Of a DNA stretch of 64,000 nt, positions 1 through 64,000 are shown one piece after another. The stretch spans positions 1,794,416 through 1,858,415 of the forward strand of contig NC_134032.1 of the NCBI RefSeq assembly GCF_964204645.1. The letters run 5' to 3'. A model generated the notes under the pieces. That model was not told where the DNA came from. It was given only the letters and a program-made list of their open reading frames with translations, and did no database searches. Each line of letters begins with the position of its first letter. The first letter of the stretch is position 1. The translations under genes were made by a program, and so were the position numbers. Source of the DNA: Tubulanus polymorphus (taxonomy: Eukaryota > Animalia > Nemertea).

Positions 1-651
1 TCTCTGTTATCACTACTTATCATCGACAACAGTTAGTTCGAACCCCACTTAAGATGAATCTGTTGAAATAATTAATTTCCGGGGTCTCTGTTATCACTAC
101 TTATCATCGACAACAGTTAGTTCGAACCCCACTTAAGATGAATCTGTTGTTATAATTAATTTCTGGGTTCTCTGTAATCACTACTTATCCTCGACAACAG
201 TTAGTTCGAACCCCACTTAAGTTGAATCTGTTGTTATAATTAATTTCTGAGGTCTCTGTAATCACTACTTATCCTTGACAACAGTTAGTTCGAACCCCAC
301 TTAAGTTGAATCTGTTGTTATAATTAATTTCTGGGGTCTCTGTAATCACTACTTATCCTCGACAACAGTTAGTTCGAACCCCACTTAAGATGAATCTGTT
401 GTTATAATTAATTTCTGGGTTCTCTGTAATCACTACTTATCCTCGACAACAGTTAGTTCGAACCCCACTTAAGTTGAATCTGTTGTTATAATTAATTACT
501 GGGTTCTCTGTAATCACTACTTATCCTCGACAACAGTTAGTTCGAACCCCACTTAAGATGAATCTGTTGTTATAATTAATTTCTGGGGTCTCTGTAATCA
601 TTACTTATCCTCGACAACAGTTAATTCGAACCCCACTTAAGATGAATCTGT
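1..651. repeat. 84-bp tandem repeat (minisatellite), about 7.7 near-identical copies, truncated by the window start
   Basis: Unit TCTCTGTWATCACTACTTATCMTCGACAACAGTTAGTTCGAACCCCACTTAAGWTGAATCTGTTG... restarts at 1, 85, 169 and onward; no unique spacers. Confidence 0.95.
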
Positions 652-1014
652 CCAAATCTGATTCGTCCAGTTCACATTCATTGGCCTCATCATTTAAGTT
701 TTTCCATAAAAACCATTAATTGCAAAACAACAACCAAAAAATTACGATCTTCTCGAAATTTTATTAAATCAAATTTATTAACTATTCACTGGTATGATTG
801 TCAAATACAATAGGCCCAACCTTGCACCTTTAGATGTTCAACCTTCTTACAACGTCATCCTACAAAATGAAAATGTGTTGAAAATAATCACAATGTAAAT
901 GCGAAAATAAGGGATATTCATACGAAAGGTGTTTGTGACGGAAGGATACTTCTCTCCCCAACGATTCTTTTCAGATATTCAACGAATGCCGAATTTAAGA
1001 GGTCGCAGATGGTG

Positions 1015-1812
1015 CCGGTATTTCGTGTGCACTCATGGGTGACGAGAAAAAAAGGCCGGCAGATGGCGGTACCGGTCGATTTTTTTTTTCATTTTCGTCA
1101 CACACGTGTAAGCACACAAAAAAATCGACAGAGGCAGGGGTATTTCGTGTTCACTCAAGCGTGACGATTTTGGAAGTTTTTTTCACTCAAAACTCGTCAC
1201 GCTTGAGTGAACACGAAATACCCTTACCCCTGTCGTTTTTTTTCTTTTCTTCGTCACGCATGAGTAAGCACAAAAAAATCGACCGGTCCTGGGGTATTTC
1301 GTGTTCACTCAAGCGTGACGATTTTGGAAGTTTTTTCACTCAAAACTCGTCACGCTTGAGTGAACACGAAATACCCCGGTACAGGTCGATTTTTTTCTTT
1401 TTTTCGTCTCACATGAGTAATCACAAAAAAAAATCGACCGGTACAGGGGTATTTTGTGTTCACTCATGCGTGACGAGTTTTCAATGAAAAAACTTCCAAA
1501 ATCGTCACGCTTGAGTGAACACGAAATACCCCGGTACCGGTAGACTTTTTTTCGTGATTAATCATGCGTAACGAAAAAAAGGAAAAAATCGCCGGTACAG
1601 GGGGTATTTTGTGTTCACTCAAGCGTGACGATTTTGGGTGAAAAAACTTCTAATCCTCAAGCGTGACGAGTTTTCAATGAAAAAACTTCCAAAATCGTCA
1701 CGCTTGAGTGAACACGAAATACCCCTGTACCGATCGACTTTTTGTCGTCGTCACGCATGAGTGCACACGAAATGGCCCATCCATGCGCCTCTGCCCGGGC
1801 CACGCTTGAGTG
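1015..1812. repeat. Foldback/MITE-like array of nested inverted repeats
   Basis: About 30-bp arm GGGGTATTTCGTGTTCACTCAAGCGTGACGA and its reverse complement recur as hairpins (~1136-1224, 1290-1378, 1446-1533, 1601-1725); outer arms at ~1018 and ~1747-1773 are also inverted. Confidence 0.8.
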
Positions 1813-3312
1813 CCTCTATCGACGTCACGCGCTTATGATGATGGAATCAGTCGCATGAATATGAAACTGAATATGATATACTGAAGAGCATGAAGTGGAG
1901 CTGACCTTGTTCTACAATGTCGGCTCCACTTCCCTGCGACAGACGACACAAGTAAATGGCGTTTAATCATAAACAACTTTTAGACAGTTTTAGCATGATT
2001 TTAGTTTTGGTTGTGAATTTATCGTGTGAAATGTCTATGAAATTCAGTTTGAATTCTGAGTTAGATAGGTCGTCTAGAAGGAATCTAAAGTTGTCTAGTA
2101 GCTGAAGATTTATATGTCAGTGAAATGGGAGGAAAATGCTAGAAATTATTTTAAGGGTTATAAGGAACCTGACAGACTAGTAGAAAAAACACATTTCAAA
2201 ATTCAAACGAATTTCAGCATAAGCCAGTTTGTACAACTTGATTTTCAATAAAACTATAATTAAGATTAAATATCTTCTTATTCGATTTAATGTATTTTGG
2301 GAAAAATTGACTTTTGATTGGATATCAAACCAAAAGGGACCGGAACGGATCGTCTGCGAGTTGGAACAATCGATTGAACATTATTTTCTTCAAATTACAA
2401 TTTTATAATTCCCAACGAACGGAACCTAATGATTCGAACCTAATGAAGTGAGTCATTCAGATATTTCTCCCAAAACGAACTATTATGAAAATGCGGTTGT
2501 GACTGACAGGATTTAGATAAAGCCGTTTACATAGTGGTTCTACACGTTTTACACGAATTAATGTATGTATCAATCTGTAGCCGGCGCCCCTTAGACATTT
2601 GGCAATTAAAATCGCAACTTTTCTGTTTTAATTTGATAGTCTAGTTTCAACTCAATAAAAAACTGCATACACCCAGGGTCCCTGCAGATCAGTCATTCCA
2701 GAGGACTTTTAGAGGAGAAAATTTCTAATTTCTAAATTTGGGGAGTGTCTGCATCACTTTCATATCCCGATAACCGCAGACTCCTCCTAAATCGGTGCTG
2801 TTTAACTCAGTAAACCATTAAATTAGGTGGAATCCGTGAGTAAAATACTAGGCCTTAACCCTAAAAATTTTCTAATAGCCAATTTCTCAAAATTCAAGGA
2901 GTTTTCAAGGAGTTTGTCGCATTTTGCTCAAAATCAATGATATTCAAGAACATTGAAAAAATTTTTGGTTTAGGAGTTTTCGAGCGATCAAGGAAGGAGT
3001 CGTATAAGGGACCCGGGGACCTTATTCAATAACGTTACGCAAGTTGGCGTGGATGTTTCGCGTATCGTTGCGTGGTATTCGCTAAACTGCTCGCAAAAAG
3101 TGATAATTCGCAATTTTTCACGCAACGGGAACCAGTCCAACTGTAAAACCTCATTGCAGATTCATATATTAGGCGTTTTTATTCAAGCAACTCGTATAAA
3201 ATCGCTTTGCTCCGTTGATTACTGTCACGTGGTACAAATCGAATCGCCTTAAATAAATAAATGACCCTACTCTCCACAACCGGAACCTGAATTTTCTGCG
3301 ATTGAAAAAGCC

Positions 3313-3318
3313 GCCATT
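3313..3318. repeat. Left 6-bp target-site duplication GCCATT
   Basis: Identical GCCATT directly follows the right TIR at 19969-19974; 6-bp TSDs are typical of Polinton integrases. Confidence 0.95.
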
Positions 3319-3411
3319 AGTAATTAGAAAAGTGGGGTTTCAGGCCAGAGGGCGTGAGGGCGAGACACCACTCATCACCACAAGTAATTTTTTTTCCTTA
3401 TAAATGGGGGA
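3319..3411 (+). repeat. Left terminal inverted repeat (93 bp)
   Basis: AGTAATTAGAAAAGTGGGG...TAAATGGGGGA matches the reverse complement of 19876-19968 with one mismatch (3399); the first 80 bp are perfect. Confidence 0.97.
3385..3406 (+). promoter_or_regulatory. Representative copy of the element-wide TAATTTTT-N-WWATAAATG promoter/start motif
   Basis: TAATTT starts 19 nt before the ATG in 10 genes, and at equal spacing to TAAAT in the 9838 gene; 4 more genes have TAAAA at -19/-20; all 15 have TAAAT at the start. Confidence 0.75.
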
Positions 3412-6400
3412 GAATGAACACCAGCCAGAAAACAATAATGTCAATAAAAATCAATATTATTGCCAATATTGTAAAAAATACATCGATACATCTCATAAAA
3501 CACGACATGAAAAAACTGCAAATCATATAAAAAATGTAATAGATTTTGAAACTCCAGAAAATTCTAATGAAATAAAAGAACGATTAGAAAATATGAATGT
3601 GGATGAAATAAAATGTGAAGTTTGTAATGAATTTATAGTAAAAAGGAATTATAATAGACATCTCGAATCACAAAAACATTATAAAAATTTAAATAAAAAT
3701 GTTTTAGGATCAGAATATTTTGATAATAAACCTCAACAAGTAAAAGAATCAACTTCAAAAACTAAATCCATTTCAAATAAACCTTACATGGAAAATGTTA
3801 GAAATTATATTGATTCACTAGAAATAAAAGATACAATTGAAATCTTAGAAACATTACATAGTAAAATTGGTCCTGCAGCTATTATATTTAGATTTTTTAA
3901 AGGTACAACAATAGAAGATTATAGTAAATTTAATGAAATAATAGAAAAAATACTAGATTTGATAACAGATGTTGAATATCCAAAAATAAGTATCTCTGGG
4001 AAAGTAAGTTTTATAAAGTCAGAAGAAAAAATGGATTATAATATTCAAACACACTCTGAAGAAATAATTTCAAAAACACAAATAAAAGAGAAGTTAGAAA
4101 AAATATTAAATGAATTTAAACGTCATATTGAAGAAAGATATTTTGAGGGTTCTGGCTTAACATTAAATGAAATTATATATTTAGATTTAAATGTTTATAA
4201 TACAAAAAGAAATAAAACATCAAAAAGTAATAAAATGTTTAAAAATGATTCAAACTTTACAACAGAAAAGGATATTAAAGCATCAAGTTATATCAAATTA
4301 CCATTTATAACAAAAGCAGTAATAAATATTCAAAATGAAGATAATAAATGTTTTCTATGGTCAATTATTAGTTGCTTACATCCAACAGAAGAACATGTTT
4401 ATAGAATAACAGATTACCGGAAATATGAAACATTATATAAAATTGATCAATATCCAGTAACTATAAAAATGATTCCTAAAATAGAAAAAGTTAATAATTT
4501 AAAAATAAATGTATTTGAATTAATGCAATTACCAAAGACAAAAGGTGAAAATATTAAAGATTATACATTGGAAGCTTTATATTTAACAGAATATTATGAT
4601 GATGAAAATGCTATAGATTTGTTATATTACAAAAAAGATGAAAATGAACATTATATGTGGTTAAAACAAATTGATTTATTCTTTAGAACAACAGAAAGTG
4701 ATCATCATCGTAAAATTTATCTTTGTAGAAAATGTTTATCTAAATTTATGACAGAGAATACATTATTAAAACATAAAGAATTATGTGATAATAAAGATTT
4801 TTGTAAATTAATAATGCCAACAGAAAAAGATTATAAATTGAAATTTACTAATCATAAATTTAAAAATATTGTTCCATTTGTAATTTATGGGGATTTTGAA
4901 TCGTTGAATAAAGAATTAACTGATCAAGATAGAAAAGAAATATATAACAAAAAGCAATTATTAAAATCAATGGATAAAGGAAATGAATTAAATGAAGACA
5001 CAATACAAGACCCACCAATTATAAATACAATTAAAAAAGTTCATCAAAGAGCTGCTGCTTATGGAATTTATATAAAATCAAATTATCCTGAATTATATGA
5101 AAGTCAATATATTTCTTTTAGAGGTGAAAATGTAGTTAATGATTTTTGTGATAAAATGATTGAATTAGAAAGTGATTTTGCAAAATTATTAAACAAAAAT
5201 AAAAGAATAGTTATGACAAAAGAAGATGAAATTGATTTTAATTATGCAACTCATTGTTGTTATTGTGAAAAACGTTTTTATTCATTTGATAAAAGAGTTA
5301 GAGATCATGATCATTTGAATTCAAAATATCGTGGAGCTGCTCATGAAGATTGTAATTTACAAGCTAAAAAAGTAAATTTCGTACCAATATTATTTCATAA
5401 TTTATCAGGATATGATACCCATCTATTTATAAAACAATTATCGGGAAAATTGGGTGCAATTAATCAAGAAATAGAAGAATATAATGCTATGAATGAAGCA
5501 AATGTAAGAAAATATGATTTTAAACTATTAGCTAAAACATCTGAAAATTATATTTCATTTCAATTTGGTTGCATTAGATTTTTAGATTCTTATAGATTTC
5601 TAGCAAGTTCATTAGATAATTTATCAAAATCATTAGTTGATAATGATTTTATTATAACTCGATATTATTATCCAAATGAACAAGATTTTAAATTATTGAG
5701 ATATAAAGGCGCAATTCCTTATTCATTTTATAAAACACATGATGATTTTAATGTAACAGAATTATTAAAAGATCAATTTTATGATCAATTAAAAGAGGAG
5801 TATGTGAAAGACGAAGTTTTTAATAGAACATTAAATATTTGGAACCATTTTAATATGAAAAATCATGGTGAATTAGTTGATTTATATTTAAAATCAGATG
5901 TTATGATATTGGCAGATATATTTGAAAAGTTTAGAGAAGTTAATCTAAACCATTTCAATGTTGACCCTTGTTATTGTTATTCAAGTCCTGGTTTAACCTG
6001 GCAATGTGGTTTAAAATATACAAATGTAGAATTAGATTTATTAAAAGAACCAGATATGGTTTTATTATTTGAAAAATCAATTAGAGGTGGAATTAGTGGT
6101 GTTATGGGAGATAGGTATTTTAAAGCAAATGATGAATATAAATTATTATATATTGACGCTAATAATTTATATGGTTGGGCAATGATGCAACCTCAACCAT
6201 ACAAAAATTTTATATTAACTGAAGTTGAAAATGATGATAAAACTGACTGGGAAAGCGCAATTACGAGTTTAAAAGATGAAGCACCAATTGGTTATTTCTT
6301 TGTAGTTGATTTGGAATATCCCGAAAATATTAAATTTAAAACAAGAAACTTGCCATATTGCCCTGAACATTTAGCCGTAGATGATAGTTATTTAAGTGAA

Positions 6401-8470
6401 TACCAGAAGAAAGTAAAACCGAAAGATCATGTTTTTACGGAAAAATTAATACTTACTCAAAATAATAAATACAATTATATTGTTCATTATAGAATGTTAA
6501 AATTTTATCTAAAACAAGGAATGAAATTAAAGAAAGTACATAGATATATTGAATTTAATCAATCGAAGTGGTTAGAAAAATATATAGATTTCAATACTCA
6601 ACAGAGAACCATATCAAAAACAGATTTTGAAAAAGATTTCTTCAAATTAATGAATAATAGTTTTTATGGTAAAACTTGTGAGAATATTCGTAATAGAAAC
6701 GATATTGAATTAGTAAATAATTCTGAACGATTGAGACACCTACAATCAAGTCCTAGACATTTAGGAAATAAAAGATTTGAAGATTATTTAACAGCAGTTA
6801 AATTAAAAAGAACATCAATGAAATTTAATAAACCTATATTTATTGGTTCGACTGTTTTAGAAGTATCAAAATTATTAATGTATGATTTTTATTATAATGT
6901 TTTACAACCACTTTTTGGAGAAAAACATATAGAAATATTATATTTTGATTCTGTAACAGCTGACACCCCAATATTATTAAAATACAATAACCAAATATTA
7001 ATTAGAAGAATTTCAGAAATAATTCCTAATCAAAATAAATCTTATATTTCATATGGTGAAAAAGAATTAATACAAATAAATGGATTAATGGATGTTTGGA
7101 CAAGAAATGGATGGAAAAAATTAAAGAATATTATTAGACATAAAACAAATAAGAAAATCTACAGAGTTAGAACTAAATTAGGATTTGTAGATGTTACAGA
7201 AGATCATAGTTTAATTAAACAAAATGGTGATGAAATAAAACCAACTAATATAAAAATTGGAGATGAATTATTACATAAAAGATTTTACCCAAGAATGAAT
7301 CATATGTCATTTGATGAAATAATTGATAATATTTATAATATAGAACCCGAAACATTAGAAGAAAAAGAATATTTTATCAAAGGATTTTTCATGGGTGATG
7401 GTTCAGCAGGTGTGTATAATTATGTTAGTGGAACTAAATATTGTTGGTATTTATGCAATCAAGACTTAAAATTATTAGAAAGAATTAAGAAATTCTGTGA
7501 AGAAGTTTATTCACATAAAACATTCAAAATCATAGATGTTATGAAATCATCGCAATGTTATAGAATACATGTGAATAATCCTAAAGATTTTGCTACAAAA
7601 TATAATGATGAATTCTATATTCATGCAATAGTGAAAAGTAATACTTCGACAAAAGAAAAGATAGTTCCAGATTATGTATTAAATGCAAAAAATAATTTAA
7701 GAAAATGGTTCTTCATTGGATTCTATGCAGCAGATGGTGCTAAAAAATTTACAAAGGATAAAAAGATAACCTTTGCACAGAAAGGAAAAGTTGCTATATC
7801 AGGGTTAAATATATTATGTAATTCATTAGGCTTCAATATGAATATTGGATTGATTAAATCTAAACCAAATTGCTTTAATCTAAGCCACACAGAAAAAGAT
7901 TTAACTGAAGAAGTTAAAGATTTATTTGAAATATATAACCCAACAGATTATGTTTATGATTTATCAACTGAAGATGGTACATTTAACTGTGGATTTCCAT
8001 TAATAGCAGTCAATACTGACGCCTACATACTAAAAATCAAGACAAATGACATAACAAAAGACTTAAAAACATTAAAACATCATTTTGATTTTAGCAATTA
8101 TCCCAAAGATCATGAACTATTTAGCAATGATAATAAAAAGATTCCCGGTAAATTTAAAGATGAATTAGGTGGTGAAGAAATGATAGAGTTTGTTGGGATA
8201 AGAAGTAAAATGTATTCATATAAAACTAAAGAACATGAAGCTAAAAAGTTAAAAGGAATAACAAAACATGTGGTTGATAAACATATAGAATTTCAAGATT
8301 ATATAAAGTGTTTATATAAATCAATTGTAATGAAACACAAAATGAATTGTTTAAGATCAGAAAATCATGAAATGTATATAAATGAAATTGAAAAAACTAG
8401 TTTAAATCCATTTGATGATAAAAGGCATATTTTAGATGATGGTATAAAAACATTACCTTATGGTTATTAA
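3404..8470 (+). CDS. polB: Protein-primed family B DNA polymerase precursor (1688 aa) with N-terminal C2H2 zinc fingers, an Endonuclease VII/HNH-like insertion and an intein
   Basis: ExoI VIYGDFES, ExoII FHNLSGYD, ExoIII YLKSDV, motif A YIDANNLYGWAM, motif B KLMNNSFYGK, motif C YFD...TD split by the intein; CxxC...RDHDH...RGAAHEDCN; CQYC/CEVC fingers. Confidence 0.97.
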   Translation: MGENEHQPENNNVNKNQYYCQYCKKYIDTSHKTRHEKTANHIKNVIDFETPENSNEIKERLENMNVDEIKCEVCNEFIVKRNYNRHLESQKHYKNLNKNVLGSEYFDNKPQQVKESTSKTKSISNKPYMENVRNYIDSLEIKDTIEILETLHSKIGPAAIIFRFFKGTTIEDYSKFNEIIEKILDLITDVEYPKISISGKVSFIKSEEKMDYNIQTHSEEIISKTQIKEKLEKILNEFKRHIEERYFEGSGLTLNEIIYLDLNVYNTKRNKTSKSNKMFKNDSNFTTEKDIKASSYIKLPFITKAVINIQNEDNKCFLWSIISCLHPTEEHVYRITDYRKYETLYKIDQYPVTIKMIPKIEKVNNLKINVFELMQLPKTKGENIKDYTLEALYLTEYYDDENAIDLLYYKKDENEHYMWLKQIDLFFRTTESDHHRKIYLCRKCLSKFMTENTLLKHKELCDNKDFCKLIMPTEKDYKLKFTNHKFKNIVPFVIYGDFESLNKELTDQDRKEIYNKKQLLKSMDKGNELNEDTIQDPPIINTIKKVHQRAAAYGIYIKSNYPELYESQYISFRGENVVNDFCDKMIELESDFAKLLNKNKRIVMTKEDEIDFNYATHCCYCEKRFYSFDKRVRDHDHLNSKYRGAAHEDCNLQAKKVNFVPILFHNLSGYDTHLFIKQLSGKLGAINQEIEEYNAMNEANVRKYDFKLLAKTSENYISFQFGCIRFLDSYRFLASSLDNLSKSLVDNDFIITRYYYPNEQDFKLLRYKGAIPYSFYKTHDDFNVTELLKDQFYDQLKEEYVKDEVFNRTLNIWNHFNMKNHGELVDLYLKSDVMILADIFEKFREVNLNHFNVDPCYCYSSPGLTWQCGLKYTNVELDLLKEPDMVLLFEKSIRGGISGVMGDRYFKANDEYKLLYIDANNLYGWAMMQPQPYKNFILTEVENDDKTDWESAITSLKDEAPIGYFFVVDLEYPENIKFKTRNLPYCPEHLAVDDSYLSEYQKKVKPKDHVFTEKLILTQNNKYNYIVHYRMLKFYLKQGMKLKKVHRYIEFNQSKWLEKYIDFNTQQRTISKTDFEKDFFKLMNNSFYGKTCENIRNRNDIELVNNSERLRHLQSSPRHLGNKRFEDYLTAVKLKRTSMKFNKPIFIGSTVLEVSKLLMYDFYYNVLQPLFGEKHIEILYFDSVTADTPILLKYNNQILIRRISEIIPNQNKSYISYGEKELIQINGLMDVWTRNGWKKLKNIIRHKTNKKIYRVRTKLGFVDVTEDHSLIKQNGDEIKPTNIKIGDELLHKRFYPRMNHMSFDEIIDNIYNIEPETLEEKEYFIKGFFMGDGSAGVYNYVSGTKYCWYLCNQDLKLLERIKKFCEEVYSHKTFKIIDVMKSSQCYRIHVNNPKDFATKYNDEFYIHAIVKSNTSTKEKIVPDYVLNAKNNLRKWFFIGFYAADGAKKFTKDKKITFAQKGKVAISGLNILCNSLGFNMNIGLIKSKPNCFNLSHTEKDLTEEVKDLFEIYNPTDYVYDLSTEDGTFNCGFPLIAVNTDAYILKIKTNDITKDLKTLKHHFDFSNYPKDHELFSNDNKKIPGKFKDELGGEEMIEFVGIRSKMYSYKTKEHEAKKLKGITKHVVDKHIEFQDYIKCLYKSIVMKHKMNCLRSENHEMYINEIEKTSLNPFDDKRHILDDGIKTLPYGY
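6950..8014 (+). mobile_element. Intein with LAGLIDADG homing endonuclease (355 aa, residues 1183-1537 of pPolB)
   Basis: Block A SVTADTPILL, block B VTEDHSL, LAGLIDADG-like FIKGFFMGDG and FFIGFYAADG, block F YVYDLSTE, terminal Asn followed by Thr+1; removal restores YFDTD. Confidence 0.95.
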
Positions 8471-9087
8471 AATGGATCTATATCATCAAACTCGAAATCA
8501 CTATTGGCTTCTTCATTTTCATTTAATTGTTCAGGTTCTTCTTCAATTCCATTTTTCTCATTTAAATAAATTTCTATCTTGTTCCACATTTCATCTCGCT
8601 CTCTTTGTTTCTTTTTGTTTGTTAATTCATCAAATGGAATTATAATATCTAGGTTTAAATAATTTACAATCTTATTTAAAAAGAATTCATAATTTATTGA
8701 ATCTGTTATTCTATTTTCCAAATGATACATTAATATTTGTTTAAATATTTTTTTTATATTTTCCATATCTTCTTCTGTTAATTTAGGTTTTTCATAATAA
8801 TCGTTAAATAATAAATATAAATACATTTTCTTTTCTTTTGTGTTAAATGTTGGTGGAATAATTGTTTTTATAATATCTTTTTTAGTTATTTCACCATTTT
8901 TATTTTCTATTATTTTCATTTTTTCAAGCCATTGCATATATTCTGGTGTATGATCTTCTATAGAAAATATTTTAAAAATTTCATCTAGATAATTTAATTT
9001 TGGTTCTATGAGAAAATCTCTAGTTTTTTCTTCACCCCATAAATTCTTTTGCCATCCGTCCACATTCAACACAAAATAACACAGCAC
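8467..9087 (-). CDS. Hypothetical protein with acidic tail; probably the 3' part of the zinc-finger gene 9769-9032 separated by a +1 frameshift
   Basis: Starts at GTG with no TAAATG motif; deleting one G of ATGGGGTGA (9040-9032) fuses the two ORFs as ...KEFMGEEKTRDF... Confidence 0.65.
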   Translation of the reverse strand: MLCYFVLNVDGWQKNLWGEEKTRDFLIEPKLNYLDEIFKIFSIEDHTPEYMQWLEKMKIIENKNGEITKKDIIKTIIPPTFNTKEKKMYLYLLFNDYYEKPKLTEEDMENIKKIFKQILMYHLENRITDSINYEFFLNKIVNYLNLDIIIPFDELTNKKKQRERDEMWNKIEIYLNEKNGIEEEPEQLNENEEANSDFEFDDIDPF

Positions 9088-9769
9088 CTTCTTGTCTTAA
9101 GGTCGCATAACTACATTGTGGGCATTTTCGTTTATAATTTATTGGTAATAGATCTTCATTAAGCTCTTGGTATTTTCTTACGTTTTCTTTATGTTTTATT
9201 GTTCTATTATGTAGATTTGAATTACTTGTTGTAATAATCAATTTACAATATTTACAATAATATGTTTTTCTTGTTAATTCATTATATTGTTTTTCTAACT
9301 TTTCAACTGTTTCTTTATTATCTGGTAACGTTTTCTCATATTTTATTTTTTCTAATAAATTATTTTTTCTTTCATTGAATTCAGTTTCAAATTTATTAGA
9401 AATTTTATCTATATGTGCTTTACGAAATTGATGATTTTCCCAATCTTCTATATTTTCAGGGCTATATTTTATTCGACAAGGCTCACAGAAATGATCTTTT
9501 ATATTATCCTTATCATAGAATAAGAAAGGTCTTTTCCAAATAACTTCAGGTTCAACTTCGGCAGATTTACTATCAACATTAGCCGTTGCGCCATTAATTC
9601 TACACTTCTCTGAATGTTTTTTAACATAATTTCTTGAGAATAATTTATTACATTTTGGACAGTTTATTTTAGGGGGTTTATAATTTTCATCATGTTTTTT
9701 CATATGTCGAGCCATATTACTTTTTCTGATAAGTTCACTACAAATTTCGCATGCTATCTTCTCATCCAT
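9032..9769 (-). CDS. Multi-zinc-finger protein
   Basis: CEIC..HMKKH, CPKC..HSEKC, CEPC..HQFRKAH, CKYC..HNRTIKH and a CPQC..CVEC ribbon; TAAATG start. Confidence 0.85.
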   Translation of the reverse strand: MDEKIACEICSELIRKSNMARHMKKHDENYKPPKINCPKCNKLFSRNYVKKHSEKCRINGATANVDSKSAEVEPEVIWKRPFLFYDKDNIKDHFCEPCRIKYSPENIEDWENHQFRKAHIDKISNKFETEFNERKNNLLEKIKYEKTLPDNKETVEKLEKQYNELTRKTYYCKYCKLIITTSNSNLHNRTIKHKENVRKYQELNEDLLPINYKRKCPQCSYATLRQEGAVLFCVECGRMAKEFMG

Positions 9770-9837
9770 TTATTAAGGAAACATTTTATTAAAATTAATT
9801 TTTAATGATGAGCGGTAATTTTTTTATGTTATAAATA

Positions 9838-10590
9838 ATGGTAGAATTAAAAGAATACAGAATATTTGTAGATTCTAGAAGGCTTACAAATTATAAATCT
9901 CATAATTTATTAATACAATTAGATAGAGAATTTAAGAATTGCGTTGATTTAAAATTAGTAAATATTAGTTTATGTAATTCTTTTTACAATGTAACGGATA
10001 AAAGTCTTGAACATTTAATTTTTTCAATCTTTTATAAAAAAAGGAATAAATGGTTTTTTATATATTTAAAACCAGGATTATATAATTTAAATACATTAGC
10101 ACAAGAAATTAATAGAAAAGCTCGAGCTAAATTAGGAAGTGATTCTGGATTTAATATTAGAATTTTAAAAAGTGCTAGTTCTAATAAAATAAAGATTAGG
10201 TTAGACGAACAATTTAAATTTACAGTAAGAAAACCTTTAGGTAAACTGTTAGGAATTGCCTCTGATATTGTTACAACATATGCAGAAGGTAAATCAAACT
10301 TAATACCTTTTACACATTTTTATATTTATTGTAATTTAATCGATCCTACAAAAACATTCAAAGCAACTAAAGATATAACTTGTAATTCTGGTTTACTAAA
10401 CATTTTACCATTGAAGAATGTTAAAGAATTTGGAACGCAAATAAATTATAATTTAACAGAATGTGATTTCAAACCATGCATTCCTAGTTTTAATAATTTT
10501 AAATTAGAAATAAGAAATCATAATGGATACTTAATTGATTTGAATAATTTCCCTGTAATTTATGAATTAGTTATAAGATGTAAAGAGTAA
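9838..10590 (+). CDS. Putative minor capsid (penton-like single jelly-roll) protein
   Basis: 250 aa, beta-rich; SFYNV..LKPGLYN..L..EIN, FYIYCNLI and C-terminal LEIRNHNGYLIDLNN pattern resembling Polinton pentons. Confidence 0.7.
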   Translation: MVELKEYRIFVDSRRLTNYKSHNLLIQLDREFKNCVDLKLVNISLCNSFYNVTDKSLEHLIFSIFYKKRNKWFFIYLKPGLYNLNTLAQEINRKARAKLGSDSGFNIRILKSASSNKIKIRLDEQFKFTVRKPLGKLLGIASDIVTTYAEGKSNLIPFTHFYIYCNLIDPTKTFKATKDITCNSGLLNILPLKNVKEFGTQINYNLTECDFKPCIPSFNNFKLEIRNHNGYLIDLNNFPVIYELVIRCKE

Positions 10591-10606
10591 TTTTTCACCT
10601 ATATAA

Positions 10607-10960
10607 ATGAATATAACTGTTGGACCGAGTATATGTTTTGGTTTTGATTTTAAACGTGAGAAAGAAATGAAATTTAATATGAATGATGTAATTACACATA
10701 TCAAAAATATTGCATTTTCTAATGAAACAACATTTGAGTATGAAACAACAATAGATAAAGAAACTTTTAATGTAGAAAAGATTACTAATTTAATTAGAGA
10801 ATCTTTAAGATTTTATGAATTAGATGAAGATTTTATCATCGATGATATCAAAAAAATAATAATTGAAATATATACAAATGAAACTAGTAATAAAATAAAT
10901 GTTGAATTAATCATAAATAAGTTAACTAAATATTTTGAAGATAGTAATTTTTTTGATTAA
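10607..10960 (+). CDS. Hypothetical protein (117 aa)
   Basis: Intact ORF with the conserved TAATTTT...TAAATG start motif. Confidence 0.75.
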   Translation: MNITVGPSICFGFDFKREKEMKFNMNDVITHIKNIAFSNETTFEYETTIDKETFNVEKITNLIRESLRFYELDEDFIIDDIKKIIIEIYTNETSNKINVELIINKLTKYFEDSNFFD

Positions 10961-10963
10961 TAA

Positions 10964-11185
10964 ATGAGTGATAATAAGTGGATAATAACTGGATTATATA
11001 ATGGAGCATTACTATCAGTTGGAACGGTTGGTTATTCAATGGTATTAAAAAAAGTATTCAAAATGGGAAGCGTTAATGTTGATAGATTTGATATAAATGA
11101 TATTTTAAAGTTAACATTAGCAGTTACTTTATCTAATTTAACAATTGATTATTTGGAAAAACAAAAATATATTCCTCCCATATAA
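10964..11185 (+). CDS. Small membrane protein (73 aa)
   Basis: Hydrophobic segments GLYNGALLSVGTVGYSMVL and ILKLTLAVTLSNL; TAAATG start. Confidence 0.75.
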   Translation: MSDNKWIITGLYNGALLSVGTVGYSMVLKKVFKMGSVNVDRFDINDILKLTLAVTLSNLTIDYLEKQKYIPPI

Positions 11186-11209
11186 ATGTATAATTTTTTT
11201 GCTAAATAA

Positions 11210-11632
11210 ATGGCTTCTGCAATTATAACTATTATAGGATCAGCAATTGTTAACGCTTTAGCATTTACAGGTGGTGGTTATTTATTTAAACATATTGATA
11301 AAAATAGTTCATTAGGAGAACAAAGAAGACATAACTTAGCGTTAGAGAAATACAATAAAGCTGCAGAAGAATATAGAGAAAAGAGACAAAACTATATGGA
11401 TTACATCAATAAAGAATTATATGATCAGAAGATTTCACATAGAGATTTTCAATCAGTTGATGATGCAATGAGTTTATATAACGCGGTAACAAATAAAGAA
11501 AAATTACATCTATACAAACCTAAATTATCAGATTATTATACCCCGAGTAAAGAACAACAGAAATATGAAATAATTTGGATTTTAGGTGGAACAGTTATTG
11601 TTATATTTGTTGCTTATAAGTTTACTAATTAG
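11210..11632 (+). CDS. Membrane protein (140 aa): hydrophobic N-terminus, coiled coil, C-terminal TM
   Basis: MASAIITIIGSAIVNALAFTGGG ... IIWILGGTVIVIFVAY; TAAATG start. Confidence 0.8.
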   Translation: MASAIITIIGSAIVNALAFTGGGYLFKHIDKNSSLGEQRRHNLALEKYNKAAEEYREKRQNYMDYINKELYDQKISHRDFQSVDDAMSLYNAVTNKEKLHLYKPKLSDYYTPSKEQQKYEIIWILGGTVIVIFVAYKFTN

Positions 11633-11651
11633 TAATTTTTATTCTAAATAA

Positions 11652-12086
11652 ATGGAAGATAAAGTTGATAGTATTGATATCATTCCTCATGATATAAATA
11701 AAACTAAATTAAAAATATATTTAGAAAAACAAATATTAGAATTTGAAAGTGACCTAAAGATAAAAAAGAAAAAATATTTAAAAAGTAAAATTATATATTA
11801 TTTGATTATAAGTGGTTCGGTTACAATTAGTTCTGTAATAACATTTCTAGCAATATTCAGTCCATTAACACCTTTAGCTATATCAATTGGTGTATTAGGA
11901 TTAAGTTCAAGTGTTTTAACTGGTATAAGTTCAAAATTAAATATAAAAAGTAATAAAGAAAAAATAAAATCTAATATAAAAGAAATTAATAAATTAAAGA
12001 ATACACTAGATTATATAATAAGTTTAAATGGTCATATAACAGTTGAAGAACAAGATAAATTATTAAAAGAATTAATAAATTATTAA
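11652..12086 (+). CDS. Two-TM membrane protein with flanking coiled coils (144 aa)
   Basis: Central hydrophobic hairpin IIYYLIISGSVTISSVITFLAIF / LAISIGVLGLSSSVLTGI; TAAATG start. Confidence 0.8.
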   Translation: MEDKVDSIDIIPHDINKTKLKIYLEKQILEFESDLKIKKKKYLKSKIIYYLIISGSVTISSVITFLAIFSPLTPLAISIGVLGLSSSVLTGISSKLNIKSNKEKIKSNIKEINKLKNTLDYIISLNGHITVEEQDKLLKELINY

Positions 12087-12102
12087 TTTTTTAATTATAT
12101 AA

Positions 12103-13491
12103 ATGGTGGATAGTTTTCCAAAAGCTTTCCAATATAATAAATCAATTAAATATAATATTCCAGCAATAGATTTTAATAAAGATATTACATATAGAAATGA
12201 AGTTTTAAATTCATTAATTGATTTATATATTTATGTTACTGAAACTAATAATTTTAATGCAAAGATGGAAAATATATTTCATATATATTTAATTAATTTT
12301 AAAAAATTGAAAGATGAAAAACAATGGTTATTAAAATCTAATATGAAGTATTGGCAGAATCAATTAAATTTTGCTGTTTATTGTGCAACAACGGGATGTG
12401 GAATTAGTTGGAATGATCATTTGAATAATTCTAAATATAAATTAATTCAAAGTTTATTTAGATTTCATACATACTTTCAAATCAGAATAATATTAAATGA
12501 ATTAGAGTGCGCTTTACCAGGATCTAGATATTTTAAAGAATTGGATAATAATATTAATTTATCTAAGTTTTATAAAATTTGCAATGAATTTAATATAGAT
12601 ATAAATAATTCTGATTTTAGAATAAAAATTGGAACAATAAGATCACTTCCATGCCCTAGAAAGATTGCAGAATATTGTGCACTTCCCATACCATCTAATA
12701 GTTTTTATAATATCTATAATAAAAAATTAGGTTATGGTAAAATAGAAACAAAGGATTTAGAAACATTAAATTTCAATAAATTACCGAAATTTTATGATAA
12801 TTTAAAACAAGAAAACAATAATGGTTGGGTTTATTTTATTTTAGAAAATAGTGAAGGTTTTACTAAATCAGGTATAGAAAGAATAAATCAATCTATTAGA
12901 ACTTATTTGATATGTATTCTAGGTGCGCAAGTTGAAACAAGATCCCAAATAATTGGAAATGATAACACTTCATTCGATACACAAAAACAATTTAAAGTTT
13001 TATTTGAAGATTCAATTCATAATGATAAAAATAGATCGATTCCAGAAAACATTATAAGATATCAAAATTATTTAGATAAATCTCATGTAAGACTAAATTA
13101 TTGTATAGGCCCTAATCTATTAATTATTTCTAATGATTTAGTATTGAAGATGGGAAACATAATTGCTTATAATAATCTAATTAAAACTGCAACAATAAAT
13201 AATTCATTTGGATTAAATGATATAAATAAAAAGATTATCACTGCTCCAAAATTAATGGAAGGTGAAAAAAATAAAAAACATATTCAATCAACAGAAACTA
13301 AAACTAAGAATATTAAATTGGTTAATGATTCCAAAATAAAAGATTACAATACATCAGAAAATATAAAAACTGATAATATTCAACATGATATAATTAAACA
13401 AAATGACGATAATAAATCCCATGAAAATACTAAATTAGCTATAACTTGTATAGGAATTGTAATCGGAGGAATATTATATTTTAAATTTTAA
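12103..13491 (+). CDS. Hypothetical viral protein (462 aa) with C-terminal membrane anchor
   Basis: Long intact ORF, WQNQLNFAVYCATTGCGIS motif, terminal LAITCIGIVIGGILYF; TAAATG start. Confidence 0.85.
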   Translation: MVDSFPKAFQYNKSIKYNIPAIDFNKDITYRNEVLNSLIDLYIYVTETNNFNAKMENIFHIYLINFKKLKDEKQWLLKSNMKYWQNQLNFAVYCATTGCGISWNDHLNNSKYKLIQSLFRFHTYFQIRIILNELECALPGSRYFKELDNNINLSKFYKICNEFNIDINNSDFRIKIGTIRSLPCPRKIAEYCALPIPSNSFYNIYNKKLGYGKIETKDLETLNFNKLPKFYDNLKQENNNGWVYFILENSEGFTKSGIERINQSIRTYLICILGAQVETRSQIIGNDNTSFDTQKQFKVLFEDSIHNDKNRSIPENIIRYQNYLDKSHVRLNYCIGPNLLIISNDLVLKMGNIIAYNNLIKTATINNSFGLNDINKKIITAPKLMEGEKNKKHIQSTETKTKNIKLVNDSKIKDYNTSENIKTDNIQHDIIKQNDDNKSHENTKLAITCIGIVIGGILYFKF

Positions 13492-13507
13492 TTTTTTTAT
13501 TATATAA

Positions 13508-14128
13508 ATGGAAGAAGATATTCCAATGGATACTTTAGATGAACCTGGTATAAGTGATGAACAACAACCTGATTTTGATGAAACAAGTTTCAGTAATGAT
13601 AATAAAACGGTATATAATACTAATTTAGGTGAAGATGATGATTATGATGATGATTATGATGATGATTATGATGATGGTCCCGAATTACGTGAAAAATTAA
13701 ATAAAATTAAAATTAAAATAACAGATACAATTGTTAACGAATTACTACCAAAAGATGTAATAGATGAAATTGATTCAGAAGAAATTGTAAAACAAATTTT
13801 AAAAGATGATCCATTTTTCATGAATAATTTAGAATTAAAAAATAATGTGTGGTATTATAATGTTGAATTAAATAACAAAATTGTATCAGTTCAATTATCT
13901 AAAATGAGACAAGAAAATCTGTTCCATCTAGAAATGCGAGCAAGATCTACAATTGAAGGTTCAAAAGGCGGTAGAGAATTTCTCAGAATTATATGGAATG
14001 CAATCAATAGAATAAATGAAGAAGAACCAATTCCTAATATTGATATAAACAAATATTCACCATTTAAAAATCCAAATCCGAATCCTACTGATTTTAATCC
14101 AGAGATGGAAGAGAATAGAAATCGATAG
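13508..14128 (+). CDS. Acidic N-terminal half of a probable 534-aa protein (13508-15113) split by a +1 frameshift
   Basis: DDDY repeats; the downstream frame is open across 14100-14222; removing one A near 14114 gives ...MEEIEIDRLRSS... Confidence 0.75.
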   Translation: MEEDIPMDTLDEPGISDEQQPDFDETSFSNDNKTVYNTNLGEDDDYDDDYDDDYDDGPELREKLNKIKIKITDTIVNELLPKDVIDEIDSEEIVKQILKDDPFFMNNLELKNNVWYYNVELNNKIVSVQLSKMRQENLFHLEMRARSTIEGSKGGREFLRIIWNAINRINEEEPIPNIDINKYSPFKNPNPNPTDFNPEMEENRNR

Positions 14129-14222
14129 ATTAAGATCTTCAACACCCGAAACATCTAGAAGAGATATTCAACAAATTGATAATGATTCAAATCAATTACA
14201 ATTAGGAAAACATTTTGATAGC

Positions 14223-15113
14223 ATGTTAGATGCAATTCATTCATTTGACGAAGAGATGAATAGTATTTTAGATACACCCGGTACTGAAACTGAAATAAAT
14301 CGAATACAATCTTTACTAGAAAAAGGATTACTTGATTTAACTGATGAAGAATTAAAACAATTTCCTGAAAAAGCACGTAGAGAAATTAAAGGTATGCAAG
14401 AATCAGCTGGTGAAATTGCTAATATTAAGATGAGATTTTCTAAAATAACCATGTTAGAAAAAGAATTAACTGATGCAAATGAAGAATTTAAACAATTAGA
14501 ATTAAATAGAGATCTTCAATTAATCGAGGAAGCTGATTATGAAAGCAGAAAGTTAGCTTTAGAAAAAGAAATAGATGATTTAGAATATAACATAAAATTA
14601 CAAAAAGAAGAAAGAGATACATTATTAAAATCATATGATCTTAATCATATTAAAAAATTAAAAGTTATTTTTAAAGATTTGTTGATTAAACCAGATTCTG
14701 AAATATCATTAAAAGACAGAATAAAATTATTATTTAAATTAGAAGGAATAACAATTCTTTCAATTCTAACAGCTGTAACTATGTTATTTACAACAATTGG
14801 TTTAGCTATATCAAATGCTTTGAAATCTACTCCTACTCCCACTCCCAATAAACCAGATAAACCCCCGAATGATAATTCTATACAAGATAAAGTTAAGGAT
14901 GGTTTAAAGAAATTAGCAAAATATTTATGGGAACTATCTAAAAAATCTGCTGCAGCATTGCCAGGAGTTATTGCTTCAATTGTTGGTTTTTTATTGAAAT
15001 CTGCAGGTAATATTCTTAACTTTGCTGCTGAACATATTATTTTATTTTTAATTACAGTTGTAAGTGCTATTATTTTTGGGTTAGTAAATATGATATCAAA
15101 AAATATCAAGTAA
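14223..15113 (+). CDS. Coiled-coil, multi-TM membrane protein (C-terminal half of 13508-15113)
   Basis: Long E/K/L heptad region, TM ITILSILTAVTMLFTTIGLAI, Pro-rich linker, two more hydrophobic helices; lacks its own TAAATG motif. Confidence 0.8.
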   Translation: MLDAIHSFDEEMNSILDTPGTETEINRIQSLLEKGLLDLTDEELKQFPEKARREIKGMQESAGEIANIKMRFSKITMLEKELTDANEEFKQLELNRDLQLIEEADYESRKLALEKEIDDLEYNIKLQKEERDTLLKSYDLNHIKKLKVIFKDLLIKPDSEISLKDRIKLLFKLEGITILSILTAVTMLFTTIGLAISNALKSTPTPTPNKPDKPPNDNSIQDKVKDGLKKLAKYLWELSKKSAAALPGVIASIVGFLLKSAGNILNFAAEHIILFLITVVSAIIFGLVNMISKNIK

Positions 15114-15157
15114 ACTATGATATCAAAAAATAAATAATTAATTTTTTTGTTAAATAA

Positions 15158-16405
15158 ATGAGTGGGAGTTATGTAAGTCCTTCGAAGAATCATAGAATAT
15201 CTAATGCTATTAAAGCAGAGAGATCACATCATATAATTACTCATAACCCTTCTAATATTAATCCCGATGAAACTTTATACGTTAGAATCCCTCGATTAAC
15301 ACAAAATACTTTTTATGTTCCAAACAGTATTTATTTATCAGCCGATATAAAAGTAACTGGCCATGATAACAATTATGTTGTTGATAATGTTGGAAGATAT
15401 TTGATTAAAAAATTAACTATAAAGATTGGTCCGGAAACAGTTTTCTCATTAGATGATTATAATTTATTTATGCATTATAAAGATTTATGGTTAACTAAAG
15501 AAAATAGAAATAATATGATATTTCAAGGCATCCAATCGGAAAACCATAATAAATTAAGATCTGAAGCCAATAATGCAGTAGTAACTCGTGCCACAGATAA
15601 TTTGATTAAAAAGATTTATGGAAGCAAATATAAAATTCCATTAGACTTTGAATTGATAAATAATAATGCACCTTTATATAAATACGCAATTCAAGAAGAT
15701 ATTATATTTGAGATAACATTTGCTCCTGTAAATGAAATTGTATTATCTAGCGTTGTTAAAGATATGGGTTATAAATTATCGAATATATGTTTAGAATATA
15801 ACACAGTAACTAATGAAAATATTGCTAGCACAATTCAAACTCAATACAATCAAGGATTTTCATTATTATATGATTATATTGATAAATTTAAAACTGTAAC
15901 TATTAATGCAAATGATGAAATAATTAATGAGAATATTAACTTTCCTAGAAGATCTATTAAAGGTATATTAATATTTTTTACTATTGCAACATATTCTAAT
16001 GGTGCAATAAATGTTGATAATTATTATAATCCTGAAATAACAAAAGTAGAAATAACTATTGAAGGTATAGCGAATAAAATATTTTGTCAAGGAATGAGAA
16101 TGATTGATCAATGGCCAGAAATTAGAAAACATTTTATGAATGAAAAAGTGAAATCATTTGAAAATTGTAACATTAATCAAATTGATTATTATACTGGTAA
16201 TAAATATGCATTATGGTTAGATTTTAGAACAACTGAAGATAACTTATTACATGGTTCTGGAAAAAAACTACAAAATACAAAAGATGGAATACAATTATTC
16301 ATGAAAAAGAATAAAGGAATCAAAAATTTTAAAATGCACATTTATATTATATCTGACGCGCAATTAAATATTGTAAATTCACAATTAGATAGTATTCAAT
16401 ATTAG
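15158..16405 (+). CDS. Putative major capsid protein (double jelly-roll)
   Basis: 415 aa, beta-rich; THNPSNINPDETLYVRIP, IKKLTIKIG, YKIPLDF, ALWLDFRT; size and position next to integrase and ATPase fit a Polinton MCP. Confidence 0.75.
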   Translation: MSGSYVSPSKNHRISNAIKAERSHHIITHNPSNINPDETLYVRIPRLTQNTFYVPNSIYLSADIKVTGHDNNYVVDNVGRYLIKKLTIKIGPETVFSLDDYNLFMHYKDLWLTKENRNNMIFQGIQSENHNKLRSEANNAVVTRATDNLIKKIYGSKYKIPLDFELINNNAPLYKYAIQEDIIFEITFAPVNEIVLSSVVKDMGYKLSNICLEYNTVTNENIASTIQTQYNQGFSLLYDYIDKFKTVTINANDEIINENINFPRRSIKGILIFFTIATYSNGAINVDNYYNPEITKVEITIEGIANKIFCQGMRMIDQWPEIRKHFMNEKVKSFENCNINQIDYYTGNKYALWLDFRTTEDNLLHGSGKKLQNTKDGIQLFMKKNKGIKNFKMHIYIISDAQLNIVNSQLDSIQY

Positions 16406-16435
16406 AAATATAAAGTTAAAATTAAGCGTATATAA

Positions 16436-17543
16436 ATGGGAGGTAAAAAATCTCCTAATACTAAAGAACAATATTTAAGAAATTTATATTACAACCCTGA
16501 GAGTTCGGTTGCTTATTCTTCTACTAAAAATATATGGCGTAAAGTAAATAATCCCACAAAATTTAGTTAAATATAAAGATATAAATGAATTTATGTTAGA
16601 ACAACCAACGTATACAACACATAAAAAAATTGTTAGAAAATATAAAACTCGTAAAACTATGGTAAGTTATGTAGATCAACAGTGGCAAGGAGATTTAATT
16701 GATATGAAAAATGTTAAGAAAGATAATGATGATTATTGGTGGTTATTGAATATAATTGATATTTTTAGTCGTTATGTATGGAGCTTCCCACTTTATAGAA
16801 AAGATGCTGTACAAACATCAAATGTTTTAAGAAAATTTCTTTCGGATGATAAACTAAAACCAGAAAAAATACAATTTGATGATGGAAAAGAATTTGATAA
16901 TTCACTTATTCATGAACTCTTAGATAATCATAATATTAAATATTTTTCAACAAAATCAGATAAAAAAGCAGCAGTTGTTGAACGATTTAATAGAACATTA
17001 AGAACAAGAATGTGGAAATATTTTACAGCAAATAATACTTTTAAATGGATTGATATTTTACCAAAATTGATAGAAGGATATAATAATTCTTATCATTCTT
17101 CTATTGGAATGAAACCTATTGATGCTAGAAAACCTGAAAATGCTGAAATTGTTTGGAATAATTTATATGGAGCATTTCTTATAGATGATTTTGGCGAACC
17201 TAAATTTAAAGTTGGTCAAAATGTTAGAATTTCTAAGTATAAAAAGATATTTGATAAAGGATACGATCGAAATTTTACTAGAGAAATATATAAAATAAAA
17301 AAGGTAATAACAACAAAACCATATGTCTATAAATTAGAAGATTTAGATGGAGAAGAAGTTGATGGATATTTTTATGAAGAAGAATTAAGTTTAACTACTG
17401 AAAATCTAGAACAAGAATATAAAATTGAAAAAGTATTAAAAACAAAAACTGTTAAAAGAAAAAAATATTCTTTAGTAAAATGGGTTGGATGGCCAGATAA
17501 ATTCAATGAATGGATATTATCAAGTAAAATTAAAAATATATAA
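16436..17543 (+). CDS. Retroviral-like (RVE, DDE) integrase with C-terminal chromodomain; true start probably 16436 with a +1 frameshift at ~16548-16567 (ORF track shows 16593-17543)
   Basis: WQGDLIDM, IQFDDGKEF, AAVVERFNRTL catalytic triad; chromodomain YKIEKVL...LVKWVGWPDKFNEWI; upstream frame MGGKK...LYYNPESSVAYSS starts at TAAATG. Confidence 0.93.
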
Positions 17544-18152
17544 ATGAATAAGGAATTATTCATATTTGAGCCTCATAATATGTTAATTTCTGGTGTAACA
17601 AATTGTGGAAAAACGTATTTTATATTAAATTTATTAGAAACTGTTTACAAAAACTATTTTGATAATATAGTATTATTTTGTCCAACATATGAATTTAATC
17701 AAACTTATGATAGAAACATTACTAGAAATAATAAATTTATTATATTAGATCCTAAAACAGTAAAAGAAAATTTAGATAATTGTATAAAAATAGCAATTGA
17801 TATTTATAAAGGATCAAATACATTATTTATCATAGATGATTGTGCTAATCTACATGATTCAAAAGTTAGAGAAAGTGAGTTATGTTATTTAGCTTTCTCT
17901 GGAAGACATTTTGGGATAACAACTTGGGTTTTAAATCAAAAATATAATTCAATTGTTAAAGATTTTAGAGAAAACATTAGATTTCTAGTTTTATTCTACA
18001 ATAAAGATAGAAAATCAATGAAAAATGCACTTGAGGAAAATGATATTATTCCACATGATTTACATAATGAATATATGGATGAGTTGAAAAATATTAAAAG
18101 ATCAAAATTACTATTTAGATTACAACACCCATTTAAATATGAATTTATTTAA
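17544..18152 (+). CDS. A32/FtsK-HerA-like genome packaging ATPase
   Basis: Walker A GVTNCGKT, Walker B LFIIDD, GRH motif followed by ..LNQ. Confidence 0.92.
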   Translation: MNKELFIFEPHNMLISGVTNCGKTYFILNLLETVYKNYFDNIVLFCPTYEFNQTYDRNITRNNKFIILDPKTVKENLDNCIKIAIDIYKGSNTLFIIDDCANLHDSKVRESELCYLAFSGRHFGITTWVLNQKYNSIVKDFRENIRFLVLFYNKDRKSMKNALEENDIIPHDLHNEYMDELKNIKRSKLLFRLQHPFKYEFI

Positions 18153-18153
18153 A

Positions 18154-18426
18154 TTCAACTAGTTTGTTAATCTAATTGAATTCTAGTTACATTCTAGTTG
18201 AATTCTAGTTGTTAGTAGTTGAAACAAAAATCAATTAGATTTAACAATATTTCAACTAGCTTGTTAATCTATTTTAATTCTAGTTACATTCTAGTTGAAT
18301 TCTAATTGTTAGTAGTTGAAACAAAAATCAACTAGAATGTAACTAGAAATAAACAAAAACAACAATATTTCAACTAGCTTGTTAATCTAGTTGAATTCTA
18401 GTTACATTCTAGTTGAATTCTAGTTG
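18154..18426. repeat. Intergenic repeat: ~97-bp unit x ~2.7 built from ATTCTAGTTGA/ATTCTAGTTAC subunits with inverted copies
   Basis: TTCAACTAG-TTGTTAATCTA.. restarts at ~18154, 18251, 18369; inverted CAACTAGAATGTAACTAGAA at ~18329. Confidence 0.85.
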
Positions 18427-18457
18427 CAACAACACAACTAATTTGTTTGTTATATAA

Positions 18458-19063
18458 ATGGGAGGTGAAAAGAAAATAAAATCTAAAAATGGTGATGTTA
18501 CAATTGAAAAAACTTTAGATGATTTAGGAATAACAGAAACAAAATTAACTCCAGATGATGGTGCTTTAAATAATGTTACAACAAATAATAATTATGAATA
18601 TTATCTTTATTGTAAACATCAATTAGAAATATTAATAGCATCTGGAAAATGTAAAAATTTTGTCGGTAAAAATTTAACTTATAATGAATTAGATACAATG
18701 AAATCAGATGAAATTATTAGATTATTTAAGATTTATGAAGCCGCGAGAACAGCTAGAATTAATGACGCGATATCAGAAAATGTAGTAAAAGGTTATAGTA
18801 AATTATGTAATTATATACTACCAATTGAAGATGAAAATAGATTATATTCTGATTTAAAAAATGATTATTTAGTTATGACTGAATTAAATAAATGGATTGG
18901 ATATTTATCTTTTCAATTAGGTGGATTTATGACATTATTATCAACTGGGGTTATAACATTTTCAAATATTGAAAGTAAAAATATTTCTATAATAAATGAG
19001 CGAGGTGAAAGAAGTGAAGGAATTAACTGTGAAGAAAAAACCGAGAACTCAGAAACAAATTGA
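18458..19063 (+). CDS. Hypothetical protein (201 aa) with a hydrophobic segment near the C-terminus
   Basis: Intact ORF, TAAATG start, WIGYLSFQLGGFMTLLSTGVITF. Confidence 0.8.
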   Translation: MGGEKKIKSKNGDVTIEKTLDDLGITETKLTPDDGALNNVTTNNNYEYYLYCKHQLEILIASGKCKNFVGKNLTYNELDTMKSDEIIRLFKIYEAARTARINDAISENVVKGYSKLCNYILPIEDENRLYSDLKNDYLVMTELNKWIGYLSFQLGGFMTLLSTGVITFSNIESKNISIINERGERSEGINCEEKTENSETN

Positions 19064-19364
19064 ATGGTCTCGACAATTAGGAATTGAATCACAAGAATAT
19101 AAAAAAGCTGTAAAAGAAAAAATAAGTAATAAAAATGTTAATAAAAATGGTGAAAATATTGTTATTTCTACTCCTTCTGATAGTAGAATATTTGATAAAT
19201 ATTTATATTTTACAGTTGGATTTGTAATTGTGTTCATTTTGATTGGGTGTAATTGGTATAAGAAATCAAATAAAATTCATGATATTAGTAATTCTGAACC
19301 AACTGCTATCAAAAATGAAAATACTTCTGAAATTCCAAAATTAATAATAAAAAAAATGGATTAA
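18996..19364 (+). CDS. Basic single-TM protein (122 aa)
   Basis: KKKPRTQKQIEW basic N-terminus, TM YLYFTVGFVIVFILIGC; TAAATG start overlapping the previous gene. Confidence 0.75.
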   Translation: MSEVKEVKELTVKKKPRTQKQIEWSRQLGIESQEYKKAVKEKISNKNVNKNGENIVISTPSDSRIFDKYLYFTVGFVIVFILIGCNWYKKSNKIHDISNSEPTAIKNENTSEIPKLIIKKMD

Positions 19365-19396
19365 TATTTTAGAAAAAAAGCAAAAAAATAATTGAA

Positions 19397-19475
19397 TATC
19401 ACTATGTGGGTGCCGTACGGCACCATCTCACTACTTTTGTCTATCACTGTGTGGGTGCCGTTTATGGCACCATCT
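19397..19475. terminator. Twin GC-rich hairpins between convergent genes (candidate 3'-end/termination signal)
   Basis: Perfect palindrome GGTGCCGTACGGCACC (19409-19424) and GGTGCCGTTTATGGCACC (19454-19471) within a ~33-bp direct repeat. Confidence 0.5.
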
Positions 19476-19556
19476 ATGCGGAGCAATTAAATTGTCCAGA
19501 TAAGTCATTTCGGATTCTAGATATTCATTATTTTTACTAATTTATTTTTTTTAAAT

Positions 19557-19883
19557 TTAATCAACAATTTCTAAATCATGATGGCCATCTTCATTTTTTC
19601 CATGATAGATTATTTTAAATCCTTCTAAATCTTTTAATTCCTCTGTACTCAATGAAGCCCATTTATCAGGTAAAAATACTTTAAATTCTCGCGATGTACT
19701 TACATTACAGTAGCTTAAATTAGCTGATACTTTCTCTCCATATTTAGTTTTTATCTTTTCTAATTTCAATATTTTATGTTCAATTTCTTTTGTAACATCA
19801 ACTAACTTTTTTATTTCAAATTGTTTTTTTGCTGGTTTTATTCTGTTATTTATTGTTGCTAAGAATGCTTTTCTATCCCCCAT
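19557..19883 (-). CDS. Small protein (108 aa) starting within the right TIR; possible OB-fold ssDNA-binding protein
   Basis: ATG lies in the TIR, mirroring the pPolB ATG; beta-rich KTKYG...VFLP...IIYHG pattern; function is inference only. Confidence 0.7.
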   Translation of the reverse strand: MGDRKAFLATINNRIKPAKKQFEIKKLVDVTKEIEHKILKLEKIKTKYGEKVSANLSYCNVSTSREFKVFLPDKWASLSTEELKDLEGFKIIYHGKNEDGHHDLEIVD

Positions 19884-19968
19884 TTATTAGGAAAAAAAAT
19901 TACTTGTGGTGATGAGTGGTGTCTCGCCCTCACGCCCTCTGGCCTGAAACCCCACTTTTCTAATTACT
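19876..19968 (-). repeat. Right terminal inverted repeat (93 bp)
   Basis: Reverse complement of 3319-3411, one mismatch. Confidence 0.97.
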
Positions 19969-19974
19969 GCCATT
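19969..19974. repeat. Right 6-bp target-site duplication GCCATT
   Basis: Matches 3313-3318. Confidence 0.95.
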
Positions 19975-20473
19975 TTATTTTTGTAGTATTAGGGTTAGTA
20001 GGGTACCGGTCCGTAAAACCGTACCTTGAAAAATATCAAACATTTACGTAATTTAACTTTAAAAAGCCACGAAAGTATTATTTGCGTGGAAAATGAGAGT
20101 TTAGGGGGGCCTCCTTAGTTCACGTAGATTTGCGGGAAAAAATTGATGATGAATTTGCGAGGAAAATATTTTTGTGGATTTTAGTGATAACGGAGTTTTT
20201 TTTGCAAATTTGGACTTACGGGAGGATTTGCATGGTGTTAGTGAATAAGCCCCCCCCCTGACACTAGAAAGATATTTCGAAGCACTTCAAAAAATTGACA
20301 AACAAGGTTGTTTACACTTGAAAGGGTGTGGGGCCTAAGTGTATAGGATACGGGTAGGAACATATTCTATACGTTATAGTACTGATTCAGTTCTTCATTT
20401 TGACTTGATGAGATCCACCATGTCCGCACAAAGGTGACATGGTATACTGTACGACTGGATGAACAGTTGACTA

Positions 20474-20710
20474 GACGAGATGAGACACGATATCCGTGTA
20501 AGATGATAACGAGAGAAATCCCAGAATAAATTCAGCCGAAACGGGAAACTTGAGTAGAAGAGTATATATAGTTTTGCGCAACGTTTCGGCTAAAGACTAT
20601 TAGCCATCATCAGGCGTAACTGAGAACAGGAGAATAGTACAAAATATTTATACAAGACCAAAACAATAGAAACAGAGGCAGTGATTAAAATGTTGAAAGG
20701 GGAATAGATA
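20474..20710 (-). repeat. Penelope pseudo-LTR-like repeat, copy 1 (~235 bp)
   Basis: Near-identical to 22731-22965; contains a minimal hammerhead motif. Confidence 0.8.
20577..20616 (-). ncRNA. Minimal type I hammerhead ribozyme
   Basis: CGC-CUGAUGA-U-GGCUA(loop)UAGCC-GAAAC-GUU-GCG. Confidence 0.8.
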
Positions 20711-21416
20711 TTATTTATTGTGGGATAGTATTTCTAATCTTCCTTTAAGAAATTGTGAACCTGCACCCCTTCAGATATTGACCATTGTTGCGTGAAAATT
20801 GAAAATGTCTCAGATGAAGTTCTGAACACATGTGAAGTGTGGATGATCAGTTTTTGAAAGTGTGCTAATAAAATGTCTAATGTCCGGTGTTAGTAGTTCA
20901 TTTTCAATTGAAAATGTTTCGGATGAAGTTCTGAACACATGTGAAGTGTTGACGATCAGTTTTTGAAAGTGTTTTGATAAAATGTCTATTCCTGATAAGG
21001 GATTAACTATTTGGACAGTGGAGTTATAATCAAGTTTGTTTATCCAAGATTCTGGACCTCATGACGCGAACGGTTAAGATTTATAGGAACAGTTAGAATT
21101 GCAGGCATGGACCCAACCGCTGAGATATTTTGCTATGGGATATTGCAGCATTTACAATATATTAGCATACGACGAATATTTATATTTAATTTGGTTGCAT
21201 TTGTATCTTTCACGCAATAATACAAAACTGAGTAAATTGACGAGTTAAATTTTATGAGGATCGAATTATCATTTGATGCAAACAATAAATTGTGAGCTTC
21301 ATGTGTTAATGGATAACCGTCAGTCTATTGTCAATGCAAAGCAGTGAATCATTCATTATTAGTTTAACTCGGATGAAAATCGGTGGAACTTACTACAGCT
21401 ATATCGTCCTCATGTC

Positions 21417-22355
21417 ATGAATTCAACTGTAATCGGCCGAACTTATAATAGCTATATCCTGCTCATGTCTGTGGTGAACAAGTCTGGAATCAACCGTTAT
21501 TTCTCGCTGGCCGTACTGCCTGTCTTGTTCCTTTTAGGAGCCTTCGGAAATTCGGCAACTTTCCTGATAATGATCAGTCGCAGATTCCGCGGTTTATCTT
21601 ACGCTAACTATCTGATCGTTTTGTCTCTCAGCGATTCCATGTCATGTATCAATTTTACACTGGTGCCTGTTTTGCAGTTTGTTCTCTTCCACGTTAAAGA
21701 CGGTCCTATATTCATGATCTTTTCACTGATCGGTTGTCAAATATATGAATTCACAATGGCACTTGCAAACTGCAATAGTTCGTGGTTGATAGTAGCGGTA
21801 TCTCTAGAACGTGCGGCAGTTGTTCTCTTCCCGTTCACATCTCGTTTGATATGTACACCGAGAGTGGCTAGATTTACCATATTGATAATTAACGCAGTGA
21901 ATGTACTTGTTCTGAATCTCACACCAACTTTGTCGATTCATTTTCCCAACCGGTTTTTTGGATGTTTCTATGAATTATTTGACCAAATAACATATTTTGC
22001 GGTATTTGTCGCCTACGTTTTCGTATTGCCTTTATCTTTGATTCTAATATCTAATTCTATAATAATAATTCAGTTATTCAGAGGTTCAAAAATGGTTTCG
22101 TCCGATCAGAAAACCGCGAAATCAAAACGTACAGCGATAATGCTCGTAACAGTTTCACTCGCATTTGCAGTATTTACACTTCCATCAACTATTATCGCAT
22201 TTTTACCAATATCACCGGAACAGAGAGAATTTCTATATGACGTATTTGTGCAGTTTCAAGTTTTTAACTATGTGGTAAATTTCTACATATATCTTTTGCT
22301 GGGCCGAGAAATTCGTGAATATTTCTGTACAAAAATTCGCTGCTGTAGAACATAA
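21417..22355 (+). CDS. Single-ORF rhodopsin-family (class A) GPCR, divergent peptide-receptor-like
   Basis: Seven hydrophobic segments; TM1 GN, TM2 LSLSD, TM3 SLERA (DRY variant), TM6 FTLP, TM7 NFYIY. Confidence 0.9.
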   Translation: MNSTVIGRTYNSYILLMSVVNKSGINRYFSLAVLPVLFLLGAFGNSATFLIMISRRFRGLSYANYLIVLSLSDSMSCINFTLVPVLQFVLFHVKDGPIFMIFSLIGCQIYEFTMALANCNSSWLIVAVSLERAAVVLFPFTSRLICTPRVARFTILIINAVNVLVLNLTPTLSIHFPNRFFGCFYELFDQITYFAVFVAYVFVLPLSLILISNSIIIIQLFRGSKMVSSDQKTAKSKRTAIMLVTVSLAFAVFTLPSTIIAFLPISPEQREFLYDVFVQFQVFNYVVNFYIYLLLGREIREYFCTKIRCCRT

Positions 22356-22730
22356 ATCAAATAACCGATGCGTTCAAGTCATTCACTACATACAACTTTC
22401 AATCCTGTATTTACTGTGGACTGGTTTTAAAGTGACATCTACGAGCAATTATTGCTCGTAGGTGACATTGAGTAGAAAACATTGTATCGCAAAATACAGT
22501 ACTTTCAACAATTGAAATTATCTTAACAATAAAAAACCGTACTCGGTGAAAGTTTACAATATAAAACTGTATTAACTCCCCCGATTTAGAGCCGAAGTCT
22601 TAACCGGTTCAGGGCTCTAGAATAGCGTGTATAGAATGAAATGCTAGTCGTGAATATTGCTCGGATAGAGGGCGCTGCGGGTGATTTTGAAAAAAAGTAT
22701 CTATTTCTTATTTCACATCTTGCATCATGA

Positions 22731-22965
22731 GACGAGAAGATACACGATATCCGTGTCAGATGATAACGAGAGAAATCCCAGAATAAATTCAGCCGAAACG
22801 AGAAACTTGAGTAGAAGAGTATATATAGTTTTGCGCAACGTTTCGGCTAAAGACTATTAGCCATCATCAGGCGTACTGAGAACAGGAGAATAGTACAAGA
22901 TATTTGTAAAAGACCAAAACAATAGAAAGAGAGTGAGTGATTAAAATGTTGAAAGGGGAATAGAT
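22731..22965 (-). repeat. Penelope pseudo-LTR-like repeat, copy 2
   Basis: Direct repeat of 20474-20710. Confidence 0.8.
22834..22873 (-). ncRNA. Minimal type I hammerhead ribozyme
   Basis: Identical core to 20577-20616. Confidence 0.8.
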
Positions 22966-24150
22966 TAAAGATTTTAGATTAGATTTAAATTTATTGCTCC
23001 AGAAAATTGTACATTTTTTGCGAGCACAGGATATATACAAAATAAACAGTTTGCAGTTATACAATAACAGTTGCTAGTCATACAATAACTAGTTATATTT
23101 ACAATTGAAAAGTTATTTTGAAAAGTTCGTGTATACCAGGAACAGCGATGAGGTGAGGCTAGATGAGGCTATGTGCCTTTTTTATAAAAACTGCAAGATT
23201 CCTTAGGACGTTTGGGTTTTCTGACGTAAAAAGGTTCATAAATTTTCTTATATTAGGAAACGTTACTATTTGTTGCGGTATGTACCGACTTCTTAAACTT
23301 TCGAAAAAAGTACACTCCATTATAAAATGGTATTCGTCGCCGATTTGCCCTAGGTTACATTTGGTACAAAGTCGTTCATTTCGGGGGATATTTTCATATC
23401 TTCTTGTTTCAATCGGTAGATTATGATTAGAGCAACGAAACCGTATTACATTTGTCCTGAGGTCAAATGGTAGTGCTAATGAACATACTTCCCGCCCCCA
23501 ATTCGGCTTAATAATTCTATAGGTATCTAGTTTTGTTGAAGCTGCGATAGTCTGGTGCCATTTCTGTTTGAATTGATCTTGTAAACATAATTTAACAGTT
23601 TCTGATAAATACCGGATATTCGGGAAAGATTGTTCGTACCAAATGTAACCTAGACCACAGTTTTCTAAGATAGACTGAATACAAGTGATCCATTTACTGG
23701 TCTTACCATTTACATGATTTTTTATTAGGATACGATACATTTTACTAGAATGAGTGTTGCTCTCTGTGATCAGATGTCCCCAAAACTTAACCATTCTGAC
23801 TTTTATTTGTATTTCAAAAGGAAAACGACCTAATTCTCCATAAACCATAGCATTTGGAGTTGCACGTTTCAATTTCAATAAGTATTTGCAGAACATTAGG
23901 TGTATTTTCTCGATTGCATCTAAGTTCGAGAAACCCCATATTTCACTACCAAAGGTAAGGATCGATCCCACCATTGCATCAAAAATTTTAAATGCAATGT
24001 CTATAGTTAGGGAGTATTGCTGTACTTTTTTAAGAACAAAAAATAGTGCTTTTTTTGCTAGGTCACAGATATCTTTTTTGCATTTAGCGAAATTTCCAGT
24101 ATAATTAAAGTGTACTCCCAAATACCTAAAGTCAGATACTGTATCCAAGG
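22962..24150 (-). mobile_element. 5'-truncated non-LTR retrotransposon (LINE); ORF 23159-24148 is the C-terminal part of ORF2
   Basis: RT thumb FRYLG, VYGELGRFP, RCSNHNLPIE..R, CxxC..GDEYHFIMEC knuckle; AATAAA and short (AATCT)-type tail at ~22962-22996 on the minus strand. Confidence 0.88.
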
Positions 24151-24726
24151 ATAAAGTAATGGCATTTAACAGCTGGGAAACAATGGTAAAGTAAGCAAAG
24201 GCAAACTAGGGGAAATGTAGATTCAAGTAAATTTAGAAACAAAGGACACAAACTAAAGTTATTAACACGTGAGGACAAGCTAAGGGGGGATTCGATGAAA
24301 ACAAAGAGAAGGAACATGAAAGGCGATAATCAGTGAATGAGTGGAAACAAGCAAGCGATGTACAAGGCAAACAATGGAGGGAATTAATATAACGGGGGTA
24401 CAAGAGAAGCGAGAACCCGTTATTCAAATTAACACCATTTTTCCGAGTTTTCGATAACCAGGGCCGATTCCATAATAGGTCGTTTAATTTTTTCCGGGCA
24501 GGGGAAAATTATGGGGGCATTTTCAAAATCAAAATTGTGGCTGGTTTCGTATACGTGATGGGCAACACCACTTTCAGGCTTAAAATTCATTCCTTTAATG
24601 TTCACGGATCGTGTAAATCGTGCCCGGTTTCACCAACATATATTTTAATACAGACTTTGCAGGGAATTTTATATACACCAATGTTCAGGTGTTCAATTTT
24701 GGGGGAGTTATGAGTTAGATTATGAC

Positions 24727-25230
24727 TACTGTCTGTCACACCTGCTCTCCGTGCGACGTTTTGGTCCGTAATTTCGTTAATAATCGGTTTATCTACTTTT
24801 ATTACGCATCAATTTGTTCAGTGAGGAATTTGCATTCAGAAATAAACAACAATTTTCACTAAAGTTGTTTTTGTTTTCATTTATGAGCGATAGTTTACTC
24901 GGCATACGCTCGCGTAATGCTGAAAAACAACTGCTCCGCGGACTCGCAGAAACGTAACAGTGACGTCATCACCTGCTCATTAGCATATCAAAATAGTAGG
25001 TGGCGCCACGTGACGGACCATACAAGCCGTTTTTCAGCACTACGCGAGCGTATGCTAGGTAAACTATCGCTGATAGATGATAACACAAACAAATTTATGC
25101 CAGTTCATGATTTATTTCTGAATGCAAATTCCTTACTGAACAAATTAATGCATAATATTTACAGATCAACCGATTATTAACGAAATTACGGACCAAAACG
25201 TCGCACGAAGAGCATGTGTGACAGCCAGTA
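24727..25230. mobile_element. ~500-bp largely palindromic MITE
   Basis: TACTG.CTGTCACAC..GCTCT..GTGCGACGTTTTGGTCCGTAATTTCGTTAATAATCGG is mirrored at the right end (...CAGTA); further internal inverted arms; TA at both ends. Confidence 0.85.
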
Positions 25231-25339
25231 GTTGTTGTTGGAGAGGGTTGTAGATTTTTCCAGAAAAGGAACAAAAGGTACAACAAAAGGCTGCTGTTTA
25301 CGCGCGCCTGTCCCTTGAGAATTACAGAAATGGGAACGA

Positions 25340-25505
25340 CAGGAGGAATAATGCAGGTCTGATCCACTGTGGGTAGGTTTCCTATAAACTGAGAATTTTA
25401 AACAATACAAACAATTGTGAATACGAACAACAAGGAAAGGGATTTTCCCATCAACTTCCAATTTAAACGTGGAGTTCAAGGAGGGATAAAAAGAGTTAGT
25501 AAATG
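25340..25505 (-). pseudogene. Penelope-like reverse transcriptase fragment (C-terminal RT/thumb)
   Basis: NSFYPSL..FKLEVDGKIPFL.V.I...KFSVYRKPTHSG..LHYSS matches the PLE RT pattern. Confidence 0.8.
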
Positions 25506-25512
25506 TAAGAAA

Positions 25513-25690
25513 TACAGTCAGCCCCCGATATACCGCCCACAATCGGTGCATAATGATTCTGGCGGTATCGAGAGTATGGCGGTATATCGGGGTGTTTTAT
25601 TATGTATTTGTATTGAGATGTACATTGAGAAAACCTGTCGGTAGGCGGGGATGGCAGTAAATGGGAGGGTGGTATATCGGGGGTTGACTA
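25513..25690. mobile_element. Small Tc1/mariner-pogo-type MITE
   Basis: TACAGTCAGCCCCCGATATACC ... GGTATATCGGGGGTTGACT inverted ends. Confidence 0.75.
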
Positions 25691-25945
25691 GATCAATATC
25701 AAAGTCACGAGGTATAAGGGTCATCAGCGTATCGTAACCATAGTTTAGGGGGAGTATCCATGTTATTCGGTTTCAACGTGTTCAAGGAATAGATTCGCTA
25801 GAACGGGGCTAAGCGGGTTCCCCGATAGCCATGCCAAAAACCTGTTCGAAATATGAATTGTTGAAACTAAAGACGAACGAGAGAAATCCGACAATAACGA
25901 AGCCAAGATTGGGAAATTCTATATCCGAATGATCGTATTTGAGAA

Positions 25946-25984
25946 GCGACGTTTCGGCTAACAACTGTTAGCCATCATCAGGCG
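25946..25984 (-). ncRNA. Minimal hammerhead ribozyme in a Penelope remnant
   Basis: CGC-CUGAUGA-U-GGCUAAC(AGUU)GUUAGCC-GAAAC-GUC-GC. Confidence 0.75.
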
Positions 25985-26204
25985 TACTGAAAACAAAAGC
26001 ACTGAAGAAGGAGTTCTGAGTGCAATGTTTAATTAATCGGGTAATGCAATCAGTAGGAATGTCAAAATTAAAATCCAACGAAGGACGTTTACGTTTACGA
26101 AAATCCAGCGTAGGCCTACGAGGAACATTGGTATAAAAAGAGAACTAGCGTCAAACGAAATGAATCTATCGTTACCAGGAATAATGTGTTCTAATAAATC
26201 TGGC

Positions 26205-26390
26205 TTGTGTCGTAAATGCGAGGGGGAGAAAGAACCAAAACCGGGGATAATTGTTCAGCCAGATAAACGATAAGAGGGCGAATTAGAATTAGATACAATT
26301 TGGCGCAGCGGAACATCTTTCTTATGGATTTTAGGGAGCCCATAGATATATAAGGTAGGGAGGGTAGACGTGATTGAAATTTCGGAAGCA
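26205..26390 (-). pseudogene. Penelope-like RT fragment (N-terminal RT region), frameshifted
   Basis: PSLPYI / [27 protein letters not shown] across a frameshift. Confidence 0.8.
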
Positions 26391-29144
26391 CGTCTTTGGA
26401 GTCCGGAAACCGTTGAACAATACCAGACCGATTCTTAATGAATTAGATGATTAAATGAAGCTTGCATGCGTGAGAGGGGTTTTGATTTCAATTGTTTATT
26501 TACAGTCGACTGTTCGTCCATTCGTCCAGTTATCCAGTCAGCTGTGCGTGCACTCTGTACGCGTTGTATTTCAAATTGTGCGGATGAATATAAACATGTA
26601 ATTTGTCCTAGAACTACTTTAACCGGATCATAATACACTTAGGCGGGGTTTGGTTACAAGATACAGATTGATACCTGTTTTATAAAAAATACAATGGACA
26701 CTCGTTACCACGAAACACACACCGGTTTGACTATTTCATATGGCTGAATAATTACTTCACCAACCTTAAGGATTTCACCTACCTACAGTAAGACGATGAT
26801 GACATCCAATACTAGACGGATTCCGAACTCGGCAGGAGCGAAGAAGCGCAGAGTCCTTACATCATCCCAGCTTTACAGGGCGGCTCTAATAACTCAACAG
26901 ATGCAAGGGCGAGTTTTAAACCAGGCCCGTACACATAATTTTCCAGAAAGGGGGGGGGGTCTACTTGGGGGGGGGGCGAAAAAGGCACCCAAGTGGTGGT
27001 GGTGGTGGCCGAATTGTTGCGATCGGCGCAAGCGCGACGCATAGGGGATGAGAAAATGTGTATATTTTACTCTTGTTTTTAGATCAAATTCCTGTAATCT
27101 GGACCATAAACAAGGGTGGACCCCGGGACTACTCTAGTACAACTTATAATGAAGGGCATTATCAACGGAAAAAATAACACAAAAATGAGGAGGGGGCTGG
27201 GGCCTTTTTTGGTGAAAATTATCTGCCTTGTCTTGAACTTTTTGGATTAATAGAGATGACTAAAGGACGGTGCCCTTTCTCGTTTTGGTTTCGGAATCGA
27301 TTGACGACCGAATTTGGCCCATTTGTTTAGAATTATCTACCTCGTTTGTGAAAATGTGCCCTTTTCTACTTTTTTGATTGTTAGGGACGACTTTTTACTT
27401 TAGAGATGAAATGTTTGAGTGAGAAAATTTTTTGACGTCAAAAATTTGAAAAATGGTGGCACTTTCACCAAAGGGGAACCGAACCCCACGAACGCCCCCT
27501 ATGTATGGGCCTCTACACTACGATCGAATGACTGATAGAACATGTTAAAATTTGGTACTGAATTGCGCCAGGTCAATGTCAACTTCACTTATTAATGTAT
27601 TTCAATAGTTTACTAGTTTTACACACGTGACTGGGCAGGAATTGTTTGGATAAAGAGACTCTTAATTTACACTTGTCGCAGGTTTGACCAGAATGACAAA
27701 CTTTACACACAGAACAAAATGGTTTCATTAGAAGTTTTATTAAAATCTCATACAAAGTTTTTATTCAATATTGTAAAACGATTTCTGCGATGTCTTCACT
27801 TTCTGAGGATGCTCTCCATATAGGCTTATCTTCACGTCGCTCTGGACCAGACAGAGTCCAACATAAAACAGAAATTTACAATCAACCTCACTTCAGTTCA
27901 TATATTCGAATCATTTGTTGATTTTTCAGAAGGACAACTGCATAAATTTGAAATATGAATTCTGACGACCTAACGACGATGAATTCAGCGAGGTTGACTA
28001 GTGTACTGGTGGCAAGGCGTTGGGTTTCAGTGAACGAGAAGCTCATCTTGTCGGCCGCGAAATGCAAAACCTAGTCACTCTAAAAGTCAGTCGCCGTGGT
28101 GGGCCGGAACGCCGTCCTGTGCCCACCAACGTCACCTCATAAGCCTCCTCCAAGAAAACTCTACGACAAGTGTAAATTAGCAAAGGCGACATCTGTTGCG
28201 TTTTTTTAGAACCAACCCTTTGTTGTCACCATAATCTGCAAACCGGAACCATACATTTTCATAACATCATAGCAACGAGAAGCCAATACGTGAAATAGTC
28301 AAACCTGCGATTTCCACGTAACCGATAGGTTCGGTTATAAACTGGTGAACCATACTTGGCCGATTGAATATTATGCAGTTGTAACATGTCTACATTTCTA
28401 GTCACTGTGGCGACTATAGAACTCAGCTTATTCAATGGGCTCAATTTCGTTTGAATTTCAAATTAACGAAGACAATTATCGTCATCGCTAATGCACGCAA
28501 AAGGGATGGAAATAGAAGTAAAAAAGATGACTTAGTATGCACTGAAATGAAAACTAGATGCGTGCTCTTTACACTGCAAATTATTCAAAGTAGGGGCATC
28601 TGAGTTTGCTGTAACGAGTGTCCATCGATAAGCCTAAACCTGACCTAACATTCCTATTACAATAATCAAAATTCTACCTACCAAATTCGTGAACGGAGCT
28701 TCGTTGATTATCTCGACGAGTTTTCTTTTCCTCGGTAGACGTGGCGACCAAGCTATACACAGTACGCATATGCCGGGAGTCCTATCTACGGCCAGGTTGG
28801 TTTAGTCTCCACGCGTTGGCAGCGATCAGATCCCGAGGAAGAAAGGCTTTACTGGAAAAAAGGCGACTAACAAAATTAACTTTTACCCGATACACGTACC
28901 TCTTATTTCAAGTTCTAAACATTGATATATCTACTCACCACCAATTTGAAACATCGTGAACTTTTTTGAACGGTATCAAGTCAACAGCGCTGACCGGCTA
29001 CCAGAGGTTGTGATTAAGAGAAAATGACTAACGACTGATCTGGAAAAAAGGTAAATAGGATACGATCACCACTGGTAAATTTTTCTAATCGTAGTGACCA
29101 TATGTTCATATCTTAACTGCATCATTGACCAGATAACTTTCCAA

Positions 29145-29277
<133 letters not shown>

Positions 29278-29799
29278 GTTGATAGTATTTGACAAGTACC
29301 CAGTGAAATGATATTATTAAACAGTAACTCCGTTACTTCAATACTAAATTCACAGACAGATCTGCACCCAAAAGTACGTTAGCAATAGACTTTAGAATTA
29401 TCCTGGAATCGAAAGCGGAATAAGTATTTGAAAGAGGCGTTGCATTTCAGAATTTAACATGAGACCAAAAGAAAGCTCGTAAATTTAAAATAAAGACTGG
29501 TATATACGTACAATTTGTGCAATTCATTCCCGCATAAGCTGTGCCGGCGCAAACCCGATCGGTGCAGCAGATCCATCGTTATATTCAGGCATAAGAGACC
29601 ACTCTGTAAACATATCAACCGAACAGAATGTGTAGTAAGACACGAAGGAATGGAAAATACCCAAGCCTGCTATAAACTAACTAAGACTGGCCCGGCTCAA
29701 TTAGTGTAGAATCCAGTTAGTAGTTCCTGGACGAATCGCTAATATCCATCCAACAAACAGAGTATTGTGTAGCTGACCGGTTGGCTGGATGACTGGCCG

Positions 29800-30932
29800 A
29801 CTGGGTGAGTGGATGAGTGGACGACTGGATGAGTGGACGACTGGATGAGTGGACGAGTGGACGACTGGATGAGTGGACGACTGGATGAGTGGACGACTGG
29901 ATGAGTGGACGACTGGATGAGTGGACGACTGGATGAGTGGACGACTGGATGAGTGGACGACTGGATGAGTGGATGACTGGATGAGTGGACGACTGGATGA
30001 GTGGACGACTGGATGAGTGGACGACTGGATGAGTTGACTACTGGATGAGTGGACTACTGGATGAGTGGACTACTGGATGAGTGGACGACTGGATGAGTGG
30101 ACGACTGGATGAGTGGACGACTGGATGAGTGGACGAGTGGACGACTGGATGAGTGGAGTACTGGATGAGTGGACGACTGGACGAGTGGATGAGTGGACGA
30201 GTGGAAGACTGGACGAGTGGATGAGTGGACGACATGAGTGGACGACTGGATGAGTTGACGCCTGGATGAGTGGACTACTGGATGAGTGTCCGACTTGATG
30301 AGTGGACGCCTGGATGAGTGGACTACTGGATGAGTGTCCGACTTGATGAGTGGACGCCTGGATGAGTGGACGCCTGGATGAGTGGACGACTGGATGAGTG
30401 GACGCCTGGATGAGTGGACGCCTGGATGAGTGGATGACTGGATGAGTGGAGTACTGGATGAGTGGACGAGTGGATGAGTGGATGAGTGGACGCTTGGATG
30501 AGTGGACGACTGGATGAGTGGACGACTGGACGAGTGGACGACTGGATGAGTGGACGAGTGGACGACTGGATGAGTGGACGCCTGGATGAGTGGCCGACTG
30601 GATGAGTGGATGACTGGATGAGTGGAGTACTGGATGAGTGGACGACTGGACGAGTGGATGAGTGGACGAGTGGACGACTGGATGAGTGGACGCTTGGATG
30701 AGTGGACGACTGGATGAGTGGACGACTGGACGAGTGGACGACTGGATGAGTGGACGAGTGGACGACTGGATGAGTGGACGCCTGGATGAGTGGCCGACTG
30801 GGTGAGTGGATGAGTGGATGAGTGGACGAGTGGATGAGTGGACGAATGGATGAGTGGACGACTGGATGAGTGGACGACTGGATGAGTGGACGACTGGATG
30901 AGTGGACGACTGGGTGAGTGGACGACTGGACG
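29800..30932. repeat. 16-bp minisatellite (TGGATGAGTGGACGAC; 8-bp subunits), ~1.1 kb
   Basis: Direct inspection. Confidence 0.97.
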
Positions 30933-33824
30933 CCAGTCTCCTAGTAACCCAGTCGCTCAGAATACCATGTAACCTGCGCACGGTTTTCGAATCGCGTCAA
31001 AATGAAGAACTGAATGGCACTATTAACGACGTATGGAATAAGTTCCTACACCCTTGCACTATTACCCGTATTCTAAACATGGGATGACTGGGCCCTGGCA
31101 TGCGACTAAACCAATAAAAGCGTCGCGGGAGACTCCCATGATGTAGTTTTCAGTTTAGATTTTCGGAACCGATTAAGTCGGAAAAATATCCAGTATTAGC
31201 TCAAAGAAATGCTGTTTTTCATGAAACATGAACTAAAGTGATAGTCGAACAATGAATATTATTGATGTAATTATTATAATATTGTGTGTAAATCGATCAA
31301 TCAAACTGACCAAATATAAATTCAACTTACGCAAACACGTAATGTATCCTAAACGCGACGAACAGCGCCTTCAAACGAACGACAGTCTGAAGGCGACAGA
31401 CACACTCCGGTTCGGTATGTTTAGTGTAGGTGGTCGTTGGAGCGGTGAATTGATTAGGTCTCTATTACTTCACAATGAATGCGATGAATAGACTCGGAAC
31501 TCTGGCGCGTACGAATAAAACTAGTGCATTTCTACTAAAACGAAATCGAGCGATTTGACATAACCCGCAAAGAATTCGGCCGGGAAAATTTTTTAGTGTA
31601 AAGCAGGTAATTTCTGATACAATATATCCAACTCATATATTGCAAAATCCGGTCGCTCAAAAGTCACTCGCGCTATCATGAATTCCGCGTCGGGCCGGAG
31701 CGCCATCCCGTGCCCGCCGAACTAACCTCCTCAAGTCTCCCGAGAAAACTCTACGACAAGTGTAAATTAGCGAAGGTGATATCTGTTGGATTTTCCTGAA
31801 CCATTCTCAGTGTCACCACAATCTACGAACCCAGAACCGTAATCTTCATATTATAACGATAAGGCGCCATTACGTAAAATAGTTAAACCCGATCACATGA
31901 CCAACAATTCTATTTTAACCCGGTTAATCGTCCTTGACCGATCGGATAGCCTATTTGAGATATATTTCCATTTCAGGTCTTTTGACGACCGTAGAACGTG
32001 TAATATAGTTAAATCCGAATTTGCTTTCATTCCAAATCACCATATTCAAGATGATTCTTTAGAAAAAAAGAAATTTAAATATTCTAATTTACGAATGATG
32101 TTGTTTATAAAGTCTTTTTTGAAAGGTAGCCTATTGGGGTAGCCTACCTAACATTCAAATATGCTTTTCGATTCGATAGCCGATTGAACGTGTGATGATT
32201 AAACTACGGCGCTGTTCATAAATGTCTCGGACGATTGAACCGGTTACAAGCGGGCTACAAGTCGGTTTTACATTTCATAATCCAGTTCATGAAATGAATC
32301 GATCTTTACGAGATGAATTATAATCCGGTAGAACTACTCTGAACTCAAATCCTTTAATATCGAGTGACCATATTTAACTTGAACAGAAATTTTAGAACTA
32401 TTGCGACAATAGAATATTGATTGGTCTACTTAAAACTCAAATACAAATCACTGGTCACAAATTAATACGAGGTAGGAGTACCAGGGTTCTACTGTATTTG
32501 AGTTTGCTGTAACGAAGGTCCACATGTTCAATAAGCCTAAACTAAACTAACCTAACTAGCTTCCTTTACTAACAATTAAAATGTTTGCTTACCTATTTAT
32601 GAGTAAGGCTTCACGGATTATTTTGAAAATGTATCCTTTCCTTGAAAGTCGCGGCGTCCAGATTCCACGAGTCATCTATCGGGTCAGTCGTCGGTTTAGT
32701 CAGCATGTATCGGCATCAATCAGGTCCTGGAGATCCAAAGCGAGGAAGGTGTGAAGTCCTTTGTGTGTATTCGTTGGGTTTTTTTTCGGCACGGCATTGA
32801 TGACAGTGATCAGGTCCCGAGGAGGAAGGGCTTATCCGCAAAAAATCCAACGAAACACCGTTAGAACTCCTAATTATACTCGATATATGGGCATCTAATA
32901 AATTCCCCTTTATAGTCGAGATACTTTTGGTTACTTTTTATCGTTTTCGTTTACCTAGATAGAATGTTTTGTGGCGACCGTGAAGGTTCCAGGCTGCGGG
33001 TTCGAATCCGGATACAGATTAGCAGTTATCCGAGTAATTCTACATTTTTGTCGAAAATGCGACTGAACTGAATAAATGCGAGATATAGAATCTCGACGAG
33101 TCTTTCATAAGAATATTTAGGCTGAATTGTCGAACCGAAAAGTCGGAACATTATCTAGTATTTCCTGCGTCCATTTAATCCAAGAATCTCAGCTTTTTAT
33201 AGTGAATGTAAATGAAAATGGAACAACATTGATGGTTAAGCTACGTGTACCTTAAAATGAAAACTTAAAACTCGCCAAATATAATTTCAACTTACAAATA
33301 TGTTCTGTATCCTAAACGCGACGAACCGCTCCTAGCACCGAACATCGACGAAGGTCTGACCAGATATCTGGTCACACACTCGCGTTTAGTATATTTCGTA
33401 TAGGTGGTCAGCGGAGCGGTGAATTTAATAGGTCTATATAACTTTACAATAGAGCTGAAGAGAAGCCGCGTTAAGCCGGCGTAGAATCAGAAAACGAACA
33501 GATTAAAACCCATTCGCCAGTTAACTTCATCGAGTAGATGTTGGTTGTTGGTGTTTTCTGACCAGATTGTGACATTTTATTTCGGCAAAGAATCCGCTGC
33601 TAGGAATTGTGCAAGTCGAATGAAGAGAATCAACGTCGGTTTTCGCAGACGAATCGTCATTTCAGTCGCTCACTGATTATCAGGCGCCATCTAGCGCCTA
33701 TGCACGATAAGAACGCGTGACGTCATGACCAACGACCGTACGCTCCTGCTGTTAGATCGGTTATAGCTTTGCTACTATAAATACATTTCAACCATGAAAC
33801 AATGAAGAATATACTGTATTTGAA

Positions 33825-34253
33825 GGGATATCACCTCACCTGGTGAGGGGATATCACCTCACCTGATGAGGGGATATCACCTCACCTGATAAGGGGATAT
33901 CACCTCAACTGATGAGGGGATATATCACCTCATCTGATGAGGGGTATATCACCTCACCTGATGAGGGGATGTATCACCTCATCTGATGAGGGGATATCAC
34001 CTCACCTGGTGAGGGGATATCACCTCACCTGATGAGGGGATATCACCTCACCTGATGAGGGGATGTATCACCTCACCTGATGAGGGGATATCACCTCACC
34101 TGACGAGGGGATATCACCTCACCTGGTGAGGGGATATATCACCACACCTGATGAGGGGATGTATCACCTCATCTGATGAGGGGATGTGTCACCTCATCTG
34201 ATGAGGGGATATCACCTCACCTGATGAGGGGATATCACCTCACCTGATGAGGG
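33825..34253. repeat. 23-25-bp quasi-palindromic minisatellite GGGGATATCACCTCACCTGATGA, ~18 copies
   Basis: Direct inspection. Confidence 0.95.
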
Positions 34254-36494
34254 TCGAGGAGTCACTGGGCTAGACACGAGAAAAAAATTGAAAAAACAGC
34301 ATTTTTGATTTAAAAAAAAAATTATTTTTCTTACGTCAATTCAATTAACAAGACCCATGAATTAAAACTATGGATACGAGACAACATAAACTTAACATTT
34401 TTTAGGATACGTAACTTCGATGTTAAGTGGCTTCTTAGAGACTGGGTATATAAACATATATACAAATACAACTCCGGGCTTATCATCGTCGTTCCTTCTC
34501 TGCACAGATTTAGCTAACTTGTGATAAGTTTCCTGATCCCCATGGCCATTTGCAAAGTCGTAACGCGAGTCTAACAGTTTTTAAATCTTAAGACTAACCT
34601 TAATTTGAGAGATTATCTAAGATATTGTCTAGTCATAACTGTTGAACTGGCTCCAGTGGACTTCAATCATCGATAAACATCACTTACGTACAATATAACG
34701 ATTATGAAATGACTAAACGGCAAAGGGTTACTACCAACCAAATTTCCGCATTTCAAATCAACTAATTTTAGTGAATTTGTATGTTGCACCACGGACACTG
34801 CTACTTTGTTGGTTTCCCCACGATATGATAAGAATTGCCCATTTTCTGTTGACGAACTATCAATCGAAATGGCGCTTAGCCACAAATGATGACATTTTCT
34901 TCTTGAAAGGTTGTCTAAGATTATGATTCGTTTCCTAATGAATCGACGCGTTTTTTTCGACGACTTCAATGCACGTTTCTTATTATAGCTCTACTGAAAA
35001 GACCGCAAACTTGGTCGTGGAGATTCAGTCTATATATCGCAGCACACATCGAGATGATAGAATGAATTTCTTATAGCTTGTATAAGAATATTTAGGCAAA
35101 ATTGTCGAATCGAAAAGTCGGAATATTATCTAGTATTTCCTGCGTCAATTAAATCCGAGAATTTCAGCTATTTTATAGTGAATGTAAATGATGATGGACC
35201 AATTGATGGTTAAGCTACGCGTACCTTTCTGAAAAATTACTTATAGCTTATTTCTCGTATCTTGAAAATAACGTATAGCCACCCATTTTACAAATATATA
35301 CAACACGACGGATAAGCTTCGGTGATTGTGGTATCACCGTGTTGTTGCTAAACGCTAATTAGCGCCTTCATTTACATCCGGCCGATAAAAGCGACCGATG
35401 CTTAAATTATTCGGGTATTTGAATTCAAACAGTAGTGGTTCTAGGTGAAGGGGAGGTCGATGCATGATCCCACATTTGTATAGCCAACCATATAATTTCT
35501 TTTTCAAAAAGAAAGTTTGCTCAAAAGTAACCAGAAAAGCACTTCGAGCGGGTATTTTTTTTTCAAATCATTTGCGGGGGGACCAGTAAACCCCTACACA
35601 AAATTCCTCGATCGGCCCCCGTTAGAAATAGGTGCCATTTTGAATACGATTAGCGACAATATTTTCCACGCACCTCAAATTCGCGCCCGGTTTCAAGATG
35701 GCCGACCAAAATACGTTACGACCAAATCATAGTGCGTTCGGTTATTATCCGGAGAGTTAAATCATAATGGCCGTTTATCTAATTTAGACATGTTGGCAGT
35801 TGATACACAAGTCTGTAAATGGTATCACCGAGTTTTTGCCACCGGTAGAATATGGTCTTAGCTTGCCGGTTAGATTTCTGCACCGGACTTTCTATTCGTT
35901 AAAACCCGAGAACAGCAACCGGAAGCTAAACATTTTTTACACCGACGCTTAACTTCATCGTAAAAATAAACATTATAATGGAAAAATCGATTCTATTCAC
36001 ATATACATCAAAACATTATTTAGTGGCCAATATACATAATATCTATATAATTTACATTTTCTTTTCTATTCAGAGTTCTCTTGACCGGAAGTAAGGGCAT
36101 TTCTCGGTAACAACACCGAGCCACGTGTATAAGCACTACAGGTTACATAAACGACCAATCAGCGCTCGTTTTACACGCTAACATACACGGCGATTGGTCG
36201 ATTGCTGAAATACGCCTAGACGAATTAGCGACGCGTTTAAGATCTTGCAACGCGTCTGTTCTAAAAGGATCTGTTGCGCAAGATCTATTCCCGTGGGTGA
36301 AGCACGCACTTGCCTACAAGAACGTGCGTCACATTAGATATATTGACACCTACGGTATATACAACGCGTGGGGTGCTGTTTGTTAGTTCCAGTAAAATCT
36401 ATTTTTTGACAAAGGAATATTTCTGCTTTCATTTCACATTCAACAGACAATATAGTAACATGACATTTAGTGACAATACAGTTCATTTAGAGAG

Positions 36495-36633
<139 letters not shown>

Positions 36634-36642
36634 CAGTTTGTA

Positions 36643-37983
36643 TTACACCGAGTCCTCTTGTCGACCGTAGATTTTCAAGTAACCGTTTTTACCGGTCCGC
36701 ATTTCGGCCGCGGACGACGAACCGGACGCGTCGGCGTTGTTCGTAGCGCGTAGACTGGTCGCCTGCGTGCAGACGCTGGCACGCGGGCGCGCTCCGGGCG
36801 CCGATTGGTTACTGGCGGCGGCGGCGATCTCGGAGAACAGGCCGTCCGTCTGATTGGCCCGGTTATGCACGCATATGCAGAACAGACGTTTGAAAGTCTT
36901 ACGGAATTTCGTGCTGAACATACTGTACAGGATAAAGTTAATGGCGGCGTTTATTTGAATGAGTAAGTTTGTAAAGTTGCCCGCGATGCGGCGGTCGTTG
37001 TCTTGGCGAACGGTCAAGTCCTGTTTCCTGATAATCTCCGAGGATTTCATGAGTAACATGATCGCAGACGGTAGCTGGCAGATCAAGAACACGACCACGA
37101 CGCTGATGAGCATCACCGTAATTCGCTGTTGTTCCTGTTGGTGGCGCTCGCGTCGCGCGTCGCACGTCGACACGTCGACGCATATCATAGTCTTACGCGC
37201 TTTGTTGGCCTGCATCACCGAGTGTATGAGCAGCGAATTGAACACGGCCAGTAGGAGAAGCGGAATGAACGTGAACAGGGCCGTGTTGATCCAAAAATAG
37301 CCGATCTTCGCCAGCATCGTTCGGTAGGCGGTAGCGGCGAATTTGGGCGGTATGGTCGCGTTGGTTTTTCGGTCGACCAGTCCGTAGACGCATTTGTGCT
37401 CGAAAAAGTCCGGCAACGTGCACAGAAACGACACGCTGCACACGGCCGCTATGATCCACTTCGCCCGTTTGGTCGTGCAGATCACGCGGCCCTTCATCGG
37501 GTGACGCACCGCTATGTATCGCTCCGCGGTGAACGTTAACGTTAACCAGGTGCCCGTGTTGCTGAAATAGTTCGCCATGCAACGAACGACCGGGTAGAGA
37601 TTACAGAAAAACAAATTCAACTTCACGGCAGGGAAAGTCCGAAAGAACATGACAATAGATAGAAATAGGTAGAGAGTGTCTTGTAGAGCTAACATCGTCA
37701 GATAATAGTTCGTACTAGATCGCATCCACTTGCGGGTCAATACCGTCATGTTAACTACATTACCCAGAATTCCGCAAATGTCCACGAACACGGCTATCGG
37801 ACGCACGACTAACCGGACAGTGGCCAGTAGTTCTTTGGACCTCCGTTCGGCCTCGTCAGCGCTCATGTCCGAATCCGGATACATGTGCGATAGGTTGTAG
37901 TCGGCGCTGCCCACGCTGTAGTAGATACTTTCGTTCAACAGGGAAAGTTCGGGGGTGACGGCGAAATTGACCCCGGCCGTCAT
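36643..37983 (-). CDS. Class A neuropeptide GPCR, FMRFamide/sex-peptide-receptor-like (446 aa, single coding exon)
   Basis: [48 protein letters not shown]. Confidence 0.93.
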
Positions 37984-38480
37984 CTCGAGCGCGTAGAGAG
38001 TCGTTTGAATCTAAATGCTAAATATAGTTTTATTCCGAGCAATAGCGACACGTACAGAGGCTACTAGGATAGACAGATCGGGATCGGCTGCTGGAGGGTT
38101 AACAAACTCGCATCACACCGGACTGTTTGTATGAAAGCGTTGAATCACGTTGAGTGTCTCTTAGGGTTCTGTCCTCCCTCTATGGTAGGATTCGACTACG
38201 AATCCGTGAAAATCCGAACAAATCCATCCTTCCAAGCGGAAAACCCGTGATTTCACACGTCAAATCGAGGTTAGAAAGCAAATCTTCGCGATGAGTCAAT
38301 CCCGGATGATTTCCTCGCTTACCAGCGACGCTGTTCAGTCGGTGGCGGCTTTCAGCTCCACCGATGATGCGTAGCTTTCAGGTCACTTGCGATATATCGC
38401 CCCTAATGGCCGAGAATCGCAGACATCGTTGAAGAATCCTATAGGTGGCGCATCAGTCGTCGTTTTCAATGTTTTTATCG

Positions 38481-38511
38481 CTAAAACGAGAAAGACAGAT
38501 GAACAAATTAG
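38481..38511 (-). other. Candidate splice acceptor for the GPCR coding exon (5' UTR intron)
   Basis: Minus strand reads CTAAT branch-like motif, polypyrimidine TCTGTCTTTCTCGTTTT, then AG, ~500 nt upstream of the ATG. Confidence 0.5.
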
Positions 38512-39599
38512 AATCTTTTTCTAAAAACAAGTTTCCCTACACTCGACCTCGTGACCAAAGCCGTATATATGGAAATCTGATATCCCATCTAAAACTTGGC
38601 ACAACTTAGTTTACAGAGGCCGGTTTTATAGTCTGAAATTAACCCGAGCGCTAACTTAATTCATTTTCGATTGAGTTAAAGATGATACCGAACCGGGCAT
38701 AGGTGTATTGGAGACGTAATATGACTTATTGTAATGAGATGCTTGCATGCATTCGCGGTAAACTGTACAACCAACGTTATCGACACCAGTTTGAAATACA
38801 GTTCAGATTTCGGATTTTTATCAAATCATTATTACTTTTGAATATATACCGTTGATGTACGTATGGTGTTTGCCCCTTTTGCGCGACGGTTATATGTTTA
38901 TATACTCAAGGTCATCGTGGAGCCGCGTTCCTGACCAGAAATCTCATCATTTTTTTCTACATTCAATTTTCCCCGGACCGTCGAAGGTCGTTATGGAGCC
39001 TTGCTCTTCGCCGGAAATTGGGTGCTAGCCGTCGGCCTGAGTGCAGTATTAACCGACAGTGCGCCGGCTGTCAGTCCGATGACAAACTGCCCGCGTCGGG
39101 GTCAATCGTCGCGTAATTGCTAAGATTAACGCGGATTAATCAGGATTTGCTCCACAATGCGCGTTAATCCGGGATTACAAGGACCTGTTAGGAGATATCA
39201 AGAGGTCCTGTAATCATCCCTTTTCCTGCAACACGAAGCGACGACCGAGTTCTAAACAAAATGCGCATCTTCAACTGATTACCGCCGGTAACGGTTGTTT
39301 AATCAAACGACCTCGACCTTTATTTACACCCGGACTCACGCGCGAATTAATCCGCCCTAGATTGAAGTGTCGCCCGTCTCCCGCGCTGTTTCTTGTCGGT
39401 TGTCTACTGAGCGACAGCGCCCAACCCCTTTAACGTGTAATCTTTAAATCATTCATTGACATTAGACTTCACAACAGCAGGTGATCAAAGATTTGATGAA
39501 AAAGATATGGAGACGGCCGTGGTGGTATCGTAGTAAAAAGTATATCTATCATTGATAATGATGATAAAAATAATGTTAGTAAAATATAGCGCAGGTGTC

Positions 39600-39855
39600 C
39601 TAAACGGAGGCCAGTTCAAATGTTAGCAAGCTAGTCTCCATATAAACCATTTATCAGACATCTCTCCCTGGGGAGATGTAACATCCGAGCAGCTGCTGGG
39701 CGCTCAGGAGTCATCTATCAGACCAGGTACACATTAACTCCTGGGTGGAGCGAGGTAATGAGGACCGAAGACACTACGGTAATATACGGGGTGCGAACCC
39801 CACGACCTGCACTCCCAGAGTCAAACGCTTTAACCACTCGCCCAAACCGCTCACT
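39600..39855 (-). mobile_element. tRNA-derived SINE-like element
   Basis: A-box-like GGGCGAGTGGTTAAAG and B-box-like GGTTCGCACCCC on the minus strand. Confidence 0.55.
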
Positions 39856-40463
39856 CAACTTAGTTAGTATTAGTTAATTGACTAGGCAGTTATCCTTTCT
39901 GCAAGGTTCATAAAATGATTCCATGGGCAATCTTTTTTAGGAAGTTATTCTCCTGGAAGGATCTTCGTAAATTGATGATGTCATGATATAAAGGGATTTT
40001 CGGAACCAGTTTCTGGATGGGCCATTCGCCTGGTAGTAATTCATGATGTCATAGGGGGATATCGAATCAGCTGCATCATTTCTGTCGTAGGGAGATTCAA
40101 GTAGTGCAGGAAGTCAGTGGTCTGATTCGAGATCTCAAAGCACGATGGGTATTCTGCGGAGGGGCCGACGTCATTGATCACGTGATCAGCCAGGCAGCCA
40201 TCTTGTTTTTCAGCGGTTTATCTAGTAGATAGCGATTTACCAGATCAGTGGTACGACACGGGTATAAGGTTGACATACAGCTCTGCTGATCCGAGGGTGA
40301 CAAGGAGGCGGACGGATAATCATCAATCTTGCTCAAACGACCAATATATAATCGATTACATTAATCTGTATCATTACTTTGCGGAAGAAGGAATGAAAAA
40401 AAAAACAGAAATGTGTCATTGAAATGCAGGACCAAGTTTCAGAGTTCAGAGTTAAATTTCAGG

Positions 40464-41228
40464 AGAGGGAAGGAGAGAGCCAGGAGGGCCAGGAGAGGGA
40501 GGAGAGAGGGAGAGGGAGGAGAAGGGAGAGGGAGAGCCAGGAGAGGGAGAGGGAGGAGAGGGAGAGGAGGGGGAGGGAGAGCCAAGAGAGGGAGAGGGAG
40601 AGCCAGGAGAGGGAGAGGGAGAGCAAGGAGAGCATGAGCCAGGAGAGGGAGAGGGAGAGCCAGGAGAGGGAGAGTGAGAGCAAGGAGAGGGAGAGGGAGA
40701 GCCAGGAGAGGGAGAGCAAGGAGAGCCAGGAGAGGGAGAGGGAGAGGGAGAGTGAGAGCAAGGAGAGCCAGGAGAGGGAGAGGGAGAGGAAGAGCAAGGA
40801 GAGCATGAGCCAGGAGAGGGAGAGGGAGAGCCAGGAGAGGGAGGGCCAAGAGAGTGAGGGAGAGGCAGGAGATGGAGGAGAGGGGAGATGGGGAGTCAGG
40901 AGAGGGAGAGCCAGGAGAGGGAGAGGGAGAGCCAGGAGAGGGAGAGGGAGAGCCAGGAGAGGGAGAGCCAGGAGAGGGAGAGGGAGAGCCAGGAGAGGGA
41001 GAGCCAGGAGAGGGAGAGCCAGGAGAGGGAGAGGGAGAGCCAGGAGAGGGAGAGGGAGAGCCAGGAGAGGGAGAGGGAGAGCCAGGAGGGGGAGAGGGAG
41101 AGCCAGGAGAGGGAGAGGGAGAGCCAGGAGAGGGAGAGGGAGAGCCAGGAGAGGGAGAGGGAGAGCCAGGAGAGGGAGAGCCAGGAGAGGAGAGCCAGGG
41201 GAGGGAGATGGAGAGGGAGGAGGAGAGG
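40464..41228. repeat. Purine-rich (GA) minisatellite, units GGAGAGGGAGAG(GGAGAG)CCA
   Basis: Direct inspection; reverse-complement array at 58347-58982. Confidence 0.95.
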
Positions 41229-41882
41229 CACAGAAATATAGTGAGATATCTCCGAGGCCAATCCGTATTTCTTTTCGTTTGCCAAGAGGGTTTTGTATAT
41301 ATAAGGCAAGGATTCATTAGTTCATATCACATGAACGCGTGGAAATGGCGGTGTCAATTATGGTCGGATTCTCAAACGGAGGCGAGGCAGTTTTCTATGT
41401 TCGGTAGGAGTCGACCGCGTGAATTCTATACGCACAGCGATATTCAAGCCATTCGTCCTTCATGTATATATTCGAGTTTCATCAGAGGAGTTATTTACAT
41501 TCTGTTAGGGCTTTAGATTCATTTCCAGGGTTCTGACGTGGGCGAGTTCCGTACAAATTTTGTCTGCCACTAATTTTTTCTGGGATGGTTGATTAACCTT
41601 TGGTCGCAATCGCGCGAAGGTGTAAAACAGAAGCCATACGACCGCGGGACTGGATTCTCATAGTCAAATCAAAGTCAAACAGTCAACCGTGTTTCTAAAA
41701 ACGATGTGGCTATAAACAGTACGTGACCGTAAGGTGATCTCCACGGGCTTGGCGTACGTGCGTAGGTTAGCGCACGCGCAATGCAGCAGAATTCTGACTT
41801 GCAATATTGGGATTCGAAACAAAAAGAAAAAATATCTGATGGCAGACCAGCGCTTTACCCACTGAGCCACAGAACACAGCCA

Positions 41883-42010
41883 CGCCGACGTTACGCCGAC
41901 GCTACGCCGACGCTACGCCGACGCTACGCCGACGCTACGCCGACGCTACGCCGACGCTACGCCGACGCTACGCCGACGCTACGCCGACGCTTCGCCGACG
42001 CTACGCCGAC
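41883..42010. repeat. 11-bp tandem repeat ACGCCGACGCT
   Basis: About 11 copies. Confidence 0.95.
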
Positions 42011-44602
42011 GAAAAATTCATTTATAACATAGCCTCGCCTAACCCTAATCCTATTCTTTCACGCGTGCGCGTACGTAGTCACCTACGGGTAGCCACGTTG
42101 AACTAAAAGTGGCCCGGAGTCTTATCAAACGCACACGGCCGTGGAAATGGAGTTCAATTAAACCCATGTAACATTGTAAGTAAATCGGGTTTAGAAATAA
42201 CGCCCGAAACTGTCGAACCAGTAATACAATTTTTTTGTCATTCTAAGTACGCCAGAATTAAACGGCCGGTCGAGAATATATGAAAACAAGAAAAAAATCG
42301 AGACATCATTTTTCATAGATCATAAAAGCTGATAGGAAAAGTGCAAGCGATAAACGGAGAGAGAGATGGATGGACGAGCTTGAGAGAATGCACCGTCTGA
42401 TGTTTGTTATCGACTCTTACCGCGTTAAGTATAGCCACCCACATAATATCTCTGCAATATTCCGTGTCTAATACTTCGTAAAAAAAGCCAGACAGTCTTT
42501 TTTCTTTTCGTTTTTCGTTTTTCCGAGAATTTATATCCCGCTTATTTTTTTCAGACCCGATAACCCACTCCCTGTCCATATACCGCTGACCACGCGATAG
42601 AAAGGCTCGCAATTCCGTTTTAGTTAGAAGTTTTCCTCCACCGCCAACCTTGAAAGATTCTGGATATAGATTTTGACACCGTTAAAACCGTTACAATAAT
42701 ATTTATATACATTGATACCTAATATACGTTAATGAAGGGGTTCAGCGCGATTCAATGCGCACTACGTCATCAATATTGGCGTTCCAAATAACAATTACAA
42801 TTGTGAATTTTGGCGTTTATTTTGTTTTGTAATTGATTCTATTTCATAAAAGTCTTATTTTATCTTCAATAGATTCTAATAATAATTTTAGAAAAAAGTT
42901 GTGTACTACGTCATCAATATATCGGGGATAGACTGGTTGCCGCTCAATTCAATTCAATTACCGATATTCGAATCCGAAACAACTTTATTGATCCATCAGA
43001 TTATGTAATCGCATTATCTATTGTCGACGATATTAAAAAAATCCGCATGTTCTTTTTGCAAGCGTCGACAAACTTTCAACTTAGTTTGCTTGTTTTCCTT
43101 CTGGGCGCGATATTAATGGAACGTAGGGAATTTTTGTCCAGATACAAAGCGTGCTGTAATGAAAACACGCGGCGTCCCGCAGCGCGCAGTCGATATGTTA
43201 AACGATAGTGTCGGATAGCGTGAAGTACGGACGTTATCGGCGTGTATTTCTATATGTTAACCTGACAGCTCTATCAATCCTGCGTATCAATATTGTGTCT
43301 CTCTCGCCTAGGGGGGAGAAAATGTTTTCATCATCGCAAAAATAATCCCCGAGCCTTCGAAACGAATTATGCCGCGTAAACAAGAGACTTAAGGGGTATG
43401 GGAAGATAGGGACGTGACAGGGTTGGAGACTTATATATGGGCGAAGAGAAAACATGGGCGATTGGAAATCAGGGCCGCACCTAGCGTTTTTGGGGAGGGA
43501 GAGAAATCCGAAAAAAGGGCAGTTCTAAAGGACATAAATTTTTGCAAGAAAGACATAAATTTTTGCAAGAAAGACATAAATTTTTGCAAGAAAGAGCATT
43601 TTTCGAAAATTTCTTGGTTTTTATTTGAAAATTTGATTGGATACAGTAAGATTTGATATTGTTTAAAACTATCGATTATAACCCCACCCCCCACCTCGCT
43701 AAATACAGTCCTGGAATAAGCCTGGATCGTTCAGGAGATGGGCGGGGTGCAAAAGAGGGTTTGGAGATGGAAAGGGTTGATGATATGAGAATATGTTCGT
43801 AGAACGCGAAGGGGAGTGTGTCAGTGGAGCGCGGGGAGGAGGAGGCGCGGAAGATAACCTGACGCGCGAAATAAATATCAACGCGAGGTCAAGGTCATTG
43901 TCTTGAATCAACGGTTATTCAAGGTTGAAATTGAAAACAAACAAAAAAACGAATTCAAAAAACGTACACCCGAACCTCCGAGCCAAACGTGAAGATTGAT
44001 TTCAATTCGAGTTTAATTAACAGCTTTTTGGCGGCTCTCGACCCGCACGCGCCGATTCGAAACTTTCCAGTTACAACGAAAAAAAAATCTTTCAACGGTT
44101 AAGAACACGATCGGTAACGAAGCGAAACGATTTAAATATCGTACGTGTCGGACCCGTTTCTGCGTAGTGGTTCTGAAACTTCTCTATCAGTTCTACCGAT
44201 TTGCTGTTGTTCAGCCCTCGCGTGTTCTCGGAACGTTTACAGATGGTTTTTTTTTAGTGTTCAGTTATATCGAGTGGAGCCTAATGCAGACGAGTTTTAA
44301 ATTCCCCCCGAAAGCTACAACGTTTCAGCGAGATTTATTTACGGATTTTTGTTGCATTCGAACGCGATTTTCGCAACTGACATGTTCTAAATTAGGAGCG
44401 GCTCTTTAAGTGTGGAGTCATGTTATCACGAATATGAAATTTACCCCGTGACCCATACTTCAAACATGCTGAAATAAGACCCCGAAAATCGATTGATTTC
44501 ATGTCGGATGTATAACAAACTATCGATTATATCTACCGCGGTACGTCGAGGTCCCCTCTATGCTAAAACTTAAAACCAGAAAATAAGATAAAACCCCACT
44601 AT

Positions 44603-44642
44603 CGTCTGACGATGATCTCTAGGGTGAGATCGAAACGTCGTG
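44603..44642 (+). ncRNA. Hammerhead-like motif inside a short inverted-repeat element (44583-44724)
   Basis: CUGACGA-U-GAUCUC(UAGGGU)GAGAUC-GAAAC-GUC; stem I weak; flanked by ATAAGATAAAACCCCACTATC / GATAGTGGGGATTTTATCTTAT. Confidence 0.55.
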
Positions 44643-45387
44643 TCTTATATATATTTTTGATTGAATAGATAAATTCTTGTTTTTAAATTCTTTTAATCCG
44701 TAGATAGTGGGGATTTTATCTTATTATCCGTTTACCACGTTTGAGTGTGGTTATCGTTCTATCAAAACCGGAAATTTGATTGAATACAGTAAGATCTGAT
44801 AATGTTTAAAACTATCGATTATAACGAAAGTTATCTACCCGCACGATCGACCTAGATTCATCCTGAAACGAAACTTAGACCCAGAAATTCGATTAAGTAC
44901 TATAATACTTAAGATAATCAAAATACTTAAGATATCGGGTAGGATAGCCATCGTACACTCGCGACGTTGACTACGGATGATAAGTTCGAAGCCCGCGAAT
45001 ATAAAAAAGAGTGAAAACTGAATCCTATTTATCAAGAATTCAAATCAAAATATGCGACGTTTCGAACTCTCAAAAGAGATATTCGGTAAAAAACCATATT
45101 AATCTTTTAAATTCTGCGTAACAGTGGGTTTTAATTATGATTATCTTTTTAGCGACAATTTATATCATTATTATCACCATTATTATTACAATTATTATTA
45201 TTACTATTATCATAATTTCAAGCGAACTCGTATATAGGCTGCCTGGGATAACGAAATAAAAACGTGTAGCATTGAAAGCCATTCCGCGGCGGCGCGTCAC
45301 TTGATTAGATCTCTCAAAAAGTATATACGTGTAATACAGTAATTACGTGTATGTATTTTCAGCGACAAAGAATCTGTGTATATAAAA

Positions 45388-46322
45388 CAACTTAAGATCA
45401 GTCTATAAGCTCATGTTGGTTCTATATCCAATCTAACAACTTAAGACCAGTTTAAGCACATTTTGAAACTAATATCTAACCAATCTAATTATACTTAAGG
45501 CCAGTCTAAGCTCATTTTGGTTCTATAGCCAATCTAACAATTTAAGACCAGTCTAAGCTTATGTTGGTTCTATAGCCAATCTAACAACTTAAGACCAGTC
45601 TAAGCACATTTTGGTACTAATAAAGCCAATCTAACAACTTAAGACCAGTCTGAGCTCATGTTGGTTCTATAACCAATCTAACAACTTAATACCAGTCTAA
45701 ACTCATTTTGGTTCTTTAACCAATCTAACAACTTAAGATCAGTCTATAAGTTCATGTTGGTTCTATATCCAATCTAACAACTTAAGACCAGTCTAAGCTC
45801 ATGTTGGTTCTAAACCAATCTAACAGCTTAAGATCAGTCCAATCTAATGTTTACCTCTATATCCAATCTAACAACTTAAGACCAGTCTAAGCTCATGTTG
45901 GTTCTATATCCAATCTAACAACTTAAGACCAGTCTAAGCTCATGTTGGTTCTAAACCAATCTAACAACTTAAGACCAGTCTAAGCTCATGTTGGTTCTAA
46001 ACCAATCTAACAGCTTAAGATCAGTCCAATCTAATGTTTACTTCTATATCCAATCTAACAACTTAAGACCAGTCTAAGCACATTTTGAAACTAATATCTA
46101 ACCAATCTAATTATACTTAAGATCAGTCTAAGCTCATTTTGGTTCTATAGCCAATCTAACAACTTAAGACCAGTTTAAGCACATTTTGAAACTAATATCT
46201 AACCAATCTAATTATACTTAAGATCAGTCTAAGCTCATTTTGGTTTTATAGCCAATCTAACAACTTAAGACCAGTCTAAACTCATTTTGGTTCTAATATA
46301 GCCAATCTAAAAACTTAAGACC
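45388..46322. repeat. ~47-bp satellite array (ACCAGTCTAAGCTCAT.TTGGTTCTATA.CCAATCTAACAACTTAAG), diverged
   Basis: Same unit as 47405-47790 and 60187-60600. Confidence 0.93.
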
Positions 46323-47404
46323 CGAGTCTCAATTCAGTATGTTGGAGTGAGGTTCTGCGAATAGAATAAATTCGATTGAATAAATGATTATTCCTTTTTT
46401 ACTTATATCTAAACAGAAAAAAATAATGCTTCGATTTCGTATTCTCGATTCGTTTTCGTTTCGTAAACAATAACTTGCTCTTCGTCGATACATTTCTACT
46501 CCGTTTACGGATAAACTATATTCAGAATGGTCGGATCTTATTTCTTTTCCGAAACGATCAATCGTTTTCGACAATATACGATTTTGGATTTCGGATTTCG
46601 GACGATATTTCGCTCTTCATTTTGGTAACGTCTTGTTAGCCGAGGTGTGTCGATTTAAGTAAAACCTGTTCGTATAAATCATAAGAAATGTTGAGAAGGC
46701 CTGGGACTCTAGGTCTAATCGTGACCAGGTTCTTTTTTGTTTGCAGGATTTAAGATAATAAACAGCACTTGAGATAATAAATATATACTTCTACAGTGAT
46801 TACTGACTATGAACATTGTCAACAATAATCTGATCGCTTTGGTGAGGCGTTTTGTAAACGATTCCACTGGTTTTCCTTTCTAAGCGGCGCCCTTTCAGAG
46901 CGGTGTCAAGGTTCTGTCGCACGCTGCGTGAATTAGACACCGGCAACAACACGAAATTCTAATTTAAAATGATTGATTATTGCCGGATTTAACGGTTAAC
47001 TTCGATGTCGTTCGTTTAAATGCGGGAATAAAGCCGGGTTTAAATGCCACTCCACGTGACTTTACTTCTGCGCCTAACTATAGAGCCTAACTGTAACTAA
47101 TTCGTTTTAGATTGCTATACTTTCAATGAACCCAGGGAATCATTGTAACTTTTGCAACTTTATTGACAAACACAAGGTCACAATATGTTGGCTATCATCG
47201 ACAGTGTAACAATATAGTATATTTTGATACGTATTGCTACATTTTGACAGACGGTTGAATTAAATGTCTGTTGATTTAAAGCTGTTAACTATTAAAACCT
47301 GACCCACGTAGGATCTTACTTTTTTTCTAAAAAAAAAAAAATGGGCCGGAGCGGTTCATCGGTGTCGCCAGAACCGTGATCAAGTCCCGACTGCATTTTT
47401 CAAT

Positions 47405-47790
47405 CTGGACTAAGATACCACGTGGTCTTCTACAACCAATCAAACAACTTAGACCATTCACAACTTAGGACGAAGCACATTTTGGTTTGATAATCATCAA
47501 AGTAACAATTTAAGATAAGTCCAATCTAATTTTGACCAGTCTAAGCTCATTTTGAGCCTATAACCAATCTAACAACATAAGACCAGTCTATAAGCTCATG
47601 TTGGTTCATATCCAATCTAACAACTTAAGACCAGTCTAAGCATAATTTTGGTACTAATATCTAACCAATCCAACTATACTTAAGACCAGTCTAAGCTCAT
47701 TTTGGTTCTAATATAGCCAATCTAAAAACTTAAGACCAGTCTTAGTCCAGTTTGATTTCTAACCAATCTCGAAACTTAAGACTAAGCTCA
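47405..47790. repeat. Degenerate ~47-bp satellite array
   Basis: Same unit as 45388-46322. Confidence 0.8.
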
Positions 47791-48249
47791 TTCTGGTTCG
47801 TTAGCCATTTATATGACGTCTGAAATCAATCTAGCCAACCGATCACCACGGCCGCGAGTGCTGGTGCATGGTGCATTACTTACCCACACGTTCGGACTTT
47901 CGCTATCAAATCCCTATTCAGACTCAGCGATGCTACAATAGTATCGAGGGGTCGCAAATGAATCTATCCCCTCAGTCCCGTTCCGAAGAAGATTCCTGAA
48001 TACAGAGCTCACAGCGGTAAACCGACGGCGGGTGTGTAACCATCACCTACTAACACAGTAAAAACTTTCTACCTAATGTTTTTCTACGCAGGTAGTTAAC
48101 GCTCGTTGCGCAGTGGTTTGGATCGACGGCGTCGAATTTACAAGTATAGGTCTATACTACCAAACTACTAAAAAAACCAGCCCCAATTAGCTACCTATTA
48201 ATGTACATACACCACGCTTTTCTGAAAGACGCGTTCAAAACCGATAATG

Positions 48250-48389
<140 letters not shown>

Positions 48390-49294
48390 TAACCAGTTCC
48401 AAATCCATAGTGTAGATAATGATTTTGCCGTTATTGAGTTCTGCTTTGAAATCTTTTAATCTTTAGGCTGAAAACAATGATAGCTTGTGTCTCGGCTCTG
48501 CTGAGCTTAGAAGTTGACCCGGTCGCGGCCGCCTATCTACCCTGTCTATACATGACTTGTTTTTTTGAATCGCGATCAGGCTTACGATAACAGACCCGGC
48601 AGCTATATAGAAATGAACTGATTACAAATCTTTATTGCGATTTACAAAAAAGACCCGGCCGATTTAGCGAACCGAGGGATCATTTTCGATGTCCGCCATA
48701 ACTAACGGTTACACGTTTCGGAAATTTGTTTTTTTTTTCTTCAAATAGTGTTTTGTCAAAGCAATAACTAAACCGAAGCAATGAACTAATTGTAATAGCA
48801 TAAATAGGGAAGACGCCGTTGATGCATCTATAATTACCGTGAATATAGTTAATTGCGGTTGATTAGTTTTTCTAGTTCAATTCATTCGTCTAGTCGTCAC
48901 TCGGCGCGTGTCGTTAAACGCATATCAGATACAGAGTCTAAATTGCGGTTGTAAATCACGGCCCGGCTCGTGTCGGGTCCCGGGTTTACAAGTATCGCCG
49001 TTTCATTTTCACTGGCGGCGATAAAATCACGCGGAACAGCCATTAACGGGTAGTTAACCCCGGTATGTGAAGGGCAGGTAGTCGGCCATTTTTATTGCCA
49101 GTTAACGCGTTTAAATTGTGGTTTATATTCTTAACCGTAATTGGCAATTAACCTAACCCCCTCCGCCCCTAGTAGTCTCCTGTGACAGAATTGACTGGTT
49201 AGACTCAATTAGACTAGTGTGGACCGCGCTATGAAAGGGTTACAAACTCTCGGCGTTCAGAGAACCGGGTGTGGCAACTTTCGCTAAAATCCTG

Positions 49295-49680
49295 GGTCCA
49301 GTTCCACAGTTCAGAGTTAAAATTTGACCCGGAGTTAACTCATTGAAAATGAACTAACTTTTACTCAGAGTTAACTCTAACTGACAACTGTGGAACTGGG
49401 TCCCGAGTTAAGATTTTGACTCTGAGTTAACTCATTGAAAATGAACTAACTTTTACTCAGAGTTAACTCTCAACTCACAACTGTGGAACTGGATCCTGAG
49501 TTAAGATTTTAACTCTGAGTTAACTCATTGAAAATGAACTAACTTTTACTCAGAGTTAACTCTCAACTCACAACTGTGGAACTGGGTCCTGAGTTAAGAT
49601 TTTGACTCTGCGTTAACTCATTGAAAATGAACTAACTTTTACTCAGAGTTAACTCTAACTCACAACTGTGGAACTGGGCC
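49295..49680. mobile_element. MITE (PIF/Harbinger-like ends) amplified into four 93-bp tandem units
   Basis: GGTCCAGTTCCACAGTT ... AACTGTGGAACTGGGCC, CTG on both sides; unit period 93 bp. Confidence 0.75.
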
Positions 49681-50230
49681 CTGATGTATCAAATTAGGCA
49701 GCCAAGGGAATTCACCCCAATCAGTCGCTTGCCGGTTCAGACTGGTTGGAAGATTGTTCGAATGAACCGGAACCGAATTTCCATATTTATGTACTTCGAT
49801 TTAAGAATGGGAATGTAAACGATGAATGGAGAGGAGGGCATGGAACGAGGAAACAACAGATGACAAGCTGAAGGGAAGGGAATAGCCGCAGATGTAGCTG
49901 AACAATTATATGAAAACTATAGCAGACGATTCGGGATATTTCGTGTCGCATGCTCGTGACTGGTATCATTAGAATGGAATATCCACGACAACAACAAAAA
50001 CAGTTGACGGAAATGAGATGTATTTTTCCATCTGTTCGACGCCTTGAGAACGAACACGGTTCAATTGTGTAGTTACGTAAACTGGTATCGAGTACCCCCT
50101 CCGCCCCCCCCCCCCCCGGTGAGCCGGAGGGTATTTCATCAAGTGTTTAACGCTTACGGTAATGATGTAGCGTAACGTTATGCGGTGAGAGATTATCGGT
50201 AAAAGTGATTTTTAGATGCGCTAGAAAGTA

Positions 50231-50880
50231 TTGCCTCTCCTTCCCCGCTCCTTGCCTCTCCCTCCCCGCTCCTTTCCTCTCCCTATCCGCTCCTTGCCTC
50301 TCCCTGTCCGCTCCTTGCCTCTCCCTGTCCGCTCCTTGCCTCTCCCTATCCGCTCCTTGCCTCTCCTTCCCCGCTCCTTGCCTCTCCCTGTCCGCTCCTT
50401 GCCTCTCCCTGTCCGCTCCTTGCCTCTCCCTATCCGCTCCTTGCCTCTCCTTCCCCGCTCCTTGCCTCTCCCTGTCCGCTCCTTGCCTCTCCCTATCCGC
50501 TCCTTGCCTCTCCCTGTCCGCTCCTTGCCTCTTCCTGTCCGCTCCTTGCCTCTCCCTCCCCGCTCCTCCCTCCCCGCTCCTTGCCTCTCCTTCCCCGCTC
50601 CTTGCCTCTCCCTCCCCGCTCCTTGCCTCTCCCTGTCCGCTCCTCGCCTCTCCCTGTCCGCTCCTTGCCTCTCCCTCCCCGCTCCTCCCTCCCCGCTCCT
50701 TGCCTCTCCCTCCCCGCTCCTCGTTTCTCCCTCCCCACTCCTTTCCTCTCCCTATCCGCTCCTTGCCTCTCCCTGTCCGCTCCTTGCCTCTCCCTATCCG
50801 CTCCTTGCCTCTCCCTGTCCGCTCCTCGTTTCTCCCTCCCCGCTCCTTTCCTCTCCCTGTCTGCGCTTACCTCTCCCAAC
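50231..50880. repeat. 21-bp pyrimidine-rich minisatellite CCGCTCCTTGCCTCTCCCTGT
   Basis: Direct inspection. Confidence 0.95.
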
Positions 50881-51939
50881 CCTCGCCTCTCTCTTCCTCC
50901 CCAGCCCTCGACCATCGCTCCTCCCTCCCGATCTATGTAATCAGGTTTTTAGGCCTGAACTGCAAATCAGGTTTTCTAAGGTTCTGCTGAACGAGTCGTA
51001 TTTAGAATCATCCGCCTCGATGAGTTCGCCACTCCGTCGGTAACTTCGATTCTCGACCGGCGTAAGAGAAAAAAAAAAGAATCGCCGCCGTCCGCGCGAT
51101 GCCATTTAGCGTCTGGACGGCGACGATAATTGAACTAGATTGGTTACGACTCGTTGACAAGCACGAAAACCCGGTCGGACAATCAACGCGACCGCAAATA
51201 AAACTGCGCGCAAAAGTAATTTGACGTGAAATTGACTGACGAATAATCGGAGCAAACGTGGCTGGAATTTTAGAGAGAATTAAAAAAAAACTCCAACACG
51301 ACACAACGCGATCAGACTGGCGGCGGTGTCTGATAAAGTTTCTCAAAACGCATCTTTCAGACGAAGTTATTGCATTTCAAATAAACCGTAGATTTTTTTC
51401 TCTGTGCGTTCAATGTTGGTTTTTAATTCTTGTCGTCGTCGTCTTAAAACGATCGTCGCTTCTCTCTAGTTGTTTTTTGCCCGAAGCTTCGCGCAACGGT
51501 ATCGGGATATTATATCGAGATCGTTGAAGATAAAGTGGAAATCGAGTGAATGCGACCAAAAGGAGAGTTTGTAACTAAATCGCTTTGCGGGGATTTGATA
51601 TTGGATCAGGCCGAGTCGAAACTTTGCCGAATTGCGCAACACAACCCAGGCTGTTTCATAGTGAAAATCAGTCCATTTTCAATGAAATCCGAACTTACAT
51701 TATTAGGCTTACAAATCCTAAAATTATCAAAAACTATCAATCGCTGAAAATTGAATAACTAATCGGAAAAGTTGACTCGATTTTATCAAAATGTAGAAGA
51801 AATTAAAGAGTGACGGTAGCCAAGTGCCACTAGCGATCCTAGCGGATTATCGCTGAATCCTCGCTTCCCCCGGTATCCCTGCCGGTACCCCATTAAGCGG
51901 TGAAATGCTATTCTATCGTCGGCTATCGAAGAGGTATAA

Positions 51940-52000
51940 AGCGGGATTCGAACCCGGACCAGAATGTTGCCAGCGTAACGTCTTTCCACTAGACCGAACT
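51940..52000 (-). mobile_element. tRNA-derived SINE head
   Basis: GGTCTAGTGG A-box and GGTTCGAATCCC B-box on the minus strand; no intact cloverleaf. Confidence 0.5.
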
Positions 52001-52515
52001 AAATCAGTAATAACGCTCCGTCTAGCGGTAGTTGGCGGAACTATCGGAAATGAAGCATGGTCCGGTGGTTTCGAGCAGCGCTATCGTCTGCTATCGGTAA
52101 TTAAGCGCCACCTAGCGGTAATGAGCAGTATTATCCCCGCAGGTTGACGCGAGTAGGTTATCCGTCTGTCTGGAAAATGATTCAATATCGTCGGCAATTG
52201 GGTTGTGTAGTTAATGGCTTCCAACCATTCGTGAATAGAATATATGTCTCGATGTTGTCTGGTTATGGCTGATGATGAAATGCGCCCGCCCGCTATCTCC
52301 TCACTCGCCTCATCACAGCTTAACGCTGTCTGATCACTGCGCACATGCGATATACAATCTAAGTACGTATTGCATCTAATCTAGTACCTTTCCGAACTTT
52401 GATGGCTCCCTCCGACGCAAGCCCTTGAGCATAAGTAGTATCCATGACGTTAAATCCTTATGTAGCTATCAAACCTGGTCGAATAAAACACTCTAATCCG
52501 CGTCCATGAGGAATT

Positions 52516-52557
52516 CCACCTGATGACGGCTGTTAGTCAACAGCCGAAACGTTGTGG
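52516..52557 (+). ncRNA. Minimal type I hammerhead ribozyme
   Basis: CCAC-CUGAUGA-C-GGCUGUU(AGUC)AACAGCC-GAAAC-GUU-GUGG with perfect stems I and II. Confidence 0.85.
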
Positions 52558-55500
52558 TTTCAAAATTATTAATTTTGTGTTATAAAAATCAAAAGAATTG
52601 TGGGCCTTCTTCGTGTATCAACCTATCTGTCTGTTCACCCCTCAAACGCTTCGACAAACCTTCAGCATTTTCTGAAAACGTGTTCGTCAAGGTGTCCCCA
52701 TCCCCTGTGGCAGTACTCCAGACGTTTTTCTTTGAAAATGAATTAGGGAGTCGTGTGGGGACTATCAATTTTAGACAGACATTCACCGTCTGGGAAAGAT
52801 GTGTTCGGTCCATAGACTGCGCCATTCAAAAGGCGATCGTCTGAAGGGGTGCGGCTACAGACAGCAGATTGATAGCTGCATTAAATCACTGCGATTTCTC
52901 GTGAAATAGTAAAAAAATAGGCTATAGTCTAGGTAGGCCCCACTCTCATGCTCATGATTTCCAAATAAAAATGCGGCCTTGTTCTCTTAAATGTGGCCCT
53001 AAGTCATTTGATTAATCATTCCGTCAATGACTTTGTGGCCGGACTACCGATTGGTTACCAGGCCTACGTCAGTACGTGATTCTATGACGCTAGAATATCT
53101 AAACCTTCGCCGAAACTGTCATCCCCTCGATCCCCCCTCCACTGGGAGAGTGGGGAGAATGATCGGCCTTTCTTTGCGCTAATGAGCAACACACAGACTC
53201 ACAGACTGGTGGGTGAAATATGTGGCAAATGAAGCCCCATCTTTAACAGAAGCCCTTCGTTGAAACGACCGCGGGAATGTGATGTGCGATTAATACTGAA
53301 ATTCTATATAGAAGCCACTGACTTAGTGTCTGAAAAAAAAAAAAACAATAAAAGACCTTCACTCACAGGTCGACTGTAAAACTAGAGCAGAGCGGCTAAC
53401 AGGCGGTCTAATACACGAGTGAGATTACGTACATTATCATAGAATAAAATGATAATGATATTAGATCGACTTGGTGCAGCTTTCATTGATGATTGATCTA
53501 ATGACGAGACGAGCTGAATGAAAATTGAAGCGCCGAAGAACAATTTTCTAATACTAGAGAACCATGCCGATCGTCACTTGCCAAAAGCGGTTTACCCGGT
53601 CGCCACAGACCAGAGGTGGATCCAGCTTCACTACAAAATGGCCGTTGTGAATATATCAGTTCACTTTCGTATATTAAAGCATGTGTAAGATATCTAATCT
53701 AACGAAGCGTCCTACAGGGAGAGATACTTGTACGACAAAAAAAGAAGATTTTCGAGGTTTATTTCCAGTTATGTAAATCGGAATAAACTATAGCTTATAG
53801 AAGCTAAGTCAAAAGATTCGAGTAATTTTAGAGGGTCATTCTGAGCTCGGCCCAGATTCACAAAAAGGTTTAACTGTTAGATCGGCTTAATTTATTTATC
53901 GATTCAGTCTATTCAAAATCGATTTAGGCCTTAATCTTTTTCGTGAAACTTTGCCCCTCCTGAGTTAGTCACCCCATCCGTTCGGTTAACCCATGATTAA
54001 CCCATCTCCCTCAAACTTTATTTATTCTACTCGGGTCGTTCGTAGTCAAGCAAAGCCTGCAAGTGGCAGAACGGTTAATTACAGCAGCGCCAGCGCCTTG
54101 TCGCGTGATCGCACCGATTTGCGCTGAATTAAACCCCTGTTGCGCTGCAGCCGGTGAGAATATTCATCGCTTCTAATCTGGCGGTGGACGATAATCATTT
54201 TCTTTATCTCTATTCTAATATTTTATATGATTGCCGCTCGTCGTTTTATTCCGCAACGACACGCGACATTTTTACAGGATTGGATGGAAATATGGGGCGG
54301 GTAAGGATCGAAGTTGCGAAAGAATGTAACGTTTGTAGCGAAGGGCTGTAACGTTGAAAGTACTAAGGCGCAAGAAAATGCGATGGGCAAGCGAGAAAAT
54401 AACTAATTTCGAAGTGAGGGTTAGAGTGTAAGGGGTCGCGTAGGATGCAAGAAGCTGGTGTATGGGACTGCGCCTGGTCGCTGTGATAGCGCGGCGCATC
54501 GGGTTCGAGTCCCTGAACCGCGTGGTTCGGTATTTTTGCTCAAAAATTGTGGCTTTTCCCTAGAAATATCCGCCTTTAAAAATGATTTTCTGGTGCGGCA
54601 TTTAATAAGAATATCTCGTCGTTATCTGAAGATTAGAGTCGCGTCACGCAGCGGAGTGAAAACCGATCAATTTCCGATCCTCGCATAATCCCGTCTGGCG
54701 CCTCGATCTTATGGTCAATCCTACCGCCACTAGATGGCGCTACATACTGAAAATCGCGATCTTTTGAATTATCATATCCGGACATTTGACGATGTTTTTA
54801 AGGCATATATTTGATATTTAAACTGGATTTATAATCTATCACCATAGATTTTGGTCTCCGATTGGGACGTCAAAAGCCACAGCAGGACACAAGCGCCGTC
54901 TGGCGGATGTTCGAAGTACATGCCTGCCTACACGTACCACGATACCGAACCATACAATACAGTTGTAGTTGACAGACGAATTCAGGGCGGTAAGATGAGA
55001 TAACTGGATTCGGCTAAAACGCGGGCTAAAACTCATAAACTATTTATCGAGGCTTTCACGAGGTTTAAAACGTGGCCGGAATATAAAATCAATAGTATTA
55101 AGATGTAGAAATACACGAATGTATTCTGCCAAAAACAAAGTATTTTCAGAACATTTCAACATTTTATTGCATTTCTTATTTTTTCTTTCCCTTTTGATGG
55201 ACCTGTTTTATACAAACTATTCCTCAGTTTCTACAGGCCCCTCCAGGTCTAATTTACTGTATTTTGTATTATGCTTTGTACACTACGCTGTAAATTAAAT
55301 TTGTAAAATCAAGTGTTCAAATCAAATCAAATCAAATCAAACATTCATCGATAATTTCGGGTCCTTCGTATTCAATAACTCTTAATATTTCACTTCGGTT
55401 GGATCTTCGTGATCGTCGTGACTAGTTAGGTATCTTCTCGAATTGGTGTGAGAACGACGGATCATTAAGATATCGTCTACTTAATCGCTACGAAACCGCC

Positions 55501-56499
55501 ATCTAGCGGATTATCGAGGGTTCACCGACACCACCAGATGGCGCAACAAAACACTGGGTTAATTTGCAGCGAAAATCAGTTCATTTTCGATGAAATTTGA
55601 ATTTGATTTTTAGCCTTCCGAAAAAAGTACGAAAATGATCAAACAAGTTGTTATAAGATTCCGTTTCTCGGTGAAGATGTATTCATTAATGAAAAAAGTC
55701 GATTACAATTCGATAGAAATTTAGAAGAAATTGAAGCGCGGTAACACAGTAACCACTAGCGACACCTGGTGGATTATCGCCGAATCCTCGCTTACCTCGG
55801 TAGCGTTGCCGATGTAGCACATTGCTTGGAAACAGGGAATTCAAGATGGATACAAAAATTAGTACGCGAGTCACACGTACGCGGCCTTTGCGGTCTGCGC
55901 TCGCTACCCTTTGATTCGCTTCAAATCGGAGAAAATTGTTCGACGGAGTTTTGTATAAGTTGTCGCTCTCGTGTAAAAGACGACGCGGGCTAAAACTCGT
56001 AAACTATTTATCGACGCTTTCACGAGGTTTGAAACGTGGCCGGAATATAAAATCGACGCGCGTTTGACGAGCAATCGGCGGCAGTTCCGTCAAAACGAAT
56101 CATAATCTTATATCTCGATTCATGAAAATGGAAAAAAATCGTATTTTCTCGCGAGGCCGCGGTGCAGCAGTGTCTGAAGTGTCGCGCCGAACGTGAAGTT
56201 AATCGGGTGAATGGCGTCGCTATGAATACAAACGTACCGTTTGCATATCGGACTTTTACGAGGAAAAGTGTTTAACTCGCGGTATTCAGATCGCGACCGA
56301 CGGCGTTATGCAAAAATGTATCTTTCTCGCATTTGATGACGTCATCCCGGAGCGTCTCTTGAACGCAGTTCGACTAATTGAGTTTTGAATTACTTTAAGC
56401 CTTGCATCGAATAGAATCGATATATCTTATTGAGAACGCATGGACCCGATTCTATACGCTGAACTTTAAACTGATCTCAATAACATCGATAAAACTATT

Positions 56500-56722
56500 G
56501 AAAATCCCACAATTGTAGCCAGACAACGATATAAAGCTTGGAAAGTTTTCATTCAAGCTAGTTGTTTCATTCGACGTTTCGACCATATTCTAATAGTCAT
56601 CTATGACGCATTAGTCTATAAAGAAGACTATTAGAATATAGTTGAAAACGTCGAATGAAACTACTAGCTTAAATGAAAACCGTTCAGGCTTTACATCGTT
56701 ATTTCGTGATGGTGGGGATTCT
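56500..56722. repeat. ~220-bp imperfect inverted repeat with decayed hammerhead-like halves
   Basis: GTTTTCATTCAAGCTAGTTGTTTCATTCGACGTTT..ATATTCTAATAGTC mirrored by GACTATTAGAATAT..AAACGTCGAATGAAACTACTAGCTTAAATGAAAAC. Confidence 0.8.
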
Positions 56723-58346
56723 ACGCATATAGTCTCGATAATTTTTTTCCTGAGTTTATTGCTTATCTTATATACACGTCTTGTTCGGTTGTAGAACGTG
56801 ACCCCCGCGAGCCGGTAATCTCCGGTCAGGGGAAAAGTGTTGTTAGAATGCGAGTGAAGTCCGTCAGTCCTGGAGGTCTGGGGAGGGGCTGTTCGGGGGT
56901 CTAAGCGAAAATATCGTCCCGCGGTGCTACAGTGAGGTGTAGTAAGATAGATTTTGTGTTTGTAAACAAAGCGTCTCTCCCACCCCTTGTTAAATCGCGG
57001 ATGGAAGGTGCACTTGTTGAAATCGAAACTCGTCAGCCCAGAGAGATAGTCACTATTTGATATCGATACACTAAATAGTTCCTATCACCCCGGTCCGAAA
57101 ATATTTCTGCCGCCCTAATCCATAGAATGTTCCGACTTCCGGTCGTTTGCGAGAACGAAATTCCCAAATATTCATATCCCGATGGCGGATCTTCGATTAT
57201 TTGCAGGGGCGGACCCGAAAATTGGAATGAGCTCTTAATTTGAAAAGGGCAGATTTGGCAATACAAACAAAGAGGTATCCGGGAATTAAGTTGATATATT
57301 GAAGAGCTTGGCAGGACGCGCGCATGCGCAGTTAGATGAACGTGTGCAAGAATTTCGACTTATGAATAAAGGTCGTTGCTGAAATCAATCAAACTTTCCC
57401 GAAAAATATCTCAGATGATTCGTGATCTTAGGACTTTAATAAGAAGATTCTTACCAGTGAATGATATCGGTATTTGTTCAAAATTCCCAGTACGCGACGT
57501 CTGCCTGCAAATACAGAAATTTTTACAAAATACTTAGATTAGACATTTTAAAGTCATTTTTAACGATACAATGAGCTCAATACACCTCAGCGCCGTACCC
57601 TTGGACAGTAGCTACCTCGATACGGGGGCGGATCCAGGATTAGACCGGGGGGGGGGATTCCAAGGTGAAAGTTAATCTGCTATTCGCTCATGCGGAGGGC
57701 TCCGAAAAATAGAAGCCTCCAGATTCATGTTCCTGTATTCAACCAGTAAAATCAAACATTCATTTGATTGGCAAAAGCAGTGTTAAAGAAAAACGGAATC
57801 ATTTCTCTCTGATCCAAGATGGAATCCCTCCCCGGATCCGCTCTGCCGAACCCAATTCCCGATACAATCACACTATTACAGCTATGAAAGTACTTTACTT
57901 TACATCCAGATACGCTCCTCTCGCCGTGGACCGTACGAGAGAAACGCTCGTTACTTCGGGGGTCGAGGTCGCGCTTCCCACGAGGCAGACACACCGGTGC
58001 GATAAGATCGTAAATTCGTTTCGTAATTTTGCCCGCGTCGTTTCTTTAAATAATCCCTCTAATTAGCTCGTTAAATTAGTTCATTTATTTCTCAGCGAGA
58101 TAGCGCACTTCGGGGAATGTTCTATTTATAGATTTGTAACAGGCGAACATGATTGGAAAGCGAACGCGCGCGCACGCATTAACGGTTGCCGCTTTGCGTG
58201 ACTGTGACGTCACAGTCTACGCTGTTTTGTTTATATCCGCAAGGAAGTGTAATGAGTTTTGACACTTGCTTTCTAACACGAAATGACTGCTTATTGGGCA
58301 GCACGTGACGTTTTTATAAACCTTGAGCTATTTTTCTTTAATATCG

Positions 58347-58982
58347 CCCTCTCCCTCTCCCTCTCCTGGCTCTCCCTCTCCTGGCTCTCCCTCTCCTGGC
58401 TCTCCCTCTCCTGGCCCTCCCTCTCCTGGCCCGCCCCTCCTGGCTCTCCCTCTCCCGCTCCTGGCTCCCCATCTCCCCTCTCCTGGCTCTCCCTCTCCCT
58501 CTCCTGGCTCTCCCTCTCCCTCTTCTGGCTCTCCCTCTCCTGGCTCTCCCTCTCCTGGCTCTCCCTCTCCCTCTCCTGGCTCCCCATCTCCCCTCTCCTG
58601 GCTCTCCCTCTCCCTCTCCTGGCTCTCCCTCTCCCTCTTCTGGCTCTCCCTCTCCTGGCTCTCCCTCTCCTGGCCCTCCCTCTCCTGGCCCTCCCCCTCC
58701 TGGCTCTCCCTCTTCTTCTCCATCTCCCTCTCCTGGCTCCCCCTCTCCCGCTCCTGGCTCTCCCTCTCCCTCTCCCTCTCCCTCTCCCTCTCCCTCTCCC
58801 TCTCCCTCTCCCTCTCCCTCTCCCTCTCCCTCTCCCTCTCGTGGCCCTCTCTCGTGGCTCTCCCTCTCCCTATCCCTCTCGTGGCTCTCCCTCTCGTGGC
58901 TCTCCCTCTCGTGGCTCTCCCTCTCCTGGCTCTCCCTCTCCTGGCTCTCCCTCTCCGTCTCCTGGCTCCCCTCTCCCTCTCC
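58347..58982. repeat. Pyrimidine-rich minisatellite, reverse complement of the 40464-41228 family
   Basis: TGGCTCTCCCTCTCC(CTCTCC) units. Confidence 0.95.
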
Positions 58983-60153
58983 CAGAATCTTATTAGAAAA
59001 TTCATATCAGTAAGGTTTTACAACAAACGCGTAACTTGTCTCCAGGTCACGTGATCTACATAAAAAAAATACCGCTCGCTAAATAACTGATACAATATTT
59101 ATAAATCATCTCGTAAGCTTCTCGTCAAAGCGGGCTCCACGCAGATGCAGCGCTAACACTGACATTTCACTAAAAAGACGCAGAAGCTGCAGGTGATACG
59201 GAGTTCAGCGTCAGTGCGCGTGCGCAGTGCGGGCCCCTGTTTATCGTCTGCAACGCGCGGACGTGTAACAACGGATTACTGTAATCCGCGAGTAATAAAC
59301 AACCGTAATAGATTTTACGATTCCGCTTAATGCCACAACGAACAACCGTCGTTAACAGGCCTGCGCAATGTCGTAAACAGATCCAGTAGGCAGTCGTAAA
59401 CAATGCGACTATACGACGTCACGGAAGTGACCCCTGTTATATTCCAGCCCTCTTCAGAGTCTTCACAGAACTACAACTTGTGTATATGAAATGTATGAAA
59501 TGAATCCTCGTCGCTCAGTCTTGCTCGCTGCCTCGAACCGACATCCCGAACGCAGTCGTGTTCGACAACAAAAAACATTTTCGGCGAATTTCCAGACCTT
59601 TTAAGAAATATAATCTTTTTCTGAAAACGCCTAATCGTCGCCGCAATTAATTACTCAGTAACCGTTCGCGGATTAAACGTTCCCCGTGCGTTCGTTCGAG
59701 TCCCGACGAATTAGTCTTTTGATGCTCGTCTCCGTCCGTCCAACGGTGGCCTTATATATTCGAAATTAATTACCCGCATCCGTCGCGAGGACTCGCTTAT
59801 GGCTCGAAGGGTTTCCACGAAAACCTTTCAAGTGCGTACGCGCGCATCCGCCTCGCACGGAATAGAGTATTACTACCTCGGCGATAAGGAAAACTGTCGT
59901 CAATTCGAAATAGCAAATGTCCGTAATTTCAAATTTACAGAAAGATATAAGAGATTTAAGGGACGAATAGTACAATATGGATTAACTATTTATTTTACGC
60001 ACGAGATATTGCTGCTGGTGTACAGAAGCTTCATGAGGTGAATGAGTAAGAAAGCTATTATACATTACAAGCAAAAGTTCGCGCGTCAAATAAACTAGTT
60101 AATCTTTACTACTCGTTCAAAAGTGTCTATTCTAACACCCGTTTAACTCCACC

Positions 60154-60662
60154 GGCCAGTTGCATAGTCATGACTTAGACTGAAGACCAGTCTAAGACCA
60201 ACTTAGTTCTATAGCCAATCTAACAACTTAAGACCAGTCTAAGCTCATTTTAGTTCTATAACCAATCTAACAACTTAAGACCAGTCTAAGCTCATTTTGG
60301 TTCTATAACCAATCTAACAACTTAAGACCAGTCTAAGCTCATTTTGGTTCTATAACCAATCTAACAACTTAAGACCAGTCTAAGCTCATTTTGGTTCTAT
60401 AACCAATCTAACAACTTAAGACCAGTCTAAGCTCATTTTGGTTCTATAACCAATCTAACAACTTAAGACCAGTCTAAGCTCATTTTGGTTCTATAACCAA
60501 TCTAACAACTTAAGACCAGTCTAAGCTCATTTTGGTTCTATAACCAATCTAACAACTTAAGACCAGTCTAAGTCCAACTTCGTTCTATAGCCAATCTAAC
60601 AAAAAACCAGTCTTAAGATTTAAGACCAATTTTGGACTTAAGTCACAACTGTGCAACTGGCC
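60154..60662. mobile_element. MITE carrying an internal array of ~9 homogeneous 47-bp repeats
   Basis: TIRs GGCCAGTTGCATAGTCATGACTTA / TAAGTCACAACTGTGCAACTGGCC enclose the array. Confidence 0.85.
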
Positions 60663-62136
60663 ACAGGTTATTCTACGAATCTTCTCTTCACATTACGGTA
60701 TATATATTAAATACTAAATTGAAATCTATTTCCATTAAAATGTAACGATATCACGAATATATGTTAACGATTTGTTAAAGTATTTCGCCGTCCGCACTCC
60801 ACCTCAGCTTCCAAATTCCCCGTCCCCCTCTCACCTATTTCCATCTGGTTTAATTACCCCCCCCCCCTCACACTTTGTCCGCTCACTCCCCCGTCGCAAG
60901 CTCAGCTACCACCCACCGAATTCCCTCCCCCCCGACCATGTTACTCACACTCACTGCGCGTTCATCATCTACCTGTCCCGATCTATTATTCTGCGCGCTG
61001 TCTCTGGGAACAACGACAGCTGGGGGATCATGGTTTTGATTTTTAATTTCGCCTAATTTTCCACATCACGTTTTCTACCCGGTCGAAGAGTTGCCGAATT
61101 ATTCACGTTGCCTGACCGCGGGGCATGATTAGAGTAAATGTATCTACACGGGATTGTAATAAAAATTAAAGTACCGGGTACTTCACGTTGCCGTCAGTGT
61201 TGTAGCGATTTTATCGGTTCTTCGGTGCAGAAAAGACGCGCGATAACTACAACGAAGGATATGTCATACGATCGCGATCATAATTGGATAGCGGCGAGGC
61301 TACTGAGGGAAGCGAGGATTCAGCGAGAATCCACCAGGTGTCGCTAGTGGCACCGGGTTACCGCGCTTCATTTCCTTCTACATTTCGATAAACTTCGAGT
61401 CAAATTTTCTGATCAGTTAATCAATTTTCAGCGAAATCAATACAGCACACTGATTGAGAAAGGAAATCGTATATCAATTCGATGAGTCGTTTGATAATTT
61501 CCGGATTTGGAAGCCTAAAAATGATGTTCAAATTTCATCGAAAACGAACTGATTTTCACCACGAGTAACCCAGTGATTTGTTGCGCCATCTGGCGTTGCC
61601 GGTATCTCATTCTGTTGGATATGAGTCAAGCGCGGCGTACGAACGTTACATTAATTGGTCGAATCAACCATCGATTTTAAAGATGTTATTCCTTCGGGTT
61701 TTGATGCCACCCATAAGTAAGCCTTATGAATGGAGCGATACCTGCTGCCTAAAAGGCTCATGGTTGTAATGGAAAAAATGCGATGAACTACCCGAGACTA
61801 GAGCTTTACATCGACAAGTTTGATGGTCTCGACTCCAAATTCGATAGGGCGCACACTCCTTGTCAGGTGTTATTTTGTCTGTTGCGGAGATATTTCGAAA
61901 ACTAGCGGGAGGGGATGGTACCGGAAACTTTGGGGGAAGGGGGCGGGTGATACCGGATGGCACTGTCAGGCGGGGAAGGATAGAATAAAAAGTGGCACCT
62001 ATATTTTTCACGTCAGTTCAGTTGGTTTACCACGACTAACAAAATAAGTCGCCGCGAGTAAAATAAATTCTCGCCATCTCGTCGAAAAGCTTGTAAACGA
62101 ATTCGAAAACCGAGATGAAAATAAAGCGTAAAAGCA

Positions 62137-62212
62137 GTGCACTCACCGGGATTCGAACCCGGGTCTCATTCGAGGAAAGCAAGCGTGTTAACCAGTAGAC
62201 CAATACGGTTAG
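62137..62212 (-). mobile_element. tRNA-like pseudogene or SINE head
   Basis: TTGGTCTACTGGTTAA A-box and CCGGGTTCGAATCCCGG T-arm; acceptor and anticodon stems do not pair well. Confidence 0.55.
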
Positions 62213-64000
62213 TCCTTGGCTCGTGGTTATACAACTTCTCATATTCATAACGACTGAATTACTAAACGTCGTATGAAGGATAACTCTTGTAAGTACAAAT
62301 AAGATAAGACAGACAACAATGGGTGTCGCCATCTAGCGGGCCGACTCCGCCACTCTCTATGAATCGAGATCAATCGTATAAACATAATGCGAGATCATTG
62401 TTATCTCGTTTCATCAGCGGAATATCGTTTTTTATGATTGCCATTTCATCATCATCTTTTCTTCGTCGTCGTCGTCGTCGTCGTCGTCTTTTGAGTTATT
62501 ACTATTCATGAAACGACCCGGCGCGGCGCGCGGAGTCCATCTCGGCGCGATGCCGTATATTTCTAAAAATCCATTAGCGGAATTCGTACGCCGTTTGCGT
62601 AATCGCCTTTTCATACAGGCGGCAGCGATCGGGCGGCCATCTTCGCATCCCTTACCCCCGTCACTCGAGGGACAGAGCGCGCACCGATACAACCGATAAA
62701 AATATGCGTTGATCATATCCCGTTTTTATTTACGATGATGCACAGCGCGCGGCGGGGCGGGTGCGCGCTTTGTGCAACGTGTTTGATTTATTGTGTATGC
62801 GATGCGCACTTAGCGCCGGAGCTTCGCCTACTGACTGATAACTTTCTTTCATCGACATAAAAGATCCGAATAAACCATCAATTAGATGGTATATAGTATA
62901 TAAAATCGACGAAATTTTTTTACCGGCGAAATGGGCTCTCTCATCTTTGCGCACGCGCATTGATATCCTTTTCTCGTCGCTTCTTAATTGGTCTAGCGGA
63001 TCGATAGATTACGTTTAGTGATCATTATCAGAAGCAACTCCTCCGAAGACACAAGAAGAAGAACTCCCCGAATGATTTTTTAACCGAGTGAGTATAAAAA
63101 GGTGTAGTAGTTGCAGTAAAAGAGTTTTCGATATGCATTTCATTTTATAATAAAAAAGGCTTCAGGACGGGAAGTTCAAAATTGAACGTTGAAATTTGCC
63201 CTTTTCTAGTTTGGCGATTGATATGAGGACGTGATATGGGATGTGCCTTTTTTACTTTGGGGGAAAAAACGAAATGAACGCAATTTTCGAAATGCGTAGC
63301 ACCTGCTTACGGCCCTACCGTCTGTCAATCTTCGCCTGGGCCTGTGTGCAACGTGACCACGTTTGCGTTCATCCTCGCTTGCCAGGGGTTCGGTATAGCT
63401 ACCCGAACTCGCTTCCACCACCAGCGCCCCCTGGCCTCACGATGCGTGATTTCTGGATTACTGGCGCTGTTGGCGCATGACGTCATATATGGATTTGCGA
63501 AATACTTCCTTGTTCGGTAAAACGTTCGCTTATTGGTCGATTTTAAATCGGGAAATCCAACGGATGTCTAATGTCGTTTTGTTACAAGCGCGGTGATTGG
63601 CCCGACTGGACTCTGGTCGGCTGGTAACGACTCCAATCAGTCGCGAGGTCAAGGAATTCGGGGAACAGCTTTAGCGTAGTGGGTTCGAATCCCTTGACGG
63701 GTGAAGCTGGTAATTTACAAATAATAAAGTTTGAATTCATGTCCTCATTGAAAATAAGAAGTAACCGATAGCAATAACACCAAAAATTGTGAGTTAAACT
63801 TTTTTTGTAGAACTGAACATTACATTAAAACAATCACGTCTAGATTGGGCAAAACGAAATGCGATGACGTCAGATCCGGGCACAGAAGATTGAATATTAA
63901 CGACATCACGCTTGGACTCACTGCACACAGAATATCGACGTGATTCAATCGCGATTAAAAACGAACGAATGGAATTTCGCCCGTAACGAAATGAAAAACT

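Follow-up and report, generated by a model that had tools for sequence, protein, structure and literature searches.

Within the window (the whole stretch of DNA analyzed here, 64,000 nucleotides), an integrated Maverick/Polinton provirus carries the same short motif at the start of all 15 of its genes (Table 1). Because this fixed-spacing signal resembles a poxvirus late signal, borrowed transcription machinery is likely. On the sequence evidence laid out below, we consider it reasonably probable that the element is virophage-like and that its genes are read by the late machinery of a helper large DNA virus.

Maverick/Polinton elements are recognized by terminal inverted repeats, AG...CT ends, and a 6-bp target duplication. 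All three are present here, the element beginning with AG and finishing with CT, together with genes for a DNA polymerase B of the protein-primed kind (pPolB), an integrase, and an A32-like ATPase. Copies within the same species show 1 to 10% divergence.

Table 1. Features of the provirus and its promoter motifs (window positions; T class, TAATTT; A class, TAAAA)
Feature	Position	Strand	Remarks
Integrated Maverick/Polinton provirus	3319..19968	.	16,650 bp (16.65 kb), ~21-28% GC
Left target-site duplication	3313..3318	+	GCCATT
Right target-site duplication	19969..19974	+	GCCATT
Left terminal inverted repeat	3319..3411	+	93 nt; holds promoter and start of polymerase gene
Right terminal inverted repeat	19876..19968	-	93 nt, 99% complementary; holds promoter and start of 108-aa gene
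pPolB	3404..8470	+	1688 aa; zinc fingers, intein/LAGLIDADG insert
Zinc-finger and VLTF3-like (poxvirus A2-like late transcription factor) gene	8467..9769	-	Frame broken near 9030-9060
Six genes	9838..13491	+	250, 117, 73, 140, 144, 462 aa; hydrophobic stretches in several; kept in relatives
One gene	13508..15113	+	Frame broken near 14100-14130; coiled-coil and hydrophobic C-terminal part
Putative major capsid protein	15158..16405	+	415 aa; weak Capsid_N match; 763 homologues
Retroviral-type integrase with chromodomain	16436..17543	+	Pfam rve 41.5 bits, Chromo; frame broken near 16550-16590
A32-like packaging ATPase	17544..18152	+	Pfam Pox_A32 50.4 bits, E 2.7e-13
Two genes without assigned function	18458..19364	+	201, 122 aa; kept in relatives
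Small beta protein	19557..19883	-	108 aa; model pLDDT 73
T-class motif	3385..3406	+	Before pPolB, in left terminal repeat
A-class motif	9767..9788	-	Before zinc-finger/VLTF3-like gene
T-class motif	9816..9840	+	TAAAT, then ATG 3 nt later than usual
T-class motif	10588..10609	+	First TAA is preceding gene's stop
T-class motif	10945..10966	+	
T-class motif	11191..11212	+	
T-class motif	11633..11654	+	
T-class motif	12084..12105	+	First TAA is preceding gene's stop
T-class motif	13489..13510	+	First TAA is preceding gene's stop
T-class motif	15139..15160	+	Before major capsid gene
A-class motif	16417..16438	+	Before integrase gene
A-class motif	17525..17546	+	Before packaging ATPase; TAA of TAAATG is integrase stop
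T-class motif	18439..18460	+	
A-class motif	18976..18998	+	TAAAA at -20; within end of preceding ORF
T-class motif	19881..19902	-	In right terminal repeat

The polymerase is identified by its match to Pfam DNA_pol_B_2 (76 bits, E = 3e-21; cut-off, 25.8), and its insert by a match to Intein_splicing (E = 2.5e-10). The gene number of 15 given in the original prediction holds once three broken genes are each counted once, but not as a raw tally of ORFs: those at 8467-8937(-), 14223-15113, and 16593-17543 are downstream pieces belonging to the genes that start at 9769(-), 13508, and 16436. Unbroken orthologues in relatives confirm that each is a single gene (P0121 for the VLTF3-like gene, a 486-aa protein in L001 for the gene at 13508, and L002 for the integrase). 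Also as predicted, the element appears to lack an RNA polymerase, with no RNA polymerase domain or family found by Pfam among its ORFs, several small ones of which have no assignment. PHROGs gave nothing useful for 12 element proteins. The gene at 15158 is a probable major capsid gene; its Capsid_N match is weak and below the cut-off (E = 0.0097), part of its homologues lie on megabase contigs of eukaryote size, and capsid queries against viral_contigs found no relatives. From its size and context, the 250-aa gene may encode the minor capsid protein. The modeled 108-aa protein is possibly a single-strand DNA-binding protein, its Foldseek matches being weak (best E = 2e-3, DUF669 phage proteins). 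At convergent gene ends, hairpin folding beat shuffled sequences in one of four segments (19365-19500, z = -2.6) and was no better than shuffles at the pPolB/VLTF3 junction; a general hairpin rule for such ends was rejected.

The original prediction overlooked that the element itself encodes a VLTF3-like late transcription factor domain. This gene matches Pfam Pox_VLTF3 (27.8 bits; cut-off, 25) and has a CxxC...CxxC zinc ribbon directly upstream of its frame break; its atlas score is 0.94 (206 of 256 features, with a low recognition score). In Foldseek, the best match of the protein model is cowpox VLTF3 (E = 3e-4; TM, 0.66). Its three closest relatives do not match Pox_VLTF3 in Pfam, searching the model against the PDB returned no matches at an E of 0.001, and a PDB sequence search gave zinc-finger and weak matches only.

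The motif can be written in one line as AA-WW-T-(T-rich)-ATAAAT(G). All coordinates originally given for it are correct: TAATTT lies at -19 at all 10 starts claimed, the remaining four have TAAAA at -19 (9769-, 16436, and 17544) or -20 (18996), and at 9838 the TAATTT-N10-TAAAT spacing is retained with the ATG displaced. On both strands of the window TAATTT-N10-TAAAT occurs 11 times, every one at an element gene start. TAAAT is found at 15/15 gene starts and TAAATG at 14/15. Measured against the 655 other ATGs within the same AT-rich element, a TAA directly upstream of ATG marks 14/15 gene starts versus 35/655, TAATTT at -19 marks 10/15 versus 1/655, and either class combined with TAA before ATG marks 14/15 versus 1/655. 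When the upstream 40-mers were shuffled 20,000 times, the mean count was 0.04 and the maximum 2. The motif was defined on the same 15 starts, so p-values are optimistic, and relatives serve as the independent test. Columns invariant at 15/15 starts are A-18, A-17, T-14, and ATAAAT. Positions -16/-15 are TT in 11 starts and AA in 4, never mixed (chance, 1 in 1365), a clean split in keeping with the two classes proposed, although both fit one consensus.

The motif overlaps the start codon, and instead of being a promoter it might act in translation or mRNA processing (as a start context, by coupling stop to start, or as a T-run terminator for the gene upstream), but we judge this highly improbable. 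Reuse of the preceding stop as the first TAA, described earlier as frequent, is real at 10588, 12084, and 13489, three junctions out of the 10 tandem ones checked, with further stops once at -6 and once at -3; at 17544, TAAATG is a genuine stop and start in one. The starts at 3404, 19883, 9769, and 9838 bear the motif with no gene end just upstream, and at 9838 the spacing is held to TAAAT rather than to ATG. The base at -3 is T in 14/15 element starts, the reverse of the usual eukaryotic purine, and A in 24/40 sister-lineage starts. T runs follow several stops and T5NT is scarce in sense ORFs, as a terminator would suggest, but A runs are equally scarce (A7, 7 versus 21.4 expected), which indicates general homopolymer avoidance; T5NT scarcity was rejected as a sign of pox-type terminators on the same ground.

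According to PMC11980589, vaccinia late promoters pair TAAAT(G) with a T conserved at the 10th upstream base, and a "Group I" post-replicative consensus is given in Table 1 of PMC11423596; our comparison is against these published strings. The Group I core, a loose A/T consensus, is present at 11/14 window starts versus 0/35 other TAAATG sites in the element, which bears out the predicted late-type likeness as a signal bound to gene starts with vaccinia post-replicative geometry. T-N9-TAAATG occurs at 11/14 window starts and 11/35 background sites, the full consensus including the -21 pyrimidine at only 2/14 window starts, and the core at only 2/16 starts of more distant clade members. As in Group I late promoters (PMC11980589, PMC11423596, PMC5294985), TAAAT overlaps the start codon, a purine follows the ATG, and a conserved T stands about 10 nt upstream of TAAAT (the last from PMC11980589). 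The element differs from vaccinia in being far more uniform, with AA at -18/-17 near-invariant, and in using its signal for all genes, polymerase included. The proposed equivalence of the A-rich class to vaccinia intermediate promoters fails: TAAAAA-N14-TAAA is found at 0/14 window starts and 0/39 starts of relatives, and the A-rich class sits 3 to 4 nt closer than the intermediate core. In vaccinia, A2L and A32L belong to the intermediate genes, and we count the A class of the VLTF3-like and ATPase genes as a parallel; class and vaccinia timing do not match for the capsid (D13L, intermediate) and the polymerase (E9L, early).

Among relatives, TAAATG is present at 42/48 orthologous starts in 15 loci versus 0/53 in 16 loci, or 39/44 in the clade versus 0/40 in sister lineages when 5 near-duplicate loci are dropped. 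The TAAATG-positive loci form one clade (support, 99/96). We used orthologue counts because a count of all ORFs (49/60 versus 2/102) sorted two short-match loci to the first group by identity alone. This conservation is not an effect of AT content, since loci of 36-44% GC have TAAATG at 7/9 ORF starts and sister loci of 29-31% GC at 0/10. The motif likewise opens non-orthologous accessory genes in the clade (a deoxynucleoside kinase in L001, for example), and relatives have T at -12 in 36/39 starts and at -13 in 31/39. The three broken genes in this copy, and the divergence among same-species copies noted above, could suggest that the motif is a relic of former helper dependence in elements that now spread or persist by other means. 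We find this improbable, as the motif is intact at 15/15 starts here and kept in elements whose capsids are as little as ~50% identical, and none of the 40 best-supported of 100 variants in 10540-11720 alters an invariant position of the motif in that region's four promoters.

In the helper-dependent reading that we prefer, the motif would be a post-replicative promoter that a co-infecting large DNA virus transcribes with its own RNA polymerase, with the T-rich tract 12-14 nt upstream as its core element. Initiation would fall within TAAAT, with next to no templated 5' UTR, and a poly(A) leader would arise, as it does in vaccinia, by slippage on the three A's. The element's VLTF3-like factor may join the helper's late initiation complex. 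Since the polymerase and integrase share the capsid-gene signal, an early promoter that could work without a helper is not apparent at any gene, and the provirus is thus predicted to stay silent until a helper arrives. Sense ORFs show no avoidance of AATAAA, with 77 sites against an expectation of 66.5 (5.3 per kb), in keeping with transcription outside the host nucleus. Counting against a helper, sister lineages show no clear avoidance of AATAAA either, and the integrated copy is nuclear whereas a viral factory is cytoplasmic.

An autonomous element is an unlikely but plausible alternative, in which host RNA polymerase II is redirected by the element's own VLTF3-like factor and the pox-like appearance reflects that factor's shared ancestry. 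VLTF3-like genes occur both in the TAAATG clade and in sister lineages with another promoter grammar (L018, E = 6e-4; L022, E = 4e-5; both below the cut-off), as expected of an element-encoded specificity factor, and VLTF3 is consequently no pointer to a pox helper. A profile of four VLTF3-like sequences matched no ORF in the fetched loci, of which most clade members are short fragments. Mriyaviruses, at 35-45 kb, carry VLTF2 and VLTF3 and are not known to have an RNA polymerase. The VLTF3-like gene, however, itself lies behind the same motif, so the cycle must be started by something else. Initiation in or just before TAAATG also leaves no leader, for which vaccinia's remedy is polymerase slippage, and a canonical TATA box 3-8 nt before the ATG would place the start inside the ORF. 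The AATAAA density in sense ORFs likewise argues against autonomy.

If a helper is involved, we lean modestly toward a pox-like virus, regard an invertebrate iridovirus as a serious second candidate, and think any other virus improbable. The motif scan of viral_contigs, covering 120 loci, picked out no helper, and an iridovirus-like lead was its sole yield. There was one match per locus among the 80 listed of 120, 29/120 matches open an ORF of at least 60 aa, and the two records, out of five, that were searched whole had one match each. In records L168-L201, which from Pfam content and recall we take to be invertebrate iridovirus-like, AATAAATG stands at 83/206 ORF starts, with A at -4 in 83/83. 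These starts differ from the Maverick ones in having A at -5 in 79/83 (versus 26/53) and A at -9 in 62/83, and T at -12 to -14 is not fixed. Upstream geometry therefore favors the predicted pox-like helper, but pox is not the sole candidate, as the iridovirus-like records use AATAAATG too. In the literature as far as it was accessible, we came across no poxvirus described from marine invertebrates. Overall, the late-type signal and the missing RNA polymerase of the earlier interpretation stand, whereas its intermediate class does not.

Several known systems resemble this arrangement. Mavirus and EMALE type 4 of Cafeteria, as described in PMC10945749, are likewise integrated, encode an integrase and pPolB without an RNA polymerase, and have one promoter motif common to their genes; virophage promoters match the late motif of their giant virus, and EMALE types differ in motif by lineage. 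Those elements live in a protist, use the CroV late motif (TCTA), and have a demonstrated need for a helper. The present one is a Maverick/Polinton in an animal, carries a VLTF3-like gene and the motif TAAATG, and is predicted to be dependent. Polinton-like viruses from entomopoxvirus occlusion bodies (Barth et al. 2024, PMC11296320) are small, Polinton-related, proposed poxvirus parasites in an animal host; their capsids are highly divergent and ungrouped, our comparison is by published description, and the main text contains no promoter analysis. Animal Mavericks, Polintons, and adintoviruses share pPolB, the rve integrase, the A32 ATPase, a capsid gene, terminal inverted repeats, and the 6-bp target duplication, and VLTF3 is already reported in some; the accessible text of these sources describes no gene-by-gene pox-type promoter (PMC8502044, PMC11131425, 10.64898/2026.06.19.733378). 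Unlike them, the element has no Pfam match among its ORFs to the adenovirus-like maturation protease of group 1 Mavericks and of adintoviruses as first defined; group 2 Mavericks are more variable in gene content. The yeast cytoplasmic virus-like elements pGKL1/2 are also among the nearest systems; pGKL2 has its own RNA polymerase, capsid and integrase are absent, and the upstream element resembles pox early promoters (PMC6211774).

No virions of animal Mavericks/Polintons have been observed, and we found no literature report of a pox-style promoter at every gene of an animal Maverick. With a 22-nt motif at every gene, the mode of gene expression in these elements, autonomous or helper-dependent, becomes directly testable, and the motif predicts what the helper's late promoters should look like. 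If helper dependence is true, the integrated-virophage arrangement known from protists would extend to animals, and clade-specific promoters would point to invertebrate large DNA viruses not yet found. A bolder and more doubtful reading posits an undiscovered pox-like virus infecting marine invertebrates, with a whole clade of animal-integrated Mavericks as its endogenous virophages, their own VLTF3 capturing the helper's late complex; sister clades would have changed promoter grammar on changing helpers (TAAATG against a TATA initiator of asfarvirus type). Were that so, Maverick promoters would be a record of animal giant viruses not yet known.

The motif positions of the original prediction were confirmed without exception. 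TAA lies directly 5' of the ATG at 14 of the 15 gene starts in the Maverick/Polinton element, compared with 35 of its 655 other ATGs, which places the motif above the AT-rich background; TAATTT at -19 (upstream of the ATG) is found at 10/15 gene starts versus 1/655. The 64-kb window holds 11 copies of the string TAATTT-N10-TAAAT, each at an element gene start. A-18, A-17, T-14, and ATAAAT are fixed at all starts. The two upstream classes, T (TAATTT at -19) and A (TAAAA at -19/-20), are non-random; positions -16/-15 are TT or AA, with no mixed case. Because these same starts had served to define the motif, we turned to relatives for an independent test.

The element (3319-19968) is an AT-rich island with 21-28% GC per kb, versus 33-46% in most flanking windows, ends in 93-nt inverted repeats, and is flanked by a GCCATT duplication. 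Its protein-primed polymerase (with an intein), rve integrase with chromodomain, A32 ATPase, and probable major capsid protein, together with the repeats, identify it as a Maverick/Polinton. Among its ORFs, no match to a protease family was found, nor to any RNA polymerase family, in agreement with the proposal that it lacks an RNA polymerase of its own. Three seeming extra ORFs are downstream pieces of genes broken by frameshifts in the window copy: the 9769(-) gene has an unbroken relative (protein P0121) with a start matching that in the related locus L001, the 13508 gene is unbroken in L001 (486-aa ORF), and the integrase is unbroken in locus L002 (363-aa ORF). Joining these genes to their downstream parts bears out the count of 15. 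Coverage of the element by DNA reads labelled as the same species is ~150-1000x in most bins versus ~70x in the leftmost flank bin, and the reads are mostly 90-99% alike, which indicates a multi-copy family. Many reads from other copies part ways just upstream of 9838 (9837) and past 19919, indicating that both the outer terminal repeat and the divergent promoter region vary between subfamilies.

Features of the window and of a close relative
Feature	Coordinates	Remarks
Intein with LAGLIDADG-like domain, inside polymerase gene	7005-7975 (approximate)	
Three related ~86-nt repeats, in the gap between ATPase gene and next gene	18154-18454	CTAGTT/AACTAG-rich; fold strongly (z -5.9)
Pair of GC-rich palindromes (GGTGCC...GGCACC), where convergent genes meet	19400-19480	may serve in termination or processing; folding z -2.6, + strand
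Host rhodopsin-family receptor gene, single exon, flanking element	21417-22355	five matches at E 1e-10, all Tubulanus polymorphus (nemertean); best 64% identical; points to a ribbon worm as the likely host
ORF, presumably resembling a non-LTR retrotransposon tail	23159-23974	no Pfam match
Deoxynucleoside kinase gene behind motif, close relative	L001:10340-10981	

A capsid alignment led to 47 fetched loci, 31 of which offer one or more orthologous starts that could be scored. TAAATG is present at 42/48 such starts in the 15 loci with capsid identity of at least 49% and at 0/53 in the 16 loci below 49%, a cut picked after a first look at the loci data; with five near-duplicate loci removed, the counts are 39/44 and 0/40. 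A capsid phylogeny built from the window, eight proteins, and 24 of these 47 loci (the other 23 had short matches or no scorable start) groups all TAAATG-positive loci in a single clade (support, 99/96), indicating one evolutionary event and not many. Locus L014 is nested in this clade yet has TAAATG at 0/2 starts. Base composition is not the explanation, as GC-richer loci (L006-L008, 36-44% GC) carry TAAATG at 7/9 ORF starts and AT-richer ones (L021, L025, and L026, 29-31% GC) at 0/10. The motif also precedes accessory genes that the window lacks, for example the nucleoside kinase gene of L001. Judged from sequence, the motif is a real promoter code across the whole clade.

Sister loci (L018, L019, L021, L022, and L026-L028) show no TAAATG at gene starts, where A often occupies -3. 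TATA lies within -25 to -4 at 23/40 sister starts (peaks at -5 to -9) but also at 16/44 TAAATG-clade starts; it resembles the asfarvirus late initiator TATA (accessible text of PMC7163114) and may reflect a different helper or a host-type promoter. Long A and T runs are avoided in TAAATG-clade coding DNA (A7, 27 versus 57 expected in the window and L001-L017), with no such avoidance in sister or iridovirus-like loci. That the motif is instead a translational or terminator signal is unlikely: T occupies -3, the motif is also present where an upstream gene end is absent, and, against a terminator, the scarcity of T runs is equalled by that of A runs.

Vaccinia late promoters combine TAAAT, usually with G next, with a T that is conserved 10 bases upstream (PMC11980589 and PMC5294985, accessible portions); the best-conserved upstream bases in the relatives are T-12 (36/39) and T-13 (31/39). 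The consensus that Table 1 of PMC11423596 (available excerpt) gives as "Group I" has a core that fits 11/14 window starts versus 0/35 TAAATG sites away from starts, in line with the predicted late geometry. This core fits 12/23 starts in close and 2/16 in distant relatives, and the consensus including the -21 pyrimidine fits just 2/14 window starts. The companion proposal, equating the A class with vaccinia intermediate promoters, fails on spacing because the intermediate consensus fits 0/14. In relatives, starts are A-rich for the ATPase (4/4) and the 18996 gene (3/4) and, by eye, T-rich for the capsid (9/11). The intermediate genes A2L and A32L of vaccinia agree with the A class of the VLTF3-like and ATPase genes, whereas D13L (intermediate) and E9L (early) disagree with the element's assignment. 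We interpret the classes as versions of a single putative post-replicative promoter that differ in strength or timing. As all 15 genes share the signal, including those for the polymerase and VLTF3-like factor, no separate early promoter is visible.

Building on the observed motif, spacing, clade, and gene content, we consider it somewhat probable that the promoter is read by the polymerase of a candidate helper virus, which would transcribe the element's genes. Transcription would initiate inside TAAAT and polymerase slippage would produce a poly(A) leader, as described for vaccinia and yeast virus-like elements (accessible text of PMC6211774 and PMC7163114); helper transcription has been proposed for virophages with promoters matching their giant virus (PMC10945749, in excerpt). 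The main alternative, host polymerase II steered by the element's own factor, is possible but doubtful. The C-terminal, VLTF3-like part of the 9769(-) gene, not mentioned in the original prediction, matches Pfam above the cut-off, and an atlas assigns it to VLTF3 at 0.94 with a low recognition score. The product's structural model (pLDDT 76) has cowpox VLTF3 as its top viral match (E 3e-4, TM 0.66) and an entomopoxvirus VLTF3 as its third, with many other giant-virus VLTF3s lower. Just three relatives were found among 1.84 billion representatives, none matching the VLTF3 Pfam family. VLTF3 is already published for some polintons (PMC11131425, accessible portion), and weak matches in L018 and L022, which lack TAAATG, indicate that the factor is not specific to the TAAATG clade.

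As for the candidate helper, scanning viral contigs with the motif gave, among the matches listed, two isolate records with iridovirus-like content, a label that we take from Pfam domains. Start counts cover 13 loci in 10 related records, kin and not independent, from 39 fetched loci. In these (L168, L169, L176, L180, L188, L198, and related), AATAAATG occurs at ~40% of ORF starts (83/206); for TAAATG, the count is 83/206 versus 1-7% of other ATGs. These starts differ from those of the Maverick clade in A at -5 (79/83 versus 26/53) and in T-12 (40/83 versus 48/53), having no fixed T tract, and 11/83 fit the Group I core. Iridovirus-like particles have been reported in marine invertebrates, including a marine worm (PMC5923455, in part); thus, sequence points to a pox-like reader and ecology to an iridovirus. 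The iridovirus-like start motif is absent from the accessible review coverage of invertebrate iridovirus promoters.

In accessible full-text literature (main texts, few of them from subscription journals), we found no description of Maverick genes sharing a TAAAT(G) promoter code. Promoter analysis is absent from the accessible main text of the entomopoxvirus-satellite paper (PMC11296320), and a term check of available text from other Polinton papers returned none or none relevant. Promoter sharing between an animal Maverick and a candidate helper would be a new form of the virophage-style arrangement. Capsid proteins 55% identical to that of the window (P0045 and cluster 10) are filed under Bartonella assemblies and are likely carried-along animal DNA; if so, they would extend the family past marine hosts.

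What the first reader, a model, noticed from the sequence alone, without database searches (positions are those of the whole stretch)
6950..8014. Full homing-endonuclease intein in the catalytic motif of a Polinton polymerase integrated in an animal genome
Seen: pPolB motif C is split as ILYFD|SVTADTP...FPLIAVN|TDAY by an in-frame, stop-free 355-aa insert. It has intein blocks A, B (TEDH), F and G plus two LAGLIDADG-like helices (FIKGFFMGDG ~7370-7402; FFIGFYAADG ~7709-7739). Known: YxD/TD is the pol-c intein site used in archaeal and giant-virus family B polymerases, whose inteins begin with similar SVTxDTP sequences, and inteins are essentially unreported from animal nuclear genes. Inference: the polymerase (1333 aa after splicing) works only after protein splicing, and the intein probably came from a large DNA virus and can home among Polinton copies. 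This makes it a parasite inside a virus inside an animal genome.
Basis: partly seen in the sequence, partly recalled or inferred. Interest (0 to 1): 0.95.

Follow-up and report, generated by a model that had tools for sequence, protein, structure and literature searches.

The report
Homing intein inside an animal Polinton
A virus-like jumping element (Polinton) integrated in animal DNA has the active site of its DNA polymerase split by a complete intein with a built-in homing nuclease; the intein likely splices itself out of the protein, likely spreads between element copies and likely came from giant viruses, and such a parasite appears unreported from these elements or from animal genomes.

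Summary
Confirmed and extended. Window 6950-8014 encodes a stop-free 355-aa intein in motif C (YFD|TDA) of the pPolB of a 16.6-kb Polinton. The element has 93-nt terminal inverted repeats and a perfect 6-bp target duplication, and lies beside animal-type GPCR genes. Profiles and the predicted fold match LAGLIDADG inteins (TliVMA, PI-PkoII, PI-PfuI). Ser1, TEDH, block-F Asp, Asn, Thr+1 and both nuclease aspartates are present; the penultimate and block-F histidines are not, as in about half of its relatives. It is not a one-off. Related inteins sit at the same site in other pPolBs and form one clade among giant-virus-type PolB inteins. Presence is scattered over the polymerase tree, intein-plus and intein-minus alleles coexist within 90%-identity clusters, and one member sits in a very different pPolB class. 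In one cluster, plus and minus alleles differ almost only around the insertion site. That pattern fits homing. Splicing, cleavage and expression are untested, and intein-minus copies in this genome are not shown. Ten paper searches found no such intein; the nearest precedents are inteins in algal endogenous giant viruses and a one-line guess about other nuclease inserts in pPolB.

The parts
3313..3318 (.). left target-site duplication, GCCATT
   Evidence: same 6 bases at 19969-19974
3319..3411 (+). left terminal inverted repeat, 93 nt; holds the start codon of pPolB
   Evidence: (99% complementary to 19876-19968)
3404..6949 (+). pPolB N-extein (1182 aa): zinc fingers, HNH/EndoVII-like insert, Exo I-III, Pol A, Pol B, first half of motif C (YFD)
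   Evidence: PF03175 63.8 bits on 5561-6949; motif labels from general knowledge of pPolB
6950..8014 (+). 355-aa class 1 intein with nested two-motif LAGLIDADG endonuclease
6950..6979 (+). intein block A, Ser1 nucleophile
7196..7207 (+). block B, TEDH
   Evidence: T83, D85, H86 invariant in 116 of 116 aligned inteins
7373..7402 (+). first LAGLIDADG helix (block C), acidic residue D150
7709..7738 (+). second LAGLIDADG helix (block E), acidic residue D262
7949..8014 (+). blocks F and G: D337, terminal N355; penultimate Val, no block-F His
8015..8470 (+). pPolB C-extein (151 aa), starting with Thr+1 and the second aspartate of motif C
8467..8937 (-). VLTF3-like late transcription factor ORF
   Evidence: PF04947 27.8 bits against 25
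9838..10590 (+). possible minor capsid protein (weak, inferred)
   Evidence: DUF5901 E 5e-4, below cut-off
15158..16405 (+). probable major capsid protein
   Evidence: Capsid_N E 0.01, below cut-off; size and position
16593..17543 (+). retroviral-type integrase with chromodomain
   Evidence: rve 41.5 bits against 32.6; Chromo E 5e-5
17544..18152 (+). A32-type packaging ATPase
   Evidence: Pox_A32 50.4 bits against 22.8
19876..19968 (-). right terminal inverted repeat
19969..19974 (.). right target-site duplication, GCCATT
21417..22355 (+). host flank: rhodopsin-family GPCR ORF
   Evidence: 7tm_1 59.4 bits
36643..37983 (-). host flank: FMRFamide-receptor-like GPCR ORF
   Evidence: 7tm_1 and Srw; nearest Atlas clusters all eukaryotic, commonest phyla all animal

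Best explanation
A complete pol-c-type intein with a LAGLIDADG nuclease splits the catalytic motif of the protein-primed DNA polymerase of a Polinton integrated in animal DNA; it is predicted to splice itself out so that the polymerase can work, it likely homes into intein-free Polinton copies, and its lineage likely came from giant-virus DNA polymerases. Steps: (1) Shown: one 1688-aa reading frame in which the two aspartates of motif C are 355 residues apart. (2) Inferred from class 1 intein chemistry: Ser1 acyl shift helped by block B Thr/His and block F Asp, transfer to Thr+1, Asn355 cyclisation, giving a 1333-aa pPolB and a free endonuclease. (3) Inferred: the free nuclease cuts the uninterrupted motif C coding sequence of sibling Polintons, and repair from an intein-plus copy converts them, carrying a few flanking codons along; variant target sites would escape. 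In a genome with many Polinton copies this needs no sex or co-infection, which would explain how an intein persists in an animal. (4) Inferred: one old entry from a Nucleocytoviricota-type PolB, then homing, decay and loss among pPolB2/Beta-type Polintons and at least one jump into a very different pPolB class.
For: Profiles and fold; AlphaFold pTM 0.88, mean pLDDT 84.8; the top Foldseek hits are all nuclease-bearing inteins, then I-DmoI. Residues: T83, D85, H86, G145 and G257 in 116 of 116 aligned inteins, D337 in 115, D150 in 109, D262 in 111, K278 in 104; both nuclease aspartates kept in 10 of 10 pPolB inteins shown. Integration: TIRs, 6-bp duplication, GC 24% inside against 42% outside, GPCR flanks. 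Raw reads of one run and contigs of three others under the same species label cover the intein, and one contig crosses the left junction without a gap. Family: 10 of 120 listed long hits are pPolBs with the intein at the same D|T site; pPolB inteins are one clade, 99 SH-aLRT in 116 rows and 100/99 in 27 rows. Mobility: 11 plus and 47 minus rows need 9 changes on the polymerase tree, no fewer than shuffled labels; plus and minus alleles in the same 90% clusters; in the P0003 cluster they differ at 6 of 14 residues around the site against 11-24 of about 430 elsewhere; P0005 has no detectable similarity to the window's N-extein but a 46% identical intein nested inside the clade (p-AU 0.005). Source: 185 of 193 loci with a readable left junction are YGD-type PolB, and 4 of 6 top giant-virus bins looked up are listed as Imitervirales, the other 2 not being in the table.
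Against: No experiment: splicing, cleavage and expression are untested. The penultimate His and the block-F His are both missing (as in 56 of 116 relatives), so splicing could be slow. A clean intein-skipping joint was not among the 15 joints shown for this species' reads (262 more not shown), so intein-minus targets in this genome are not shown. In the second cluster (P0139/P0142) plus and minus alleles have identical flanks, and the window's own flanks differ from its nearest minus relatives at only 2 of 14 residues, so the flank signal comes from one lineage. The intein tree mostly follows the polymerase clades, which also fits one gain and many losses. The root of the intein tree is unsure and no sister group has strong support, so the donor is not pinned down. 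The P0005 test was named after an earlier tree was seen, and P0005's element was not inspected. The hosts of the related elements are unknown.
Confidence: 0.72

Rival explanations
1. The intein splices, but it no longer homes: it was gained once and has since been inherited with the element and lost precisely many times.
For: Intein clades mostly match polymerase clades. Broken intein-bearing copies exist (L038; many fragments). No intein-minus allele shown in this genome.
Against: Both nuclease aspartates are kept in 10 of 10 pPolB inteins that are only 42-65% identical to the window's. Presence is scattered. P0005 implies a horizontal jump. A local peak of divergence at the site in the P0003 cluster is not expected from precise loss.
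Confidence: 0.17
2. The insert does not splice well (both histidines that usually help Asn cyclisation are absent), so this copy's polymerase is dead and the element moves only with help from other copies.
For: Penultimate Val in only 5 of 116 relatives; no block-F His.
Against: 56 of 116 relatives lack both histidines, many in essential viral polymerases. The 5-kb frame is stop-free, the TIRs are 99% matched and the duplication is perfect. Reads show many intein-bearing copies.
Confidence: 0.07
3. The element is not animal DNA: a contaminant virus or protist element was assembled into the host scaffold.
For: No whole genome is held; no piece spans the whole element with its flanks; the nearest polymerase relatives come from short unnamed contigs.
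Against: A 6-bp duplication exactly at both TIR ends is hard to get by misassembly. The flanks carry rhodopsin-family GPCRs. Four runs from 2 studies under one species label hold the element at high depth with many variants.
Confidence: 0.03

Closest known systems
pol-c allele inteins of giant-virus and archaeal family B polymerases (Mimivirus PolB intein; Ogata et al. 2005, PMC549080, passages read)
   Same: Same site in motif C (YGD|TDS there, YFD|TDA here), Ser1/Asn/Thr+1, block B Thr and His, nested LAGLIDADG, about 350 aa. Giant-virus contigs give the nearest non-pPolB hits at 37-43% identity.
   Different: The host protein is a protein-primed pPolB of a 16.6-kb integrating element, not an RNA/DNA-primed PolB. 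The pPolB inteins form their own clade.
Inteins in endogenous giant-virus genes of algal nuclear genomes (Chlamydomonas GEVE, bioRxiv 10.1101/2024.09.03.611062, passage read; Klebsormidium, Tetrabaena and Hondaea, in Gallot-Lavallee et al. 2023, PMC10710043, passages read)
   Same: An intein in a viral DNA polymerase gene that lies on a eukaryotic nuclear scaffold.
   Different: Those hosts are algae and a labyrinthulomycete, and the carrier is a giant virus. Here the host is an animal and the carrier is a multi-copy Polinton.
HNH and VSR nuclease domains inserted in Polinton pPolB2 (Jeong et al. 2023, PMC10748475: section 8, passages and one supplement searched; Krupovic et al. 2024, PMC11071308: passage read)
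   Same: Nuclease domains inside pPolB. Krupovic et al. suggest in one sentence that such inserts result from intein invasions. The window's pPolB also has the HNH-like insert.
   Different: Jeong et al. describe fused domains; 'intein', 'Hint' and 'LAGLIDADG' have 0 occurrences in their main text and held supplement. The insert here has a full Hint splicing domain, sits in the catalytic motif and has plus and minus alleles.
Solved class 1 inteins with LAGLIDADG nucleases: TliVMA (7qsu), PI-PkoII (2cw7), PI-PfuI (1dq3), PI-SceI (1vde)
   Same: Two-domain fold, TM-score 0.45-0.67 over the query.
   Different: 11-18% identity; archaeal or yeast host proteins.
Beta adintovirus / pPolB2-type animal Polintons (Starrett et al. 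2021, PMC8502044, passages read)
   Same: TIRs, 6-bp duplication, divergent pPolB, rve integrase, A32 ATPase, probable capsid genes.
   Different: No maturation protease found here; a VLTF3-like gene is present; 'intein' has 0 occurrences in that paper.

Membership tests
class 1 intein | in-frame insert that interrupts a conserved host protein, absent from relatives | tested here: met
   109 of 118 nearest polymerase relatives are uninterrupted at this site; 9 gave no call, 2 of which carry an intein start
class 1 intein | Hint splicing domain split around the nuclease | tested here: met
class 1 intein | Ser/Cys1, block B TxxH, block F Asp, terminal Asn, Ser/Thr/Cys at +1 | tested here: met
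   S1, T83, H86, D337, N355, T+1; S1 and the terminal N were fixed by how the relatives were cut, so their 116 of 116 is not evidence
class 1 intein | penultimate His and block F His (usual, not universal) | tested here: not met
   Val354 and no block-F His; 56 of 116 relatives lack both. Listed as usual residues in PMC7765530 (passages)
class 1 intein | autocatalytic protein splicing | not testable with these tools
   needs a bench test
LAGLIDADG homing endonuclease | two LAGLIDADG helices each ending in an acidic residue, I-DmoI-like fold | tested here: met
   D150, D262; helices 136-150 and 248-262; I-DmoI hits at about 3.3 A rmsd
LAGLIDADG homing endonuclease | cleaves the intein-free allele and drives homing | not testable with these tools
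   only comparative signs
pol-c intein allele | insertion between the first Asp and the Thr of motif C, with closest kin at the same site | tested here: met
   site defined in PMC549080. Nine related inteins sit in topoisomerase II instead
Polinton/Maverick | pPolB and retroviral-type integrase in one element | tested here: met
Polinton/Maverick | 13-25 kb, TIRs of 100-1500 bp, 5-8-bp duplication (as given in PMC10748475) | tested here: met
   16,650 bp, 6-bp duplication; TIR of 93 nt is just under the quoted range
Polinton/Maverick | packaging ATPase and capsid proteins | tested here: inconclusive
   ATPase clear; both capsid calls are below Pfam cut-offs and were not folded
Polinton/Maverick | adenovirus-like maturation protease (typical, not obligatory) | tested here: not met
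   no hit among the ORFs scanned; a six-frame motif scan found none
pPolB2 / Beta class | divergent from the PF03175 type, HNH/EndoVII insert | tested here: inconclusive
   weak PF02945 hits in close relatives and the motif at 5300; no tree with published references was built
animal nuclear genome | contiguous with metazoan host DNA | tested here: met
   duplication at both ends, GPCR genes and animal clusters; assembly-level evidence only, phylum not fixed

The most novel reading that the evidence does not exclude
Animal genomes host a living intein lineage. A LAGLIDADG intein captured from giant viruses acts as a gene drive among the many Polinton copies of a single genome, has crossed between the two pPolB classes, and has forced the normally frozen motif C of the invaded lineage to diversify into nuclease-resistant variants. 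Polintons would then be the first known reservoir of homing inteins in animals, and the intein a record of past contact between animal Polintons and giant viruses in the same cell.
Probability: 0.5. Interest if true: 0.92.

Novelty: new variant of a known kind. Interest (0 to 1): 0.8.

Why it matters
Surveys place eukaryotic inteins in fungi, algae, protists and giant viruses (PMC5784728, passages; PMC7765530, passages); the passages read name no animal host. This shows a route by which one persists in animal nuclear DNA: inside a multi-copy virus-like element, where homing needs only a sibling copy. It also makes three questions testable. Do Polinton polymerases get made and matured (a junction peptide would prove it)? 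Do integrated copies recombine with each other (conversion tracts)? Have animal Polintons shared cells with giant viruses (the intein's ancestry)? In practice, such inserts make pPolB genes look too long or broken in surveys, and they offer an intein and a meganuclease that evolved in animal cells.

Tried and rejected
No whole genome is held, so sibling copies could not be listed. Read depth over the all-intein bin (about 160) is lower than over neighbouring polymerase bins (244-265) in run X5, but depth swings from about 37 to 970 along the element at 90% likeness, so I drew no allele ratio from it. One X1 contig jumps from 6946 to 8153 with unknown letters between; it could be an intein-minus allele with a divergent downstream part, but it is unverified. 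A finer look at these reads was not obtained, which leaves intein-minus alleles in this species open. No RNA holder was listed; this says nothing about expression. An intron reading was rejected: the insert is in frame, stop-free and has no GT-AG ends. A Hedgehog-type or bacterial intein-like Hint domain was rejected: it has a nested nuclease, both splice junctions and uninterrupted relatives. A recent direct transfer from a giant virus into this element was rejected: the intein groups with other pPolB inteins, its GC matches the exteins (25% against 23-25%), and viral junction DNA matches at most 14 of 18 bases in 176 loci. Viral, metagenome and prokaryote collections gave only 1 pPolB locus among 207 (L038), so gene context of the related elements was not seen. 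The profile search of representatives gave 2117 hits; none of the 137 new listed proteins matched a pPolB extein. In one search I had labelled P0166 intein-minus; it is the broken intein-plus gene of L038, and the count was redone. PHROGs gave nothing useful for the unassigned ORFs. Paper searches that found no Polinton or animal intein. The library lacks most subscription papers and Repbase reports, and bioRxiv supplements are closed, so a mention there cannot be excluded.
Full report
Observation. The ORF at 3404-8470 (+) runs 1688 codons without a stop. Bases 6950-8014 give 355 residues from SVTADTP to FPLIAVN, placed between ILYFD and TDAY. The polymerase part scores PF03175 at 63.8 bits and shows the Exo I-III, Pol A and Pol B motifs in order (the motif labels are from general knowledge). 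The insert scores Pfam Intein_splicing (40.8 bits against 35.8 on the whole ORF; 29.3 on the insert alone), LAGLIDADG_3 (26.3 against 22.5) and TIGR01445 (32.7 against 24.5). Its best PDB sequence hit is PI-PkoII. An AlphaFold model on 13 sequences (pTM 0.88) matches TliVMA, PI-PkoII, PhoVMA, PI-PfuI and PI-SceI, then I-DmoI for the nuclease part.

Surroundings. A 93-nt inverted repeat at 3319-3411 and 19876-19968 (99%) is flanked on both sides by GCCATT. The 16,650-bp interval is 24% GC against 42% outside. It encodes an rve integrase, an A32 ATPase, a VLTF3-like protein, and probable major and minor capsid proteins (weak hits); no protease was found. This fits the definition of Polintons quoted in PMC10748475. 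Outside lie two rhodopsin-family GPCR ORFs; the nearest Atlas clusters of one are FMRFamide-receptor-like, with Mollusca, Arthropoda, Nematoda or Chordata as commonest phyla. The host is an animal; its phylum is not fixed. Four public runs from 2 studies under one species label hold the element, intein included, at high depth and with many variants, and one contig crosses the left intein junction without a gap. So the insert is not an assembly artefact, and the element looks multi-copy (inferred; no single-copy depth was available).

Catalytic residues. I cut and aligned 115 related inteins with the window's (5 of 120 listed hits dropped for lack of a clear end). T83, D85 and H86 of block B are invariant, block-F D337 is kept in 115 of 116, and the nuclease residues D150, D262 and K278 in 109, 111 and 104. 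Ser1 and the last Asn were fixed by the cut. The window lacks the penultimate His (Val, 5 of 116) and the block-F His; 56 of 116 lack both, many of them in giant-virus-type polymerases that must splice to work, so this lowers the odds of splicing only a little.

A family, not a one-off. Of 315 long hits, 120 were listed; 10 are pPolBs with the intein at the same D|T site, and they include the seven best hits bar one topoisomerase further down (42-65% identity). Among 42 shorter hits I examined the first 26; 24 are Polinton-like, 21 of them with visible pPolB flanks, many being fragments. One pPolB locus with a broken intein frame came from metagenome contigs (L038). The rest are PolB inteins at YGD|TDS (185 of 193 loci with a readable left junction) and 9 in topoisomerase II. 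The best viral hits are giant-virus bins; 4 of 6 looked up are Imitervirales in the supplement of PMC8575486. One listed hit is annotated as Pol delta of a green alga (P0102). The pPolB inteins form one clade: 99 SH-aLRT in a quick tree of 116 rows, 100/99 in a careful tree of 27 rows. The root and the sister group are unsure, so a giant-virus source is inferred from the greater diversity of the PolB inteins around the clade, not shown.

Signs of mobility. Of the 118 nearest new polymerase relatives, 109 are uninterrupted, and 2 of the 9 uncalled carry an intein start. On a tree of 58 polymerases (11 plus, 47 minus; every third of the more distant relatives was used) the label needs 9 changes, about what shuffles need (10.3). 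In the cluster of P0003, 15 of 136 members were listed: 7 full intein-plus and 5 intein-minus proteins, 346 aa shorter. They are 90-100% identical in every bin up to residue 1031 but 60% in the 10 residues on each side of the site: 6 of 14 residues differ against 11-24 of about 430 elsewhere (the pairs are not independent). The minus alleles come in three different junction variants. More widely, the 14 residues around the site vary as fast as the rest of the enzyme among 69 rows of this invaded lineage, but hardly at all among 23 rows of a lineage where no intein was seen (related rows, one comparison only). This is what flank co-conversion or escape from a nuclease would leave. Against it, the second cluster has plus and minus alleles with identical flanks (P0139, P0142), and the window's flanks are close to its minus relatives. 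Finally P0005, a strong PF03175 polymerase with no BLAST similarity to the window's N-extein, carries a 46% identical intein nested in the clade; forcing it out is rejected (p-AU 0.005; hypothesis named, element not inspected). That implies a jump between polymerase classes.

How it most likely works. The precursor cannot form an active site while motif C is split, so the element depends on splicing (inferred from family B structure and class 1 chemistry). The released nuclease would cut intein-free copies at the motif C codons, and repair from a plus copy would convert them. A multi-copy element supplies targets within one nucleus, which removes the usual obstacle to homing in animals. My odds: real intein 0.97, splices 0.9, lineage has homed among Polintons 0.8, giant-virus origin 0.8.

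Comparison with print. The site and intein type are those of Mimivirus and archaeal pol-c inteins (PMC549080, passages). Green et al. 2018 list eukaryotic inteins in fungi, algae, some protists and four giant-virus families including Iridoviridae (passages). Inteins in endogenous giant-virus polymerases of algae are reported. Krupovic et al. 2024 guess in one sentence that nuclease inserts in polinton pPolBs come from intein invasions, citing Jeong et al. 2023, who describe HNH and VSR domains and never use the word intein. Word searches inside Starrett et al. 2021, PMC13215967 and bioRxiv 10.64898/2026.10.13.758929 found no intein; PMC12220804, PMC3671162 and PMC5718144 use the word only generally. 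Ten library searches found no report of a Hint-domain intein in a pPolB, a Polinton or an animal genome. Subscription papers, Repbase reports and bioRxiv supplements were not visible. Earlier scan notes held no match by sequence, place or words.

Verdict. A real class 1 LAGLIDADG intein of the pol-c allele, in a new kind of host gene and a new kind of host genome, with comparative signs of homing. The parts are of known kinds, so I file it as a new variant. It would surprise specialists in both inteins and Polintons, and it makes Polinton activity testable. Interest 0.8.

Noticed in passing
window 3319-19968: 12 of 16 ORFs of the element start with TAA-ATG, against 49 of 670 ATGs overall, most with TAATTTTT about 20 nt upstream. 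This recalls poxvirus-type late promoters (recalled), and the element carries a VLTF3-like gene. It may point to transcription by giant-virus-type machinery, which would also be a route for the intein.
   Followed up: partly
window 3319-3411 and 19876-19968: The 93-nt terminal repeat carries the upstream motif and the start codon for both terminal genes: pPolB on the left and a 108-aa ORF (19557-19883, -) on the right.
   Followed up: partly
window 13508-14128 and 14223-15113: Two adjacent ORFs in different frames may be one gene in two pieces: the second lacks the start motif, and read depth drops there.
   Followed up: no
window 3319-19968: No maturation protease gene was found in an otherwise intact-looking Polinton.
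   Followed up: partly
P0156-P0273 and cluster of P0003: Many intein-free pPolBs of the invaded lineage have Cys in place of the Thr of motif C (YMDCDS), a position otherwise nearly fixed; possibly nuclease-escape variants.
   Followed up: partly
P0008, P0090, P0100, P0105, P0108, P0115, P0118, P0119, P0121: Inteins of the same wider family sit in type II topoisomerases, mostly at a DQD|TDG-like site, and form one clade: a move to a non-homologous but similar-looking site.
   Followed up: no
P0011: An intein-plus pPolB fragment is filed under a bacterial symbiont bin from a lucinid clam on a 2.5-kb contig; likely host DNA, which hints at a bivalve carrier.
   Followed up: no
window 18154-18454: Three copies of an 86-nt repeat with internal inverted arms lie between the ATPase gene and the next ORF.
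   Followed up: no
window 1017-1778: Host flank holds an array of about 155-nt units with nested inverted repeats, probably a non-autonomous transposon family.
   Followed up: no
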